IMG/VR virus record: IMGVR_UViG_3300027690_000140
Coordinates: 1-53,229 of that record
Source of the DNA: a virus
Taxonomy: Duplodnaviria; Caudoviricetes
Reading direction: 5' to 3' (one strand)
DNA length: 53,229 bases
Positions within the stretch are counted from its first letter, which is position 1; the number at the start of each line of letters is the position of its first letter. A program made the position numbers and the translations under genes. Positions 1 to 53,229 of the stretch are shown piece after piece. The notes beneath the pieces were generated by a model that was not told the origin of the DNA, did not search any database, and worked only from the letters and a program-made list of their open reading frames with translations.

Positions 1-486
1 TTATGCAGTTAATTTTTTACTTTCAAGTTCTTCGCCGTCAGTTTTAACCGTTTGCGAACCCCACATTTTCCGGATTTCGTTAAGGTCATACCTGACTTTA
101 TTAAATTTTACATACGTTCCATGATGCCAGTACCATGCTATTTTACTACCGGAGAACTTAAATCCGATTTCTTTCAGGTATTCTTTGTACTGTTTTGTTT
201 CTCCGGTTAACCAAATCCAACTGCCTATAATCTCAATGTTTACACCTTTCAAGTTGAATACACGGGCAATCATTTCAGCAAATGGATAAATAGTATTCTC
301 TTCCTGTTTAGCCCTTTCCCCGGTATAGGAATTATTGATTAACTGCTTGGAGATTTTCTCATACAGGGTATTTATTTCCTGCATGGTGCGCAGGTCTCCA
401 CCTCTGTCTGGGTGATGAATGAGTGCAAGACGGTAATATTCCTTTCTTAACTCATTCAGGTCGGTAATGTTTACAAAGTATTTCAT
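1..486 (-). CDS. J-domain (DnaJ-like) protein
   Basis: N-terminal LRKEYYRLALIHHPDRGGD...MQEIN with the HPD motif. Confidence 0.85.
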   Translation of the reverse strand: MKYFVNITDLNELRKEYYRLALIHHPDRGGDLRTMQEINTLYEKISKQLINNSYTGERAKQEENTIYPFAEMIARVFNLKGVNIEIIGSWIWLTGETKQYKEYLKEIGFKFSGSKIAWYWHHGTYVKFNKVRYDLNEIRKMWGSQTVKTDGEELESKKLTA

Positions 487-866
487 AACATAGTCATTAC
501 CGTAAAACCATTCTTTTGGAAATATGCCCTGAACCTCTCCATGGTAGGGATTAGATAGAACTGAATTTGTTCTTCGATCTCTTTAACAGAAGTTTTGGCG
601 TTGATTATTTCGCCTTCTTCATCAGTTCCCGCAATAATAGCATTACCGGACAGTGGATAAACAAATCTGTCAAGCGTGAATCCGCCAACCTGATCTTTGA
701 GGTATCCTTCCTCGTCCACAAATATTGCATCCCTGTTTAATAAGGATACCGGACATTCAATCACTCTGCAATTTATCTGTTTATAAAATGCCTCGAGGGT
801 GTTCTCGATTTCGATTTCTTTTACCTGACGGTTTACTACGTCGATAAAAATTACTTTTACTTTCAT
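483..866 (-). CDS. DUF3846-like phage protein
   Basis: EIENTLEAFYKQI-C..IE...VDEEG..K...GNAIIAG.DEEGE pattern; leader motif upstream. Confidence 0.7.
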   Translation of the reverse strand: MKVKVIFIDVVNRQVKEIEIENTLEAFYKQINCRVIECPVSLLNRDAIFVDEEGYLKDQVGGFTLDRFVYPLSGNAIIAGTDEEGEIINAKTSVKEIEEQIQFYLIPTMERFRAYFQKNGFTVMTML

Positions 867-1033
867 GATTTGTGATTTTGGTAAAACAATTTGATAACTG
901 AAATAATCTCCTTCTTTGTAGGATTATTGCCGTATTGAAGGCGAACCTGTTCGGAAATAGCTTTTATATCATTTACACAGACAGGATCGTAACCGGCAAT
1001 GAGTTCTGATATTATCTTTCTGAACCTGTACAT
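863..1033 (-). CDS. Small hypothetical protein (56 aa, MYRFRKIISELIAG...YQNHKS), not in ORF track
   Basis: Hand-translated open frame fills the gap; its TGA overlaps the ATG of the 866 gene (ATGA coupling). Confidence 0.6.
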   Translation of the reverse strand: MYRFRKIISELIAGYDPVCVNDIKAISEQVRLQYGNNPTKKEIISVIKLFYQNHKS

Positions 1034-1224
1034 ACTGAGGTATAAAACCGTTCGACTTCTTCATCTATCATCTCAAGCAAGTCCTCGTAATGCAGTTCAT
1101 ATAAAGCATTTCCAAGTCCGTTTTTAAGATTGATAAAGATTCCTGATTCGTCACCAACCCGGTACTTTCTGTATGCAGCACATTCCTTTTCAATTCTGCG
1201 CATTATCCATGTCCTGAGTTCCAT
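1012..1224 (-). CDS. Hypothetical phage protein
   Basis: ORF in a tightly packed operon. Confidence 0.6.
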   Translation of the reverse strand: MELRTWIMRRIEKECAAYRKYRVGDESGIFINLKNGLGNALYELHYEDLLEMIDEEVERFYTSVCTGSER

Positions 1225-1420
1225 AATTCACGAATTTTGAAATGAATACTTCCCAAAGTTCCTCAGGATCAATTTCCTGAGTAGTGTCAGGGTAATGAAG
1301 TAAGAGATACTTAACAAACTTCAAACGATAACCTGTTTTAGAATTTGCAAAACCATTCCCGAGTTCCTGTTGGATATCGGAAAGATGGCTCAGAATTACT
1401 GTGCTTAGTTTAACTTTCAT
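1190..1420 (-). CDS. Hypothetical phage protein
   Basis: ORF preceded by the leader motif and a promoter. Confidence 0.75.
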   Translation of the reverse strand: MKVKLSTVILSHLSDIQQELGNGFANSKTGYRLKFVKYLLLHYPDTTQEIDPEELWEVFISKFVNYGTQDMDNAQN

Positions 1421-1448
1421 GATTAATGATTTTGGTTCTTAATTATAT

Positions 1449-1514
1449 TAAACTTACTCAATATAAATTAATTAAACAAGCGTTTTGCTGATCATTTATA
1501 TACTAATACGTATA
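1449..1514 (-). promoter_or_regulatory. Bacteroidota-type promoter (CTTG-N20-TAAGTTTA) plus upstream 16-bp box TATACTAATACGTATA (1499-1514)
   Basis: Matches -33/-7 consensus geometry; same layout at 2566, 7579 and 40937. Confidence 0.75.
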
Positions 1515-1522
1515 ATTATTCA

Positions 1523-2146
1523 CTATAGCTTGTTTTGATCTGTGTAAGAATAAAATGTATTATCGGCAATAATGATATGGTCAAGCACCTGAACATCCAA
1601 TAAGCTGAGTCCGGTTTTGAACTTCGAGGTTATCAGATTGTCAGCTTCCGAAGGATTTTCATTTCCACTGGGGTGGTTATGTACCAATATAACTGAGGAG
1701 GCAAGAAGTTCAATTGCACGTTTGGCAATCAGCTTTACATCAACGACAGTTCCGGAAACACCTCCCTGGCTGATTCTTTTGAATTCTAATACCTTGTTGT
1801 TTCGGTTCAGGTACATCGCCCAGAATTCCTCGTGCTGAAGATCCGCCAGTACCGGTTGCATCATTTCAAAGGCATCTTTGCTCGCTGTGATTCTTTTCTT
1901 GTTTAAAGCTTCCCTGTGTTGCCTTCTTCTTCCTATTTCAATGATTGCCATTAGACGGCATGCTTGCGCCCGGGAAAGTCCGGAATCTACCAATGACTGG
2001 TAGTCCATTTTAGCTACATCCGGTAATCCTTTGTTTAGAATTGCTTCCGCTGCTTTGTCGGAGTTTTTCCCTCCAACAACGAATGAAACCAGTTCCTTGT
2101 CGGATACATAGTCCATTCCTTTTTCCATAAATTTTCTGTATTCCAT
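1523..2146 (-). CDS. radC: RadC family JAB/MPN protein
   Basis: HNHPSGNENPSEAD and VLDHIII JAB motifs, EEFW motif. Confidence 0.95.
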   Translation of the reverse strand: MEYRKFMEKGMDYVSDKELVSFVVGGKNSDKAAEAILNKGLPDVAKMDYQSLVDSGLSRAQACRLMAIIEIGRRRQHREALNKKRITASKDAFEMMQPVLADLQHEEFWAMYLNRNNKVLEFKRISQGGVSGTVVDVKLIAKRAIELLASSVILVHNHPSGNENPSEADNLITSKFKTGLSLLDVQVLDHIIIADNTFYSYTDQNKL

Positions 2147-2233
2147 GATTGATGATTTTGGTTTAAGCGGATAGGAGGGAAGTTACTCCCTCCGCAGCCG
2201 GGATTCTCGGCTTACTCCCTTGCACCCGTTTTG

Positions 2234-2536
2234 CTATTCAACGTAAGGCTCAAACTGAGTTAATAAGCTTCCGCTTGACTCAACCGACAACAGGTATCCG
2301 AATTCTTTGGGATTTCTAACTGCATCAGTAATCTGAGGTATAATGAAACCTTTCTTGAATATTTCTACCTGTTCTTTTGTAAGGATATTTGATACATCAG
2401 GATCATCTGAGGTTTCAATTCCGACCATTTCATCAGCCAGTTGAAGAAGTCTGTTTTTAAGTACATAAGCGTTTCTGTTATTTTGATAGTTAATAAACGC
2501 CTTTTTTGCTTCGGAGTAAATCTGTTGAATTGTCAT
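2234..2536 (-). CDS. Hypothetical phage protein
   Basis: ORF with a degenerate leader motif and a promoter. Confidence 0.7.
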   Translation of the reverse strand: MTIQQIYSEAKKAFINYQNNRNAYVLKNRLLQLADEMVGIETSDDPDVSNILTKEQVEIFKKGFIIPQITDAVRNPKEFGYLLSVESSGSLLTQFEPYVE

Positions 2537-2565
2537 GATTTTATGGTTTTGATTGTTTTATGTAT

Positions 2566-2630
2566 CTAACTTACACATAATAAATGAAATATGCAAGCTC
2601 CGAACCAAAACATTTATACTAAAAGGGATA
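2566..2630 (-). promoter_or_regulatory. Promoter (CTTG-N20-TAAGTTAG) plus 16-bp box TATACTAAAAGGGATA (2615-2630)
   Basis: Same geometry as the promoters at 1449, 7579 and 40937. Confidence 0.7.
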
Positions 2631-2895
2631 AAAAATGAAATATTTTTCTGGATGAAAAGAGGAAATTAGAGATTACAAACAAAGTGAATTCATGTTTTTG
2701 TTATTATATTGTTTAATTTTTTTGGAATAATTATTAATAAAGTTGCTTTGATTATTAAAAAAGTTGCTTTAATTTTATTAATGAAATGTAATCTACCAAG
2801 AACGATTTAACAAATATTTAGACTGCACTTCATAAAATAAGTATTCTATGGGATATTTCAAGTAGATATTAAGTTTAACCATAAAACAAATAACA

Positions 2896-3027
2896 ATGAC
2901 AAAACTGCAAAAACAGATTAGACATCGCGATGCTGGAACAGGGAAATATGTTACAGAAGAATACGCGAAAAGGCATCCCAAAACAACAGTTAAAGAAACT
3001 GACAAGATAAAAAGGAGAACGAAATAA
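2896..3027 (+). CDS. Small basic 43-aa protein (RDAGTGKYVTEEYAKRHPKTTVKE family), not in ORF track
   Basis: Hand-translated MTKLQKQIRHRDAGTGKYVTEEYAKRHPKTTVKETDKIKRRTK; A-rich leader; recognisable conserved small-protein motif. Confidence 0.7.
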   Translation: MTKLQKQIRHRDAGTGKYVTEEYAKRHPKTTVKETDKIKRRTK

Positions 3028-3121
3028 GATCAATACAAGAAATATGAATAAAGGTTCAAAAAAAGGAGCTATACATTGGTAGTTTCAGAATTTTTAATAT
3101 TTCAAATTACTTAAAAAGATA

Positions 3122-3952
3122 ATGAATTTCTTATTTTGGAATTTAAACAAGAAAAAAATCGGGAAATATATAAGCGATTTATGTGAGGATTATAATATTG
3201 ATATCCTAATAGTTGCAGAATCTTCTTATATTGGAAGTGAATTGTTAATAGAGCTTAATAAGGATAAGGTAGAGTTCTTTCCTCAAAATCCAATAAGTCA
3301 ATGCAAGAAGATACAAATATATACAAGATTTCATTATGATTTTATTGCCCCAATTTTTGAAGAAAACAGATTAACAATTAGAGAATTAACTCTACCTTAC
3401 GTGGATAAAATATTAATTACAGCAATTCATTATTTTGATAAATATAATCATTCTGATGAAAGTCAATCTGAAGAAGCTAGTATTATAATTAAAAAAATAG
3501 AAGAAGTTGAAAATAATTATAATAATACAAAAAATTTAATTGTTGGAGATTTTAATATGAATCCTTTTGAAAAACCGTTAATTAAAGCTAATGGATTTAA
3601 TGCTACAATGTCCAGTAAAATAGCTTCACAGGAAATTAAAACAGTACAAGGAAATCAATTTAAGTACTTTTACAATCCTATGTGGAGCCTATTTGGAGAC
3701 TTGTATTCATGCCCGGAAGGAACTTATTATTATAAACATGCTGAATATATAAATTATCAATGGAATATTTTTGATCAAGTATTACTTAGACCAGAATTAA
3801 TAAATTACTTTAACAAAAAAAGTTTAAAAATCATATCAAAAATTGGAAAAAAGAATATACTTCTTGATCAAAATCATATTCCTAATAAAAATGATTTTTC
3901 TGATCATTTACCTATAACTTTTTCACTTAATTTGATTAATAATAAAAATTAA
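3122..3952 (+). CDS. Endonuclease/exonuclease/phosphatase (EEP) family protein
   Basis: FWN, AE, GDFN, FDQV and SDHLP catalytic motifs. Confidence 0.9.
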   Translation: MNFLFWNLNKKKIGKYISDLCEDYNIDILIVAESSYIGSELLIELNKDKVEFFPQNPISQCKKIQIYTRFHYDFIAPIFEENRLTIRELTLPYVDKILITAIHYFDKYNHSDESQSEEASIIIKKIEEVENNYNNTKNLIVGDFNMNPFEKPLIKANGFNATMSSKIASQEIKTVQGNQFKYFYNPMWSLFGDLYSCPEGTYYYKHAEYINYQWNIFDQVLLRPELINYFNKKSLKIISKIGKKNILLDQNHIPNKNDFSDHLPITFSLNLINNKN

Positions 3953-3957
3953 ATAAT

Positions 3958-4341
3958 ATGTCAGCAACCAAAAATTTATGGCCGGAATTCAAACCGGAAA
4001 AATTAGTGAGTCCTAAAACACTAATGATTGAACAAGCCAATTTTTTAAGTGAATCAACTAAAAAGGTACTTATTGGAGAGGTCTCTTCTAACAATATACC
4101 TGGGAAAAAAGATCAAATTGTACATACGTTTAAAATAGTTGCTCCAACATTAAATAATTATAAATTTGCTCTCTTCACTGTACAGCATGGTTTAATGTTT
4201 TATCCTTTATCAATCATCTTTCAAGGAAAGAGAGAAATTTTAAATGAGGAGAATGCATTAATTAATAAGATGCGAGAAATATTTAATGACGAACACGCAC
4301 AAAGAATAGTACAATCGTTATACTCACAAAGTATATCATAA
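3958..4341 (+). CDS. Hypothetical protein, operon partner of the EEP nuclease
   Basis: Starts 5 bp after the EEP gene on the same strand, similar AT-rich composition. Confidence 0.8.
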   Translation: MSATKNLWPEFKPEKLVSPKTLMIEQANFLSESTKKVLIGEVSSNNIPGKKDQIVHTFKIVAPTLNNYKFALFTVQHGLMFYPLSIIFQGKREILNEENALINKMREIFNDEHAQRIVQSLYSQSIS

Positions 4342-4342
4342 A

Positions 4343-4376
4343 AAACGAACAGACAATATTTTTATCTGCCCGTTTC
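4343..4376. terminator. Probable terminator hairpin between convergent genes
   Basis: AAACGAACAGA...TCTGCCCGTTT imperfect inverted repeat with a flanking A-run. Confidence 0.45.
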
Positions 4377-4391
4377 CTGATATATTGATTG

Positions 4392-5135
4392 TTAATTTTG
4401 GTTATGCCCCGTGATGTTCTGCCGGTAACAGTTCTTTATAACGCTATGAACAAATTCCCGGCCTTTCTCTGTCCAGTAAGTATGAATTGCAGTATGCTGA
4501 TTTCCTTCATAATCTGTGTACGTGGTTGTTTTTGTACTGATATATCCCTTGTCCTGATACCTGTGGTATAACACCCATGTATTCCCGCTCCGGTAAATGA
4601 CATTCAGTTTATGTAAAATCCGGTTCAGGCTGACTGCACTCATTCCGAGTTCTTTTGCAATGACATTCGTCGCAATAAGGCTTTCGCTTTGCAGGACATC
4701 ATCGTAATATTCAACTTTCGGTGCAACAAGCATCAATTGTTGTTTAGAGAGTTGCAATTGCATTTCCAAGGCTTTAGTCCGGTTTGCAAGGATTTCATTT
4801 GCCCTGCAAAGAATAAAATCCTCATTTCTCAATAGTGCTTCCCGCCGGTTAAATTCTTTGATGAACATTTCTTTAAATCTGGCTGCCTTTTCTCCGGTGT
4901 ATCCCATGACTAAGAAGGAGAAACCGTCTTTGGTCATTTCGAATGCAGTTTGTTCCCGGTTTCTGGAATCATAATAAGAAATAACGCCAAAATTGGCGGT
5001 ATTAAATTCCTGCGAACAATCAAGGTTTTTTATATCACGACAAACCTTATCATGATCTTTCTCGAAAACTTCGGCAACCATAATTGATGTGGTTACGTCG
5101 TTTCCTTTGCTGTTGGTGAATACTAACTCTTTCAT
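4392..5135 (-). CDS. rha: Rha family / KilAC(ANT) phage antirepressor
   Basis: TTS..VAEVFEK.H..V.RDI and MTKDGFSFLVMGYTGEKAA.FK (Rha), plus C-terminal PKVEYYD...IAKELGMSA...WTEKGREF (ANT). Confidence 0.93.
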   Translation of the reverse strand: MKELVFTNSKGNDVTTSIMVAEVFEKDHDKVCRDIKNLDCSQEFNTANFGVISYYDSRNREQTAFEMTKDGFSFLVMGYTGEKAARFKEMFIKEFNRREALLRNEDFILCRANEILANRTKALEMQLQLSKQQLMLVAPKVEYYDDVLQSESLIATNVIAKELGMSAVSLNRILHKLNVIYRSGNTWVLYHRYQDKGYISTKTTTYTDYEGNQHTAIHTYWTEKGREFVHSVIKNCYRQNITGHNQN

Positions 5136-5386
5136 GCCACTGCCCTTTCATGCTTTAAGGTTTGCGCCTTTTTCAAGGCTTCTGACAACACCTGATAGGT
5201 ACAATAAACTGCCTTGACAAATTCGTCATTCTTGCAGCATTTTGAGAGAAAGTAAACATCCATTAACTCCCTGAGGTTATTCAGGGTGACTGCCGGATCA
5301 TCCCATGCTAAAATTTCGTTGATGATTTCTTCAGCCGTGACTGGCTTAGTTTGCGTTACATTGAAATTCTTTTCGCTTTTGCTCAT
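5132..5386 (-). CDS. Small protein upstream of the antirepressor (icd-like position)
   Basis: ATGA overlap with rha; its start region is the target of an upstream antisense segment. Confidence 0.75.
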   Translation of the reverse strand: MSKSEKNFNVTQTKPVTAEEIINEILAWDDPAVTLNNLRELMDVYFLSKCCKNDEFVKAVYCTYQVLSEALKKAQTLKHERAVA

Positions 5387-5413
5387 TTTTTGAAAAGTAT
5401 TGATTTAACAAAT

Positions 5414-5487
5414 GGGGGAGGTCACCGAGCAAAAGCGAACCATTAATTTGATAGGTTGAAGGGACTTGCACCCTTTTGCCTCCCCTT
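5414..5487 (-). ncRNA. C4/CI-like antisense RNA element
   Basis: Closing stem GGGGAGG/CCTCCCC, internal AAGGG/CCCTT hairpin, and a 13-nt segment (5427-5439) perfectly complementary to 5372-5384 at the start of the downstream gene. Confidence 0.65.
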
Positions 5488-5540
5488 AATTGTTTTAACC
5501 TAAGTTTGATTGAGTATTTCATGGTTTATTTTGCTCATTT

Positions 5541-5571
5541 CAAACTTAGGAAAAAATATTGATATAACAAA
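5541..5571 (-). promoter_or_regulatory. Consensus Bacteroidota promoter TTTG-N19-TAAGTTTG for the antirepressor operon
   Basis: Exact TAnnTTTG and TTTG boxes. Confidence 0.75.
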
Positions 5572-5650
5572 TAGATAATCAGCATATTAACAAAACATTT
5601 TACTGATTTTTTCAATGAACTTACACAAATTTAAGAAATAATTTGGAAAT

Positions 5651-5682
5651 AAAAGGGGTCTGCTCAATTTTGCGCAAACCCC
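5651..5682 (-). terminator. Intrinsic terminator
   Basis: GGGGTCTGC/GCAAACCCC stem followed by a U-tract on the minus strand. Confidence 0.6.
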
Positions 5683-5705
5683 CGAGCGGACAACCAAGCA
5701 CAAAC

Positions 5706-7010
5706 CTACAAATTATAGGCATTAACGAGTTTCATGTAATTTATCAGTTCATTGATGGAGGCTGTCTGAAAACCACGTGTGCAGTCCCCAGAACCGTGTT
5801 TTAAGTGGATATATTCTTCAATGATTGTATTTAGGGTTTCATGCTTTCCTTTATCTAAGCTGTTTACCCCAAGAAGGATGGTTTCCTTCTCGATGCTACC
5901 CAGGATTTCAGGTTCGCCAAACCGGACAACTTTAATTGGGTAGGGGATTTCAAAACGGCATTCTTTCAAAAAGGATTAGATTTCTTTTAATGTCTGGGCT
6001 TGCAGGGGAGTTAATTGTACTTCCTGATAAATATGTCCTCTTTCACTGATAACAAAATTCCCGGACTGTACATGATTTCCTTTTAACGCCACCAGTGCAT
6101 GATATAACCGGGTGGGCAGAAATAAAGTCTTTGGTCTTTCTTCATCTGAAACATATCCGGCAAGGGTTTTCGGACAAATTCTCTTTCCTGAGATAGCCTC
6201 AGACCAGCTTTCGTCATTCAAATCTGTGTAGGATAATGATAAACAGGAATTATCCATCCGACTTTCCAAAAAGGAATCATCTGTCAGGTTTCCTACAAGA
6301 TGCCTGAGTATTTTCGGGTCATTACAACTATATAACAGTTTCCAGATTTCCTCGTTCAGCTCCCACTGGTATTTGATTAGCCTGTCCTCGTTTATGTCAA
6401 CATGAAACAAATCATAATCAAATACACTGTTCAGGTCGGTTTCATAGCACCGAATGCCTTTCCGGTAAATACAGGCTTTGCTTCCATGCTTTTTGTAAAT
6501 CCTGCCCCTTTCGTTTTCATACAACACCGTTTTATTCATGGCGAAATAATCATCCAGGGTGAACATAAACTGTTCAAGTTCATCATTCATCTGAATGATA
6601 ATTGTGGTTTTTTCTGTATCAATAAGATCAGCAAGCTGGGTTTCGGTGACAACTTCGAACATGACTAATCCCTCGTCCACTGCGTTGGAGTATAATTCCC
6701 GAATGGACTGCCAGAGTGTCCAGTCTTTACCCATGGAAGTGGTGATGGAAGTTTCCCTGCCTTCAATTTTCAGGACATTGAATTCTTTTCCCCGGAGCGT
6801 ATTAACAACGGTTTCGATTTTCAGCTTTCTTGGTCCTGACATAATATGAAGATCATAACCGTTTCGGACTAAGTAAGCTAATGCATACTTGTTTCCAGAA
6901 CCGAACATTCCGATTTTTGCAGGATCATCTGCTTTTGTGCTTGCGCCTATCAGCGTTAATGCTGCGGGCTCAAGAATGCCTTCATTAGCAATTATTAAAT
7001 ACTTTTTCAT
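5706..7010 (-). pseudogene. Permuted GHKL/HATPase-like protein with a C-terminal HExxH-like motif, split by an in-frame TAA at 5976-5978
   Basis: ORFs 5976-7010 and 5706-5969 are in the same frame (…KEI*SFLKECRF…); motifs NEG, IGMFGSG, IRELYSNAVDE and EEYIH; likely start at 7010 right after the leader motif. Confidence 0.7.
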
Positions 7011-7079
7011 GATTAATGATTTTGGTTTGATATAGACCCTCCGGAGAGGGTTTCTGCTATTCAAGCGTCGTCGGTATAC

Positions 7080-7550
7080 CTATGATAATACCTCAATCAC
7101 ATCCTTTGCAACATGGCATTCATTGATACATACCTCTGCGAATCGGCAAGCAACTTCTTCTGCTTCTTCCATTGTTCCAAACTGAGGACTTCTCAAACTG
7201 TCATAATCTACTTCAATATTAAGTTTGCGTCCTTCAAATTGCGCAAAACCTTCCTTCATCTTTTCATCAAAGAAAGTGCAGGGTTGTAAATAAAATCTTT
7301 TCATTCTTTCAGCCAATACTGTCAATTTGCGAACATTCTCCTTTTCATCCATTCTGTATATTTCGGGATTGTAGTTATACTCTACTGCTACTTCATATCC
7401 TGAATTCCATGTTTTGAATTGAATTTCAACATTATTGATTAATCCGGTTTTTTCAAGAGCTTCCCATACATTGGTGAAATAGGGAAGAATTTTTTCAATT
7501 GCATCCAGGCAAATCTGCTGTGCTTTTACTGTTGTTTTTACTGTTTTCAT
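7080..7550 (-). CDS. Hypothetical phage protein
   Basis: ORF with leader motif and promoter. Confidence 0.8.
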   Translation of the reverse strand: MKTVKTTVKAQQICLDAIEKILPYFTNVWEALEKTGLINNVEIQFKTWNSGYEVAVEYNYNPEIYRMDEKENVRKLTVLAERMKRFYLQPCTFFDEKMKEGFAQFEGRKLNIEVDYDSLRSPQFGTMEEAEEVACRFAEVCINECHVAKDVIEVLS

Positions 7551-7578
7551 AATTTTGTGATTTTGGTTGTTATTGATA

Positions 7579-7643
7579 TAAACTTACTCATAATAAATGA
7601 ATTGTGCAAGCTTGTTGATCAAAAAAATATACTAAATGGGATA
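7579..7643 (-). promoter_or_regulatory. Promoter (CTTG-N20-TAAGTTTA) plus 16-bp box TATACTAAATGGGATA (7628-7643)
   Basis: Same geometry as the promoters at 1449, 2566 and 40937. Confidence 0.75.
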
Positions 7644-7926
7644 AATTTTTAAAAGATTGAGAAAAAGCGGATAATGAAAATTGATAAGTGTTTTTGAATA
7701 TTAGGAAATATGGTTTAATTTTATTTAGTGATTCTATTGGATCTTGGCAATTATTTTAAAATACCGAATAAAAAAGTAACAAAATTTAGTTTATATACAA
7801 TTATTGACCATAAACAATACAGAGTAAATAGAAATAGATAATTTAATAAAAACATTTCTTGTAAATAATTGACAGGACAAGTAAGCCAAAAATCCTTGAG
7901 AGTAGGTAATAATTAAATTAATTAAA

Positions 7927-8466
7927 ATGAGAAAAATAATTTTAATTTTTATCACACTGATAGTCTTCAGTAGTAGTCTTTTTTCGCAAGAATTAGTACT
8001 AAAACAGGCTGATTTAAATGCAGAGAAACGTCCTGCGGGAGAATTTACCAGTTATGAAAGTAAGGACGGTTCTGTTTATAAGATTGGAGACAAAATTACA
8101 ATTGGTGTTCCTTCTTCAAATAAAACATTTGCATTTATAACAGAAGGCGATGGTTTAATAATTCCAATTACTCAATTATTAGCAAGTGCAAGTGGTCAAC
8201 AGGTTGAAATAAAAAGGATTGATGTTGTAGGTAGTAAAAGAACTGGTTTTTTAGCTTCATTAAGATGTAAAGGACTAACTGGATTATCTAACTATAGCAT
8301 ACAACTTGAAAATGCTATTTCCGTTGGCGAAGTAAAGTCTTTTGGAATGACAAGTGATGAAGCTCTTACTGAACTTAAAAAAGCAAAGGATAAGTTAGAT
8401 TTAGAGATAATAACACAAGAAGAGTATGATAAAATTAAGGCTGATTTGATGAAGTATATAAAATAA
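7927..8466 (+). CDS. Exported protein with C-terminal SHOCT domain (moron)
   Basis: Signal peptide ending SLFSQ; C-terminal ELKKAKDKLDLEIITQEEYDKIKADL. Confidence 0.8.
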   Translation: MRKIILIFITLIVFSSSLFSQELVLKQADLNAEKRPAGEFTSYESKDGSVYKIGDKITIGVPSSNKTFAFITEGDGLIIPITQLLASASGQQVEIKRIDVVGSKRTGFLASLRCKGLTGLSNYSIQLENAISVGEVKSFGMTSDEALTELKKAKDKLDLEIITQEEYDKIKADLMKYIK

Positions 8467-8750
8467 CAGCCCATAATAAATAGGACTCTGAGCGGTCTGC
8501 AAGACTCAGCGAAGAGTATATACTGAACAACATCCCGATCAATTTCAGGATAATTTTTATTCTAAGCTGTATAGTCAATAATGGTTTTAGTGGTTTGCAA
8601 AAGTATAAAGCTCGTAAAAAAAGTCAGTGTAAATTGATAGGAAACGGCTTCGAAATCTCTTACTCGTCATACCACCGAATGTTAAACTACATCCAGTATT
8701 CTACAGGCATACCAGATTTTCACCCCCAAAAAATGTAACATTATCAAAAA

Positions 8751-8786
8751 AAACGAGTATAATAGAATAATTCTATATACTCGTTT
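8751..8786. repeat. Near-perfect inverted repeat / hairpin
   Basis: AAACGAGTAT(A)ATAGAA-TAA-TTCTATATACTCGTTT. Confidence 0.7.
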
Positions 8787-9113
8787 CTTAAATTTCATGA
8801 AATAAAGAAAGGGGAGGAGTGTATAAACAAATACTGACTTATATTTGGATAATTACGCACTAAATGTTGAAGAAAGCATTTTCAGCATCCTCCCCCTATT
8901 TTTTTAAATCTCTTTCCTGTATATTAACAACTATTTTTATAAAATCTGGTAATTCATTTAAATAATTGATATTCAATAATTTTAGAATTACACTTAATTC
9001 AAAGCTAATAAAAACATTGCTTTTGACTAAATTATTGCTCATCTTTTTAATGAATTTTCATCAAAATATGTTTCCAGAATTTTTAATTATATAATTATCA
9101 GCTACTTGTGTGG

Positions 9114-9147
9114 AAAATAAAAAATGCCCCGGTAATCAGCCGGGGCA
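9114..9147 (-). terminator. Intrinsic terminator ending the sRNA and probably the late transcript
   Basis: Perfect 8-bp stem TGCCCCGG/CCGGGGCA followed by TTTTTTATTTT on the minus strand. Confidence 0.85.
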
Positions 9148-9195
9148 CAACCAAAATCACAATCATGCCCCGAGAGGGGAAATGAAGGTGAGATG
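9117..9195 (-). ncRNA. Putative trans-acting antisense sRNA complementary to the shared early-gene leader motif
   Basis: Minus strand reads promoter, CCCC-TCTC-GGGG hairpin, CATGATTGTGATTTTGGTTGT, terminator; the core is the reverse complement of 12 gene leaders. Confidence 0.7.
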
Positions 9196-9198
9196 CTA

Positions 9199-9230
9199 TA
9201 AAGTTAAGGCTTTTTTAAAATAAAATCAAA
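9199..9230 (-). promoter_or_regulatory. Promoter TTTG-N20-TAACTTTA for the sRNA
   Basis: Same 20-nt spacing as the other phage promoters; no plausible CDS downstream before the terminator. Confidence 0.65.
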
Positions 9231-9240
9231 TGCTTTGAGG

Positions 9241-9825
9241 CTAAAACTTTATTCCGTACCGCAAAGAAAAATATCCAGTATTATTAACTCGACCATATTC
9301 AATTCCATATAAGGATTTGTTTTTAGAAATACAGTCCACAAAAATACCTGCACCCAAACCATTATACTGACTTAGCGAGATCCCACCATAAAATTCATTT
9401 TTCAAAGGCTCATTTACAATTACAGGTATTTTTTCGGTTATGGTGAGAGTTTCTTTTATTTCCCTGGGGACTTTTAACTGATATCCAATATTCCGACTTT
9501 CTATTGTACCTCGAACAGTATCATTTACATAAATAGAAATATCCTCCGTAACAAGGCTGTCTGAATAATAGTTAAGGGTAGGGGATATGGATACCGGAAC
9601 AGGGATTTCTTTTGGATACCATTTTACAACCGGCTCTGGCCTGATTGTATCCCTGAGAATTACTGTATCTGGTTTTTGATTTGCAATAATATTTATACTA
9701 TCTATCAAAGCAGAATATCGCTGTTCGGTTTCATGAATTCCGATTTTTCTGCCGGCAAGAAGTAATACAATGCACACGGCAAGCGCAATCAACAGTTTAT
9801 ACAATATACTACGTAAGGTTTCCAC
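9241..9825 (-). CDS. Membrane-anchored protein at the end of the late operon (spanin-like candidate)
   Basis: N-terminal TM helix, DT-rich linker, C-terminal beta-strands ending in F; near the lysis genes. Confidence 0.55.
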   Translation of the reverse strand: METLRSILYKLLIALAVCIVLLLAGRKIGIHETEQRYSALIDSINIIANQKPDTVILRDTIRPEPVVKWYPKEIPVPVSISPTLNYYSDSLVTEDISIYVNDTVRGTIESRNIGYQLKVPREIKETLTITEKIPVIVNEPLKNEFYGGISLSQYNGLGAGIFVDCISKNKSLYGIEYGRVNNTGYFSLRYGIKF

Positions 9826-9837
9826 TAAATAAAGAAT

Positions 9838-10164
9838 TTAAGGTATTGCATTCAAAACATTTTCTACTTCGGAAGTATAATCAAATGTTTTCACGAATGA
9901 TTTGTCTGCGTTGTAAATACGTGCTTCTACATTATAATATCCGCCTTCCAGGGTCAAACTTTCTGTATGAGTAACATTAAAGACTATAACACCATCTTCC
10001 GGATTAGGTATGCTTCCTGTGACACGCAATATTTCCTTATTGTTTAATATGAATGACAAAAACCCTGAATGGCCTGTGAGATTCCGGGGATTACCGTTTT
10101 CATCTACCACTCCTAACAGGATGCTGTGCGTATCACCGATTTTAATAGTTATGTCTTTGCTCAT
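9838..10164 (-). CDS. BppU N-terminal-like / virion structural protein
   Basis: IKIGDT...VDENG.PRNLTG...GVIVF pattern; late operon. Confidence 0.55.
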   Translation of the reverse strand: MSKDITIKIGDTHSILLGVVDENGNPRNLTGHSGFLSFILNNKEILRVTGSIPNPEDGVIVFNVTHTESLTLEGGYYNVEARIYNADKSFVKTFDYTSEVENVLNAIP

Positions 10165-10168
10165 GATG

Positions 10169-11440
10169 TTAGTTGTTTTTGATTTTGCCGATTAATGTAT
10201 CCTGTGAAATTTTACCTGTTATTTTCTGCTGTGAAATAACTCCTTTTAATCTTTGCTGTTTTAATAAGCCGGTTACTGTCAGCTGTTCGATTTTCCCTTT
10301 CAGGCTTTGATTGTAATAGATTGGTGGTATTAACTCAATCTGCAAATCTGTTTTCTTGGTTATTTCTATTTTAGCTTCATAACTTGGTTTCCCTGCGTAG
10401 GATATTATAATTGTAAAGGGATTGTAATTTATAATGGTTCTTTGAGTTGTGAAATCTGGTTCTTTGCGTTCGCAAATATCATCAATTTTAATAACGTCCT
10501 GCCCGTAATACCCTTCTGCATCTGTATTTTGGTCGAATATCAATACATTATCTTTGTCATACAATTTTACATTTGCTTCATCAAGTTTATTGCCGTCTGC
10601 ATCTGATACAGTCACTGAAAATTCCTCTCCGATGTGCAGTATTGAATAAGAATATTGAGTGGTAGTTCCACTCATTGTATTTACGTAGTTATTAAAAACA
10701 CAACCAATTACTGTATTTTCAATAGATTGATTTGCATACGTATTTTGCCGTAATCCCGTCGTACAAGCTTCTGTGATAACATTTCTTAGGGTAAGTCCTG
10801 TCCTGCCGTCATAAATCCATATTCCAATTGCAGCACCATTTATAACAGTATTTTCCCAACTTGACGCAATATTCGGGCTTCTTGTTCCATAATAACAATT
10901 ACATATTAAAGAATTTTTAAGCTGGGCTGATGTCTTATAGAATGTTTCCGTTCCACCCCCTGATATAAAACTATTTTCAACTAAAGTTGCATAAATACCT
11001 ACTCCTGATGTATCCGACTTCTTTTTACATAATAAACTACTCGCATAAAAATATCCTAATCGAATTCTATGCACACCTCCAACGGGATCAGTATTTACAA
11101 TTACTGTACTACCTTCATTACATTTGCCACTGATATACTTATTTCCAAATTGTAGATTTCCTCCATTATAATTTTCTACTAAAAATGAAGCCGCGGTGGA
11201 TACAGGTACTTGATCTCCCGTAAAAACCATTACTGAATTCAAAATCTTCATGTAACAGGAACTTCCGTCTATTCGAAGTTGCAGATTATGAAAAGCATAC
11301 ACATTACCACTTTTTGTGACTCCTACATCAGCATCAACAACATCATCCAATGTCCAGAAGTTATCCCAGGAATCGCCTTTAGGATCACCAACAGCATAGG
11401 TAACTGTTATTCTCGTGTTAGTTGTTTTTACTATCGGCAT
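10169..11440 (-). CDS. Putative virion-associated protein (beta-helix-like region plus Ig/carboxypeptidase-regulatory-like domain)
   Basis: G/N/T-rich beta-strand composition; VTVSDADG.KL..ANVKLY...TDAEG motif. Confidence 0.5.
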   Translation of the reverse strand: MPIVKTTNTRITVTYAVGDPKGDSWDNFWTLDDVVDADVGVTKSGNVYAFHNLQLRIDGSSCYMKILNSVMVFTGDQVPVSTAASFLVENYNGGNLQFGNKYISGKCNEGSTVIVNTDPVGGVHRIRLGYFYASSLLCKKKSDTSGVGIYATLVENSFISGGGTETFYKTSAQLKNSLICNCYYGTRSPNIASSWENTVINGAAIGIWIYDGRTGLTLRNVITEACTTGLRQNTYANQSIENTVIGCVFNNYVNTMSGTTTQYSYSILHIGEEFSVTVSDADGNKLDEANVKLYDKDNVLIFDQNTDAEGYYGQDVIKIDDICERKEPDFTTQRTIINYNPFTIIISYAGKPSYEAKIEITKKTDLQIELIPPIYYNQSLKGKIEQLTVTGLLKQQRLKGVISQQKITGKISQDTLIGKIKNN

Positions 11441-11449
11441 ATATTTATC

Positions 11450-11920
11450 CTATTTTTCTGCGTAAACTGTTTTTCCATTTTTAGAATAAGCCCTTAAAAC
11501 CTGATGCCTGTTTTCTTCTGGATTGACATAACTCACATGCACCCATTCAGGTTCGTCATTGTCGCCAAATTCCCAGATCAGCTGATCAAAGTCAAGATTA
11601 TTTAAGATGTAATTGAATATTTCCTTATTGGTTATTCCTCCCAGAACCTGTGCATCCAAATCCATGGCTGCTCCCCTGCTTGCCATATGCTGGCTGTTAG
11701 GTGATCCTCCTATTTTTTTATTTACCTCAGAGGAACGATAAAAAGAGGAAACATAAATCGGTTTCCCGAAATGTTCCCTTACCGGTTCAAAAATTCGTTC
11801 AGCCAGTAGTTTCATTCTTGCAATCTGTGAAGGATTGGGAATGTTTGAGATTCCAAGCCTTATTGCAGTCTGACTTTTTACTGCTTCTGCCCAGCTGATA
11901 TGGTTGCTGATCTGTTCCAC
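11450..11920 (-). CDS. Endolysin, peptidase M15 family
   Basis: SSFYRS, GGS.NSQH, AMD and WVHVSY Zn-peptidase motifs. Confidence 0.92.
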   Translation of the reverse strand: MEQISNHISWAEAVKSQTAIRLGISNIPNPSQIARMKLLAERIFEPVREHFGKPIYVSSFYRSSEVNKKIGGSPNSQHMASRGAAMDLDAQVLGGITNKEIFNYILNNLDFDQLIWEFGDNDEPEWVHVSYVNPEENRHQVLRAYSKNGKTVYAEK

Positions 11921-11925
11921 CTATC

Positions 11926-12183
11926 TTATTTCTTCTGTGACAATAAAAGATTTTTAATTTCTTCCGTGCTTCTGCGTATTTCCCGGATATCCATGTGGAG
12001 TTGATCAACCGATTCTTTATTAGCCTTTTTTATATCCAGTTGCTCAATCCTCTTTTCATTTGCAGATGTTTTTTCCCTTGTAATTATAATAGTCGCATAC
12101 ACACTGACTACATTGATAATAAGAGTAGCGCAAACCATAGCAATAATGGTTTGCAGGACACGGTTACGTTCATGAGTGGTCAT
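11926..12183 (-). CDS. Small membrane protein with coiled coil (holin/antiholin candidate)
   Basis: One TM helix then coiled coil; adjacent to the endolysin. Confidence 0.55.
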   Translation of the reverse strand: MTTHERNRVLQTIIAMVCATLIINVVSVYATIIITREKTSANEKRIEQLDIKKANKESVDQLHMDIREIRRSTEEIKNLLLSQKK

Positions 12184-12193
12184 ACTCTACAAT

Positions 12194-12391
12194 TTACTTG
12201 TTCAACTTAAACCATCCGGCAGTAATACCTTCTAACAAAGTGTCTTTTGCGGTGAGAAATACCCAGCTTAACAGGATCAGTGAAATCATATCCACTACAT
12301 TGATCTGATCAAGAAATCTTCCGGTTATTCCTGCTATAAGAATAAATATTCCTATTCCGGTGGTACGCCAATTTTTAAATCTTTCTTCCAT
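12194..12391 (-). CDS. Holin
   Basis: 65 aa, two TM segments, KNWRTT.IG...AKD motif. Confidence 0.75.
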   Translation of the reverse strand: MEERFKNWRTTGIGIFILIAGITGRFLDQINVVDMISLILLSWVFLTAKDTLLEGITAGWFKLNK

Positions 12392-12678
12392 TCCAGTAGT
12401 TTTAATCGTTCATCTTCTAATAGTTCGCTTTTCAGTGCTTTCATTTCATATTCATAGTTGCTGTAAAGAGCAACCGGAGTGATATACAAAGTATCAGAAC
12501 TCAATTTCGACATAGTGCATCCGTAAACATTCTTAAATCCACATTCCCCTTCCCATCTTTCATGCACCATTATGTACAGGCCATCAAATTCTATGAACTT
12601 GTCATCACTGCATGGATCAAAATGATCCTTTTCACAAGAAAGTGTTATGGTTAATAACACGATAATTACTTTTTTCAT
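12352..12678 (-). CDS. Small lipoprotein with its own promoter (moron-like)
   Basis: MKK + hydrophobic stretch + LSC lipobox; promoter ATTG-N20-TAAGTTAG at 12698-12729. Confidence 0.7.
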   Translation of the reverse strand: MKKVIIVLLTITLSCEKDHFDPCSDDKFIEFDGLYIMVHERWEGECGFKNVYGCTMSKLSSDTLYITPVALYSNYEYEMKALKSELLEDERLKLLEWKKDLKIGVPPE

Positions 12679-12740
12679 TATCTCAGTGTTTATTAACCTA
12701 ACTTACTGAATATTAATTAATTAAACAATCTTTTTACACA

Positions 12741-15700
12741 TCATAATTTCGATATTACCTGATATTCCGTACCATCATACACAAATACCCAGCTTTCATA
12801 ATTGCTGACAGTAAATGATGTTACCACATCAGATGTTCGCCGGATATTTATAGATGATGAAATAGTTACCCCTCCGGTGGAACATCTTTTCACAATATAT
12901 TGTTGGCCGTCGATAGGATTAGAGGATAGGGTTATAGTTATACTGCTTGTATTAATACAAAATACAGCGTAGTGGGTTTCCCTGTCCAATGTAAGGCTGG
13001 AAGATGTTCTCAGAGTTTTTACAACCAGACCAGCATCAAAACAAAGATTTCTCAAGACTTTAAAATACGGTCTATCTATGTTCTGCCCTGCATAGGAATC
13101 ATAATAAGTGACATACCCAAATCCAGTTATCGGCCATTGAAATATTCCACCAAAACCTGTTCTCCCGTGTTTTATTCCACTTCCGGCCAAAAATGAATAA
13201 TAAGGGGATTTTGATGCATCAATTACCTGAACACCGGGACTTGTAAATAAACTGCTTAAGGTTATAACTACTTCATCTTCTGAGGTGGACGTATTTCTTA
13301 ATTTTATTTCATTGCCGGAAATAATAATCTGCCTGTTAGAAACTGCCGAACTTTCAATACTGGCTTTAGATGCAATCAGTTCCCCGTCCTGATTTACCCG
13401 GAACGGAGCGCTTGCCCTGTTTTCATACGTATTACCAGCCCAGATACGAATACTTGAACTTGCGGATCCGTCACCGCTTATTCCTGAATTAATAACGGAA
13501 TTCCCAAGCTGAATTACTCCACTGGTAATAATACCTCCGTCTATTGCTGTTTGCGCAGCATGCCTTCCTCCTCCTGCTCCAATCTGGCTTTTATAAGAAT
13601 ACAATCCCAAAATTTCTTCTTCACTAAGCGCCCTGGCATATATTCGTACTTCATCCACTACACCTTTCAATTTCCTTGTACCACTGTATGTATCATAACC
13701 GATATAGAAATTTGCGTCCGAGTTAATATTACCGATGGTTGCCGTAGCTTCGGAAATAAGCACCCCATCTATATATAGTTTAAGTACAGTCCCGTTATAC
13801 ACTCCGGCAACATGATGCCATATATTATCCTTTATATCATTTCCGGTTGTCATTATGGTTGCCAGCGTTCCGGAAGCATCACATCTTAACAACCTCATTG
13901 AATTGACTGTAAGCCCAATATAAGTTCCCGTTCCCCGTGAGTATAGAATTGGTCCGTATGAAGGTGAATCATTTGCGATTTTAACCCATGCAGATAAGGT
14001 AAACTCAGTTGTAAGTATTGCATTTGGGACAGCATCAGTCAGGACATAATCTGAAGTTCCATTGAGGCTGAGAGCATTTCCGCTTACACCTTCAACACGT
14101 GTTCCACCGGTTAAACTTCCGTCATACCCGTTATTACTATCGTCATAAGCTACAGTTCCTGAGGTTTCGTCCAGCGACCATAATGCTTTTAACTGCAAAT
14201 CAGCCGGCCACTTTGCTTTTGATATCCTTACATCTTCTTCCAGTTCATTATCCGTTGTTCCGCTCTGAAAGGTTATTTTCCCCTTAATGTCACCTGTGTC
14301 AAGGTCAACATAAGTATTACCGTCATTAGATGAGATTCTTCCGGTTTTTACGATTCTTCCGACAATCTGAGTACTTCCATAAGTAGCTGAAAAAACCCTT
14401 GCATTATCTACCTTCTTGTGAAATACCCCGATAAGGAAATAGTAATACGTGCTTCCTTCATCAAACTTGTATTGGGTAGTGGTAGAAAGAATATCGCAAG
14501 ATGTAGTTGCACGGTTGCAGCGTGCATAAATATAATACGACGTGCTGTCCAGTAATATAATGTTGCTTCCTGTAATGTCCCATGTTTTAATCGTAGCGTC
14601 ATCTATGGTAAAGTGGATCAGCTGTCCGGAAGTCCAATATAACCTGTGGTTGCTTGCATCATAATACACCCAAGTAAATTCAACATCTTTCAGAGTAAAT
14701 TGCTGGCTTTTCGCCCCGATGGAAAGCATGGTGGATTCAATGGATAACGGTTTGATGTTGGTATTATCAAAATATCCATCCGTATCAAAAATGAGGTTTT
14801 TCAGTGACTCCCAGGTTTTCCAGTTCATTCTTGCCTTGGATACATTCATCAAGTCATTTAACCTTACCAATTTTTGGGTTTCCACTTCATTGGCAATAAG
14901 ACGGTTTATTACTTGAACTTCCAGCCGGTCATTTAATTCAACTTTTATGATGTTTGGATTGAGAATATTTCTACTGACACTTTTTATAGTAATATTTGTA
15001 TCAATGTTCATATCTACATCTTTCACATGAACTGTATCGCCAGCCTGTAACGTAGTGATGGAGTTGTCCCTGATAAATGCAGGATCGAACTGCAAGTCAT
15101 ATGTAATATTCGGGTCAGCATTTTCATCCAGGTATTCCTGTGCCTTATTTTGAAGTTCCGTTTCAGCAGCAGAAATATAGCTGGCAGGCAGAAGGATGTC
15201 CACAAGTTTGTATTTATCCCCGATAGCAGGTTTAAGGGTGGAATTTGGCAAATCCATATCCATATCCTGAATTGGAATAATGGTAAAGGTTTTTGTGGTA
15301 TTATTATAGCCGGATATTTCAAACTCATACCCGGCAAGGTTTCCGGTATTGAAATGAACCTTAGCGGTAACACCTGACATCAGGTAATCGTTTAGGTCGA
15401 AGTCCATTCCTGAATCCGTGAAAGTGGTTAAACTCGGTGCCGTGCTTACCGTTCCGGTACGGGCAGGAAAGATTTCGTCAAATATTTTAACTGCTTCTAT
15501 CAGCCCGTAAGTGGCAACATTCTTTTCCAGTTTATTTGAACCGGCATCCGCAAACATCAACCTCCGGCTGTAATTACGATAGTCGGATGCAAGGTTTCTC
15601 ATACCTCCATATACCCATAGCCTTGTAATGATGTTTTTACTTCCTACCGGATTGCGGGTAATGGAATATAACCCTTTGTTTTTGCCGTATTCTACACTTA

Positions 15701-16238
15701 CACCGGAAGTTGTTCCAGGGGTACTTGATATAGAAATTTGTTTTCCTGATAAACGGAAATATACCCCCAACTCAGAACAAACCTTTTGCAATGCCTGTAA
15801 ACAGTTCTCATTCTGGTATTGAATATTAAGATCGCTTGTGGATGCAACCGTCCCTTTGCTCCATATACCTGAACCATATACCCGGTTCAGATTAGAAATG
15901 ATCAAATCAAGATGAAATTCTGCATTCCCGACAAGGTAAAAATCAGACATTCCGTTATCCAGCATGGCAACTTTTCCCAGATCGTATAATACGCTTTCAA
16001 AGACAATACAGTACTCATAATGATTACTTCCCATTTTTACGCACTTTGGCAGCGTATTTACGTACCAGTACTTTGAGTTATACGAAATGTAATCACCGAT
16101 AGCAATATCCAGTTTATCGACAGCATAAGTGAGTATGGACAAATAATTTTCACCCTGGTGTTTTTCTATATCCATAGAACCTTCCAGCACCACAATTCTT
16201 TCAACTATAGCTGACGATCTATAAACCTTTATTTTCAT
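12741..16238 (-). CDS. Tail tip / host-specificity protein with LamG domain
   Basis: Prophage tail-type N-terminus (ITRLWVYGG.RNL); LamG motifs (FTLSAWVK, WHHVAGVY, LYIDG, DEVRIY.RALS). Confidence 0.85.
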   Translation of the reverse strand: MKIKVYRSSAIVERIVVLEGSMDIEKHQGENYLSILTYAVDKLDIAIGDYISYNSKYWYVNTLPKCVKMGSNHYEYCIVFESVLYDLGKVAMLDNGMSDFYLVGNAEFHLDLIISNLNRVYGSGIWSKGTVASTSDLNIQYQNENCLQALQKVCSELGVYFRLSGKQISISSTPGTTSGVSVEYGKNKGLYSITRNPVGSKNIITRLWVYGGMRNLASDYRNYSRRLMFADAGSNKLEKNVATYGLIEAVKIFDEIFPARTGTVSTAPSLTTFTDSGMDFDLNDYLMSGVTAKVHFNTGNLAGYEFEISGYNNTTKTFTIIPIQDMDMDLPNSTLKPAIGDKYKLVDILLPASYISAAETELQNKAQEYLDENADPNITYDLQFDPAFIRDNSITTLQAGDTVHVKDVDMNIDTNITIKSVSRNILNPNIIKVELNDRLEVQVINRLIANEVETQKLVRLNDLMNVSKARMNWKTWESLKNLIFDTDGYFDNTNIKPLSIESTMLSIGAKSQQFTLKDVEFTWVYYDASNHRLYWTSGQLIHFTIDDATIKTWDITGSNIILLDSTSYYIYARCNRATTSCDILSTTTQYKFDEGSTYYYFLIGVFHKKVDNARVFSATYGSTQIVGRIVKTGRISSNDGNTYVDLDTGDIKGKITFQSGTTDNELEEDVRISKAKWPADLQLKALWSLDETSGTVAYDDSNNGYDGSLTGGTRVEGVSGNALSLNGTSDYVLTDAVPNAILTTEFTLSAWVKIANDSPSYGPILYSRGTGTYIGLTVNSMRLLRCDASGTLATIMTTGNDIKDNIWHHVAGVYNGTVLKLYIDGVLISEATATIGNINSDANFYIGYDTYSGTRKLKGVVDEVRIYARALSEEEILGLYSYKSQIGAGGGRHAAQTAIDGGIITSGVIQLGNSVINSGISGDGSASSSIRIWAGNTYENRASAPFRVNQDGELIASKASIESSAVSNRQIIISGNEIKLRNTSTSEDEVVITLSSLFTSPGVQVIDASKSPYYSFLAGSGIKHGRTGFGGIFQWPITGFGYVTYYDSYAGQNIDRPYFKVLRNLCFDAGLVVKTLRTSSSLTLDRETHYAVFCINTSSITITLSSNPIDGQQYIVKRCSTGGVTISSSINIRRTSDVVTSFTVSNYESWVFVYDGTEYQVISKL

Positions 16239-17203
16239 GGGTGCGTCCCGTTAACATATACTTCATGGTCATAAGAAAGAGTATCGTAAGCATCCCAGTC
16301 CGTGCATTCAGGCATTCCTGTGCCATCCAGATAAATAGTCATAGCGCTTGGCCTTTCTGCTAAAACATATGTACCGTCATTTATCAGGGCTCTCAATATT
16401 CTGTTTACATCATCACTGGTAGCAAAATTGCATTGATTGAAATTCAGTGTGGCAATATTTTTCTGGATAACACCACCGTTATAACCGGTCATGCTTGCCC
16501 CTGCAAAATTGATCGTATTTCCTGCTTTTAAGGTTTTAAGGATATTATCTACATTTCCGGCATATTTGATATTTCCGGCGGTAATCTTGTAGATCAGATC
16601 ATAATCTCCGACAAAAGATATTTTATACGTTCCTGCATTTTTATAAATATGCGGATATGCAGTCAGGCTGGAACTTGAACAGAGCGCAGTTTCGCCGTCT
16701 CCCCAGTAAATTCGTGCTTTCCCGGGGGATACCATCTGGATGGATATTTGCACCATTTCTGATGCACTTACATCTTGTACAATAATATAAGGATGAACAG
16801 GTTCAGGCTCAATAAGCTCAAGCGTGAACTTTGCAATGTTTTTTCCTGTTCTTATCCCGTGTGTCAGCGGACTGATATCTGCACTGGTCTTAGGATATAA
16901 CAGGTACGGTTTTTCAATATTCTGAAAATCAAAAGTTCTCAACAAAGGTTTATCCAGTAAATGACTTATTTGCTGAATCCTGTTTTGGAGCTGTGTATTG
17001 CTGTCAGCAACAATAAAGCATTCCAAACGAATTGTTCTCTGCTCAAAATAGATATCGTCCTTTTCCACGAAGTAATCCGAACCGTTCCTGTCGCTCCATT
17101 CGTGTTTCAGTATCTCCTTTCGCTTTAACAAATCCAGAATACCCTGAGAGTTAATTACTCCCAGCCCGTATTCTTTCAACATATCCTTACCGTCTATTTT
17201 CAT
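16235..17203 (-). CDS. Distal tail protein with C-terminal PKD-like extension
   Basis: Directly after the tape measure gene; IYWGDG...H.Y..AGTY.I PKD motif. Confidence 0.7.
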   Translation of the reverse strand: MKIDGKDMLKEYGLGVINSQGILDLLKRKEILKHEWSDRNGSDYFVEKDDIYFEQRTIRLECFIVADSNTQLQNRIQQISHLLDKPLLRTFDFQNIEKPYLLYPKTSADISPLTHGIRTGKNIAKFTLELIEPEPVHPYIIVQDVSASEMVQISIQMVSPGKARIYWGDGETALCSSSSLTAYPHIYKNAGTYKISFVGDYDLIYKITAGNIKYAGNVDNILKTLKAGNTINFAGASMTGYNGGVIQKNIATLNFNQCNFATSDDVNRILRALINDGTYVLAERPSAMTIYLDGTGMPECTDWDAYDTLSYDHEVYVNGTHP

Positions 17204-20200
17204 CTTCCCAATGCTCTTTCAGAGGTTAAACTATTCTGCGTTTCAAGTATTGACCTTATTGCGTACAATTCCTTTGTGTTGGTATTGATCTGCCTGACTT
17301 CATTTTCTACGTTCCTGACCACTGCGAGGCTTTCCAAAGCGTTTATCCGTATTGCTCCCATCTGTCCTGCTATCAATCCTGCGGTTTCTTCCGTTACTCC
17401 CTTAATTGCGCCTGCAAGTCCTTTTTCTTGTGTTCCTCCCAAGAGATCCCCGAAATTCAGGTTTAAACCTTCTGTGAGTGTTTTCCAGCCTTCCTCTGAT
17501 GCCCGTATCATGTTATCCCAGGTTGACTGGAGCTTAGTTACTTCTTCCGGGGTCAGTCTGCCTTCACTTTCACTCATAGAGGCAAAGAGATCGTAAAACT
17601 CCTGAACCTGCTTTTCGAGAAACTGCCGTTTGAAGGTATTCACCACTGCATTTTTCATGGAATCTTCAAACGTATCGGCAAAATCTTCAATACTGATTTT
17701 CCCTTCCCTGAATGCTGATGCAATGCTGTCTACAAGGCCGTCTTTGGTTGTGCCGGTCAGTTCTGAGTGTAACTCGTTAATCAGGTCGGCTTTCTGTTCC
17801 AGAAGTTGTTTATACTGGTCGGTAAGAATTTGCAGTGTTTCAGCATCAAAAACATACCCTCCCGGTTTTGCGAGCATTTTCTGAAAATCCTCCATGCTCC
17901 ATTTACTCGTATCTACATCTTGTAATACTTTAGTTCTCGATGATGCTCCATACCCGTATTCCTGTACCTTAAAATTTTTAATCTGGTTGGTGATGTTTTT
18001 AACCTGCCTTTCAATTTCATTCAGTACTTCAGAAGTCTGACCAAGCCATGAAACTTTATCCAGTTCATTTAAAAGTTCAAGCTGATAGGAGAGGAGTTTG
18101 TTAGTTTTATCAATACTTTGATTAAGTTTTTCAATTTTTTCAGCATGGATTTCTTCAAAGGTCTTTTTATCCTTCTTGAACATTTGTATTACGGAAGAAA
18201 GAGCCTTAATGCCTCCGGAGATAACCTGAAAAAGATTTCCCGTACCCAGGCCGGTTGCAATATCTGATATACCCTGTATAGCCTGTCCGAATTTATTAAT
18301 GGTCTTTGCAAGGTTTTCGTCAAGTTCTGCAAACAGTTCAGCGCTTTCACTTACCAGATTTCCGATTTCATAAAACCTGTCCCCGAGAAATTTCAACTTT
18401 GCTTTTTGAGCAAATTTCTTTAGTTCTTCACCGAGTTTTTTATAATCCAGTTCGGGTTCGATCTGCATTTTAAATTCAACATCCTCAATCTCATGCAATA
18501 CTTCATCATAAAAACCCTGTAGTATTTCCTCAGTAGCATCATCCATCTGCTTTTTATAGAGCCCGAGCATCTGTTTCATATCTTCGCTCTGGGTTTCATT
18601 TATCCCCGTCTCAGCAAGTTCGAGGTTTATTGCCTTTAGTTCCTTAATGTGATCCCTGTATTCCGTTTTGAGGGTTTCAAGGTATTCTGCCCATGTATTG
18701 CCTTTTTCGGTGTATAGAGAGTATTCGTCCTTTACTTCTTCCAGAAAACCTGCTTTACGGAGCAATTCATATTCTTTCCATGCCTGCTTTGCCGTATCAA
18801 GGTTATCCAGGAATTTCTCCAGGGCTTTTTCGGGATCGTATCCGTCGTCTCTTCCTTTTCCATCCTCTCCCTCAGTTTTGACTTCCACTTTTACCGGTTC
18901 ACGGACAATCCCTTTTAAATCATCAATGAGTAATTTGGTATTGGATATTTTGCCCTGTAATTCAGCAAGCTGGTTTTGTAGTTTGACAATTTCACCCTCT
19001 GAGAAATCCACCTTCGTTGCTTTACCCCCGAAAGTTGCTACATATTTACCTCCGAAAACTAATTCTGCCTGTATGGTTTTAACCTGTTCCTCATATCTTT
19101 TAAGCGCACTTTCGTTCTCCTTGATGGCTTTCCGGTTCATGTATTCCGACAGGCGCTGATGCCTTTCCAATGCTTCCTCCGCTTTTTCGGCACTTATGCC
19201 TATTGCTTTGCCGTACTTATCCCATGCTGTAGTAGCGGTAGGAAGGTTGGAGGAAATAATACTAACTATTTTTTCGAGCTCTGTCTGTTCGTCTTTGCTT
19301 AACTCTGCTTTTTTGGTTAATTCCTCGTATCGGGAAATAAGAGGTTTTAATTCCTTTTCAAGTTTTTGTGTTTTTTCTGCCAGTTCAAAAGACTTGTCGG
19401 CTGTACTTTTAAACATCTCATTGGCATTTTTGGCAAAGTTTTGAGCAATCCTGAGGAGTGAATCCCCGTAATCTTTCATCTTTGCTTTAAGATTGTTACC
19501 AAGGATTTTTAACTGAACATCTGCCGTGTTATTCATAACCTCGAATGCCGATGAAGCTGCTCCGACCGAGTTTCCCATTTCCTTGAAATCTTCAGCTGCC
19601 ATTTCTGCATTCTTTCCGGTAGCTGCAAGAACCGCCACCAGTGCTTCATCTGAACCTAACATCTTTTTTAACTCCGTATCAGAACCTTTTGCAGCTTCCC
19701 TCACTTTTATAAAAGCTTCCTGCAAAGTCATAGACTCCGACCATCCGTCTCCCAGGGATTTATTCAGTCCCATAATAGCTGCTCTCATTCTGGTCATGGC
19801 TTCTGCCGTTGGAATACCCTGTTTGGTGAGAGTAGCGATCATTCCGGAAACTTCCTCGAAAGAAATACCCATAGCAGATGCCAAAGGTGCGACCTGTGCA
19901 ATAGACCTTGAAATTTCCTCGAAAGTGGTTTTACCGAGCCTTACCGTGGTAAACATAATATCCGAAACCTTCCCGACTTCTTCTGCTTCCATTTTCCATG
20001 CATTCAGCACGGTAGTGAGCCCGTCCGCTGCGGTAATTGTATCTGTAACCCCGGCAACGGCAGCCCTGGAAGATTTTTCAAGAATTTCCAGTCCTTTTGC
20101 TCCGTCATGCCCGGCAGAAACAATCTGATAATAGGCTTTGGTTAATTGAGTGGCAGTATCCGGAACGGATTTGGAGAGATGTACAAGGCTGTTTGCAATA

Positions 20201-20466
20201 CCGTCATAATTTTCCTGCGTTGCCCTGGAAATAGTTTGTACTTCTTTTAATGCTGTCTGGAATTCCTTACTGAATTGATAAGCGGATACAGAAGCTTTGG
20301 AAAATGCTAAACCCGCACTTATTCCTATACCTGCAAACACATCAAATCCGGTAACCTGGCTGGCAAAGGTTTTTATTAAACCTTTTCCTTCTGCAATACC
20401 CTGTTTAAGACCGGAATTGTCCAGTTCTGATTTCCAATACAGGCTGTTTCCACTTTTCAGGCTCAT
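17200..20466 (-). CDS. Tail tape measure protein (TP901 family)
   Basis: >1080 aa, helical; TVRLGKTTFEE core; ATG at 20466 overlaps the upstream TGA. Confidence 0.93.
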   Translation of the reverse strand: MSLKSGNSLYWKSELDNSGLKQGIAEGKGLIKTFASQVTGFDVFAGIGISAGLAFSKASVSAYQFSKEFQTALKEVQTISRATQENYDGIANSLVHLSKSVPDTATQLTKAYYQIVSAGHDGAKGLEILEKSSRAAVAGVTDTITAADGLTTVLNAWKMEAEEVGKVSDIMFTTVRLGKTTFEEISRSIAQVAPLASAMGISFEEVSGMIATLTKQGIPTAEAMTRMRAAIMGLNKSLGDGWSESMTLQEAFIKVREAAKGSDTELKKMLGSDEALVAVLAATGKNAEMAAEDFKEMGNSVGAASSAFEVMNNTADVQLKILGNNLKAKMKDYGDSLLRIAQNFAKNANEMFKSTADKSFELAEKTQKLEKELKPLISRYEELTKKAELSKDEQTELEKIVSIISSNLPTATTAWDKYGKAIGISAEKAEEALERHQRLSEYMNRKAIKENESALKRYEEQVKTIQAELVFGGKYVATFGGKATKVDFSEGEIVKLQNQLAELQGKISNTKLLIDDLKGIVREPVKVEVKTEGEDGKGRDDGYDPEKALEKFLDNLDTAKQAWKEYELLRKAGFLEEVKDEYSLYTEKGNTWAEYLETLKTEYRDHIKELKAINLELAETGINETQSEDMKQMLGLYKKQMDDATEEILQGFYDEVLHEIEDVEFKMQIEPELDYKKLGEELKKFAQKAKLKFLGDRFYEIGNLVSESAELFAELDENLAKTINKFGQAIQGISDIATGLGTGNLFQVISGGIKALSSVIQMFKKDKKTFEEIHAEKIEKLNQSIDKTNKLLSYQLELLNELDKVSWLGQTSEVLNEIERQVKNITNQIKNFKVQEYGYGASSRTKVLQDVDTSKWSMEDFQKMLAKPGGYVFDAETLQILTDQYKQLLEQKADLINELHSELTGTTKDGLVDSIASAFREGKISIEDFADTFEDSMKNAVVNTFKRQFLEKQVQEFYDLFASMSESEGRLTPEEVTKLQSTWDNMIRASEEGWKTLTEGLNLNFGDLLGGTQEKGLAGAIKGVTEETAGLIAGQMGAIRINALESLAVVRNVENEVRQINTNTKELYAIRSILETQNSLTSERALGR

Positions 20467-21118
20467 CACAACATAGTTAGAAGGTTTTCCACGCTGATAG
20501 CATCCTTGTTGTCTTTGTCAGTATATTTCGGGATGGTCGCAAAGTACATGATCAGGTTACAGTAGCTGATCTTCCAAAGTATCTCCTGCCTGCTGAACCT
20601 GAAATACTTTATCGCCGACCCGATTATTGACCAGAGGCTATTATCTCCTCTTTGCTTAACAGGCTCATGCCCCTGACCGACATGATAGAACTCAAAAAAC
20701 CCGAAACGTCCATCTGCCGGACGACTATGTTGAGAAGTTTAAGAATCTCAGCGGAGGTCATATTCTCCCTGATAAAATTTTCCAGTTGTGAAGTATTAGA
20801 ATGGTTGTTTACAATAGCAATAGCTACGATTTTAACCAGTTTGTCTGCATTGTTAGCAATTACCCTGATGGCATATTCCACATGATTTTCCCCTTCCTGG
20901 GGTGGAACAATATTGTCTATTGTTAGTATCTCTTTGGAAATCCGTATCAATGCTCCAAGGCAGACAGGATAGATCACAAACTTTCTTTCCTTTGGAAGTA
21001 TTCCTATCCTTCTTAACAGGTTAGGTTTATCATATGTAACCACAAAATCAATTCCTTCCTGCAATATAGCATTAGCGGTTTCTTCCAGTATTTCCTTTGC
21101 CGTAAATTCTTTTCTCAT
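20466..21118 (-). CDS. Tail assembly chaperone G (20624-21118) and GT fusion by -1 frameshift at G GGT TTT (20696-20702)
   Basis: Canonical X XXY YYZ heptamer; the -1 frame stays open to TGA at 20466-20468 (…SLWSIIGSAIKYFRFSRQEILWKISYCNLIMY…). Confidence 0.8.
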
Positions 21119-21137
21119 TTCGGATTAATTAAAATAA

Positions 21138-21159
21138 GCCCCCGGATTATACCGAGGGC
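21138..21159 (-). terminator. Hairpin/partial terminator after the major tail gene
   Basis: GCCCCCGG/CCGAGGGC stem with TTATTTT on the minus strand. Confidence 0.55.
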
Positions 21160-21165
21160 ATAGGG

Positions 21166-21714
21166 TTAGGTTTTCGGTATTCGTTTGATCTTAATTGCCG
21201 GAATAGCCGTACCAGAACCATTGTAGTTAGCCTGAACATCGGCTACTATGTTAATGATTGCGGTATCGTCTTTTACGAACTTACCATCGAGTTTTGCCCT
21301 TACCAGTGCATTGTAGATGGTAATTTCGAAATGGTAATCTCCGAAATCCTCCGAAATAAGTTTTACCGCTTTATTAATCGGGGATTCAGACAAAGGAGCT
21401 TCCCATACGTTGTTATATCCGACCGTACCTTCATCAGATACAGATCCCCCGAACCATTCTTTCAGTGTGTCCGGCATAATATTACGTATTCCAAAAGCCA
21501 CGGACTTCAATCGTTTTGTGTCCGGTACGCTGACATAGGGATCATCCTGTCCTTCCACGAAAATATCCGTCTTTGACGTTTCTTCAAAAGTCATGGAAAC
21601 GGAACCCGGAACAATCTGTTCTACAGGGGTGGTAGATGATGGAAATGATCCATCCGCCTGAACAGCCCCAAAGACCACAGATTTTATTCCTATAATTGAT
21701 TTTTCACCTGCCAT
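21166..21714 (-). CDS. Major tail tube protein
   Basis: Size and position between the tail terminator and the chaperone. Confidence 0.75.
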   Translation of the reverse strand: MAGEKSIIGIKSVVFGAVQADGSFPSSTTPVEQIVPGSVSMTFEETSKTDIFVEGQDDPYVSVPDTKRLKSVAFGIRNIMPDTLKEWFGGSVSDEGTVGYNNVWEAPLSESPINKAVKLISEDFGDYHFEITIYNALVRAKLDGKFVKDDTAIINIVADVQANYNGSGTAIPAIKIKRIPKT

Positions 21715-21725
21715 GTTACTAAGTA

Positions 21726-22118
21726 TTAAAGATTTTCAACAATGTAAATTATTCTGAGGTTGCAGTAACTTTCGTCATTCTCTGCATCATATACTGCCTG
21801 ACTTTCAATTTCAAAACGCCAGTAATTGCCTTCATGTATATAGGCTTTAACTGCACTGACCACTTTTTCTGATATGGTTTTAAGCCTGGCTCTGTTTGGC
21901 CTTCCGTCTGAAATGTTTTTTACAAACACATTGACATTAATCAATCCCTGTAATACCACTTCTTCATTGTTATTATACAATGGAGCAATAACCACATCCT
22001 CCTTGCCTGAATTCAACGGCCGACGGTCTTTATAGACTCCGCCTGAGATTTCAGACGTGACAGAAGGTACGTTTATGATTTCGTATAACTTATCGCTTAT
22101 GTCAAATGTCAGTTTCAT
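21726..22118 (-). CDS. Tail completion/terminator protein
   Basis: GGVYKD.RPLNS.KEDVVI Bacteroidota phage pattern; synteny. Confidence 0.65.
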   Translation of the reverse strand: MKLTFDISDKLYEIINVPSVTSEISGGVYKDRRPLNSGKEDVVIAPLYNNNEEVVLQGLINVNVFVKNISDGRPNRARLKTISEKVVSAVKAYIHEGNYWRFEIESQAVYDAENDESYCNLRIIYIVENL

Positions 22119-22537
22119 TTCAATGCACCAAACAGTTTTTTAAGCAGGGAGGCAGAGCCGTTTGTGAATGCAGACAATACCTGTCGTCCCCGTGATTCCA
22201 CTTTCCCTGCGTAGTTCATTCCTGCGGTTACTACTAACACATATCCTTTCGATTCTCTGGTAACTTCCTGTGCCAGTTCTTCACCTGCGGATTTTCCTTC
22301 TGATTTTTCTCCGGGAAAGGATTTGTCCTTAATCCTTCCGTCCAACCCTATGGTATATCCGATAGATGAACGGAGGTTTCCGGTGATGTCCCTGTACGTG
22401 CCTCCGGTTCTTGCCCTATTGACAAAATCCTCACCCACATACTGAAACATCCTCATAATTTTGGAATCAGCATCCTTTTCAAACTTTTCAAAAGCTTTAT
22501 CAATGTCGCCTGCGTTAAATTCCGGATTTAAACCCAT
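22115..22537 (-). CDS. Neck protein (HK97 gp10-like)
   Basis: TGNLRSSI and AGMNYA..VE motifs. Confidence 0.8.
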   Translation of the reverse strand: MGLNPEFNAGDIDKAFEKFEKDADSKIMRMFQYVGEDFVNRARTGGTYRDITGNLRSSIGYTIGLDGRIKDKSFPGEKSEGKSAGEELAQEVTRESKGYVLVVTAGMNYAGKVESRGRQVLSAFTNGSASLLKKLFGALK

Positions 22538-22824
22538 ATCCTTATATGTCTCTGGTATTTTGCCAGCCTTCCGGTAAATTCTCCTTCAGTCAGTACAACC
22601 TTTACATAAGGTGGAAATTCCTCGGTAATAAGAGGTGCATATATCACCCAACCTAATGAAGGGGGATTGTCTCCTTCTGCACCTGGTATCCATTTGGAGT
22701 TGTTAGGTTCAAGCCTGCATATTGTAGATACGCTGTGATCTGCACCTTCCACCGCTTCCCCGTTTACAGTAGTCGGTGGATCATTCCACTTAATAATACA
22801 TGTATGTGGATACCTTTTTACCAT
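22528..22824 (-). CDS. Head closure protein
   Basis: Synteny and size. Confidence 0.55.
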   Translation of the reverse strand: MVKRYPHTCIIKWNDPPTTVNGEAVEGADHSVSTICRLEPNNSKWIPGAEGDNPPSLGWVIYAPLITEEFPPYVKVVLTEGEFTGRLAKYQRHIRIWV

Positions 22825-23126
22825 ATCGATTCGCTTTCTATAACTGGAAGACTGCCTGATAACAGACCATACCTGTTAAGAATTTCATACCTCATATCTG
22901 AAAGGGCTTTTCTGTCGTATTGAACTGATAATCCGCCTTCTGATAGGGAAGGAGGGGTTGTCATCAGAACAAAGCAGAGGTCTGCAGCGCAAAGTTCAAT
23001 ATCCTTTTTATGCTCCGCTGAATAAGGATCAGTGGAAACAATATCCCTGTCGACAAATATCTTATCCATTATCGATTCCTCGACTTCAAATGGAAACATT
23101 GCCTGCAGAGCCTCTTTCTTTGTCAT
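22818..23126 (-). CDS. Head-tail adaptor
   Basis: SEGGLS motif; directly after the capsid gene. Confidence 0.65.
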   Translation of the reverse strand: MTKKEALQAMFPFEVEESIMDKIFVDRDIVSTDPYSAEHKKDIELCAADLCFVLMTTPPSLSEGGLSVQYDRKALSDMRYEILNRYGLLSGSLPVIESESIW

Positions 23127-23141
23127 GTCAGTATATCTTGA

Positions 23142-24221
23142 CTATGCAGGTTCAGTGTCCAGAATGAAACACTTATCTACATTAGTCCATGAAGGGAATG
23201 AGTTCAGTTCGCAACCCGTAAATTCAGCATACGGATCAGTTTCTGCCCATTTCTTGATCAATACCCGGTTATACTCAGCATAGGTTACATGCTTAGCCTG
23301 AAATTGTTTTTCAACAATAGGAGCATTGTACATTTTGCCAAGCAATCCGGCGGGCAGAAAAGAGACCATATTATCCACGAAAGGATTGGAGTAGGTAACT
23401 ACACCGTCAGTTTCAATTCCGATAGATGCGTTGATGATGATGATTTTCGGTAGTCCTTCGGCTGTCAGAAATTCATTCACTTTTTCCAGGGTGGAATTTA
23501 CCAGTGCATCTTTATTGGAATAAAAGAAAGAGGACAAGTATTCCTTTACCTCGTTGGCTTTACGGAAATTGTCGAAAGTACCTCTTTTCATCAGCATTCT
23601 TTCGAGAAGTATCCCGTTGGCTTCTGCTTCCTTTACAATTCCAATAATATCGGTGATCGGTTTGGAAGTGGTGCTTCCTATACTCCATTTGGCAGTTGCA
23701 TCTTTTTTATTTCCCGAAGGCATTCCAAAATCCACTTCGCTTTCGAGTATAGTGCCGTCCGGGTTGTTAACCGTGGTAAGAGTGATTTTTCCGGTTGAAA
23801 TTGCTTCCAGTGCGAAAATATCCAGCCTCTTATGAGGTGCTTCCGATGCATTGCGTACATCGTCAAAAATCAGGTCAAGAATAGCTTTCTGGTCAACATT
23901 TGCCATGCTTGACATAGCAATGTATTCCAAGAGGTCTTTTTCTGACATTCTGAACTTTTCACGAATAGAGGGTATGTTACCCGATAGTTTCCTTACGGCT
24001 CTACGGGTACGGAGAGGAGCTGCAACGTCATAAGCTACAACGGATGCAGCTGCGCCGGATTTGCTGTCGCCGATAATGGTTTCATAGCTTATTGTGGAAG
24101 TATCCCTCCATTCAAAGAAATTTGGCCATATAATCGGTCTGAACATTTCCTGAGTCCGGTCTATTAATGCCTGTAAGTTTCGCCCTTGTGCGAATTCCTT
24201 AATGATTGATTGTCTTTCCAT
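23142..24221 (-). CDS. Major capsid protein (phage cap E-like)
   Basis: 359 aa; AASVVAYD..APL and A.STGK motifs; synteny. Confidence 0.88.
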   Translation of the reverse strand: MERQSIIKEFAQGRNLQALIDRTQEMFRPIIWPNFFEWRDTSTISYETIIGDSKSGAAASVVAYDVAAPLRTRRAVRKLSGNIPSIREKFRMSEKDLLEYIAMSSMANVDQKAILDLIFDDVRNASEAPHKRLDIFALEAISTGKITLTTVNNPDGTILESEVDFGMPSGNKKDATAKWSIGSTTSKPITDIIGIVKEAEANGILLERMLMKRGTFDNFRKANEVKEYLSSFFYSNKDALVNSTLEKVNEFLTAEGLPKIIIINASIGIETDGVVTYSNPFVDNMVSFLPAGLLGKMYNAPIVEKQFQAKHVTYAEYNRVLIKKWAETDPYAEFTGCELNSFPSWTNVDKCFILDTEPA

Positions 24222-24246
24222 TTCTTACTGATTTTAAGGGTTAAAC

Positions 24247-24831
24247 TTATCGTGACTGAGACCAGATGATGTGAGGCAGAGAGCTTTTCTTTCCTGACGG
24301 ACAGCCGGTAGTACGCCTTTCGTATAATGTGCCCCTGAGGACAACACTTACCATGTCGTTTGGCTGATCAGGTTTAAAGCGGTTCTTCAACACACCGTTT
24401 GGGGTGAATAAATAAGCTGCTGTTGTTGCTCCTGCGGCTGAACTTAACCACAGAATATCTCCTTCGGTAAGATCGAGAGCAGTTGCTACCGTGATAGTGT
24501 CATAGTCAGCATTACTCTTGTCGATTGCGGTAATTGCATAAGCAGTACCACCGACTGTTTTTGCGACAATATCACCTACGGCGAGGCAATGGTCTTTCTT
24601 GATTTTCTGACTGGTGCTGTTAGCGGTTGCATAAACCACAGCTGTCTTATCAATATTGACCTTCCTCGTTGCTTCGTCAAACGAAACCAGTGAGCCAGCA
24701 GGAACTTCATCAACACCGGTTAATTCCGTGTTGGTAGAATCGATGGTAAAACCACCTTGGGCAACTTCCAGTATTTTTTGCCATACTTCCATGCCCTGTA
24801 TTGCAGAGGATTGTTTTACATAAAGTCCCAT
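24247..24831 (-). CDS. Head decoration protein
   Basis: Between scaffold and capsid genes; GGF..D, V.RGTLYERR. Confidence 0.65.
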   Translation of the reverse strand: MGLYVKQSSAIQGMEVWQKILEVAQGGFTIDSTNTELTGVDEVPAGSLVSFDEATRKVNIDKTAVVYATANSTSQKIKKDHCLAVGDIVAKTVGGTAYAITAIDKSNADYDTITVATALDLTEGDILWLSSAAGATTAAYLFTPNGVLKNRFKPDQPNDMVSVVLRGTLYERRTTGCPSGKKSSLPHIIWSQSR

Positions 24832-24848
24832 TTGTTACAAATTTTAGG

Positions 24849-25514
24849 TTATTCAATAGGTTGAACTTTCACATTTGAAGCCGCAATCTTGGTTTTTGCA
24901 TAATCCTCAATGACAGCTTCCGTGATGGAAGGTGTATCGCTTCCTCTTGGTGGAACGTGCCCGCTTTTTATAGCTTCGTCAATGATCGACTGTTTCATTG
25001 CCTTGTACCCATTTTCCAGTGCCGATACCACCTCGTCGATTTTATCTTCACTATCAATGTTTACATGATTGGCGTACACTTCAGGAATACCTTTTTCCTT
25101 TAATCTGGAAAGGAAAGATTCTCTCAGGGTCTGCTGTTTGTTTTTCTGAATAATCCCGTTCATCAGGTTGTTAAGGTTTTGTATCTGTTCGCTCAGTGTT
25201 TTCACTTCCGGATTTACAATCCCTTCTGTCGATGGAGTTCCGTTATCATTCTTCTTTTCAGCAATCTTCTTTTCAAATGTCTGCAATGCCTGCGTGACCC
25301 TTCTGTCAGTTTCACTTTGCAGCATGCGTTGAAAATCTTCTTCGTAACCGTTTTCCTTGAGAAAATCGGACAGGCTTTTTCTAGCCTGCTTTTCTTTGAG
25401 AGCTTTAACTGCACCTTCTATTTGATCTTCAGAATCAACTTTTATCTGGCTTGCCAAGTCCTCTGACAACCCTTGCTTTTTAAGTGCTGCCAAAATGAGT
25501 GCTTTTAAATCCAT
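24849..25514 (-). CDS. Capsid scaffolding protein
   Basis: Charged coiled coil with SETDRRVTQA motif. Confidence 0.75.
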   Translation of the reverse strand: MDLKALILAALKKQGLSEDLASQIKVDSEDQIEGAVKALKEKQARKSLSDFLKENGYEEDFQRMLQSETDRRVTQALQTFEKKIAEKKNDNGTPSTEGIVNPEVKTLSEQIQNLNNLMNGIIQKNKQQTLRESFLSRLKEKGIPEVYANHVNIDSEDKIDEVVSALENGYKAMKQSIIDEAIKSGHVPPRGSDTPSITEAVIEDYAKTKIAASNVKVQPIE

Positions 25515-25524
25515 ATATAAATTT

Positions 25525-25818
25525 TTAAAGTAATGTCACATATTTGCGTTCCTGGACAATAATCGTCACCCTCCATCCTTTGTACTGTGTCCCGAATTCC
25601 TTCAGAATATCTTCCGCAATACTCCGGACTTTCTCCGTACTCAGGTTTTCCGAATAGTTAAGTGTGATGATTTTGTCCACTGCGTTTACACCGGTAACAG
25701 GGTTCAATGAGGAAAATTCATCCACCCTTTCTTTAAGTAGTTTGTAGGAAAATTTTTGACCGGTTTGTTTTTCTTGAACTTGCTGAGTAGTTTCTGTTTC
25801 AGCTGGTTTTTTACCCAT
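25525..25818 (-). CDS. Hypothetical protein
   Basis: ORF in the head operon. Confidence 0.65.
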   Translation of the reverse strand: MGKKPAETETTQQVQEKQTGQKFSYKLLKERVDEFSSLNPVTGVNAVDKIITLNYSENLSTEKVRSIAEDILKEFGTQYKGWRVTIIVQERKYVTLL

Positions 25819-25916
25819 AATACATTTGTAAAAGTTACTGTTAACAAATGTATTGAACTTGGTTTTCCGAATATACTAAATAGGGTATCAGCTATTCACG
25901 GCAGAAATGCAGTTAT

Positions 25917-26930
25917 TCACTTACCAGGATTGAAGTATTTTACATTATCCTTGAGAAAATACGGAGTACTACCTGATCGTTCATACTTTGACCTCATGAG
26001 GTTTACGTATTTGGAAGCCTGGTTGGGAATGGTATTGATTTTCTTAATGGTAGACAGGGAATCATTCTCTAATTGCCTTACAAATTCTTCAGGAGGCAGC
26101 ATTATGCTTAGGGTATAACAAAAACAGCGTGGATGCCAGCCAAGAAAAACAAAATCAGGAGGATATTTCCCGGTCATCTGGTCACAGATATCCGGCCGGG
26201 GATGACTACCTGATAACTTTACCTCAATTCCTGTAATAAATGGTAATTGCGCCCTCCTTGTTACCTCACTCATACGGTAAGCCATATTGGTTTCGGTAGC
26301 TGCTAACCGTAAAGCATTGGCATAAGCGGATTTATATACTCCTGTTCCGGGTTTTAAAACAACTCCATTCTTTAGGAATAATTTCTTAGGTTCTTTGACA
26401 AGATCCCTGACATCATTTGCAATTGCCCTGGCTGGTTTTCCGACAGCTATTCCATGCCCTAAATAGGTATTGAGTTGGTCCATAACTGCCTTTCCGTTTT
26501 GCCAAACTCTTTTGGACAGATTCATTCCATCCACGGATCGGTTAATGAAGGAGTTCATTGCATTGGCATTTACCTGAAAGTAATCTTTCCTCACTTCTTC
26601 AGTTAAATGAACGTTTTTCAGATGCTGGGATGCAAGAATATCATTCTTTTGATTGGCAAGTTCCCAGTTTTTTACCATTGCCTCTTTTAATATCTGTTCT
26701 GATTTGGTATTAACAACCGCAATAAGTTTGGAGAGTTTCTTTTCGAGTTGCTTTGCATCTTTTAGGTAGAAAGCTTCCGAAGCGGATATATCATACCGGA
26801 GTAATTCCTGAGCAATCTCTTTTATCAGCTGGTCATATGCTTTTTGCGTATTGACATAAGCCAGTTTGACATTCCTGATATTTTTCTTCTCGAATTTACC
26901 TTCCAGGTTGGATTTCTTCATTTCCGGCAA
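25917..26930 (-). CDS. Minor head morphogenesis protein (Mu gpF/SPP1 gp7-like)
   Basis: LSKRVW, RLAATE, DICD and GWHPRCFC motifs. Confidence 0.88.
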   Translation of the reverse strand: MPEMKKSNLEGKFEKKNIRNVKLAYVNTQKAYDQLIKEIAQELLRYDISASEAFYLKDAKQLEKKLSKLIAVVNTKSEQILKEAMVKNWELANQKNDILASQHLKNVHLTEEVRKDYFQVNANAMNSFINRSVDGMNLSKRVWQNGKAVMDQLNTYLGHGIAVGKPARAIANDVRDLVKEPKKLFLKNGVVLKPGTGVYKSAYANALRLAATETNMAYRMSEVTRRAQLPFITGIEVKLSGSHPRPDICDQMTGKYPPDFVFLGWHPRCFCYTLSIMLPPEEFVRQLENDSLSTIKKINTIPNQASKYVNLMRSKYERSGSTPYFLKDNVKYFNPGK

Positions 26931-27276
26931 TTTTGCTGACCATAAAGCTTGGAGGGTTGACTCCCCAGCTTCCGTTATTTCCTGTTTTGTAAGGCTCGGA
27001 TTCCTGCAACATATTACATTTAAAAAGATAGGGGAGAGAGTTTATCTGCATTACTCCTCTGACTTCATAATGAAATTCCGTGATCATTTTCTCCTTCTCA
27101 ATAGAGTAGTCAGAAATACCAAATTCTATAAGCCTTTTCAATGCCGGTTTACCATTGTGCGCCTTCCATGTTTTAGTGCAGTACTTAAAACAGGCTACAT
27201 TATCTTTATGGATTACTCCGTTTATGAACTTAACGAGAGTTTTTGACCTTGGGGATTTTACATGATCTTTGCTCAT
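26896..27276 (-). CDS. Hypothetical protein
   Basis: Overlaps the portal stop codon (ATGA). Confidence 0.55.
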   Translation of the reverse strand: MSKDHVKSPRSKTLVKFINGVIHKDNVACFKYCTKTWKAHNGKPALKRLIEFGISDYSIEKEKMITEFHYEVRGVMQINSLPYLFKCNMLQESEPYKTGNNGSWGVNPPSFMVSKIAGNEEIQPGR

Positions 27277-28646
27277 TGAAAGGATTGATTTAAAAGTTCA
27301 GGTTCTTCTTTTTCTTCCTCCAGGTTTTCGAGTTCTTCCTCCGGATTTTCGACTAAGGGATTAAGCTTTACGGCTGTTCTTTGCGACATGATAGGTTCTC
27401 CACCAGTAGCCAGGGCGAGGTTTTCAATAGTTTCTTTAAGGTTAGAGGGCAAAGCATTTTCGAAGGTTACGTTGATTTCCATTTCTGTATAAAGGGATTC
27501 ATTTTTAGTGTCCAGTACTGCAAGAATAGCTTTTATGATATTATTCCGCCTGTCGAACATTTCTCCAAACAGTTCTTCCTTGACTCTGGCTTTCAGGATA
27601 GAATCAAAGAACATAAATTGCAGTACCACTCCGCTGACGTTACCTATACCTTTGACATTATTAAAGGATAAATCAGGGGTTGACGTCTGGGAGTAAATGA
27701 TATCCTTGAGCATCTCATATTCGACTTTAACTCCTTCCGGTGCCCTGTCCCAGGTCATATAGTCCACATCTCCGTATTCCACCCTTCCTTCATTCATCAC
27801 GGGTTTAAGGACAAATAGTTTTCCGACTTCTTCTTTGGTAGGAGCAGATGCAACTTCACCCTTTACTTTAACTGCCGGAGAACCAAAATAATCGTTTGTA
27901 TCTGCGTTCTTACTGATCAGCATTTCGGTACGGTCGATAATGGACTGCACAGATTCCCATTCTGCCTCTTTCTGGTTGTAATAAATGACAGGGATTTTTT
28001 TAATGAGGTTTGTCTCCGGCTTTACCTTCCATACTCCGTCCACCTTTTGCCCGAAGTAATTCATATCTACCGTATATACATCCCTGTATTCATATGTTTT
28101 GCTGTTTCTGGTGATCTTATACATCCTTAGAAATGCCGTCATATCTCCGTACTCATCCCAGACAGGATAAATTTCATCATTGTTCTCCCTGCATAACAAT
28201 ACGGCTTTGACTTTTTTGGTTTTTGGATGGATATAAAATAACTCCGCTACTTCAGTTTCAATAAATAGCCTTCTTGCAAGCCTTTTGGAGTGATAATAAA
28301 GTTTCGAGTCTTTCCAAAGTTTTGTGAATTTCTTATAAGCTTCGATGTACTTTTCTTCATTGTTTGCCAGCTGAAGGTTCACGTCTGACCCGAGAAGAAA
28401 AGCTACTGCTGCCTCTACGATCTTCCTTTGCTGGGGAATGATAAGCTTTGCTGTTTTAACGATAGTTTGCTTTTGCCCTTTCCCGATAATTTTATCCTCT
28501 CTTTGCAGGATTTCATGGACATTATCGTATTCATTTATCCATTTCTCGATTTTCTCCGCCTTCTCTGTATCTTTTGCGATAAGTAAATTCGTATACTTTT
28601 CAAAATTATGCAGTATAAAATCTTTTGTAGCATTCTGTGTTTCCAT
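27273..28646 (-). CDS. Portal protein (SPP1-like)
   Basis: KIPVIYY, DTNDYF.SP, TPDLSF and SGV motifs. Confidence 0.92.
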   Translation of the reverse strand: METQNATKDFILHNFEKYTNLLIAKDTEKAEKIEKWINEYDNVHEILQREDKIIGKGQKQTIVKTAKLIIPQQRKIVEAAVAFLLGSDVNLQLANNEEKYIEAYKKFTKLWKDSKLYYHSKRLARRLFIETEVAELFYIHPKTKKVKAVLLCRENNDEIYPVWDEYGDMTAFLRMYKITRNSKTYEYRDVYTVDMNYFGQKVDGVWKVKPETNLIKKIPVIYYNQKEAEWESVQSIIDRTEMLISKNADTNDYFGSPAVKVKGEVASAPTKEEVGKLFVLKPVMNEGRVEYGDVDYMTWDRAPEGVKVEYEMLKDIIYSQTSTPDLSFNNVKGIGNVSGVVLQFMFFDSILKARVKEELFGEMFDRRNNIIKAILAVLDTKNESLYTEMEINVTFENALPSNLKETIENLALATGGEPIMSQRTAVKLNPLVENPEEELENLEEEKEEPELLNQSFQ

Positions 28647-28656
28647 GATCGTATGT

Positions 28657-30240
28657 TTAAAATAATCCCAGTGCGTCTTTTGATTCTGCGGGTTGATCCT
28701 CTGTACCGTTCCACCATTCAGGGAAATAGGTTAATGAAAGAGCATCTGCGGTATCAGGAGACCTTCCCAACCGTTGTTTTATATCATCTTTATTTTCTAT
28801 GACTATGCGTCCGCTGCTGTCAATGGTGTATTGAATATCGCTCAGTTCCTGTGCAAGATTGTCATCCGGAGGCAAAGCAAGGTCAATCCGGTTTGCGGGA
28901 TTTAATGCATCCCTTACCGCCCAGAACATATATGCTCTCATGTTGGAAAATTTTCTGACTTCGGTTATATCCGTTAATCCCCTTGCTCCGAATGAAGACT
29001 TTGCAGATACCACGTTATGGATGTTTTGCTCCCTGAGCCGTGAATACACTCCTGCGCCTTCTCCAATAGTATCTATAAATGCCAGTCCTCCGTATTGCCG
29101 GAGAATAGTAAGGATTTTTCCTGCCTGCTCCATGTGAATGGTGGCGTGTTTCTTTGCCATAGGAGGGTATTCAATCTTGCTGACAAAGTTCCCGAAGCGG
29201 TAAGCGTAAACGGTTCTGTCCCTTCCCATACCGGATATATCTGCACCGAGCCTGAGTTTTTCTTCGGGATGAAAACCGGATGCTGTGATATCCTGCCAGC
29301 GTGCCTGAGAGGCTTCAATCCATGCAAGGGGAACAAGCGTTCCTTCCGATTCTTCCGGAAATTCCCCGAGGACTTTTACCCTGAAAAGATTTCCCGGCCT
29401 GTACCATTTTCCTTCCCATTGAAAATCAAACATGCCCTCGTTAACTTCTTCCTCTCTGATCTCAGCGACCCAACCGGGCTTTTTGATCTTTTCATCAATC
29501 CAGTCATAGTCCACCTGCCCGGGAATGTACCTTTTTTTGTATTCTTCTTTGGTTATTCCTCCGTTCAATAACAGGCTTTTATTAACGACATTCGGTGCGT
29601 TCAAGTCATTTAACCGGAATTTTTTATATAAGGGTGATCTTTGGCTCTGATATGCCTCTCCGGAAAGGTTATTGGGATTGAATACGATTAACAGGCGGGA
29701 ATTGCCCTGCAGGATACCTTCGATAGCATCAAACGTGCCCTGGCTGATACCGGAGGCTTCTGTAACCACTACCATGATATTGGCAGCGTGTAATCCTGAC
29801 CAGGATTCCTGATTGTCGTCAGCAGCCTTAAATCCTGTAAGAAACCAGTCCTTATACTTGTCAAAACGTATTCCGTCTGACATAAGGTTTCCGGGTAAGC
29901 CTCTTGCTTTGTTAAATAGTTTGGTAACTTCAGGTATCATTATGTTTCGAATCTGCCTCCCGGTGGGCGCTGTCATTGCAACTTTAGTGGACTCTACAAG
30001 TTCGCTTCCTTTCCATTTGGGAGTGAGATAGAGAAAACAAATACAGGCTACAGCAGCAACATAATCTTTCCCCCTGGCTGTCCCTGACCTTACGGAAACT
30101 CTCCTCTGATGCTGTACTGCTTTTAGAATTTCTTCCTGATCCGGGTCAAGGTTTGCCCTTAAAGCCTGCTTGGCAAAAAGACACCAGTCATTCTGCCAAC
30201 GATGCCATTGTTTGATAATATGAGGCTGAATAATACTCAT
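28657..30240 (-). CDS. terL: Terminase large subunit
   Basis: Walker A SGTARGKD; nuclease GADISGMGRD and SPD.ADAL motifs. Confidence 0.93.
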   Translation of the reverse strand: MSIIQPHIIKQWHRWQNDWCLFAKQALRANLDPDQEEILKAVQHQRRVSVRSGTARGKDYVAAVACICFLYLTPKWKGSELVESTKVAMTAPTGRQIRNIMIPEVTKLFNKARGLPGNLMSDGIRFDKYKDWFLTGFKAADDNQESWSGLHAANIMVVVTEASGISQGTFDAIEGILQGNSRLLIVFNPNNLSGEAYQSQRSPLYKKFRLNDLNAPNVVNKSLLLNGGITKEEYKKRYIPGQVDYDWIDEKIKKPGWVAEIREEEVNEGMFDFQWEGKWYRPGNLFRVKVLGEFPEESEGTLVPLAWIEASQARWQDITASGFHPEEKLRLGADISGMGRDRTVYAYRFGNFVSKIEYPPMAKKHATIHMEQAGKILTILRQYGGLAFIDTIGEGAGVYSRLREQNIHNVVSAKSSFGARGLTDITEVRKFSNMRAYMFWAVRDALNPANRIDLALPPDDNLAQELSDIQYTIDSSGRIVIENKDDIKQRLGRSPDTADALSLTYFPEWWNGTEDQPAESKDALGLF

Positions 30241-30593
30241 TCCTCTGTCTGTGATGCTTCCATCATGACATCCAGTAAGCTGAACCGTGCATTCACATCC
30301 ATTTCAGACTTTTCAATGTATCCCCTGTGCTTTGCTTTGCATTTGAGGAAAAAGAATATCGATGCTTCCTTGCCGTCCCTGATATTCCTGAGTAAAGCAG
30401 TTTCAGCTAAGTCAATATTCAATTCGTCCACTTCCTCGATTTTATCCTTGAAGTCAGGATATTTCTTAAGCCATTCGTAGAACGTTTTCCTTGATACCCC
30501 GATTTTCTCGCAGGTAATACTCACGTTCCCAAAAGAATTTTTGTACACCGTGACTGCCTGCTCCATCTTTTTTGCGTTAACATGCCGACCCAT
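30237..30593 (-). CDS. terS: Terminase small subunit (HTH)
   Basis: HTH (GVSRKTFYEW) and IFFFLK...RGY.E; overlaps terL. Confidence 0.85.
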   Translation of the reverse strand: MGRHVNAKKMEQAVTVYKNSFGNVSITCEKIGVSRKTFYEWLKKYPDFKDKIEEVDELNIDLAETALLRNIRDGKEASIFFFLKCKAKHRGYIEKSEMDVNARFSLLDVMMEASQTEE

Positions 30594-30611
30594 TTTTAAA
30601 ATGTTTCATTT

Positions 30612-30648
30612 GATACTAATTAGTATATTTTCTTATGTATCAAAAATA
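30612..30648 (-). promoter_or_regulatory. Late promoter -7 box TATTTTTG (30641-30648) with palindromic box GATACTAATTAGTATA (30612-30627) just downstream
   Basis: TAnnTTTG match; the box matches the TATAC-N6-GTATA family. Confidence 0.55.
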
Positions 30649-30886
30649 CGGCATCACCAGCTGAGAATGATTTTGTTTTGGAGAGTTGTATTCACGGAAA
30701 AGAGTGAGTAATAAACATAAAATGAGAGCAACAATATAAGATTTTTGAGAAAGGCAATTTGATAAAATGTTTGAGGATTAATTAAATGTTTTCTAAATTT
30801 AATGCTAATATTTTTTAGCATTGATTTAAAGTGCAATTAATCAGCACTTTATTCATTCTTTAAATTTAATTTATTGGATATTTATC

Positions 30887-33427
30887 ATGGTTTTTAGTAT
30901 TAGTCCTCTTCCCAACACGGTATGGGAAACATTATTTGATACATCTAATGTATGGAAGTTAATTGTCAGTAATAAAGACGAAATAACTTATACATCTAAA
31001 AACTGTGAAAATTTCATTGGAGTAACAGCTGATGAAATTGTTAAAAATCCAAGGTTGATATGGCATGCTATTGATAGAAACCATAGAAAAAAGGTAAAAA
31101 AATTTAGTACAAAAAGAAAAAACAATAACACAGATATTCTCAATATTGAGTTTAAGATTCATACTCCTGATGGTTCTGAAAAGTGGTTGTCATCTGATAG
31201 CCAACCTGTATTTTCTCCGGAGGGCATTCATATTGGTTATCGTCTCAATATTAGAGATATAACTGAATTAATGAAGGAAAAGCTCTGTCTAAAGAAATTA
31301 ATTAAACAACAAAATGTACTTGTATTAGTAACCCAAATAGCTGCAAGTACCGATCCATTTAATACCCGTATAGAGTCTATTCTTAAGATAATTGGTAATT
31401 ATACAGGGGTATCACGGGTTTATATTTTTGAGAATAGCAATGACGGTAAGGTTACCTCAAATACATATGAGTGGTGCCGTAAAGGAATAACTTCTCAGAA
31501 AAACAATTTGCAAAATATTTCCTATTCAATAATTCCTTCATGGGTGAAAATCTTATCCAAAAAAGGTATTATTATGACTTCTGATATTAAGACTCTTCCT
31601 GCTGATATTTATAATGTTTTAAATCCCCAGGGAATTAAATCAATATTAGTGATACCGCTTAATTTTCAAGATCATCAGTTAGGATTTATTGGTTTTGATG
31701 AATGTAAACGCCAAAGGATTTGGGAAAATGATGAGATAAACTTACTAAAAACAGTATGTAATACAATTACAAATGTTTTTTACAGGAATACATACGAAAA
31801 GGAGCTGGAGCAGGCTAAAAATAATTTACAAAACTTACTGAATAGAAAAATATCTGAACTTCACAGGAGTGAAAATTATTTTAAAGCGCTCATTGAAACC
31901 CAACAAGACCTTATCTGCCGATGGCTTCCGGACACTACGCTGACTTATGTCAATGATGCATACTGTAAATTCTTTAATGTTAAGGATGAAGAAATAATTG
32001 GTAGAAAATGGATTGATTTTATTGAAAGTGATTCACGATCTCATATTGAGCCCATTATTAAGAATATTTTTAAAACCGGAAATCCAGCTACATATGAACA
32101 TACTGCAATAAATTTTAAAGGAGAAGTGCGTTGGCATCAATGGATTGATACTCCATTAAAGAATCAGGACGGTGTCATCACTGAGTTGCAATCTACGGGC
32201 AGAGACGTAACCGATAAAATTAATTATGAGACAGGTCTGACAAAGGCAAAAGAGAAGATGGAAGAACTGGACAGAACCAAACTGGAATTTCTCCGGCTTG
32301 TTTCACATGAATTACGTACTCCCTTAAACGCAATTCTTGGTTTTAGCGAGCTGATTAAAACCACTACTGATATTGAACTAATAAGCACTTTCAGTTCTTA
32401 TATATATGAGAGCGGGAAAACCTTATTCAAGATGATAGAAGATATGTTAACATTAACAAATCTTCAAAGTGGAAATACACCGGTTACTTTTGAGGAAATA
32501 GAACTGCTTCCCTTATTAAAAGAGCTTTACGAAAAATTTGACAATAACCTGATAAAATTAGAGAAACCGGTATCCTTAAAACTCAAACATTATATTAAAC
32601 CTGGTTTTAAAATTATTGTTGATAAAGGGAAATTGGAATTTATATTGACAAAGTTGTTAGACAATGCCCTTGTATTTTGTGACAAAGGTCTTATTCAGTT
32701 TGGTTCCAGGATAAAAAAAGATAATATTCTATTTTATGTAAAAGATGAAGGAATAGGAATATCAGAAGAAAATCAGAAAAATATTTTTCAGGATTTCAAA
32801 AAGATAAACTCGCAAAACAGGTCTTTCCATGAGGGACTTGGAGTAAGCTTATATATATCAAAAGAGTTAGTCGAGTTAATGGGCGGTCACATCTGGGTGG
32901 ATTCAAAAATTAATATAGGATCGACTTTTTATTTTACTTTACCATTACAAAAAGGAGAAAGGAATATAACCTATTCGATATTAAAAGAAATAGCCATTCC
33001 GGAAGAAGATAAAATAATACCTGATTTAAAAGGCAGAAAAATCTTAGTTGTAGATGATACTGAGTCGAATCTGAAGTATTTAGTAGAAGCTATTAAAGAG
33101 ACCAAAGCATCCATTCTATGGGCAAGAAATGGAGCAGAATGTCTGAATATTTTCAGATCAAACAGGGATATTGACTGTGTTCTGATGGATATTCTCATGC
33201 CAGAGATGGATGGATACGAAGCATGTTTGCAGATACGAAAACTAAATGATGAAGTTCCTATTATAGCTCAAACTGCATATGGTTTGGACGATGAAGTAAA
33301 AATGGTGATCGACTCAAACAACTTTACAGATTATTTGATCAAACCTGTTTGGAAACATGAATTATTCCGGAAATTAAAGAAGCATCTTTTAAAATCGCAA
33401 CCTGTAAATTATAATGAGAGAAGGTAA
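30887..33427 (+). CDS. Hybrid sensor histidine kinase (PAS-GAF-PAS-HisKA-HATPase-REC)
   Basis: SHELRTPLN H-box, DEGIGI, GLGVSL, VVDD/LMDILMPEMDG/KP receiver motifs. Confidence 0.95.
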   Translation: MVFSISPLPNTVWETLFDTSNVWKLIVSNKDEITYTSKNCENFIGVTADEIVKNPRLIWHAIDRNHRKKVKKFSTKRKNNNTDILNIEFKIHTPDGSEKWLSSDSQPVFSPEGIHIGYRLNIRDITELMKEKLCLKKLIKQQNVLVLVTQIAASTDPFNTRIESILKIIGNYTGVSRVYIFENSNDGKVTSNTYEWCRKGITSQKNNLQNISYSIIPSWVKILSKKGIIMTSDIKTLPADIYNVLNPQGIKSILVIPLNFQDHQLGFIGFDECKRQRIWENDEINLLKTVCNTITNVFYRNTYEKELEQAKNNLQNLLNRKISELHRSENYFKALIETQQDLICRWLPDTTLTYVNDAYCKFFNVKDEEIIGRKWIDFIESDSRSHIEPIIKNIFKTGNPATYEHTAINFKGEVRWHQWIDTPLKNQDGVITELQSTGRDVTDKINYETGLTKAKEKMEELDRTKLEFLRLVSHELRTPLNAILGFSELIKTTTDIELISTFSSYIYESGKTLFKMIEDMLTLTNLQSGNTPVTFEEIELLPLLKELYEKFDNNLIKLEKPVSLKLKHYIKPGFKIIVDKGKLEFILTKLLDNALVFCDKGLIQFGSRIKKDNILFYVKDEGIGISEENQKNIFQDFKKINSQNRSFHEGLGVSLYISKELVELMGGHIWVDSKINIGSTFYFTLPLQKGERNITYSILKEIAIPEEDKIIPDLKGRKILVVDDTESNLKYLVEAIKETKASILWARNGAECLNIFRSNRDIDCVLMDILMPEMDGYEACLQIRKLNDEVPIIAQTAYGLDDEVKMVIDSNNFTDYLIKPVWKHELFRKLKKHLLKSQPVNYNERR

Positions 33428-33539
33428 AAGTTAGAATGGAATTTCTACGTTTGTGGAGATAATTTCATAATGTTTGAGAGTATTAAAAATGTTTTTTACT
33501 TTTATTTGACAATATTAAGTTCGTCTTATTATAAATATT

Positions 33540-34301
33540 ATGTCATCTACAACAATTACAGGAAATATCAAGAAAATTGCATTTGAAGTTTTGGAAAGCA
33601 CGCCTGAAGGAATTCGTTATTCTGAATTAGCAAGAAAAATTCTTGAACATGGAGATTTTAACAAGAATACTATAAGCGGAGCAACCTGGGATTTAGATAT
33701 TCAGTTTCCTGACAAAGTCTATAAACCTGATAGAGGTGTGTTCCGATTACTGAAATTCAAGGAGAATATTATAACCCAACCTGACCAACAAATATCACCA
33801 ACTGTAAAGACAGGTAAGAAGAAAACAATTAAAGAGGAAGAGTTTTACAAACCTTTTGCAGATTGGCTGGTAAATGAACTTGAAGAGTGCACAAATGCTA
33901 TTGAGCTTGGTGGAAATATTTTCCGTGATAAATGGGGCACACCTGACGTTATAGGAATAAGGGAATCTAAACGGAGTGATATTGTGCAATTTCCAACTGA
34001 GATAATCTCTGGTGAAATAAAAATTGATTCCAATGGATTGATAACTGCATTTGGACAAGCTTGTGCTTATAAAATCTTTTCCCATAAATCTTATATTGTT
34101 GTGCCAAATGATTCGCAAATTGAAGATATTACAAGACTTGACACACTTTGCAGGCAATTTGGGATTGGTTTAATACTTTTTGATTGTCATAATCCGGAAG
34201 ATCCAAATTTTGAGATTAGAGCGAGGGCTGTAAAACATGAACCTGATATGTTTTTTGTAAATAAAAACCTTAAAATTATTGAAGATAGATTGTTCAAGTA
34301 G
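33540..34301 (+). CDS. Winged-helix + PD-(D/E)XK nuclease (HrgA/COG2958-like)
   Basis: N-terminal HTH; KWGTPDVIG...EIK...FGQA...FGIG. Confidence 0.65.
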   Translation: MSSTTITGNIKKIAFEVLESTPEGIRYSELARKILEHGDFNKNTISGATWDLDIQFPDKVYKPDRGVFRLLKFKENIITQPDQQISPTVKTGKKKTIKEEEFYKPFADWLVNELEECTNAIELGGNIFRDKWGTPDVIGIRESKRSDIVQFPTEIISGEIKIDSNGLITAFGQACAYKIFSHKSYIVVPNDSQIEDITRLDTLCRQFGIGLILFDCHNPEDPNFEIRARAVKHEPDMFFVNKNLKIIEDRLFK

Positions 34302-34351
34302 GAACTCTAATAAATTTCAATACAAACTTTCAATTATCCTTTTAATATTAT

Positions 34352-35380
34352 ATGAACAAAGTATTCTTAATTGGAAATGGTTTTGATTTGGCCCATGGTC
34401 TTAAAACAAAATATTCTGATTTTATTTTATGGTACTTCAATGAAGCAATTCAATCATTTAAATCAAGAAAATCAAACGTTTTTGATGATGATTTAATTAC
34501 AATTCAAAATGATGGATATACTACTCCTATAATAGATACTATTGAACAACTCAATGAATTAACAAATAATAAATTAGTAGTTATCAATTTTAAACATTAT
34601 TTTTTTAGGGATTTTGTTAGAAAATTAGAAGGTTTAAGATGGGTAGATATTGAATATCAATATTATCTTGAATTAATAAAAGTATATAAATATAGTCACA
34701 ATGATGATACAGAGCCTGGTGTTTCAATGGAATTGATAAACTTAAACAATTGTTTTAATTCGGTAAAGAAAAAACTAATTGAATATCTCGAAACTATTGA
34801 AATTTCATGGAAAATTGTAAAACCACAAATTCAAGAACACTTACATAATGAATTAATAAAAAATAGTACAAATAGTCACAACCTTTTCATAATTTTTAAT
34901 TACACAAATACCATTAAGTTATATCAAAATTATCTAAATGATGTTCCTCATCAAATAGTATATATTCATGGTAGATTAGGTAATGAAAAAAATCCTATAA
35001 TTTTTGGTTATGGAGATGAAATGGACGAGTATTATAGTAAATTGGAAAGATTAAATATAAATCAGTATTTGAATAATATCAAATCATTTAGTTATTCATT
35101 AACTACTAACTATCAAGATTGTATTCTTTTTTTAGCTTCCCGTCCTTATTCAGTCAGTATAATGGGGCATTCCTGTGGCATATCAGATAGGTTGTTATTA
35201 AATACTATTTTTACTGATGATCATTGTGAGGAAATTAAAATATATTATTATCAAAAAAATGATTCGGAAAATGATTATTTTGAAAAAAATCAGGAAATAT
35301 CCAGACATTTTCCACCTGAAAAAAAAGCCAGGATGAGAGAAATAATAAAACCTCTTCCTTTATCACTTCCTTTAACATAG
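34352..35380 (+). CDS. abiH: AbiH family abortive infection protein
   Basis: IGNGFDLAHGLKT.Y.DF, FNYT, IHG and GHS motifs. Confidence 0.9.
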   Translation: MNKVFLIGNGFDLAHGLKTKYSDFILWYFNEAIQSFKSRKSNVFDDDLITIQNDGYTTPIIDTIEQLNELTNNKLVVINFKHYFFRDFVRKLEGLRWVDIEYQYYLELIKVYKYSHNDDTEPGVSMELINLNNCFNSVKKKLIEYLETIEISWKIVKPQIQEHLHNELIKNSTNSHNLFIIFNYTNTIKLYQNYLNDVPHQIVYIHGRLGNEKNPIIFGYGDEMDEYYSKLERLNINQYLNNIKSFSYSLTTNYQDCILFLASRPYSVSIMGHSCGISDRLLLNTIFTDDHCEEIKIYYYQKNDSENDYFEKNQEISRHFPPEKKARMREIIKPLPLSLPLT

Positions 35381-35637
35381 AAACATAAAAAAATCTAATC
35401 CATACGCTGATTTTCCCCTCCTTTTGCTATTAACCAGAAAAAAACCATGAAAAAAATCAGACAGACAGAAAAAATTCCGGTAAAAAGAATTGATTATTCA
35501 ACACTAACTGAGGATGAAAAGAGGTTGCTGGAGGTGGTGAAAAGGGTGGTGGGGGAGTATTTTAGTGCAAGTTAAGTTTAAAACTATCTTATATATCCTT
35601 AAAAAAATCAATATGTAAGGGTAATTATTATTTAGAC

Positions 35638-37902
35638 CTATTTTTTAGCACTAATAATTTCAAACACTCTATTAAAAACATCAACCTCTGTCTTTAATTT
35701 ATCCTGAAATTTATAGTTGTGATTTTTTATCATTCCTTTAATACTAAAATATTCAGATTGTTCATTTATTGCTTCCAATTCTTCTCGTCTTGCTAAATAG
35801 TTAATCCAAAATTCCTTTAATGCTATGTCATCAAAAGAACCAATTGTATTTTTAAAAAGAAATTCTATGTCTTTTATTGTAAATCTATTTTCAAGATTTT
35901 TTAGATTTAAGTAAGCAATGATAATTACTGAAATTAAAAGAATTCTAATATTATGAAGAGCATGTGCATCCTTAAGCATGTCCTCTGATGCACTTCGTTT
36001 ATTTGAATACATCAATGCTATTACTGCACTCATAGCCTTCTTAACTAAGTGATGACTTGCTTCAATTGTAATTGAATTTTCGATAGCTTGTCTTATAGAA
36101 TTTGGGTTAATAAAATTATCTTCACTTGGAGATTTAATTTCTGCTGGCATAACAAATGGTTCGACTACTATAGCATCATATCTCCATTGTGTGTCTCCAG
36201 TTTTACCTGTTTTTGCTTTTAAACCTAAAGTTCTTAAAAGATTACGCACTAAGGGATAAAATTCTTCCTTTTTTAATTTTTGTATTTTAATGAAAAACTT
36301 GTTAAGTATATCAATCATCACATCATTGTCAAGCATATATGAGAGTTCAACTTTTAATCCATCGAAATACATCATAGCATCCGATACTGTTGATCTTTTT
36401 ACAATTAGGTTTCTCTTTGATAACTGCTGACTTATTGAAAGGACTCCATTCACATAATTAATTGCTCCAAACTTGCATCGTGTAATACAAATTCCGCAAT
36501 CGACACATTTGTTATAGTCAAGTTCTGGAAATAAGTTACAATTAAAACTTATTGCATTTACTGGACAAACTTGTACGGCATTTTTATCTGGAATTTCCTG
36601 ATGAGTTTTTTCGCTACATATTAATTCTTCTTGAGAATATTCATAGCACCTCGCTGGGCGACAGTTTACACAACTAAAAGCAGTCTTTGATTTCCATAAT
36701 GGATTAGTATTTAAACTTGCAAAAATGTTAACTTTTTTATTTTCCCAGGTGTAGTACTCAACTTCCTCGTTTTTACTAAAATATGGATATAACAACATCA
36801 TATTGCATTGCGAATTTAAATTATCCAGATACGTTTCAAATTCCTCTATTTCATCACTTAATAATATATGATAAGGGAAAGTAAAAAATAACTTTTCTTT
36901 TTCATATCTTTTCGGGAATTTGTTTGAAAAATAATTTTCTGCTCTTAATGATGTTTGGTAAAAATCTGTCAATGATTTTAAAGCAATGTAAAATCTAACT
37001 TCTTTACCTTCCTCCTCTACATCTTTAAATTTAATATTTTCTTTTTTTGGAAAATCATGCATAAAAATACTTCCGTTATCTCCAATTGTGTATATTTCAG
37101 TATTGGGTGAAGGCTTCATTCCGTTTATAAACTTATTATTATCTTTAAGATATGCTTTTAATTCAGGAACATCACTCAATTTTGCTTTTCTTAATAGATT
37201 AAAAGATTTGAAAAATGCAATAGGAATTCTTGTGTAATTATTTGCTGTATTTTCAGTAATGCCACTACTTTTAAGGATTTTTATTTTATATTTTTGAAAT
37301 AAATCTTTTTTCTTTCTTGCTAATAATATTTCATCTGCAGTAAACTTTAGTGATTCATAGTTATCATTTTTTAAGGATAAAATAAAATAATTGAATTCAT
37401 CTTTTGTAATGAAATTTTCTATTAAATGCAGAATTCTGAGGACAGCTAAAAATGGTTTTACAGATAGATCCTCATTGGCTATAATTTGTGGATGCCTGTA
37501 ATTAATATTTAAAAAAGAATACGATAGTAACTTTAAAATTTCATTTTTATAATCGTCTCTTGAAGTTGAAATAAAGGAAGATACATACTTTCCAAATTTT
37601 GTTATTCTAAAGGTGTGTTGATTATTCACCGAAATTATTAGACCAAGCAATCTTAATACCTCAGATAATGATTTTGATTGATTGAATACTGCATCTAAAC
37701 TTTTATTTTCCCTGAAACTTGCTTCAATTGCTTTTGATCCGAATGCTTTTTGAGAAGATATATTACCAATCCGAGTTAAATTATTTGAAATGTCATCAAA
37801 ATTAAAATTGGTTAAACCGCTTTGTTCAACCATTGTATTAATGACAGATATAATTTTGATATATTCCTGTATATCTGACTTAGGATTTGGTAATCTTATC
37901 AT
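35638..37902 (-). CDS. Putative type IIS-like restriction endonuclease with an internal 4Fe-4S ferredoxin domain
   Basis: CVNCRPARC...CPVNAI and CVDCGICITRCKFGAI; C-terminal YDA...EIK; downstream of two methyltransferases. Confidence 0.75.
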   Translation of the reverse strand: MIRLPNPKSDIQEYIKIISVINTMVEQSGLTNFNFDDISNNLTRIGNISSQKAFGSKAIEASFRENKSLDAVFNQSKSLSEVLRLLGLIISVNNQHTFRITKFGKYVSSFISTSRDDYKNEILKLLSYSFLNINYRHPQIIANEDLSVKPFLAVLRILHLIENFITKDEFNYFILSLKNDNYESLKFTADEILLARKKKDLFQKYKIKILKSSGITENTANNYTRIPIAFFKSFNLLRKAKLSDVPELKAYLKDNNKFINGMKPSPNTEIYTIGDNGSIFMHDFPKKENIKFKDVEEEGKEVRFYIALKSLTDFYQTSLRAENYFSNKFPKRYEKEKLFFTFPYHILLSDEIEEFETYLDNLNSQCNMMLLYPYFSKNEEVEYYTWENKKVNIFASLNTNPLWKSKTAFSCVNCRPARCYEYSQEELICSEKTHQEIPDKNAVQVCPVNAISFNCNLFPELDYNKCVDCGICITRCKFGAINYVNGVLSISQQLSKRNLIVKRSTVSDAMMYFDGLKVELSYMLDNDVMIDILNKFFIKIQKLKKEEFYPLVRNLLRTLGLKAKTGKTGDTQWRYDAIVVEPFVMPAEIKSPSEDNFINPNSIRQAIENSITIEASHHLVKKAMSAVIALMYSNKRSASEDMLKDAHALHNIRILLISVIIIAYLNLKNLENRFTIKDIEFLFKNTIGSFDDIALKEFWINYLARREELEAINEQSEYFSIKGMIKNHNYKFQDKLKTEVDVFNRVFEIISAKK

Positions 37903-38659
37903 GATGCAAAGAAGTAGAGATTCTGTTATTAGCTATTTTTATGTAATTTGGATTAATTTCGGTTGCGATAAAATTCCGATTATATTTTATACAACTGATA
38001 CATTCCGAACCACTTCCCGCAAAAGGAATATAAACAATGTCTTTAGGATTACTAAAATGTTTTACAATCCTATCACTGAGCGCAAGTGGTTTTTGAGTTG
38101 GATGTTCAACTTTTTCATCCTTAAATCTTTTACCTGCAAGCGTTGGAAGTTGCCATACATCTCCAGCTAATCTGCCTTCTGAATTTGGCATCCATTCTTT
38201 TCCATTTTTAATTATTTTGTTTCTTAGTCGCTCTTGACTTTTATATGGTTCACGAATTTGGTGAAAAGTAAAATTATCTGTCTTACTAAACCATAAAATT
38301 GGCTCATAGAATGCATTTAATGTTTTATAACCAGAAAAACCATTTTCATAATTCCAAATAATTTGTCTTCTATAACGCATATTCATCTCATAAAGATAGC
38401 ATTGTATATAGCATTGATAATGATGAATACCATAAATAAAGATATTACCATTAGGTTTTAAAATACGGATACTTTCATCAATCCATTGTTTACTCCAGCA
38501 TAACCAATCTTGAACACTTTCCCAAAAGTCACTTCTATTACCAAAATCTTTCTTTAAATTATAGGGAGGATCGGCAATAATCAGATCTACTGATTCTTCT
38601 TCCATTTCCTGCATAAAGGTTATACAATTCTGTAAATAGATTTTATTTAACTCCTTCAT
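37880..38659 (-). CDS. DNA amino-methyltransferase (beta class)
   Basis: DPPY, HPTQKP and PFAGSGS motifs. Confidence 0.95.
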   Translation of the reverse strand: MKELNKIYLQNCITFMQEMEEESVDLIIADPPYNLKKDFGNRSDFWESVQDWLCWSKQWIDESIRILKPNGNIFIYGIHHYQCYIQCYLYEMNMRYRRQIIWNYENGFSGYKTLNAFYEPILWFSKTDNFTFHQIREPYKSQERLRNKIIKNGKEWMPNSEGRLAGDVWQLPTLAGKRFKDEKVEHPTQKPLALSDRIVKHFSNPKDIVYIPFAGSGSECISCIKYNRNFIATEINPNYIKIANNRISTSLHHDKITKS

Positions 38660-38664
38660 AGTTT

Positions 38665-39531
38665 TTACTTTTGAAAGATTAGGATGTATTGGTGATGAAT
38701 ATTTTCTACATAAGAAAATGGATATCCATAAGGAAATAGTTTTTTAGCGTTCTGAATTAGTACTTTTATACCTTTCAATTGAAATCTATTTTTAAGCTTT
38801 TTATCTATTAACTTATTTAAAAGATCAGAGTGAAAAGGATAAAATTCTGACTTATGTCTGAAATCACTTACAATTATACACATATATTTTCCTTGCTTTA
38901 ATAAGTCGTGACAACTTAAAAATATATTTGAAAGTTCGTCAATAAACTTTCTATATTCAGTAATATTACCTAAATCATCCTTGTTTTCGCTATATTTTGT
39001 ATCTTGCCCATTCTTCACTCTTACATTTGCTTTATGGTCTCTCTTTTCGAGAATATTCCAATAGGGTGGTGATGTTACTATAAAGTCAAAAAAATCTTTT
39101 TCAAACATTTCATTTATTTTTCTACTATCGCCACAAATTAAATGTTTTTGATCAATTATAAAATTAGACTCTTCTTTTAAACGATTCTGAGTAATTTCAC
39201 ACCATTTTTTTGAGAGTTCCACTCCAAATCCTTCTCTTTCAAGTTCAACACAAGCTTTAATAGTTGATCCAACACCTAAGAATGGATCTAAGATTCTTCC
39301 TCCTTTTTTTGTGAAAAAACGAATTAGTTTCATGATATCTGTGTATGAAAAAGGTGCAGGATGCATCTTTTCGTATTTTGCCTCAGGGCTTCCAGCTCCA
39401 AGACCCTTTTGATAAAAATAACTTTTTGTTTCTTGGATCCATTCTGTTGAAGTTAATTCGTTTAAAGCATTTCTTTTATCAATAAAAGAATTATTTGTGT
39501 TTTTAATTTTTTCTATTTCAAACATGTCCAA
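38665..39531 (-). CDS. DNA amino-methyltransferase (likely m4C)
   Basis: HPAPF, DPFLGVGS then TSPPY. Confidence 0.93.
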   Translation of the reverse strand: MDMFEIEKIKNTNNSFIDKRNALNELTSTEWIQETKSYFYQKGLGAGSPEAKYEKMHPAPFSYTDIMKLIRFFTKKGGRILDPFLGVGSTIKACVELEREGFGVELSKKWCEITQNRLKEESNFIIDQKHLICGDSRKINEMFEKDFFDFIVTSPPYWNILEKRDHKANVRVKNGQDTKYSENKDDLGNITEYRKFIDELSNIFLSCHDLLKQGKYMCIIVSDFRHKSEFYPFHSDLLNKLIDKKLKNRFQLKGIKVLIQNAKKLFPYGYPFSYVENIHHQYILIFQK

Positions 39532-39659
39532 TTATCTATATTTTCATTACTTTTTAAAATTATACTATCCTTTGTAATTTATATCTTCAAAGATAGGAAA
39601 CTTATTCTACTTCATTTCTTAAATTTTTAAACACTTTATAAAAACATCCTGAATCCAGC

Positions 39660-39848
39660 TTACTGAAATGAACATACCTGCAAACATCCCGCATCCACCT
39701 CGTCATTCGGGTGATATGTTGATGCAGCATTCCGCCAGTCTTTCTCCATCCATCTATCTACTTCCTTATCGGAATTTGTGTCCTTTACTTTATAAGCCAT
39801 CACGGTGTAACACGATTCGTGTACCAGCTTCCAGAGGGAGTATTTCAT
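39660..39848 (-). CDS. Hypothetical protein
   Basis: ATGA-coupled to the upstream ORF. Confidence 0.5.
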   Translation of the reverse strand: MKYSLWKLVHESCYTVMAYKVKDTNSDKEVDRWMEKDWRNAASTYHPNDEVDAGCLQVCSFQ

Positions 39849-40174
39849 ATGCTGATTCCGGATTTTATGTGATCTCTAAACGGTAGATGCTCTAAAAAAT
39901 ACTTATACAAATCAACGTACTTCCCTTCCACATTCAGGATATAGAGGGAGTTCAGATTATCCAGGGCATCGTATTTATCAAACTTACCTTCATATTCGCC
40001 GGATTCGTTAAGTTCTTCCGCCCATTGCGTAAATGATTTCACCCTGTTTCGCTTTTTCCAGTCATACTTAATAAGCTGGCAAAGTTTTTTCGGGGTATCG
40101 ATCACTGACGCACCATTGATTTTGGTAGTGTGATCAATTACTCGACCGTCTGGTAACAAGATTGAAAATTTCAT
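39845..40174 (-). CDS. Hypothetical early protein
   Basis: Leader motif directly before the ATG. Confidence 0.8.
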   Translation of the reverse strand: MKFSILLPDGRVIDHTTKINGASVIDTPKKLCQLIKYDWKKRNRVKSFTQWAEELNESGEYEGKFDKYDALDNLNSLYILNVEGKYVDLYKYFLEHLPFRDHIKSGISI

Positions 40175-40190
40175 GATTGCGTGATTTTGG

Positions 40191-40445
40191 TTAATTTTTA
40201 CATAATTCTAATTTCCAATCATAAACTAATTTATTTAATCGCTTCTCAAATGATTCAAATGTTTTAGAACTATGAATAATTTTGCCATTGAATAAAATTT
40301 TATAACCAACAAATGGTGTGCGAGGCTCAAACCATATTTCAGCAATTCTTATATCATCTTTTTGTATAGTTTCTTGAAATTTTTCATTACTAAACTCTAA
40401 ATGATTACCGTTAAGCATTTCTCGTTTTAATTCTTTTGTTTTCAT
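40191..40445 (-). CDS. Hypothetical early protein (start corrected to 40445, MKTKELKRE)
   Basis: Leader motif precedes the ATG at 40445; the ORF-track extension NQNHAIM is the motif itself. Confidence 0.8.
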   Translation of the reverse strand: MKTKELKREMLNGNHLEFSNEKFQETIQKDDIRIAEIWFEPRTPFVGYKILFNGKIIHSSKTFESFEKRLNKLVYDWKLELCKN

Positions 40446-40464
40446 GATTGCGTGATTTTGGTTG

Positions 40465-40689
40465 TTACTGCCATAAGTAGTTTTCATTCACCTGAGTGAT
40501 TCCAAATGATGTTTCAACTTCAACCATCGAAACATCTTGCATTAACTCAGTAACGGTTTCCATGTTACCGGTAATCTTTAGTATGTCAATTACTTGATTT
40601 CCTTTTTCATCCAACACCATACAGATATTGGATTTTGCAGGTTTACTAACATCAAACCTTGTGCCTTTTGCAGTTGTGATCATTTTCAT
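40465..40689 (-). CDS. Hypothetical early protein (start corrected to 40689, MKMITTAKG)
   Basis: Leader motif precedes the ATG at 40689. Confidence 0.8.
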   Translation of the reverse strand: MKMITTAKGTRFDVSKPAKSNICMVLDEKGNQVIDILKITGNMETVTELMQDVSMVEVETSFGITQVNENYLWQ

Positions 40690-40705
40690 AATTGCATGAT
40701 TTTGG

Positions 40706-40909
40706 TTATGCAAATTTCTTACAATATTCATTATAGAATTTCTCTGCTTCTTCAAGCGTGTCAAACACTCCGAGGCAGTTGTCATACTCTGATACGGAGT
40801 ATTCACCGGTTTTGAGATAGTCCAGGTACATTACTGCACCATCGAAACTATCGGACTTAATTGTGTCCTCAATCAGATGGTCGATTTCTTCAAAGCTACT
40901 TGTTCTCAT
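40706..40909 (-). CDS. Hypothetical acidic early protein
   Basis: Leader motif and promoter; D/E-rich. Confidence 0.8.
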   Translation of the reverse strand: MRTSSFEEIDHLIEDTIKSDSFDGAVMYLDYLKTGEYSVSEYDNCLGVFDTLEEAEKFYNEYCKKFA

Positions 40910-40936
40910 AATTTGTGATTTTGGTTGTTTGTATTG

Positions 40937-41001
40937 CTAACTTACTAAATATAAATGATATAAACAAATTTAATGACATGAATTTTATACTAAAAAGCAT
41001 A
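40937..41001 (-). promoter_or_regulatory. Promoter (TTTG-N20-TAAGTTAG) plus 16-bp box TATACTAAAAAGCATA (40986-41001)
   Basis: Same geometry as the promoters at 1449, 2566 and 7579. Confidence 0.75.
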
Positions 41002-41131
41002 TTTTATATTAATTCTTAAAGCTTAATTATTAACTTATCAATATCTGAAAGTACAGATTAATTTTTTTTATCTTTGATATATCCTAATGCTTATAATCAA
41101 TTTTGAAGGTTTAATGAAAAACTGAACTGCT

Positions 41132-42265
41132 ATGAAATTCCTAACCTTAATGTTTTTATTTACAATTTTTACTATAAACCTTTTTGGTCAATCAAAAATT
41201 AAAAAATTTGATGTGCAAGAGAATGGTTTTAATGTAAAGGTAAATTATAATCCAATTGTGGATGAATTATCTCAAAATGGATTGTTGATTAAAATAATAC
41301 CAATATCAGCAGATGAATTAAATGCACAATTTTTGAAAGAAGCAGCACTTAATGGCAAGTTTGAATATTCATACTATGAAAATTCACGTGCTTCTTATTT
41401 CATGAAGAGAAGAAACCGAATTGAAGAAAAAACAGATTTAGTTTTTTTACTTGAAGGTGTAAAATGGCTTTTTGAAAAAGAACAAATAAACAATGAAGAA
41501 TATAATGAATTAACTAAACAAATTATTCTTTATTTTGATGAAGAATCAAATCAAGGATTAAATAATATTAAAAAATTAACTCTTACAAATCCATTTTTTA
41601 TTGGTGATAAATTTTTAAATGTTTTTAGAATTGAAATTACTAACAATACTAATTCCTTTAAGAATTTTAATAATGAGATTATTATAGAAAATAATAACCA
41701 AATTTTAAAACCTCTTTCTGATGATGAAATAATTTTATTGTTAAAAAATGCAGAATTACTTAATAACCAAAAAGTTCAATCCCTAATAAGACATAACTTG
41801 CCAAGAGTATTAACAATTCCCCCAAATTCAAAATTTGAAAAAATGTTCGCAATATTGCCTATAGATTATGAGAATGATGCATTATTAATATCATTTTCCG
41901 GAAATGAAACTAAATTTCGATGGGATATTACAAAACAAGCCGAGTTAATAAATGAAATCTATTCCTATTATGAATTAGAAATACAATATTACTATGAAGC
42001 AAGACTCTTGGAGCCTGCAATAATTTTTACTGTTCTAAAAACCCCAGAATCCTCATGTTTTATAGATAATAATGCATTATTTGTGGATGTAAATTATACA
42101 TCTGATAATATTGAACTATTTTCTTTATTGCTCTATTATAATAAATTGTACTATAAAAGAAGTTCAGGGAAAGTTGAAAATCATTTCGATTTCGAAAAGA
42201 ATAAAAGAACTCCTATAACAATTACCACTAATTTAATTGATGATATAAAAAAGAAAGAAAAATAA
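41132..42265 (+). CDS. Exported hypothetical protein (moron)
   Basis: Signal peptide ending LFGQ; AT-rich; opposite strand to the phage genes. Confidence 0.75.
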   Translation: MKFLTLMFLFTIFTINLFGQSKIKKFDVQENGFNVKVNYNPIVDELSQNGLLIKIIPISADELNAQFLKEAALNGKFEYSYYENSRASYFMKRRNRIEEKTDLVFLLEGVKWLFEKEQINNEEYNELTKQIILYFDEESNQGLNNIKKLTLTNPFFIGDKFLNVFRIEITNNTNSFKNFNNEIIIENNNQILKPLSDDEIILLLKNAELLNNQKVQSLIRHNLPRVLTIPPNSKFEKMFAILPIDYENDALLISFSGNETKFRWDITKQAELINEIYSYYELEIQYYYEARLLEPAIIFTVLKTPESSCFIDNNALFVDVNYTSDNIELFSLLLYYNKLYYKRSSGKVENHFDFEKNKRTPITITTNLIDDIKKKEK

Positions 42266-42316
42266 TTTGATCTAATTTTTAAAGACTTTAATAAGTGTAT
42301 TCCATTATTGATAGAA

Positions 42317-42781
42317 TTATTTTGTCTTGAAATTTATTGTTAATTGATTGGTATTTCCCTTATACTTTATTGTGCGATTCCGATGCTTCCGATCATATTC
42401 ATTATGACATTTCTGACACATAGCTTTTAGATTTTCTTCCTCGCAATTCTTCGGATTATGGTCAAGGTGTGCGACAGTGAGAACAATAACGATGTATTTA
42501 TATCCCATTTCATCTGTCTGGGTATGAAAATCCGCAATTTCTTTAGCTTCCTTATACGATAACATTTCCCCGGTCAACGGATCAATTCCGTTTCCTTGAT
42601 CTTCAGCAACAATATTTCCGGAAAGTGGAATAAAAATTCCTTTTTCATCCCGATATCCGACAGAATGATTCCTTACTCCGCATACCTCACATTTATTACC
42701 AGCCCTTACAAAACGGATATATTCTGATATTTCTTTCCAGTTTTTGGGATAGAGTTTTTTATTCTCGTGAAGGATAGGCAT
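42317..42781 (-). CDS. HNH-type endonuclease
   Basis: CEVCG...LTVAHLDHNP.N...NL.AMCQKCH. Confidence 0.85.
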   Translation of the reverse strand: MPILHENKKLYPKNWKEISEYIRFVRAGNKCEVCGVRNHSVGYRDEKGIFIPLSGNIVAEDQGNGIDPLTGEMLSYKEAKEIADFHTQTDEMGYKYIVIVLTVAHLDHNPKNCEEENLKAMCQKCHNEYDRKHRNRTIKYKGNTNQLTINFKTK

Positions 42782-42787
42782 ACATGA

Positions 42788-43018
42788 TTATTGTATTGCC
42801 TCAGTCAGGTTGTCCATAGCTTCTTCAATATTATCTATTGCGGATTGAAGATTGTCAACAGCCTGTTCTGATAATTGGTATTTCTCAGAGTTCTGGAGAT
42901 TCTCAGGCATATTATCCAAATATTCCTGTTCTTCATTCATAAGCTCTTCCAGGTTGTTTTGCAGACCATAAAGCTGATCTTTTAATTCTTCAATTTGCGC
43001 CCTTCTTGTCTTATTCAT
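42788..43018 (-). CDS. Conserved phage coiled-coil protein
   Basis: MNKTRR...EEQE..DNMPENLQ.SE motif. Confidence 0.75.
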   Translation of the reverse strand: MNKTRRAQIEELKDQLYGLQNNLEELMNEEQEYLDNMPENLQNSEKYQLSEQAVDNLQSAIDNIEEAMDNLTEAIQ

Positions 43019-43020
43019 TT

Positions 43021-43692
43021 CTAAAAAAGTTTTGCCTGCGAATTATCATCGGATTTGGAATTAAAGTTCTTTTGTGATTCCGGAAATACAAACCCAGGGA
43101 GCGTCTTGCAATTTTGCTGTGCCTGTCTTTCTTCCTCCGATAACTGAAAGAATTTCTCATGCCATTCTTTACGTTCTTTTTCAAACTCCACAGGGGCAAA
43201 TGGTTCAACCTTACTTCCTTCATCATGGAAATACTGAATGCCTCTGCCTTTGGATTTTCCCTTTCTTGTATGAACATCCAAAGCATAATCCGGAATCTCC
43301 AGATTGTGTGTATCGTGTTTATGAAAGAAATAATTCTTGCTCCAGTCGCAAATCCTTGACTTTTTCGCCCTGCATAGCAGTATAACTGCATGAAACAGCA
43401 TGAGCCTTATCTGATCACCGGTTTTTTCATTTTTGAGTTGAAAATAGGTATCGTGCAAGGCTTTTATTGTTGCCGGCATCATAGGTTCGGCAATCCCGAC
43501 ATCTTCACTGGTAATAATGAGTATTCTTTTCCATAGATACTTATCATATCCAGTATTATACAATTCCTGCGCCCAATAACAGGCATCTTCTTCTTTGTTT
43601 CTTCGGACGGATTTTTGAAAAGCTGAGCTTACCTCAAAAAAATCGTATCCTTTTTTAGTGAAAAGTTTGAAGTCTTTTTTCTCGTTACTCAT
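43021..43692 (-). CDS. Stand-alone MgsA/RarA C-terminal-like domain protein
   Basis: SAFQKSVRR....ACYW...WKRILIITSEDVGIAEP; no Walker motifs. Confidence 0.75.
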   Translation of the reverse strand: MSNEKKDFKLFTKKGYDFFEVSSAFQKSVRRNKEEDACYWAQELYNTGYDKYLWKRILIITSEDVGIAEPMMPATIKALHDTYFQLKNEKTGDQIRLMLFHAVILLCRAKKSRICDWSKNYFFHKHDTHNLEIPDYALDVHTRKGKSKGRGIQYFHDEGSKVEPFAPVEFEKERKEWHEKFFQLSEEERQAQQNCKTLPGFVFPESQKNFNSKSDDNSQAKLF

Positions 43693-43740
43693 GATTTATG
43701 ATTTTGGTTATCAATACAATATACGAATATTTGTTGATAT

Positions 43741-44511
43741 TTACAAGGGTTTCCGACAGGAATATTGCGAAATATCCAGGTCAATTTTATACCACCTGTC
43801 AATGGGTTTAAGTGCAAGTTTTGGAAAGTCTTTTTTAAGGTATTCATATGTGGATTGAGTTAATCCTGTGCGGTCAAGCATCTGAAATCCGCCTTTATTC
43901 GAACCATCCTTAAACTGAACCCCGATTCTTCCATAGAGCAGGGTATAATACCCGTCCCTGAGAACATACAGGTATAGTGCAGTATCATCATTATGCTTTA
44001 CGTTCTCATTCAGGTATAACAGGAACTTTGGACGTATGATCCACCCATGAAAAAGTTCACAATTCCGGTGAGTGTACTTTCTTGCTTTCCCGATGGATTC
44101 AAAGAGGTGGTTTTTCGGGTCAAGAAACCGTACTGCACCTAATTTCTCATCTCCAAAGTCCGGAACTATATCTTTAACAGACGAATTGAAAATTTGAGCC
44201 GAAAACCCTGTTTTCCCGTTGCTGAAATACTTCGAAATAAATCCACTGCAATCATCATCAACCCTGCATACCAGATCATAGCCGTTTTGGATAGCATAAT
44301 TCCCGATGAAGTTCATTGCATATCCAATTCCCTGGTCATTCTTTTCAATATTCACTAATTGTGTCTTGCCTATATTAAGTTTATAATGTACGTATTCAGA
44401 AGGCTCGACAAAAACCCGATAATCTATATCAATTTCATTAATCCATTTCAGGATGGTTTTCTGAAGGTCATAAGGACGTCCTTTTGAAGGTATTGCTAAT
44501 AGTGTTTTCAT
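43741..44511 (-). CDS. TAGT/GREB1-like GT-A glycosyltransferase
   Basis: IPSKGR start, DDD motif, GSNKGG. Confidence 0.8.
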   Translation of the reverse strand: MKTLLAIPSKGRPYDLQKTILKWINEIDIDYRVFVEPSEYVHYKLNIGKTQLVNIEKNDQGIGYAMNFIGNYAIQNGYDLVCRVDDDCSGFISKYFSNGKTGFSAQIFNSSVKDIVPDFGDEKLGAVRFLDPKNHLFESIGKARKYTHRNCELFHGWIIRPKFLLYLNENVKHNDDTALYLYVLRDGYYTLLYGRIGVQFKDGSNKGGFQMLDRTGLTQSTYEYLKKDFPKLALKPIDRWYKIDLDISQYSCRKPL

Positions 44512-45260
44512 CAGTAGGGGAATATAAGTGAACGTTCACCTTCATGGACTTTTTTCTTCGTTGGGCCAGAAGATTTAACCTGAACCACTTCCCCGAATAC
44601 TTTCCGGAGTTTGAGGGTGTTTTCCTTCATGGTTTCAATTGTCCGGTAGTCATTGCATCCCCCGATAGCATTGAAATTGTCCACCGTCATAAATGAGTAA
44701 CGGTTATCAATATAAACAAAGCGGTATTTGTACATTGCCAGACAAGTCATATAATGATCCTCTCCCTCTGAGAATCTGAGGTCATAACTCAGCGTATGCC
44801 CCTTAACAAACCCCATGAAGGAATTATTTACAAATCCGGTAAGGGATATGGGTTTCATCGGGTTGTATTCTACAGGATTTCTGATTTTTGAGAATCCGAA
44901 CAATCCTGTACCAAGGCTTTTAGCTGTTTCAGCATTTTCATAAATAAGCTCAAGGATAAGTTCTTTGTCTTTCACCCGAATTTTATCAGGATCTTCCTCA
45001 AAGTTTCTGCGGACTTCTGAAACATCATCATCAATCATAAAAAGATGATCTTCTTTCCACCTTTCCAGAATAAACTGCCTGGTTGCGGTAATTCCTTTGA
45101 TGTGATCCGGTGTGCCAACTACAGCACATTCTTTATTATGCTTCTTATATTCTGCAACCTCATTACCTGGTACGATCAGGATAAGCTGATCAATAAGGTT
45201 TTTGGTAAGCACTTTCGTTGCCCTGCCTTTACTGGGGCAAACAATGTCAATTCTTCTCAT
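44511..45260 (-). CDS. TAGT/GREB1-like GT-A glycosyltransferase
   Basis: PSKGRA, GITATRQFI, MIDDD, ED and GGC motifs. Confidence 0.85.
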   Translation of the reverse strand: MRRIDIVCPSKGRATKVLTKNLIDQLILIVPGNEVAEYKKHNKECAVVGTPDHIKGITATRQFILERWKEDHLFMIDDDVSEVRRNFEEDPDKIRVKDKELILELIYENAETAKSLGTGLFGFSKIRNPVEYNPMKPISLTGFVNNSFMGFVKGHTLSYDLRFSEGEDHYMTCLAMYKYRFVYIDNRYSFMTVDNFNAIGGCNDYRTIETMKENTLKLRKVFGEVVQVKSSGPTKKKVHEGERSLIFPY

Positions 45261-45894
45261 AACCTTCCAGTATTTTTTGAAAATGTTCCGCCGTAATCAC
45301 GTGCGTTTCCCCAATCTTGGAATTTTTATAACTTTTAGATTTTTCCAGTTTCAGTACATTTTTCAAGTAATTGTAGTCCAGTTCATTTTTGGCAAATATC
45401 ATGATCACGTTATAACTTTCAGAGAATTTCGGGACTATTGGCATTTCTGCATCAGCGTTTGTGATGGAGTTAAGTTTTGCTGAGTACGAATCCAGCCAGC
45501 TTGTTAGTTCTTTTTCTCTCCATCCGATTTCCAATAGCATTTCCTTTTCAAAGAATTCCCTTAAAAGTTCATTGTCAAACTCCCCCTGGTTTTTATTCAA
45601 CCGGAGGTTTAAGCGCTTTTCAGCCTCCAGTTCCAGTTCAACTTCTACTATCGGAACTTCTTCATACCCCAGTTCCCTGGCTACAATCAACCTTTGGTTG
45701 CCACCGATTACAATATTCTTTCGGTCTTTATGAATGTTTACTACCAGGGGCTGAACAAAACCGCTTTCCTGTAAACTTTGTTTAATTTGTTGTTTGTCGT
45801 GCGTACTGATTTTTCTCGGATTGTACTCCGCATGCCTGAGCTCCGTTATTTTCCGGTACACAATCTTCAGCTCGTGATGTTTTTCCTTTTTCAT
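45247..45894 (-). CDS. ParB-like N-terminal domain protein
   Basis: YNPRKI, GFVQPLVVN and IGGNQRL motifs. Confidence 0.9.
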   Translation of the reverse strand: MKKEKHHELKIVYRKITELRHAEYNPRKISTHDKQQIKQSLQESGFVQPLVVNIHKDRKNIVIGGNQRLIVARELGYEEVPIVEVELELEAEKRLNLRLNKNQGEFDNELLREFFEKEMLLEIGWREKELTSWLDSYSAKLNSITNADAEMPIVPKFSESYNVIMIFAKNELDYNYLKNVLKLEKSKSYKNSKIGETHVITAEHFQKILEGYEKN

Positions 45895-46369
45895 GATTAA
45901 ATTTTAAATACAATTTGACTTCAATGGCATTAAATTCATCCATCAGTTTTTTATCATATGAGGCAAGACAGCTTAACTGCTTCACATAGTGAGATACATT
46001 ACTTCCGTCTTTTTTGATTTCTACGGCGATCTTTTTTCTAAGCCCTTTTTTTATTTTGCTTCTTTGGGTTACATTTTGGATAACCGTCTTGAAATATTCA
46101 TAATCAAATACCTTTATCACGATATACACCAGTAAAAGGTTTGCCTTGACATATTCCCAATTTCTGGGAGTGTGTTTTCCTAATTTCTCAAGCGGAAGGT
46201 TATAATGAGAAAATATTTCCTTATGAAACCATGATATACTTGGTATTTCCATCCAAATAGGATCTGTGTTTGCGAGTTCATTTAAAATCTCTTTTCCTTT
46301 ATATTCCCCGACTATAGAAAGGTAATAATCACCGATCATCTGCCTTTCTTTCTCTGTGAATAAATACAT
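45782..46369 (-). CDS. Hypothetical protein
   Basis: ORF in the operon; 3' end overlaps the ParB gene by ~110 nt. Confidence 0.6.
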   Translation of the reverse strand: MYLFTEKERQMIGDYYLSIVGEYKGKEILNELANTDPIWMEIPSISWFHKEIFSHYNLPLEKLGKHTPRNWEYVKANLLLVYIVIKVFDYEYFKTVIQNVTQRSKIKKGLRKKIAVEIKKDGSNVSHYVKQLSCLASYDKKLMDEFNAIEVKLYLKFNHEKGKTSRAEDCVPENNGAQACGVQSEKNQYARQTTN

Positions 46370-46370
46370 A

Positions 46371-46577
46371 CTACCTGATTCTTTCTTTTGTCTTTTCTTT
46401 CGCCAAAAAAAAATCCTTATCCTTATGGAAGTATTTAAACCTGTCCCATATTTGTTTTGCTTCCTCTAAACTCTGTGCGTTATTCATCAGCTTAATTGCG
46501 GATTTCTTGAATCCTTCCACAATCCGCTGAACATCTTTGGTTTTACCTTCTATTGTAATGGTGATCTCTTCTGACAT
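46371..46577 (-). CDS. Hypothetical protein
   Basis: Tightly packed ORF. Confidence 0.65.
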   Translation of the reverse strand: MSEEITITIEGKTKDVQRIVEGFKKSAIKLMNNAQSLEEAKQIWDRFKYFHKDKDFFLAKEKTKERIR

Positions 46578-46579
46578 GC

Positions 46580-48013
46580 TTAAAATGGTGTTTCTTCTTC
46601 AAAATCGAGACTTGGCTCAATAAATACATCGGAATGAAAACTTTGTTTCGGGTTATCATCTTCCTGTTTGATGTAATCAAAGATTTGCGTCAGGTCTTCG
46701 TTATACCCGAACTTAATTATTCCTATCGATCCGTTTCTCTGTTTGGAGACAATAAGCTCCCCGACTCCTTTAGTAGGTTTTCCTTCTTCGTCAACGTTTA
46801 TTCCGTACCTCTCCGCCCTGTACAGGAATATAACCGTGTCTGCATCCTGTTCTATTGCCCCGGATTCCCTGAGATCGGATAACTGAGGCCGTTTGTCTCC
46901 GCCTCTGAGTTCTACGGCACGGCTTAACTGTGCAAGAAGTAAGACAGGCACGCCAATCTCCTGTGCCAGTAACTTGGCTTTCCGGCTCATATCGGAGACA
47001 TCCTGCTCCCTGGTGCCGTTTTTCCGATCGTTACTTTTATCTACCAGCTGTAAGTAGTCAATGACAATCAGGTCGCATTCTCCTTTCCGTTTCATTACCC
47101 GGCTCTTTGCAAGGATATATTCCATGTTGACAATAGGGGTGGGGTCAAGAAAAATTTTCATGTCACTGAATTTTTCTGAAGCTTTTTCAATCTTCTCATA
47201 TTCTTCAGCGTTCAACATTCCGTCCCTGTATTTGGTGTGGTTTATACCAGCTTCTCCGCAAAGCAATCGATCCACAAGTCTTTCCCCGGACATTTCAAGA
47301 GAATATACATTCACCCATTTACCCTCTTTTGCAGATGTTTTTATTGCGTTCAATGCAAAGGCAGTTTTACCCATAGACGGCCTCCCTGCAATGATTACGA
47401 GGTCGCCGTCCATCCATCCACCGATGGTTTTTGTCAGGTCGGTTACAGGTGTTTTTATCCCAGGCGCAAGTCCTTCTTTAGCCCTTCTTTCCCTTTCATG
47501 GTATTGCGCCCTTGCACTATCAATGAAATAGGAAATATAATTAGCGGAGCTTTGATGATGAATAATTCTAACGAGCCTTTCCTGTTCGGTATTAAGAAGG
47601 GTAAAAATATCTTCAATATCCATGCTCTCATTAAAGCCATTTTCAGACATATCAACGCCAATCCTGATAAATTCCCGCTTTATATATTTTTGGAGAAGTA
47701 TAAGGCAATGGTATTGAATATGAGATGCTCCGCCTACATTGCTGGTTAAGTTGGTGATGAAAACTGCTCCACCAGCCTGATCGAGTTCTCCGGATTCCTT
47801 CAAAGCGTTTGTTACAGTTAGAATGTCAACAGGATTGCTTTTCTTCGCCAGTTTCCGGATCGTTTTGAAAATGACCTGATGGGATATACTGTAAAAAACC
47901 TCATGGCTGATCATGGACAAAGCAATATCCAGGGCTTCACGGTCAATCATAACTGACCCGAGAACGAATTTTTCAACATCAACTGCTTGTGGTGGTAATT
48001 TCCCTTCAATCAT
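46580..48013 (-). CDS. dnaB: Replicative DNA helicase
   Basis: AGRPSMGKT, IDYLQL and SDLRESGAIEQDAD motifs. Confidence 0.97.
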   Translation of the reverse strand: MIEGKLPPQAVDVEKFVLGSVMIDREALDIALSMISHEVFYSISHQVIFKTIRKLAKKSNPVDILTVTNALKESGELDQAGGAVFITNLTSNVGGASHIQYHCLILLQKYIKREFIRIGVDMSENGFNESMDIEDIFTLLNTEQERLVRIIHHQSSANYISYFIDSARAQYHERERRAKEGLAPGIKTPVTDLTKTIGGWMDGDLVIIAGRPSMGKTAFALNAIKTSAKEGKWVNVYSLEMSGERLVDRLLCGEAGINHTKYRDGMLNAEEYEKIEKASEKFSDMKIFLDPTPIVNMEYILAKSRVMKRKGECDLIVIDYLQLVDKSNDRKNGTREQDVSDMSRKAKLLAQEIGVPVLLLAQLSRAVELRGGDKRPQLSDLRESGAIEQDADTVIFLYRAERYGINVDEEGKPTKGVGELIVSKQRNGSIGIIKFGYNEDLTQIFDYIKQEDDNPKQSFHSDVFIEPSLDFEEETPF

Positions 48014-48887
48014 ATTTCAGAATTTTTAAATCAGGCCTTTGAATATTGCCGTTGACCTTGGCTTTATGGGACTCTTTAAATTTCTCTTTCCAGTTCTGGC
48101 TGTTCCAGCCCCCCTCCATGGGACTGTGGATATCACCGATGAATTTTTGAAAGGAGTGTTTGATTTCGCCGGCTTTTTCCTTGTAAAGCTTGTAGAATTT
48201 GAACTGTTCATCAAAGTATTCCAGCTTGCCAAGGGTCTTTAATTTGCAGGCAAAATAATAGGCTGTCTGCATTTTAGGGTAGTGATTCAGTTCATTTAGA
48301 GCAAAATATTCCATGATTGCGTTCATTCTTTGCTTAACATCTGCCTGATCATTTTGCAGAATTGAAAAATTGTTTTCTTCCTCGTGCGCATGAATTTCAT
48401 TTTCTCTTCTTTTCTCTTCTTTACTCTTCTCTTCTTTTCTTTGTGTATTTCCGGCGGAATTTTCCGGAGTTAAGGCGGAAGTATGACTATCATCTTCTGT
48501 GTTTAGAAGCATTTGTCTTAATTCCTCCGGAGTAATGATGGTATTTTTCCTTTTCCGATAAGCTTCTTTAATTGATTCAAGGAATTTAAAATCAACTATA
48601 TATTTTTGATCCCAAAACTCATTGATAAAGGCACCCAGTCTAACAAGATCATTAATAATATCAATAAGCTTTTCTTCAGGTACCAAACATCTTGCTGAGA
48701 GGTACATTAACAATGCTTCATCATTCAGGTTAAGAAAATGATCATCAGAATTACCAAGTTCTTCAAGTAGTTTAAACCAGGTCGCATAACCATCATTACC
48801 GTACTTATTTTCTATAAAGAACATTTTCTTACCGTGTTTGGTGCTGTGAGGAAAGTAATCGACATCTTTTCTTTCAATTCTTGCCAT
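48006..48887 (-). CDS. Replication initiator-like protein (DUF4373/Lin1244-like N-terminus)
   Basis: DYFPH...KYGNDGYA.WFKLLE; K/E-rich linker; upstream of dnaB. Confidence 0.8.
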   Translation of the reverse strand: MARIERKDVDYFPHSTKHGKKMFFIENKYGNDGYATWFKLLEELGNSDDHFLNLNDEALLMYLSARCLVPEEKLIDIINDLVRLGAFINEFWDQKYIVDFKFLESIKEAYRKRKNTIITPEELRQMLLNTEDDSHTSALTPENSAGNTQRKEEKSKEEKRRENEIHAHEEENNFSILQNDQADVKQRMNAIMEYFALNELNHYPKMQTAYYFACKLKTLGKLEYFDEQFKFYKLYKEKAGEIKHSFQKFIGDIHSPMEGGWNSQNWKEKFKESHKAKVNGNIQRPDLKILKYD

Positions 48888-48933
48888 ATTCCATGATTTG
48901 TGATTTTGGTTATTACAATATACTCATAAATAT

Positions 48934-49398
48934 TTAATTTTCAACACGTTCGACTGAGAAAATTGTCATTTGCAATTCGGTTGGACGAGCATCTCTTTCT
49001 AAAACTTTAATTCCTTCCTGATCAAAATACCTTACCCTTCGTTTTTCCGTATCGATAAATTTAAAACAGGTATCCCTGACAATTTTCTTACCGTCCCGAA
49101 GGTATCGGGTGATGTTTTTGGCTTCGTTTTTCAGGGGAGTGATTTGATCTTTAAATGCATCAACCGCGTCTTTTCTTTCTTCATCAAGCCGTTCCAGTTT
49201 CACCATAACATTACCCAATTCTTCACGGAGAGAGTTTAGTTCACTATCCGTAAATTCCTTGTAATAATCAATTTCTTCCACTGCATCTGCTGTTTCTTTC
49301 AGGATTTCTACCCTGTTTTCTGCCGGCTCATTCTGCAGGTCGGTTTCCTCCTGGGTTGGAGGAGTTTCAATTACTTGATCTTTAACTCTTTTCGCCAT
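48934..49398 (-). CDS. Hypothetical protein
   Basis: ORF in the operon. Confidence 0.75.
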   Translation of the reverse strand: MAKRVKDQVIETPPTQEETDLQNEPAENRVEILKETADAVEEIDYYKEFTDSELNSLREELGNVMVKLERLDEERKDAVDAFKDQITPLKNEAKNITRYLRDGKKIVRDTCFKFIDTEKRRVRYFDQEGIKVLERDARPTELQMTIFSVERVEN

Positions 49399-49720
49399 AA
49401 TACGTTAATTTAAATTGTTGGTAATATTCCATATCCATTTCCATGATCTCCAATTCTATGAGTTTAAACCCGGGAAATGTTATAGCTTTTTTCGGGTCAT
49501 TATCAAAAGTTTCGTGGCATGTCGGGTGCGCCAGTCCACAATTTTTTTTCTCCGTCTGAAGGTGGTATCTCGAATAGTGCGAGGATGCATACGATCTCCT
49601 GATCTTATGAGCCAACTGCCCGGATCCCTGTTTAACCAGCCTGTGACAGAATATACATACCGGATAATTTTGTTCATACCACCTTTTTGTTTCATTCAGT
49701 TTTGCGTCAATAGCATTCAT
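49382..49720 (-). CDS. HNH-like Zn-finger protein
   Basis: CIFC...AH...H.TCH..FD. Confidence 0.6.
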   Translation of the reverse strand: MNAIDAKLNETKRWYEQNYPVCIFCHRLVKQGSGQLAHKIRRSYASSHYSRYHLQTEKKNCGLAHPTCHETFDNDPKKAITFPGFKLIELEIMEMDMEYYQQFKLTYYGEKS

Positions 49721-50061
49721 TTATATAACTGCCTTTCAAGTGCATTAATAACTGAGCTCATTTCATTTATCCTGCCTTGCAGGGAAGTGATATACGTAAC
49801 TGTTTCCTCGTAATCCTTCGAAACATAATATCCTTTCTGTGAGGCGATCAGTCTTTTTACTACGTCATTAATCCGGATTTCATGAATCATTCGCCTGACA
49901 AGTATATCCGATGTTTTAACATTCTTTCCAAAAAGAATTTTCCTGATGCCGTTATTGGTAATAGCATTTCGTATGCCTGTCCTGAACCTTAAAATATCGG
50001 CAATCATCGGCATGATGAAATTTTTTTCAAAATCAGTTAAGTCATTCCTTAATTCATTCAT
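49717..50061 (-). CDS. Hypothetical wHTH-like protein
   Basis: VRRMIHEIR...IASQKGYY. Confidence 0.65.
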   Translation of the reverse strand: MNELRNDLTDFEKNFIMPMIADILRFRTGIRNAITNNGIRKILFGKNVKTSDILVRRMIHEIRINDVVKRLIASQKGYYVSKDYEETVTYITSLQGRINEMSSVINALERQLYK

Positions 50062-50506
50062 AATAAGACAACTTTAAATATTTCACATAGTCAAACGGAT
50101 CTGTTTCTTTAAATAGCAATTCATTGCAGAATACCTCATTTGGCAATTCAATATTGATACCCAGTTCAAGAAGTGCATCAGCTCTCACTCGCAAAGCAAA
50201 ATCCATTATCTCTATCCTGTTCATCCCGGAAACCCCTTTAAACCACAATCTGTAAAATCCATCCTTATTTTTGCTAAACTCTACTCCAAACAGTTCTTTG
50301 TATCCCTGATGCACTTCCCTGACTGAGTGCCCTGTATAATCAGCAATTCTTTTGTACACCACGCCGAATAAATAAGAATACTGGTCTATCGTAGCCCCGG
50401 GTAATTTGACCTGCAAATCACACACAAATGGCAGGCGGTATCCCTTTATCTTTTCTATCAACAATGACCGCATATCCTCGTTATATATGGCATAATGATC
50501 AATCAT
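50054..50506 (-). CDS. NinB-like recombination accessory protein
   Basis: Q.SYL.GVVY..IADYTG.....VH...K..F and LP.E; next to ssb. Confidence 0.55.
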   Translation of the reverse strand: MIDHYAIYNEDMRSLLIEKIKGYRLPFVCDLQVKLPGATIDQYSYLFGVVYKRIADYTGHSVREVHQGYKELFGVEFSKNKDGFYRLWFKGVSGMNRIEIMDFALRVRADALLELGINIELPNEVFCNELLFKETDPFDYVKYLKLSYYE

Positions 50507-50508
50507 TC

Positions 50509-50949
50509 TCAGAACGGAAGATCATCTTCTCCTGTAAATGCTATATCATCAAAAGTTGCTGGTGCAGGTTCGTGATTTTTGGTTGCGCCCGTGCTTTGTG
50601 TTTTGGAGGGTTGAGAGGAGTTTTCGCTCTTACCGCCCAACATTTTAAGGTTTTCTACTATAAGCTTGATAAAGGTTTTTTCCGTTCCGTCTTTATCTGT
50701 ATACTTCTCTGTCCTCTGCCTGCCTTCAACATATACAAGACTTCCTTTATCGAGATACTTTTCAATAACTTCCGCAAGTTTACCCCAGGCCTCAAAACGA
50801 AACCATTCTGTCTCGCTGACCTGGTCGCCCCGTTTGTTTGTATATTTTCGTGTGCTGGCCACCGAGAATTTCGAAACTACATTTCCCCCTTCCAGGTGTT
50901 TTGTCTCAGGCTTTGCGCCCAGATTTCCGATTACAAAAGTTTTGTTCAT
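50509..50949 (-). CDS. ssb: Single-stranded DNA-binding protein
   Basis: OB-fold motifs and DDLPF tail. Confidence 0.97.
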   Translation of the reverse strand: MNKTFVIGNLGAKPETKHLEGGNVVSKFSVASTRKYTNKRGDQVSETEWFRFEAWGKLAEVIEKYLDKGSLVYVEGRQRTEKYTDKDGTEKTFIKLIVENLKMLGGKSENSSQPSKTQSTGATKNHEPAPATFDDIAFTGEDDLPF

Positions 50950-50951
50950 AA

Positions 50952-51809
50952 CTAATTATTCTGAGGTTCTACATCTGTTACATTAAAAATAGTGCTGAGT
51001 TTTTTCCGGCTTATATTCTGCGGTTTATCTGCAATGATTACAGTTCCCCTTTCATCAACTGTCAGTGAAGCTCCACCTTCGATTTGCGAATCCATGGTCA
51101 GGGCTCTTTCGATTATAGTGTTTTTAGGGAGCAGTTTTGCGATCTGTTTTACAACCGCTTTCCTATACATCCACCTCTGCGGATCGTTTTCTATACTGTA
51201 CAAGTCCGGTTTTTTGCTTTTCGCTTTTATCTGGTTCAATTCTTCAAGTGTCATATATTTGAACTCCGGATCAGTTCCATCAATGTGAGCAACGGCAAAA
51301 ATGCCCTTCAATGCACCCCTGTCACCTTCTGCCGGCCGGAAAATAAATTTCCAGTTCATGGATTCATCTATCCACCGGTCAAACTGATCATTTTTAAATA
51401 CGATTTCTGTAAAAATTTTCAGGATACGGGGATTTCTGTATAACAGGTGAGTAATGCCATGATACCCGAATTGAAACGTCGCTTCGTTTTTATAAGGAAT
51501 AATATAACAATGCTGTGCAGGAGTATTTGGCTCAAGCCCGAATTCTGCTGCTGTCAGGATAGAGGCAAATAAGGACTGCCTGTCGCAATTTAAGAGGGAA
51601 GGAGTTTTTCGTATGGAATTCTCCACTACAGCCATAAATTTTTCCGGGCTGAACCCTGAATTCCCGATTAGTTTGACTATTGTTTTTTCGTATTGGGTTA
51701 ACTGCCTTCTGAAAATCTGGTTAGGGGTTAACTGTTTTTCTGCCGGTTTGGTTTCAGTGACGGTTGCAGACAATTCAGGCATACCATCATTAATATGATT
51801 GTTGTTCAT
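50952..51809 (-). CDS. recT: RecT single-strand annealing protein
   Basis: GLEP....CYIIPY....FQFGY.G and M..KAVVKQ..KLLP motifs. Confidence 0.92.
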   Translation of the reverse strand: MNNNHINDGMPELSATVTETKPAEKQLTPNQIFRRQLTQYEKTIVKLIGNSGFSPEKFMAVVENSIRKTPSLLNCDRQSLFASILTAAEFGLEPNTPAQHCYIIPYKNEATFQFGYHGITHLLYRNPRILKIFTEIVFKNDQFDRWIDESMNWKFIFRPAEGDRGALKGIFAVAHIDGTDPEFKYMTLEELNQIKAKSKKPDLYSIENDPQRWMYRKAVVKQIAKLLPKNTIIERALTMDSQIEGGASLTVDERGTVIIADKPQNISRKKLSTIFNVTDVEPQNN

Positions 51810-51821
51810 GATGTTTACTTT

Positions 51822-52757
51822 TTAAAATTTAGCTTCGATACGTGATTTTTTGCTCCATGCGGGCATAGCAAGGGTGATCATTCCGTATTCATTATCTGAA
51901 TACACCTCGTACCCTTTAAAATAGTTGGAGTTAATGGCTTCCCTGATCATGTTCAACCTTCGGAGGTAAATCATTTGTGCATCGATGATATCCTCGTACA
52001 ACAAATCATATAGTACAGCACTGTAAGGCTCTGATTTTTCCACGGCAATAAACAGAAAGGTTTCATACTCCTTTCCGAGACAGGCTGAAACTATATCCAG
52101 TCCCATAGCAGCCTGAATGTCATATTCATATTCAGAAGCGGTTTTAGAGAATCCTGCCGGGCTTGCATCAGTAGTGCTTTTAAGGTCCACATCAAAGAAT
52201 TTTGTTTTATGGACAAAGTCAGGACGCGTACGTACTTTAATCTCATATTCGTTTTTTACCTTATAATCCACATCAACTGGTTCTACCTTTGCCAGAGAAC
52301 CGTTAGGCTTAAAGACATACTTCACATAAAAAGCATGCTCAATTATGCCGTTTTTGAAATCAAAAATTTCATTGATGCCTTTCATGGACATTACACTGTC
52401 TCTCATAGCTGAGATAAGAGCAAATTGCGTTTCAAACAGAATAGATTTTCCCGGATTGGCTGTTCGGATGCTTTCAATATATTCCTTATTGCCTTTTCCG
52501 GATAAAGAGGGTGTTCCGTCCCTGTTGATAGCAAAAGGAGAGGGGAGTTCCTTATTCAGGATTACCTTTACATCCTTTTCAAACTGTTCAGGTTCGAGAA
52601 CGAGCGTATGGAATGCTGTTCCAATATCAAATGCAGCTTTTTGTTCAGCCGGTGCATTTTTCTTTGTCAGGAATTCGAGGGGTGTCCTGACTCCCCTAAT
52701 GTCCGAGGGACTGATCCAGTCCTTGCGGTCAAAGTAAAGATTGTCTTTGATAATCAT
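51822..52757 (-). CDS. RecE-like PD-(D/E)XK exonuclease (DUF3799-like)
   Basis: GTAFH..VLEP, RPD, DLKST, Y.IQAA and FIAVEK motifs. Confidence 0.9.
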   Translation of the reverse strand: MIIKDNLYFDRKDWISPSDIRGVRTPLEFLTKKNAPAEQKAAFDIGTAFHTLVLEPEQFEKDVKVILNKELPSPFAINRDGTPSLSGKGNKEYIESIRTANPGKSILFETQFALISAMRDSVMSMKGINEIFDFKNGIIEHAFYVKYVFKPNGSLAKVEPVDVDYKVKNEYEIKVRTRPDFVHKTKFFDVDLKSTTDASPAGFSKTASEYEYDIQAAMGLDIVSACLGKEYETFLFIAVEKSEPYSAVLYDLLYEDIIDAQMIYLRRLNMIREAINSNYFKGYEVYSDNEYGMITLAMPAWSKKSRIEAKF

Positions 52758-52903
52758 TTTTCATTGTGATTTTGGTTGGACAAATAAACCTGATGATAAT
52801 CTATTGGCTTCTTTTTGCTACCCCTTATAATTATTCTCACCTGTAAGTAAAGCAGGGTTGTGCATACAATTATTATAATGAGTGTGCCAAGTAAAAATTT
52901 CAT
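52754..52903 (-). CDS. Small membrane protein (49 aa, MKFLLGTLIIIIVCTTLLYL...), not in ORF track
   Basis: Hand-translated; ATGA-coupled to the exonuclease; -7 box TAAGTTTA at 52925-52932. Confidence 0.6.
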   Translation of the reverse strand: MKFLLGTLIIIIVCTTLLYLQVRIIIRGSKKKPIDYHQVYLSNQNHNEK

Positions 52904-52983
52904 ATTATGATTATTGGTTTAATGTAAACTTACAAAAATTATGAATAATATGTAACATATAAGCAAAAATATTATTGCATAAA

Positions 52984-53229
52984 TTATTTATTTTTTAGCC
53001 AGTTATTGATTTCTGACTTGTAGAAGTATAATTTTCCTTCTTTATGGCAAGGCATTCCTTTCCTGATCATATTATATATATGTTTACGGGAAGACCCCAG
53101 GAACGCCTCTGCTTCTTCCATGCTAATAGGCTTTTCTGCTCCAACCAAAGCTTTATGGATTTGTTCGAGCTTAGTTCTTACCTCCAACAGCTCCTGATCC
53201 CTTATTGCTATTCGCAGTTCTCCATCCAT
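52984..53229 (-). CDS. HTH_17 excisionase/Cro-like DNA-binding protein
   Basis: EEAEAFLG.SRKHIY...MPC.K.GKLYF.KSEI..W. Confidence 0.85.
   Translation of the reverse strand: MDGELRIAIRDQELLEVRTKLEQIHKALVGAEKPISMEEAEAFLGSSRKHIYNMIRKGMPCHKEGKLYFYKSEINNWLKNK

Follow-up and report, generated by a model that had tools for sequence, protein, structure and literature searches.

Why would a phage place one identical short sequence in front of a dozen unrelated genes? The window, that is, the whole 53,229-nt stretch of DNA analysed here, belongs to a Caudoviricetes virus that is probably a temperate siphophage, and most copies of the repeat lie a few nucleotides upstream of ATG codons. The sequence may be an initiation signal, a regulatory target, a trace of recombination, or a DNA element, and each of these readings can be compared with the number, placement, and exactness of its copies.

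Distribution and exactness of the leader core

The core ACCAAAATCA (mRNA sense), which reads TGATTTTGGT on the plus strand, is present in 14 exact copies in 53 kb. Only 0.36 copies are expected by chance, and none of 100 shuffles contained more than 2 copies of TGATTTTGGT. On the plus strand, TGATTTTGGT begins at 873, 1427, 2153, 7017, 7558, 40117, 40182, 40453, 40697, 40916, 43699, 48901, and 52767. These 13 of the 14 copies have the sense of the minus-strand genes, and the remaining copy (9150–9159) is inverted, so that an earlier note on this DNA was wrong to give all copies the same orientation. That note named 12 ATGs behind the motif, and an exact core was found before every one of them (12/12). 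The positions that it listed are the true ATGs, the motifs themselves being 7–8 nt higher, and its list of copies, correct for the 12 linked to starts, missed the intragenic copy at 40117 and the inverted one at 9150.

Twelve copies sit 2–7 nt 5' of an ATG, with a spacing of 6 nt in seven cases, 7 nt in four, and 2 nt in one; counted over all 14 copies, an ATG is never more than 12 nt away and the spacing is 6–7 nt in 11. The gene set for comparison comprised 69 genes, hand-curated from ORFs. ATG is the start codon behind all 12 leaders, versus 62 of the 69 genes overall. Within 16 nt of the start, the best core match is 10/10 in 12 genes, 9/10 in none, and 8/10 in three, and presence of the core is all-or-none. 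With gene classes assigned from PHROGs and Pfam protein scans, the leader precedes 12 of 37 other (non-structural) minus-strand genes, none of the 25 structural or lysis genes, and none of the 7 plus-strand genes (Fisher p=2.4e-4). The leader is thus confined to non-structural genes, as the earlier note proposed, and the late block is devoid of leader copies.

All start-linked copies are on the minus strand. At one end of the window, the core at 873..882 lies 6 nt before ATG 866 of a DUF3846 gene (483–866) and within the tail of a small ORF (863–1033), which ends ...YQNHKS* and overlaps the next ATG as ATGA. The same spacing of 6 nt separates 1427..1436 from ATG 1420 of a 76-aa gene, with a promoter-like box 12 nt upstream, 2153..2162 from ATG 2146 of a RadC-like gene, preceded by a GC hairpin at ~2174–2193, and 7017..7026 from ATG 7010 of a phrog_8203 gene, preceded by a hairpin at ~7036–7051. 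The core at 7558..7567 is 7 nt before ATG 7550 (156-aa gene) and has a promoter-like box 11 nt upstream. Further along, the copies at 40182..40191, 40453..40462, and 40697..40706 are each 7 nt before an ATG (40174, 40445, and 40689); in the first and third, the first A of the core is part of the upstream gene's TAA stop, and in the second the upstream stop lies 2 nt before the core. The copy at 40916..40925 is 6 nt before ATG 40909, with a promoter-like box 11 nt upstream. Four tiny cistrons in succession carry one leader copy each. The intragenic copy (40117..40126, minus strand, gene 39845–40174) encodes T-K-I and has an out-of-frame ATG immediately after it. A MgsA_C-like gene (ATG 43692) has the core 6 nt upstream, at 43699..43708.

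The last two leaders are more complex. The core at 48901..48910 is 6 nt before ATG 48894 and that at 52767..52776 is 2 nt before ATG 52764, as claimed earlier. Those ATGs open mini-ORFs of only 6 and 11 codons, and the real long ORFs begin 7 nt further on in another frame, at 48887 (replication initiator) and 52757 (exonuclease, 9 nt from the core). The copy at 52767 also lies in the tail of an upstream ORF (52754–52903), which ends ...SNQNHNEK* and overlaps the next ATG as ATGA; retention of the motif in the upstream coding tail (QNH) at 866 and 52764 was correctly described in the earlier note. Both leaders put an out-of-frame AUG ahead of the real start, which would be unexpected in an initiation site that had been optimised.

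A promoter-like repeat, TTG-N20-TAAGTTWR, is found on the minus strand at 1451..1495, with further copies at 2568–2599, 7581–7625, 12700–12744, and 40939–40983; the leader comes next in three of the five.

The core is conserved far more strictly than its surroundings: 0 of 110 core cells vary versus 16 of 66 spacer cells (p=4e-8), an exactness beyond that of a generic A-rich leader, as had been proposed. AAU at -4..-2 is conserved in 11/11 copies spaced 6–7 nt from their ATG. The spacers form sub-families, and those at 40182, 40453, and 40697 are 92–100% alike over 25 nt. The 12 proteins downstream have no pairwise similarity (all pairs E>0.08).

Probable initiation without Shine-Dalgarno pairing

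In the leader, an AAAA tract occupies -13..-10 or -14..-11, and position -3 is an A. According to Baez et al. 2019 (PMC6847099), the Shine-Dalgarno (SD)-less, "Kozak-like" initiation of Bacteroidia involves low structure, A-rich sequence at -11..-14, and an A at -3, and the leader after the -7 box is short. The phage leader resembles such regions in all of these traits and has no SD. Its start regions have a mean unpaired probability of 0.62 versus 0.54 at other starts (p=0.014). The 57 genes without the motif agree with the pattern in the same source, as A peaks at 46–63% at -14..-11 and reaches 49% at -3. Of the 69 leaders, 1 contains an SD-like 4-mer, versus 11.6% of random 17-mers. The leader itself lacks GGAG and AGGA, and with three Bacteroidota 16S rRNAs it is predicted to pair no better than shuffled leaders do. 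The tail protein has homologues in 72 phage records, almost all from phages of Bacteroides, Riemerella, or Porphyromonas. By these sequence features, the host is of a Bacteroidota type that does not use SD sequences. Leaders of Bacteroidia hosts follow a loose composition rule that differs by gene and clade, whereas the phage uses one exact 10-mer 12 times.

The earlier note had asked whether the motif could be a generic Bacteroidota leader, and this received a divided answer. The core is far denser here, at 263 per Mb versus 6–17 per Mb in five Bacteroidota genomes. The same sequence is also a natural, rare, single-copy leader of Bacteroidota genes. Among 87 genome matches, 52 open an ORF of at least 60 aa and 10, from one clade, head the acyl carrier protein gene acpP and lie shortly downstream of a TAnnTTTG-type box. 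Each of the 87 genome stretches contains the extended leader pattern once, and no multi-copy case was found in the genomes searched, where the sequence appeared as single copies only. Judging from this placement, the same sequence is a genuine gene leader elsewhere in Bacteroidota. No relative carrying the leader was found; in the nearest relative (large terminase TerL 55% identical), a shared leader is absent from the 9.5 kb of sequence.

Known start-associated repeats

We rate the start-associated sequences (SAS) of Cluster K mycobacteriophages as the closest known parallel, and by this analogy the phage leader would be an SD-free variant of that kind. SAS, as described by Pope et al. 2011 (PMC3203893), are short asymmetric repeats in 11–19 copies, 3–7 bp before starts that are mostly ATG. 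They lie in the non-structural half of the genome in one orientation, sometimes contain the upstream stop, and are absent or rare in host genomes. The phage matches this with 14 copies of a short asymmetric repeat, 12 of them at 2–7 nt from an ATG, with a non-structural bias (12/37 vs 0/32), with 13 of 14 copies pointing one way, and with an upstream stop codon overlapping the repeat at 40182 and 40697. The same paper describes one reversed SAS away from gene starts in K1 phages, and an AGGAG SD core in SAS that can pair with 16S rRNA.

Upstream of a subset of SAS lies a longer conserved element (extended SAS, ESAS) with putative promoters, which is comparable to the five-copy promoter-like repeat of the phage. 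SAS are conserved across ~188 genomes, whereas a motif-bearing relative was not found for the phage leader, and the host phylum is not the same. The SD core is a further difference, since the phage leader has neither an SD nor 16S complementarity beyond shuffled controls. The reversed sites differ as well: that of the phage abuts a terminator and that of mycobacteriophage Anaya lies mid-way in a 385-bp gap. SAS have been known since 2011, and descriptions from 2024 and 2025 still assign them no function.

As the SAS repeat contains an SD core, one might regard it as no more than an extended ribosome-binding site. The host type of the present phage ignores SD sequences, and so a shared exact leader is separated here from ribosome pairing. 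This SD-free case argues that such repeats may be recognition handles for co-ordinated control.

A 26-bp repeat before the starts of eight hypothetical genes in one genome arm of Citrobacter phage Mordin is a further likeness, and its own authors likened it to SAS, in the account of Guan et al. 2015 (PMC4611695). It is longer than the present repeat and contains GGAG, and Mordin is a lytic myophage whose host uses SD sequences.

Regulator, copying, or DNA element

The reading that we favour, with moderate confidence and from sequence features, is that the repeats represent a common mRNA leader, a start-associated initiation module, whose core is likely a common handle for one phage-specific trans-acting factor. 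The module would be ~20 nt long, ACCAAAAUCA-N2-3-AAU-Y-AUG, and would be used by 12 unrelated early or accessory genes. Its A4 tract (-13..-10 or -14..-11) and the A at -3 would load the ribosome at positions that promote SD-independent initiation in Bacteroidia. Because of these A positions, the low G content, and the relative lack of structure, the module could work at the 5' ends of short transcripts, downstream of hairpins between genes, and as a link from stop to start in packed cistrons. An invariant core beside a variable spacer and unrelated downstream proteins suggests a specific recognition handle common to these genes. This invariance exceeds what ribosome loading needs, so that the 10-nt core is most likely the handle whereby one such factor controls the whole gene set. 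Since the acpP leader would be usable by ribosomes without a phage factor, it is from the invariance alone that we infer a regulator. Recent copying or gene conversion is another source of an invariant core, and spacer sub-families exist.

The inverted copy at 9150 is the sole concrete candidate for this factor in the sequence. On the plus strand it is followed only by a 6-codon ORF, and it alone among the copies has no gene after it. On minus-strand RNA, the strand of the target genes, it reads as the anti-leader CAUGAUUGUGAUUUUGGUUGU, and it places a 21-nt anti-leader just ahead of the terminator that closes the lysis/late unit. The candidate anti-leader RNA or late transcript 3' end (9116..9196, minus strand) consists of a small imperfect hairpin (core 9168–9179), the anti-leader, and a strong intrinsic terminator (9148–9124; 9 pairs, 7 of them GC, then a U-run), which is the best of the region. 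The suggestion in the earlier note that an element at 9.1 kb could target the leaders was supported to the extent that this element contains the perfect reverse complement of the leader and offers 10–16 contiguous bp to each copy, in predicted duplexes of -23 to -29 kcal/mol that cover the AUG in most. As in a small RNA, a seed complementary to target initiation regions stands next to an intrinsic terminator. A Rfam search gave no match at the gathering score and only sub-threshold, sRNA-shaped matches.

As a specific form of the regulator proposed above, the 3' end of the late transcript, or an ~80-nt RNA derived from it or from its own promoter, may pair across the AUG and block 30S binding on all 12 mRNAs as late transcription rises. 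This is possible, though tentative. The fold of the region has z=-4.1 with the seed partly open, and the late block carries no leader copy itself. A Bacteroides-type promoter-like box, TTTG-N20-TAACTTTA (~9230–9199, minus strand), lies ~30 nt upstream, but it is only weakly indicated, as the pattern is permissive and has ~50 matches in the window. Any inverted copy is complementary by construction, and some of the seed is paired in its own hairpin. A hairpin with a leader is also found at 2153 and 7017, and the 9150 copy may therefore be what is left of an inverted cassette. Cluster K offers a weak parallel: the one reversed site of Anaya lies in a non-coding gap, that of ZoeJ is the ordinary leader of a leftward gene, and Pixie has none. 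That one antisense RNA is the master temporal switch, with the late 3'-end anti-leader silencing 12 early/accessory mRNAs jointly, we hold to be possible but doubtful. An inverted copy beside a terminator gives a simple, testable antisense model. If it is true, leader core and anti-leader should co-vary in relatives, and the lone reversed SAS of K1 mycobacteriophages may be explained too.

The regulator could also be a protein. The leader would then be the operator of a phage RNA-binding protein, such as a T4 RegA-like repressor or a RegB-like site-specific RNase acting on early mRNAs, and an exact core suits protein recognition. In the review of Uzan and Miller 2010 (PMC3014915), one such factor shuts off many early mRNAs at their initiation regions; RegA sites overlap or abut the AUG in ~30 early mRNAs and are A+U-rich and unstructured with a 5' A tract, and RegB cleaves a short motif in early initiation regions. 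RegA sites have no exact shared sequence, unlike the phage core. No candidate gene emerged from the scans, as none of 60 window proteins was named translational repressor, RegA, or RegB in PHROGs, and no such RNA-binding factor was found among 29 window proteins in Pfam; we consider this reading quite unlikely.

No dedicated regulator would be needed if a very good Bacteroidia initiation site had been copied by phage RecE/RecT-type recombination and doubled as a homology handle for cassette exchange. The phage has exonuclease VIII-like and RecT-like genes, neighbouring copies share spacer variants (the trio at 40182, 40453, and 40697), the intragenic and inverted copies resemble recombination scars, and the acpP leader functions without a phage factor. 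However, the spacer should travel with a copied core, yet it varies where the core does not. Core variants matching at 9/10 are absent from the 69 genes, and 10 nt is short for homologous recombination; we regard copying as rather unlikely. A DNA-level element, either an operator or a single-box promoter 6–7 bp before the ATG of leaderless mRNAs, is highly improbable. The spacing equals the distance of a -10/-7 box to the transcription start, and two copies after hairpins have a terminator-then-promoter layout. But three copies lie 11–12 nt downstream of conserved promoter-like boxes, and the acpP copy 8 nt downstream of a TAnnTTTG box, where they would be transcribed. Moreover, the conserved AAU is needless for a leaderless promoter, four consecutive tiny cistrons each have a copy, and the PHROGs and Pfam scans revealed neither a phage RNA polymerase nor a sigma factor.

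The leader, which matches that of acpP in one clade, may also serve as a compact, strong initiation element for Bacteroidota expression tools.

A repeated leader at non-structural gene starts

The 10-mer TGATTTTGGT is by far the most repeated in the window, where it occurs exactly 14 times against 0.36 expected and a maximum of 2 in 100 shuffles. Read in its own sense, each of the 14 copies has an ATG no more than 12 nt away. The repeat is real and highly non-random. Thirteen copies give the minus-strand reading ACCAAAATCA, and 12 of these precede ATGs at a spacing of 6 nt (seven copies), 7 nt (four), or 2 nt (one), with the extended consensus aACCAAAATCA-Y-N(1-2)-AAT-Y-ATG. An earlier note, made by a model from the sequence, had listed twelve such leaders in one orientation. 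Each of the twelve ATGs it named is preceded by a copy, but the list overlooked a copy at 40117, within gene 39845-40174, and an inverted one at 9150-9159. Moreover, the ATGs that follow the motif at 48894 and 52764 open ORFs of no more than 6 and 11 codons; each long ORF begins 7 nt later in another frame. The proposal that the motif is kept inside upstream coding tails (QNH) was borne out, as ORF 863-1033 ends in YQNHKS and ORF 52754-52903 in SNQNHNEK, each directly before the stop. Both ORFs overlap the next start as ATGA. The minus strand has paired AUGs, 7 nt apart and in different frames, at 48887-48894 and 52757-52764, the first of each pair opening a mini-ORF (6 or 11 codons long); these double-AUG leaders are unusual, given the reported depletion of AUG around Bacteroidetes start codons (Baez et al. 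2019, PMC6847099).

The window (53,229 bp, 36% G+C) is classed as a provirus with an estimated completeness of 96%, and its DNA occurs in sediment-metagenome runs. Most genes lie on the minus strand and seven on the plus strand. A minus-strand structural and lysis block (9241-30593) encodes terminase, portal, major head protein, tape measure, tail proteins, and endolysin. Replication and recombination genes (exonuclease VIII-like, RecT, SSB, replication initiator, DnaB, and a ParB-like protein) occupy 42-53 kb, and the accessory genes at 1-8 kb include those for RadC, DUF3846, an anti-repressor, and a phrog_8203 protein. Also on the minus strand are two adjacent glucosyltransferase-like genes (phrog_842; 43741-45260) and two DNA methyltransferase genes (37880-39531), a combination which suggests that the phage may modify its own DNA. 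Four tiny genes lie at 39845-40909; three of their four junctions have an upstream TAA that overlaps the motif or directly adjoins it, which makes the leader the entire intercistronic space there. Two minus-strand ORFs are matched to phrog_8203, 5976-7010 to its N-terminal part (2-301) and 5706-5969 to its C-terminal part (308-394); they share a frame, have one TAA between them, and represent a nonsense-split gene, read-through, or a sequencing error.

The leader-bearing genes form a discrete class rather than the top of a continuum. In a hand-curated list of 69 genes, on which all gene counts rest, the core is matched within 16 nt of the start at 10/10 positions in 12 genes, at 9/10 in none, and at 8/10 in three. 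Leaders are carried by 12 of the 37 minus-strand genes outside the structural and lysis block, by none of the 25 structural or lysis genes, and by none of the seven plus-strand genes (Fisher p=2.4e-4), which upholds the restriction to non-structural genes that had been claimed. Paralogy of the downstream genes was considered and rejected. All pairwise E-values among the 12 proteins exceed 0.08; the proteins are mutually unrelated, and the repeat therefore does not stem from gene duplication.

Initiation and the invariant core

Four results point to Bacteroidota as the host type. Among phage records, 72 contain a homologue of the tail protein 12741-16238; the organisms they name are Bacteroides (28), Riemerella (14), Porphyromonas (12), "Bacteriophage" (13), and others (5). 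An SD-like 4-mer is present at -20 to -4 in only 1 of the 69 curated genes, compared with 11.6% of random 17-mers. The 57 motif-free genes have an adenine maximum of 46-63% at -14 to -11 and 49% adenine at -3, a pattern that Baez et al. (2019, PMC6847099) reported for Flavobacterium johnsoniae. Finally, the structural clusters closest to the DnaB protein are mainly from Bacteroidota, which is a lead only.

We hold with high confidence that the motif is an RNA-level translation-initiation leader of the SD-independent kind. The usual spacing places the AAAA of the core at -13 to -10 or -14 to -11 and AAU at -4 to -2, which brings an A to -3; the positive determinants described by Baez et al. (2019, PMC6847099) are A at -3, -6, -12, and -13 plus an A tract at -14 to -11. 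The predicted unpaired probability over -20 to +5 is 0.62 in the 12 motif genes versus 0.54 in the 57 others (p=0.014). Pairing with 16S rRNA was rejected as an explanation: against three Bacteroidota 16S sequences, which may not be those of the host, the best duplexes reach -10 to -12 kcal/mol and are equalled by 22-65% of shuffled leaders. The longest exact complement of the core in the 16S rRNA of three Bacteroidota genomes is 5-6 nt.

The same sequence does occur elsewhere. A scan of genomes for the exact extended sequence gave 87 stretches, with Bacteroidota named in about 44 of the 80 titles listed, and the ATG that follows opens an ORF of at least 60 aa in 52 of the 87. Ten of the 87 encode one 78-aa protein, an acyl carrier protein (PF00550, E=1.2e-15), whose gene carries exactly AACCAAAATCAAAAATCATG in a single clade (loci L043, L048, L053, L059, L067, L070, L084, L094, L096, and L105), with record titles naming Chitinophagaceae or Chitinophaga (6) and Sphingomonadales MAGs (4). 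In this clade the leader begins 8 nt 3' of a TATTTTTG box, the same arrangement as in the promoter-proximal phage copies. In 28 other genomes sampled from the phylum, acpP has leaders that are alike in style and unlike in sequence, which indicates that ribosomes do not need this exact sequence. The extended pattern is single in each of 33 viral, 87 genome, and at least 120 metagenome stretches, the 10-mer reaches at most three copies per fetched locus, and none of the fetched motif-bearing loci was related to the window beyond the motif. The density of the 10-mer is 263 per Mb in the window versus 6-17 per Mb in five Bacteroidota genomes, each chosen via a locus that already had one hit. The repeat thus goes beyond a generic Bacteroidota leader, as the earlier note had argued.

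Among the 11 copies spaced 6-7 nt from the ATG, non-consensus cells number 0/110 in the core and 16/66 at the last six spacer positions (p=4e-8). Simple recent copying would have brought the spacer along with the core, and the drifting spacer speaks against it; a rule of base composition would allow changes in the core, and its invariance speaks against this explanation. That the core is exact and the spacer drifts suggests that a factor other than the ribosome recognises the sequence specifically, and the core is likely, as we infer, to be a handle for co-ordinated control.

Promoter-like repeats and parallels in other phages

The copies at 1427, 7558, and 40916 lie 11-12 nt 3' of a conserved, promoter-like repeat about 45-60 nt long (TTG, 20 nt, TAAGTTWR), which is present five times on the minus strand (1451-1495, 2568-2599, 7581-7625, 12700-12744, and 40939-40983). 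A TTAGTATA element stands upstream in four of the five. Two copies serve genes without a leader, 2234-2536 and 12352-12678, and one heads the lysis cassette. TTG-N20-TAAGTTWR fits the -33/-7 promoter pattern described for Bacteroidetes (Baez et al. 2019, PMC6847099). The leaders at 2153 and 7017 come after GC-rich hairpins without a U-run, and the other copies lie between or within cistrons. The leader itself was also considered as a divergent promoter, since its reverse complement TGATTTTG resembles TAnnTTTG, yet it has no A at position 2 and no -33 partner, and this reading was rejected. A separate plus-strand promoter-like repeat stands ahead of plus-strand genes at 2740-2779 and 7686-7725. 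In public contigs, a further near-identical 35-nt copy of it lies ~4 kb to the left of position 1, so the element probably extends past the window, inside which no integrase was found.

We rate the start-associated sequences (SAS) of Cluster K mycobacteriophages as the closest described parallel, of which the leader is an SD-free variant. Pope et al. (2011, PMC3203893) present SAS as 13-bp repeats of 11-19 copies in the non-structural half, which share one orientation, lie 3-7 bp ahead of start codons (mostly ATG), in some cases overlap the stop of the upstream gene, and do not occur in host genomes. About half of the SAS sites also have a longer upstream element, the extended SAS (ESAS; PMC3203893), which the five-copy promoter-like repeat resembles. 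Papers of 2024 and 2025 still give the function of SAS as unknown or ill-defined; the current view of ESAS is that they hold promoters. Citrobacter phage Mordin has an SAS-like repeat of 26 bp (Guan et al. 2015, PMC4611695). Both SAS and the Mordin repeat contain an SD core, which is absent from the leader of the window. In the literature searched, nothing relevant was found on a shared start repeat in Bacteroidetes phages or on phage sRNAs that target an early leader common to several genes.

Relatives of the window are distant. Megablast with a 13.6-kb query found no match among phage records, where the best TerL match is 31% identical. Against viral contigs, TerL found one locus (L042, 55% identity), whose 9.5 kb show no shared leader, DnaB found one locus at 31%, and neither the portal nor protein 5976-7010 found any. 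The annotated genomes of two distant siphophages, Riemerella phage RAP44 and Porphyromonas phage005a, hold no comparable start-linked multi-copy 10-mer.

The inverted copy and its surroundings

The inverted copy at 9150-9159 (+) is followed only by a 6-codon ORF and then by the converging end of gene 9241-9825, the last of the lysis/late unit. On the minus strand, the predicted order 3' of this gene is an imperfect hairpin whose core is CCCC/GGGG, the reverse complement of the leader (anti-leader, CAUGAUUGUGAUUUUGGUUGU), and a terminator hairpin of 9 pairs (7 GC) followed by UUUUUUAUUUU, the best terminator-like site in 1-13 kb. Any transcript ending there would carry the anti-leader. The predicted 101-nt fold has z=-4.1, and in the centroid structure the anti-leader is partly paired in its 5' part and largely open in its U-rich part. 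Rfam gave nothing at the gathering score, with sub-threshold matches at 9109-9295. A TTTG-N20-TAACTTTA box stands upstream, a pattern common in AT-rich DNA here.

That the anti-leader is the regulator of the leader genes is an attractive and testable minority reading. It could form 10-16 contiguous pairs with every leader copy, which is not independent evidence because the anti-leader is itself a copy of the motif. The layout of a hairpin, a few nt, and the leader is also present at 2153 and 7017, so the inverted copy may instead be what remains of an inverted cassette, with the cassette's hairpin now acting as a terminator. Pope et al. (2011, PMC3203893) describe one reversed SAS in each K1 genome, away from gene starts. 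In Anaya (K1) it lies at 59870-59882, in a 385-bp non-coding gap and on the strand of the SAS-bearing genes; in ZoeJ it is the ordinary leader of a leftward gene, and in Pixie none was found in the 49 kb scanned. The parallel of reversed sites, which holds for Anaya only, is hence suggestive at most.

Contigs of three DNA runs, which may themselves be the source of the window, show no differing letters, and none of their long contigs covers 8503-10000. A hairpin-containing stretch at 8476-8517 is common to many short contigs with other continuations, long public contigs stop near 8502, and the stretch looks like an assembly-breaking repeat. From 8467 to 9120, 3' of the plus-strand gene 7927-8466, ~650 bp hold no plausible ORF and two plus-strand terminator-like hairpins (about 8748-8790 and 8810-8905). 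Judged from its sequence by eye, the N-terminus of the 7927-8466 product resembles a signal peptide.

Follow-up and report, generated by a model that had tools for sequence, protein, structure and literature searches.

The same short leader stands in front of 12 early and middle genes of this phage, and one further copy of it lies inverted between the last gene of the late operon and the terminator. This locus raises the question of whether the inverted copy, read on the minus strand, forms part of an RNA directed against the leaders or is an inert copy of them. Positions refer to the window, that is, the whole stretch of 53,229 nt that was analysed, and the coordinates of the features are given in Table 1.

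The leader consensus, AACCAAAATCA(C/T)-N0-2-AAT(C/T)ATG, was found upstream of 12 minus-strand starts in the whole window, and the RNA form of the standard leader, of about 20 nt, is AACCAAAAUCAY..AAUCAUG. A sequence-only reading of this DNA had described a motif upstream of 12 minus-strand starts with a single inverted copy, and the motif counts confirmed it: AACCAAAATCAC occurs 13 times in the window at one mismatch or fewer, 12 times on the minus strand and once on the plus strand. At two mismatches or fewer there are 22 matches (10.4 ± 2.7 in shuffles), and the most repeated 10-mer of the window is TGATTTTGGT, with 13 copies plus one inverted. The leader tag, AACCAAAATCAY..AATCATG, does not contain a Shine-Dalgarno sequence and constitutes nearly the entire 5'UTR or intercistronic spacer of 12 early/middle cistrons, which include recombination, replication, RadC and small unknown genes. 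Ten of the 12 leader ATGs open ORFs of 67-344 aa, and the other two (48894 and 52764) open mini-ORFs of 6 and 11 codons, where the real start is located 7 nt downstream. The leader is present at no plus-strand ORF start of the window, nowhere inside the late operon (9241-30593), and at none of 40 control minus-strand ORF starts, which were chosen as motif-less and include late genes. A GC hairpin is located directly 5' of the leader at two genuine copies (2163 and 7027).

The gap between leader and ATG is 2-5 nt in the 12 minus-strand copies, and the distance from the leader to the -7 box of the promoter varies from 3 to 11 nt, when there is a promoter at all. Because the ATG spacing is fixed and the promoter spacing is variable, the leader seems to be an RNA-level rather than a DNA-level signal, which probably acts on the mRNA and is apparently specific to one gene class.

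Table 1. Positions of the 12 leader copies and of the features around the inverted copy in the window
Feature	Position	Strand	Basis
Leader copy (TACCAAAATCAC AAATC ATG), 127-aa ORF downstream	864..883	minus	
Leader copy, 76-aa ORF downstream, early promoter 11 nt upstream	1418..1437	minus	
Leader copy, RadC-like gene downstream, GC hairpin upstream	2144..2163	minus	
Leader copy, 344-aa gene (phrog_8203) downstream, GC hairpin upstream	7008..7027	minus	
Leader copy, 156-aa gene downstream, early promoter 10 nt upstream	7548..7568	minus	
Last gene of the late (tail) operon, orphan, 194 aa	9241..9825	minus	
Promoter-like TTTG-N20-TAACTTTA, Bacteroidota -33/-7 type	9199..9230	minus	consensus match only
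Predicted 5' hairpin UCAC..UCAU..CCCC-UCUC-GGGG..AUGA..GUGA, masking the AUG-proximal anti-leader	9157..9191	minus	MFE
Anti-leader CAUGAUUGUGAUUUUGGUU in the minus-strand RNA, exact reverse complement of the leader consensus, AUG included	9149..9167	minus	
UUUUGGUU, predicted to be unpaired; candidate seed, complement of the invariant leader segment AACCAAAA	9149..9156	minus	MFE structure; unpaired probabilities 0.6-0.9
Intrinsic terminator stem-loop GUGCCCCGG-CUGAUUA-CCGGGGCAU	9124..9148	minus	
Terminator U-tract UUUUUUAUUUUC	9112..9123	minus	
Leader copy, intercistronic, 109-aa ORF downstream	40172..40192	minus	
Leader copy, intercistronic, 84-aa ORF downstream	40443..40463	minus	
Leader copy, intercistronic, 74-aa ORF downstream	40687..40707	minus	
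Leader copy, 67-aa ORF downstream, early promoter 10 nt upstream	40907..40926	minus	
Leader copy, 223-aa MgsA_C-like gene downstream, head of a ParB + glycosyltransferase operon	43690..43709	minus	
Leader copy, ATG opens a 6-codon mini-ORF; Lin1244-like replication gene really starts at 48887	48892..48911	minus	
Leader copy, ATG opens an 11-codon mini-ORF; exonuclease gene really starts at 52757	52762..52777	minus	

The plus strand at 9149-9167 reads AACCAAAATCACAATCATG, and this 19-mer has two matches in the window at three mismatches or fewer, versus 0.03 expected. Its minus-strand counterpart is referred to here as the anti-leader. The late operon consists of tail and receptor-binding genes on the minus strand, and segment 9112-9240 is its untranslated tail. 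The stop codon of the 194-aa gene (9241-9243) precedes the terminator stem by about 92 nt, with no other canonical terminator between them, and consequently the anti-leader is within the 3'UTR of this gene, and any transcription of the late operon is expected to include it. Like a 3'UTR-derived sRNA, it is located 3' of a stop codon and shares its terminator with the parental mRNA. The terminator (9148-9124) is one of only three canonical minus-strand terminators detected in the window by a script scan. Its stem has 9 bp (8 bp of G+C plus one G-U; 7-8 G-C pairs) with a 7-nt loop and is directly followed by UUUUUUAUUUU on the minus strand. The other two terminators end 3'UTRs of about 19 and 7 nt, versus about 92 nt here. 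A terminator would be needed by the late operon regardless, and this counts against an anti-leader role. The location at the 3' end of the late operon had already been noted from the letters, as had TTTG-N20-TAACTTTA at 9230-9199, a CCCC-UCUC-GGGG hairpin, CAUGAUUGUGAUUUUGGUUGU, a GC stem and a U-tract on the minus strand, and all of them are present.

The promoter-like element at 9230-9199 has a 20-nt spacing identical to that of three early promoters and is at a suitable distance for the start of an RNA of ~75-80 nt. It is devoid of the TATACTAA operator box, which precedes the early promoters by 17-18 nt, and the TTTG-N20-TAACTTTA pattern is not enriched, with 13 hits in the window vs 10.9 ± 3.0 in shuffles. 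Taken alone, the match would be weak evidence of a promoter.

An RNA of ~80 nt from this locus is predicted to fold into a 5' hairpin, an unpaired UUUUGGUU and the terminator, with an MFE of -31.9 kcal/mol (z = -4.76; 0 of 200 shuffles equally stable). In this predicted structure, the 5' hairpin of the RNA itself sequesters 11 of the 19 nucleotides of the anti-leader, and this counts against an anti-leader role. Once the cost of this unfolding is paid, the net cofold gain is between -10.9 and -17.3 kcal/mol for the 12 leaders, versus 0 to -7.5 kcal/mol for the 40 control start regions. The sequence-only reading had expected the leaders to rank top in a duplex scan of the whole phage, and they occupy 12 of the 13 best non-self positions among 21,276 scanned windows. 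The pairings that it had proposed also hold, both the perfect ones of 16 nt with the leaders at 7550, 40909 and 52764 and the bulged ones across the AUG at 866, 48894, 40174 and 40445. The alternative CGGGGCA/UGCCCCG (2:3) fold, proposed as a competitor of the terminator, does exist, but at -23.9 vs -31.9 kcal/mol it is energetically disfavoured by 8 kcal/mol. It was rejected on energy, and it would also form after segment 2 is already paired. The trans-acting sRNA that had been suggested keeps its terminator-ended anatomy, its complementary unpaired core and its clean energy separation, and loses its competing fold. According to the modelling, the unit is built like a base-pairing RNA that ends at a terminator.

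Regarding the function, our tentative proposal, which we hold with slightly less than even confidence, is that an anti-leader RNA, either the 3'UTR of the late operon or a short sRNA, masks the start regions of the early genes. We infer its transcription, its annealing to the leaders in vivo and the repressive outcome. Any RNA ending at the 9148-9124 terminator would carry the anti-leader, whether it is the long late mRNA, a stable fragment from the 3' end of that mRNA, or an RNA of ~75-80 nt that starts from TTTG-N20-TAACTTTA. Pairing would be nucleated by the unpaired UUUUGGUU at the invariant AACCAAAA present in each leader, and the duplex would then grow to 16-19 bp over the start codon as the 5' hairpin opens in its weak outer part. 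This leader duplex would keep the 30S subunit from binding and may target the mRNA for decay. The tagged early regulon could be shut off in this way once late transcription is high or, with the separate promoter active in the lysogen, the RNA could act as a further lock on early mRNAs that come from leaky expression or from superinfection. A more general version, which is possible and about which we are somewhat more reserved, is that a temperate Bacteroidota phage standardises a dozen early/middle leaders and controls all of them by one anti-leader RNA from the 3' end of the late operon, possibly also by a lysogen sRNA, as an RNA-only, Hfq-free equivalent of RegA.

The main rival of the anti-leader reading is an inert inverted leader copy. 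According to it, the leader cassette was copied once, in inverted orientation, behind the late operon, and illegitimate or template-switch recombination involving the 12 copies could account for this. The inverted copy would be passively transcribed, if at all, without regulatory effect, and the leaders would be read by a protein or the ribosome only. The cassette evidently spreads, since its 12 copies are found both at promoters and between cistrons, and the tag may be merely a good start region copied around the phage. In addition, the plus-strand layout of GC hairpin followed by leader matches the real leaders at 2163 and 7027, the 6-codon plus-strand mini-ORF resembles that of 48894, and the tag regulons of Cluster K mycobacteriophages exist without a consistent inverted copy. 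On the other hand, the inverted copy is a perfect consensus match over 19 nt even though the genuine leaders differ among themselves at several positions, and the similarity stops precisely at the edges of the leader consensus, with no extension into a donor flank. A passive copy would also have to coincide with an unusually long 3'UTR, between hairpin and terminator, with the invariant core unpaired. Furthermore, at the 9124-9148 hairpin, unlike those at 2163 and 7027, a U-tract follows on the minus side only, which indicates that it is a minus-strand terminator and not a flipped 2163/7027 module. We consider an inert copy rather unlikely.

A plus-strand or DNA element is improbable. The copy would in this case be the leader of a tiny peptide (MPREGK, or the 13-codon ORF at 9182) or of an antisense transcript into the late operon, or it would be a dsDNA site of a phage regulator. 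There is indeed a full leader with its ATG on the plus strand, mini-ORFs are present, and a DNA-binding protein would be indifferent to orientation. However, no promoter-like sequence appears within ~60 nt upstream, the leader abuts the terminator hairpin, and the plus-strand ATG is predicted to be buried in the same hairpin that masks the AUG-proximal anti-leader. The 6- and 13-codon ORFs run head-on into the 194-aa gene, and the spacing at the 12 copies, fixed to the ATG and variable to the promoter, argues against a DNA site.

It is equally doubtful that the structure is only a cis-acting 3' end, which would merely stabilise or terminate the late mRNA, or attenuate via GGGGCA / UGCCCC / GGGGCA, with an incidental complementarity to the leaders. 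Its three mutually complementary G+C segments permit 1:2, 2:3 and 3:4 pairings, and a 48-codon ORF is found beyond the terminator, at 9042-8896. Nevertheless, the 2:3 fold is the disfavoured, late-forming one described above, and a cis-acting role leaves unexplained an identity of 19 nt to a 12-copy motif, which is hardly expected by chance.

That the minus-strand ATG at 9166, inside the anti-leader, belongs to a hydrophobic peptide gene is very improbable: its 22-codon ORF (MIVILVVPRLITGAFFIFHTSS) is present and hydrophobic, but the ATG is predicted to be base-paired within the 5' hairpin and is not preceded by an A-rich leader, and the ORF crosses the terminator stem and the U-tract to a stop at 9098-9100, beyond both, so the terminated RNA would have no stop. 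It was rejected as coding, and the unit has no other credible coding capacity, its plus-strand ORFs of 6 and 13 codons included. An invertible segment at 7569-9148, with inverted leaders at its ends and a plus-strand gene (7927-8466) inside, was also considered. It was dropped because contigs from three sediment DNA metagenome runs pass straight through 7568, with no strand-changing joint, and because the same 16-mer is present at 11 other places. Over positions 1-20000, these reads gave a contig colinear with 1-8502 and nothing across 9114-9230, a gap that carries no weight for or against the proposed RNA.

Concerning known systems, the c4 RNA and the CI RNA of satellite P4 pair with short repeated sites in lytic transcripts of their own phage, two such sites in a single operon. 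Processing releases these RNAs from a longer transcript, and they act via upstream translation or termination. The anti-leader RNA would face 12 dispersed start regions, in contrast to the two sites in one operon of c4 and CI. The c4 antisense RNA of P1/P7 is phage-encoded, acts in trans on a lytic transcript and is involved in immunity (PMC12197685). None of the 15 Rfam matches obtained in 7500-9400 at an E of 10 or less belongs to the C4 family.

T4 RegA acts late and competes with the ribosome at about 30 early/middle mRNA start regions, at sites that overlap the AUG or are just 5' of it, and the repressed mRNAs decay faster (PMC3014915). By analogy, the anti-leader RNA would be the RNA counterpart of RegA, with the difference that RegA is a protein of 122 aa that recognizes degenerate A+U-rich sites, whereas the factor proposed here is an RNA and its sites are near-identical.

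In Bacteroides thetaiotaomicron, GibS and the 14-member FopS family are terminator-ended sRNAs with a single-stranded seed and TTTG/TAnnTTTG promoters, which block translation by pairing with the initiation regions of several mRNAs at the head of operons (PMC7366714, PMC11697453). They are host sRNAs in many copies acting on diverse SusC-type leaders, whereas here one RNA would act on 12 standardised phage leaders, and the locus has no sequence or Rfam similarity to them. The same sources describe Bacteroides mRNAs with typically 23-nt 5'UTRs without Shine-Dalgarno, in a genus without Hfq and ProQ that may need extended seeds (PMC7366714, PMC11697453). Moreover, 21 UTR-derived sRNA candidates have been listed in B. 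thetaiotaomicron (PMC7366714), and CisR of Vibrio cholerae is a 3'UTR-derived sRNA (PMC13250501). As in 3'UTR-derived sRNAs, the terminator is common to a coding operon and the RNA would originate at the operon 3' end, either from an internal promoter or through processing. Unlike them, its targets would be the earlier gene class of the phage itself.

The closest published analogue of the leader tag is the start-associated sequence (SAS) of Cluster K mycobacteriophages, and it is an analogue, not a member of the same class. According to Pope et al. 2011, SAS is a conserved sequence a few bases before at least a dozen starts, restricted to non-structural genes, absent or nearly so from the host genome, and in one orientation with a rare complementary-strand site; whether its reader is RNA or protein was left open by the authors (PMC3203893). 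Papers of 2024 and 2025 still describe its role as unknown (PMC11373665, PMC12699233). The tag described here likewise precedes starts by a few bases, only in non-structural genes and in a single orientation. However, SAS (GGGATAGGAGCCC) is 13 bp long, G+C-rich, includes a Shine-Dalgarno core and comes from phages of Actinobacteria (PMC3203893), and the tag of this phage, whose promoters are of Bacteroidota type, is a Bacteroidota-type leader of ~20 nt, A/C-rich and SD-less. At two mismatches or fewer, the forward/reverse SAS counts are 16/1 in Anaya, 13/1 in ZoeJ, 19/0 in Pixie, 23/1 in Kratio, 17/0 in Unicorn and 24/1 in Aminay. Thus, an inverted SAS occurs in four of these six genomes, at non-equivalent positions, and in neither Pixie nor Unicorn. 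It is imperfect and not universal, whereas the inverted leader is exact and abuts a terminator. In Anaya, the inverted SAS falls within the spacer of 385 nt between gp96 and gp97. A start-tag regulon is possible without an anti-tag, and this counts against an anti-leader role.

The novelty suggested in the sequence-only reading stands in part. The literature available to us, including the accessible part of a 2025 review (PMC12197685), yielded no printed description of one RNA facing dispersed identical start regions, but a dozen-copy start tag with an occasional inverted copy had already been published for the Cluster K SAS (PMC3203893). If the proposal is true, the timing of a whole gene class would be achieved post-transcriptionally and compactly, by one leader and one complementary RNA, a logic with precedents in a protein (T4 RegA) and in immunity RNAs that serve a single operon (c4, CI). 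The view of sRNA action in Bacteroidota, without Hfq, ProQ or Shine-Dalgarno pairing, would also be affected, and the proposal offers a testable hypothesis for start tags such as SAS, at whose role it might hint. Furthermore, tag and anti-tag could together be used in Bacteroidota genetics as a portable switch that turns translation off.

Searches of the viral, genome, metagenome and GenBank phage collections yielded no relative that carries the leader tag. Among GenBank phages, the DNA search with the window gave no match, and the best protein matches were 35% for the MCP (Riemerella phage PJN03) and 31% for TerL; the start tag is absent from PJN03 and from Porphyromonas phage 005b, the two nearest GenBank phages. 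Searches of viral contigs with the 194-aa, 423-aa and 344-aa proteins gave nothing useful, and those with MCP and TerL retrieved one short distant contig each (L010 and L145). L145 (TerL 55% identical) is the only distant relative with early-type genes, and no such leader was found at its 14 ORF starts. Rfam detected no family at gathering score in the window, and in 7500-9400 terminator-containing sRNA families matched weakly, far below threshold. Three similar leaders are present in a viral contig of 103 kb (L135/G001), whose proteins show no similarity to those of the window and which has no inverted copy within the 72% of its genome examined.

Regarding the leader pattern itself, it appeared in 13 stretches of viral contigs, each with a single copy, and in at least 120 stretches of genome contigs, one of which had two full matches among the matches listed. 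In metagenome contigs, the promoter-plus-leader pattern gave 18 chance-like stretches, none of them reaching the AAT(C/T)ATG part. The 13-fold presence of the tag in 53 kb is, as far as these comparisons extend, specific to this phage. Finally, 49 of the 134 matches listed look like real starts, being single leader-form copies before ordinary genes in genomes titled Bacteroidota, and three of 401 sampled genomes of one Bacteroidota class carry the leader tag, in a single copy each.

Twelve minus-strand starts in the window carry the same tag, or leader, AACCAAAATCA(C/T) followed by 0-2 bases and AAT(C/T)ATG, and its core is the commonest 10-mer of the window. On the plus strand the tag occurs once, as an exact copy at 9149-9167, whose minus-strand complement is the anti-leader. 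The sequence-only reading had set such an inverted copy against 12 minus-strand start copies, and the exact match and the counts bear this out; what was seen is genuine and far exceeds what chance would yield. Ten of the 12 tag ATGs begin ORFs of 67-344 aa, and those at 48894 and 52764 begin mini-ORFs, with the true start 7 nt downstream. The first mini-ORF (within 48874-48911) has 6 codons (MEYGKN) and overlaps the true start at 48887, and the second (within 52729-52777) has 11 codons and overlaps the true start at 52757; they may be upstream ORFs or mere spacing variants. A degenerate tag (AATCAAAACCATAAAATCATG, 2536-2560) before the ATG at 2536, downstream of an early promoter (2568-2599), has the look of a thirteenth sense copy that has diverged.

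The IMG/VR provirus record (53,229 bp, 36% G+C, estimated completeness 96%) holds a long minus-strand late operon, running from the terminase genes to an orphan 194-aa gene, and the rest of its minus-strand genes belong to early or middle types. Within the window the tag is class-specific, being absent from the starts of late genes and of plus-strand genes alike. The host is very probably a member of Bacteroidota, considering the promoter type (TTG-N19-21-TAnnTTTR), the lack of a Shine-Dalgarno sequence and a capsid protein whose nearest counterparts are in phages of Riemerella, Porphyromonas and Cellulophaga. The plus strand at 30887-35380, flanked by the terminase promoter region on one side and restriction-modification genes on the other, encodes a hybrid histidine kinase (846 aa; GAF, PAS, HisKA, HATPase and receiver domains) with two more genes beside it, which is an uncommon phage cargo.

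Gene classes of the phage and elements of the anti-leader locus
Feature	Position	Strand	Remark
Small and large terminase genes	30593-28657	-	late operon start
Major capsid protein	24221-23142	-	late operon
Tail endopeptidase	16238-12741	-	late operon
M15 endolysin	11920-11450	-	late operon
BppU_N baseplate protein	10164-9838	-	late operon
Orphan 194-aa gene	9825-9241	-	last of late operon
Stop codon of 194-aa gene	9243-9241	-	first element of locus
TTTG-N20-TAACTTTA	9230-9199	-	promoter-like match
Hairpin, CCCC-UCUC-GGGG tip	9191-9157	-	predicted fold
Eight unpaired bases UUUUGGUU	9156-9149	-	predicted fold
Terminator stem, 9 bp, G+C-rich, then U-tract	9148-9124	-	
RecE/exonuclease VIII-like gene		-	early/middle
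Lin1244-like gene and DnaB		-	early/middle
MgsA_C-like gene		-	early/middle; head of ParB and glycosyltransferase operon
RadC, Rha/ANT, many small genes without known function		-	early/middle

The tag keeps a constant distance to the ATG but stands 3, 6 or 10-11 nt from the -7 box where there is one, and seven of the 12 copies lie between cistrons without any promoter; this points to recognition of the signal on the mRNA rather than the DNA. At the three TAAGTT-family promoters the tag begins approximately at the expected transcription start, and hence would make up almost the entire 5'UTR. This agrees with the figures given for Bacteroides in PMC7366714, where the modal 5'UTR is 23 nt and start regions are A-rich and lack Shine-Dalgarno sequences.

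As had been proposed, the anti-leader locus lies at the 3' end of the late operon, between the stop codon of the 194-aa gene and the terminator. A script search of the whole window for perfect stems found three minus-strand terminators, and the distance from stop codon to terminator is ~92 nt at this locus versus ~19 and ~7 nt at the other two; the tail of the late operon is unusually long and is filled by exactly these elements. Since the anti-leader is upstream of the first terminator past the last late gene, its position suggests that it should be transcribed with the late operon every time. The 84-nt stretch has a predicted fold of -31.9 kcal/mol (z -4.76), which none of 200 shuffles equalled in stability, and this fold places the CAUGA and GUGA segments of the anti-leader in the outer pairs of the hairpin. 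An alternative fold displaying the anti-leader as a loop had been put forward as a competitor and was rejected, being 8 kcal/mol costlier than the minimum fold.

The -33/-7 match put forward as the promoter of this locus shares a 20-nt spacing with three early promoters, but it falls outside their closely similar family. It also lacks the TATACTAA-type box that four early promoters carry on their upstream side, at 17-18 nt. The bare pattern is as frequent in shuffles (10.9 +/- 3.0 matches) as in the window (13), so that the match is a possible promoter only. Should the promoter be genuine and not subject to the early operator, a short RNA could arise in the lysogen.

A duplex scan covered 21,276 windows of both strands, with a mean of -10.5 and an sd of 3.1 kcal/mol. 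Of the 13 best non-self partners, 12 were the leaders, at -22.9 to -27.8 kcal/mol, and the remaining one was an intragenic site, at 50589. When the full RNA was cofolded with 50-nt start regions and both monomer energies were subtracted, all 12 leaders gave -10.9 to -17.3 kcal/mol and 40 control starts 0 to -7.5. Both results derive from the complementarity itself and are not independent evidence, and in these models they show that the RNA's own structure is no bar to pairing with the leaders.

The reading that needs the fewest assumptions is an anti-leader RNA, which would pair over the start regions of the tagged regulon and mask them, carried by the 3' end of the late mRNA late in infection or, alternatively, made from its own promoter in the lysogen. 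We hold it tentatively, at a little under an even chance. Such an RNA would be alike in form to 3'UTR-derived sRNAs and to the terminator-ended Bacteroides sRNAs described as blocking start regions (PMC7366714, PMC11697453), and T4 RegA is a functional counterpart, of which the proposal is the RNA version (PMC3014915). The cases listed in a 2025 review of phage sRNAs act in cis or on a single locus, e.g. c4, sas and STnc6030, and neither "multiple targets" nor "Bacteroid" appears in its text (PMC12197685).

In print, the tag has its analogue in the start-associated sequence (SAS) of Cluster K mycobacteriophages. As PMC3203893 describes it, this 13-bp sequence lies 3-7 bp before non-structural gene starts, is nearly absent from the host and keeps one orientation, with a rare opposite-strand site, and the authors left undecided whether RNA or protein reads it; articles of 2024-2025 still term its role unknown (PMC11373665, PMC12699233). 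Allowing <=2 mismatches in six Cluster K genomes, we found inverted SAS copies in Anaya, ZoeJ, Kratio and Aminay, at differing places, and none in Pixie and Unicorn. A tag regulon is therefore possible without an anti-tag, and this makes the RNA reading less probable a priori. The main rival, which we consider less likely than that reading, is that the copy is an inert inversion of a cassette prone to spread. With its exact match over 19 nt and its place beside a terminator, the inverted copy of the window differs in quality from those of Cluster K. In Anaya the single inverted SAS (59870-59882; 1071-1083 of the stretch L184) lies in the 385-nt non-coding gp96-gp97 spacer, downstream of a terminator and beside a G+C hairpin. 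Less probable still are a role on the plus strand or at the DNA level, a 3' end that serves structure alone, and an encoded tiny peptide. The outcome of a test of the anti-leader RNA would bear on the start tags of other phages.

DNA and protein searches of viral, genome, metagenome and GenBank phage collections found no relative carrying the tag. The 194-aa protein has one homologue (64% identical) among 5.8 billion proteins. The single distant relative with early-type genes (L145; TerL 55%, portal 37%, glycosyltransferases 33-37% identical) has ordinary A-rich leaders and no tag at 14 ORF starts. Elsewhere, in genomes of which many are titled as Bacteroidota, single leader-form copies occupy 49 start-like positions among the 134 matches listed, and 3 of 401 sampled genomes of one class carry the form, one copy each. 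An unrelated viral contig of 103 kb (L135/G001) bears three ACCAAAATC..AAT.ATG leaders in its terminal 2.3 kb (100754-103029), one immediately 3' of a terminator hairpin, and no inverted copy in the 72% of the genome examined. The leader form is not exclusive to the phage, yet rare; hence the tag seems to be a good Bacteroidota start region, multiplied by this phage and set aside for one gene class. In four genomes (L015, L032, L101, L109) a conserved promoter and the leader AACCAAAATCACTCAATTATG precede the gene of an orthologous secreted protein, which has the signal peptide MKKLNLLL... and a length of 346-390 aa in complete ORFs (cut at 105 codons in L109), so a host gene family uses the same leader form.

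Other features were observed near the locus. A hairpin-containing stretch at 8474-8517, just past a SHOCT-type lipoprotein-like gene (7927-8466, plus strand), matches many other contigs of three sediment metagenome runs at 80-95% identity, and the phage contig of these runs ends within it, at 8502; it is therefore a repeat common to other DNA of the samples. A plus-strand promoter-like block (TTGA..TTTAATTTTA) precedes the two plus-strand accessory-gene regions, at 7686-7725 and 2740-2779, and recurs ~4 kb beyond the left end of the window, within the 12.9 kb by which a public contig extends it on that side, so the phage or its flank continues past the record. A long plus-strand hairpin (8810-8905), closed at its base by 8 bp of G+C (GGGGAGGA...TCCTCCCC) and followed by a T-run, may be the terminator of a plus-strand accessory gene or a structured RNA, and a 48-codon minus-strand ORF (9042-8896) ends within it.
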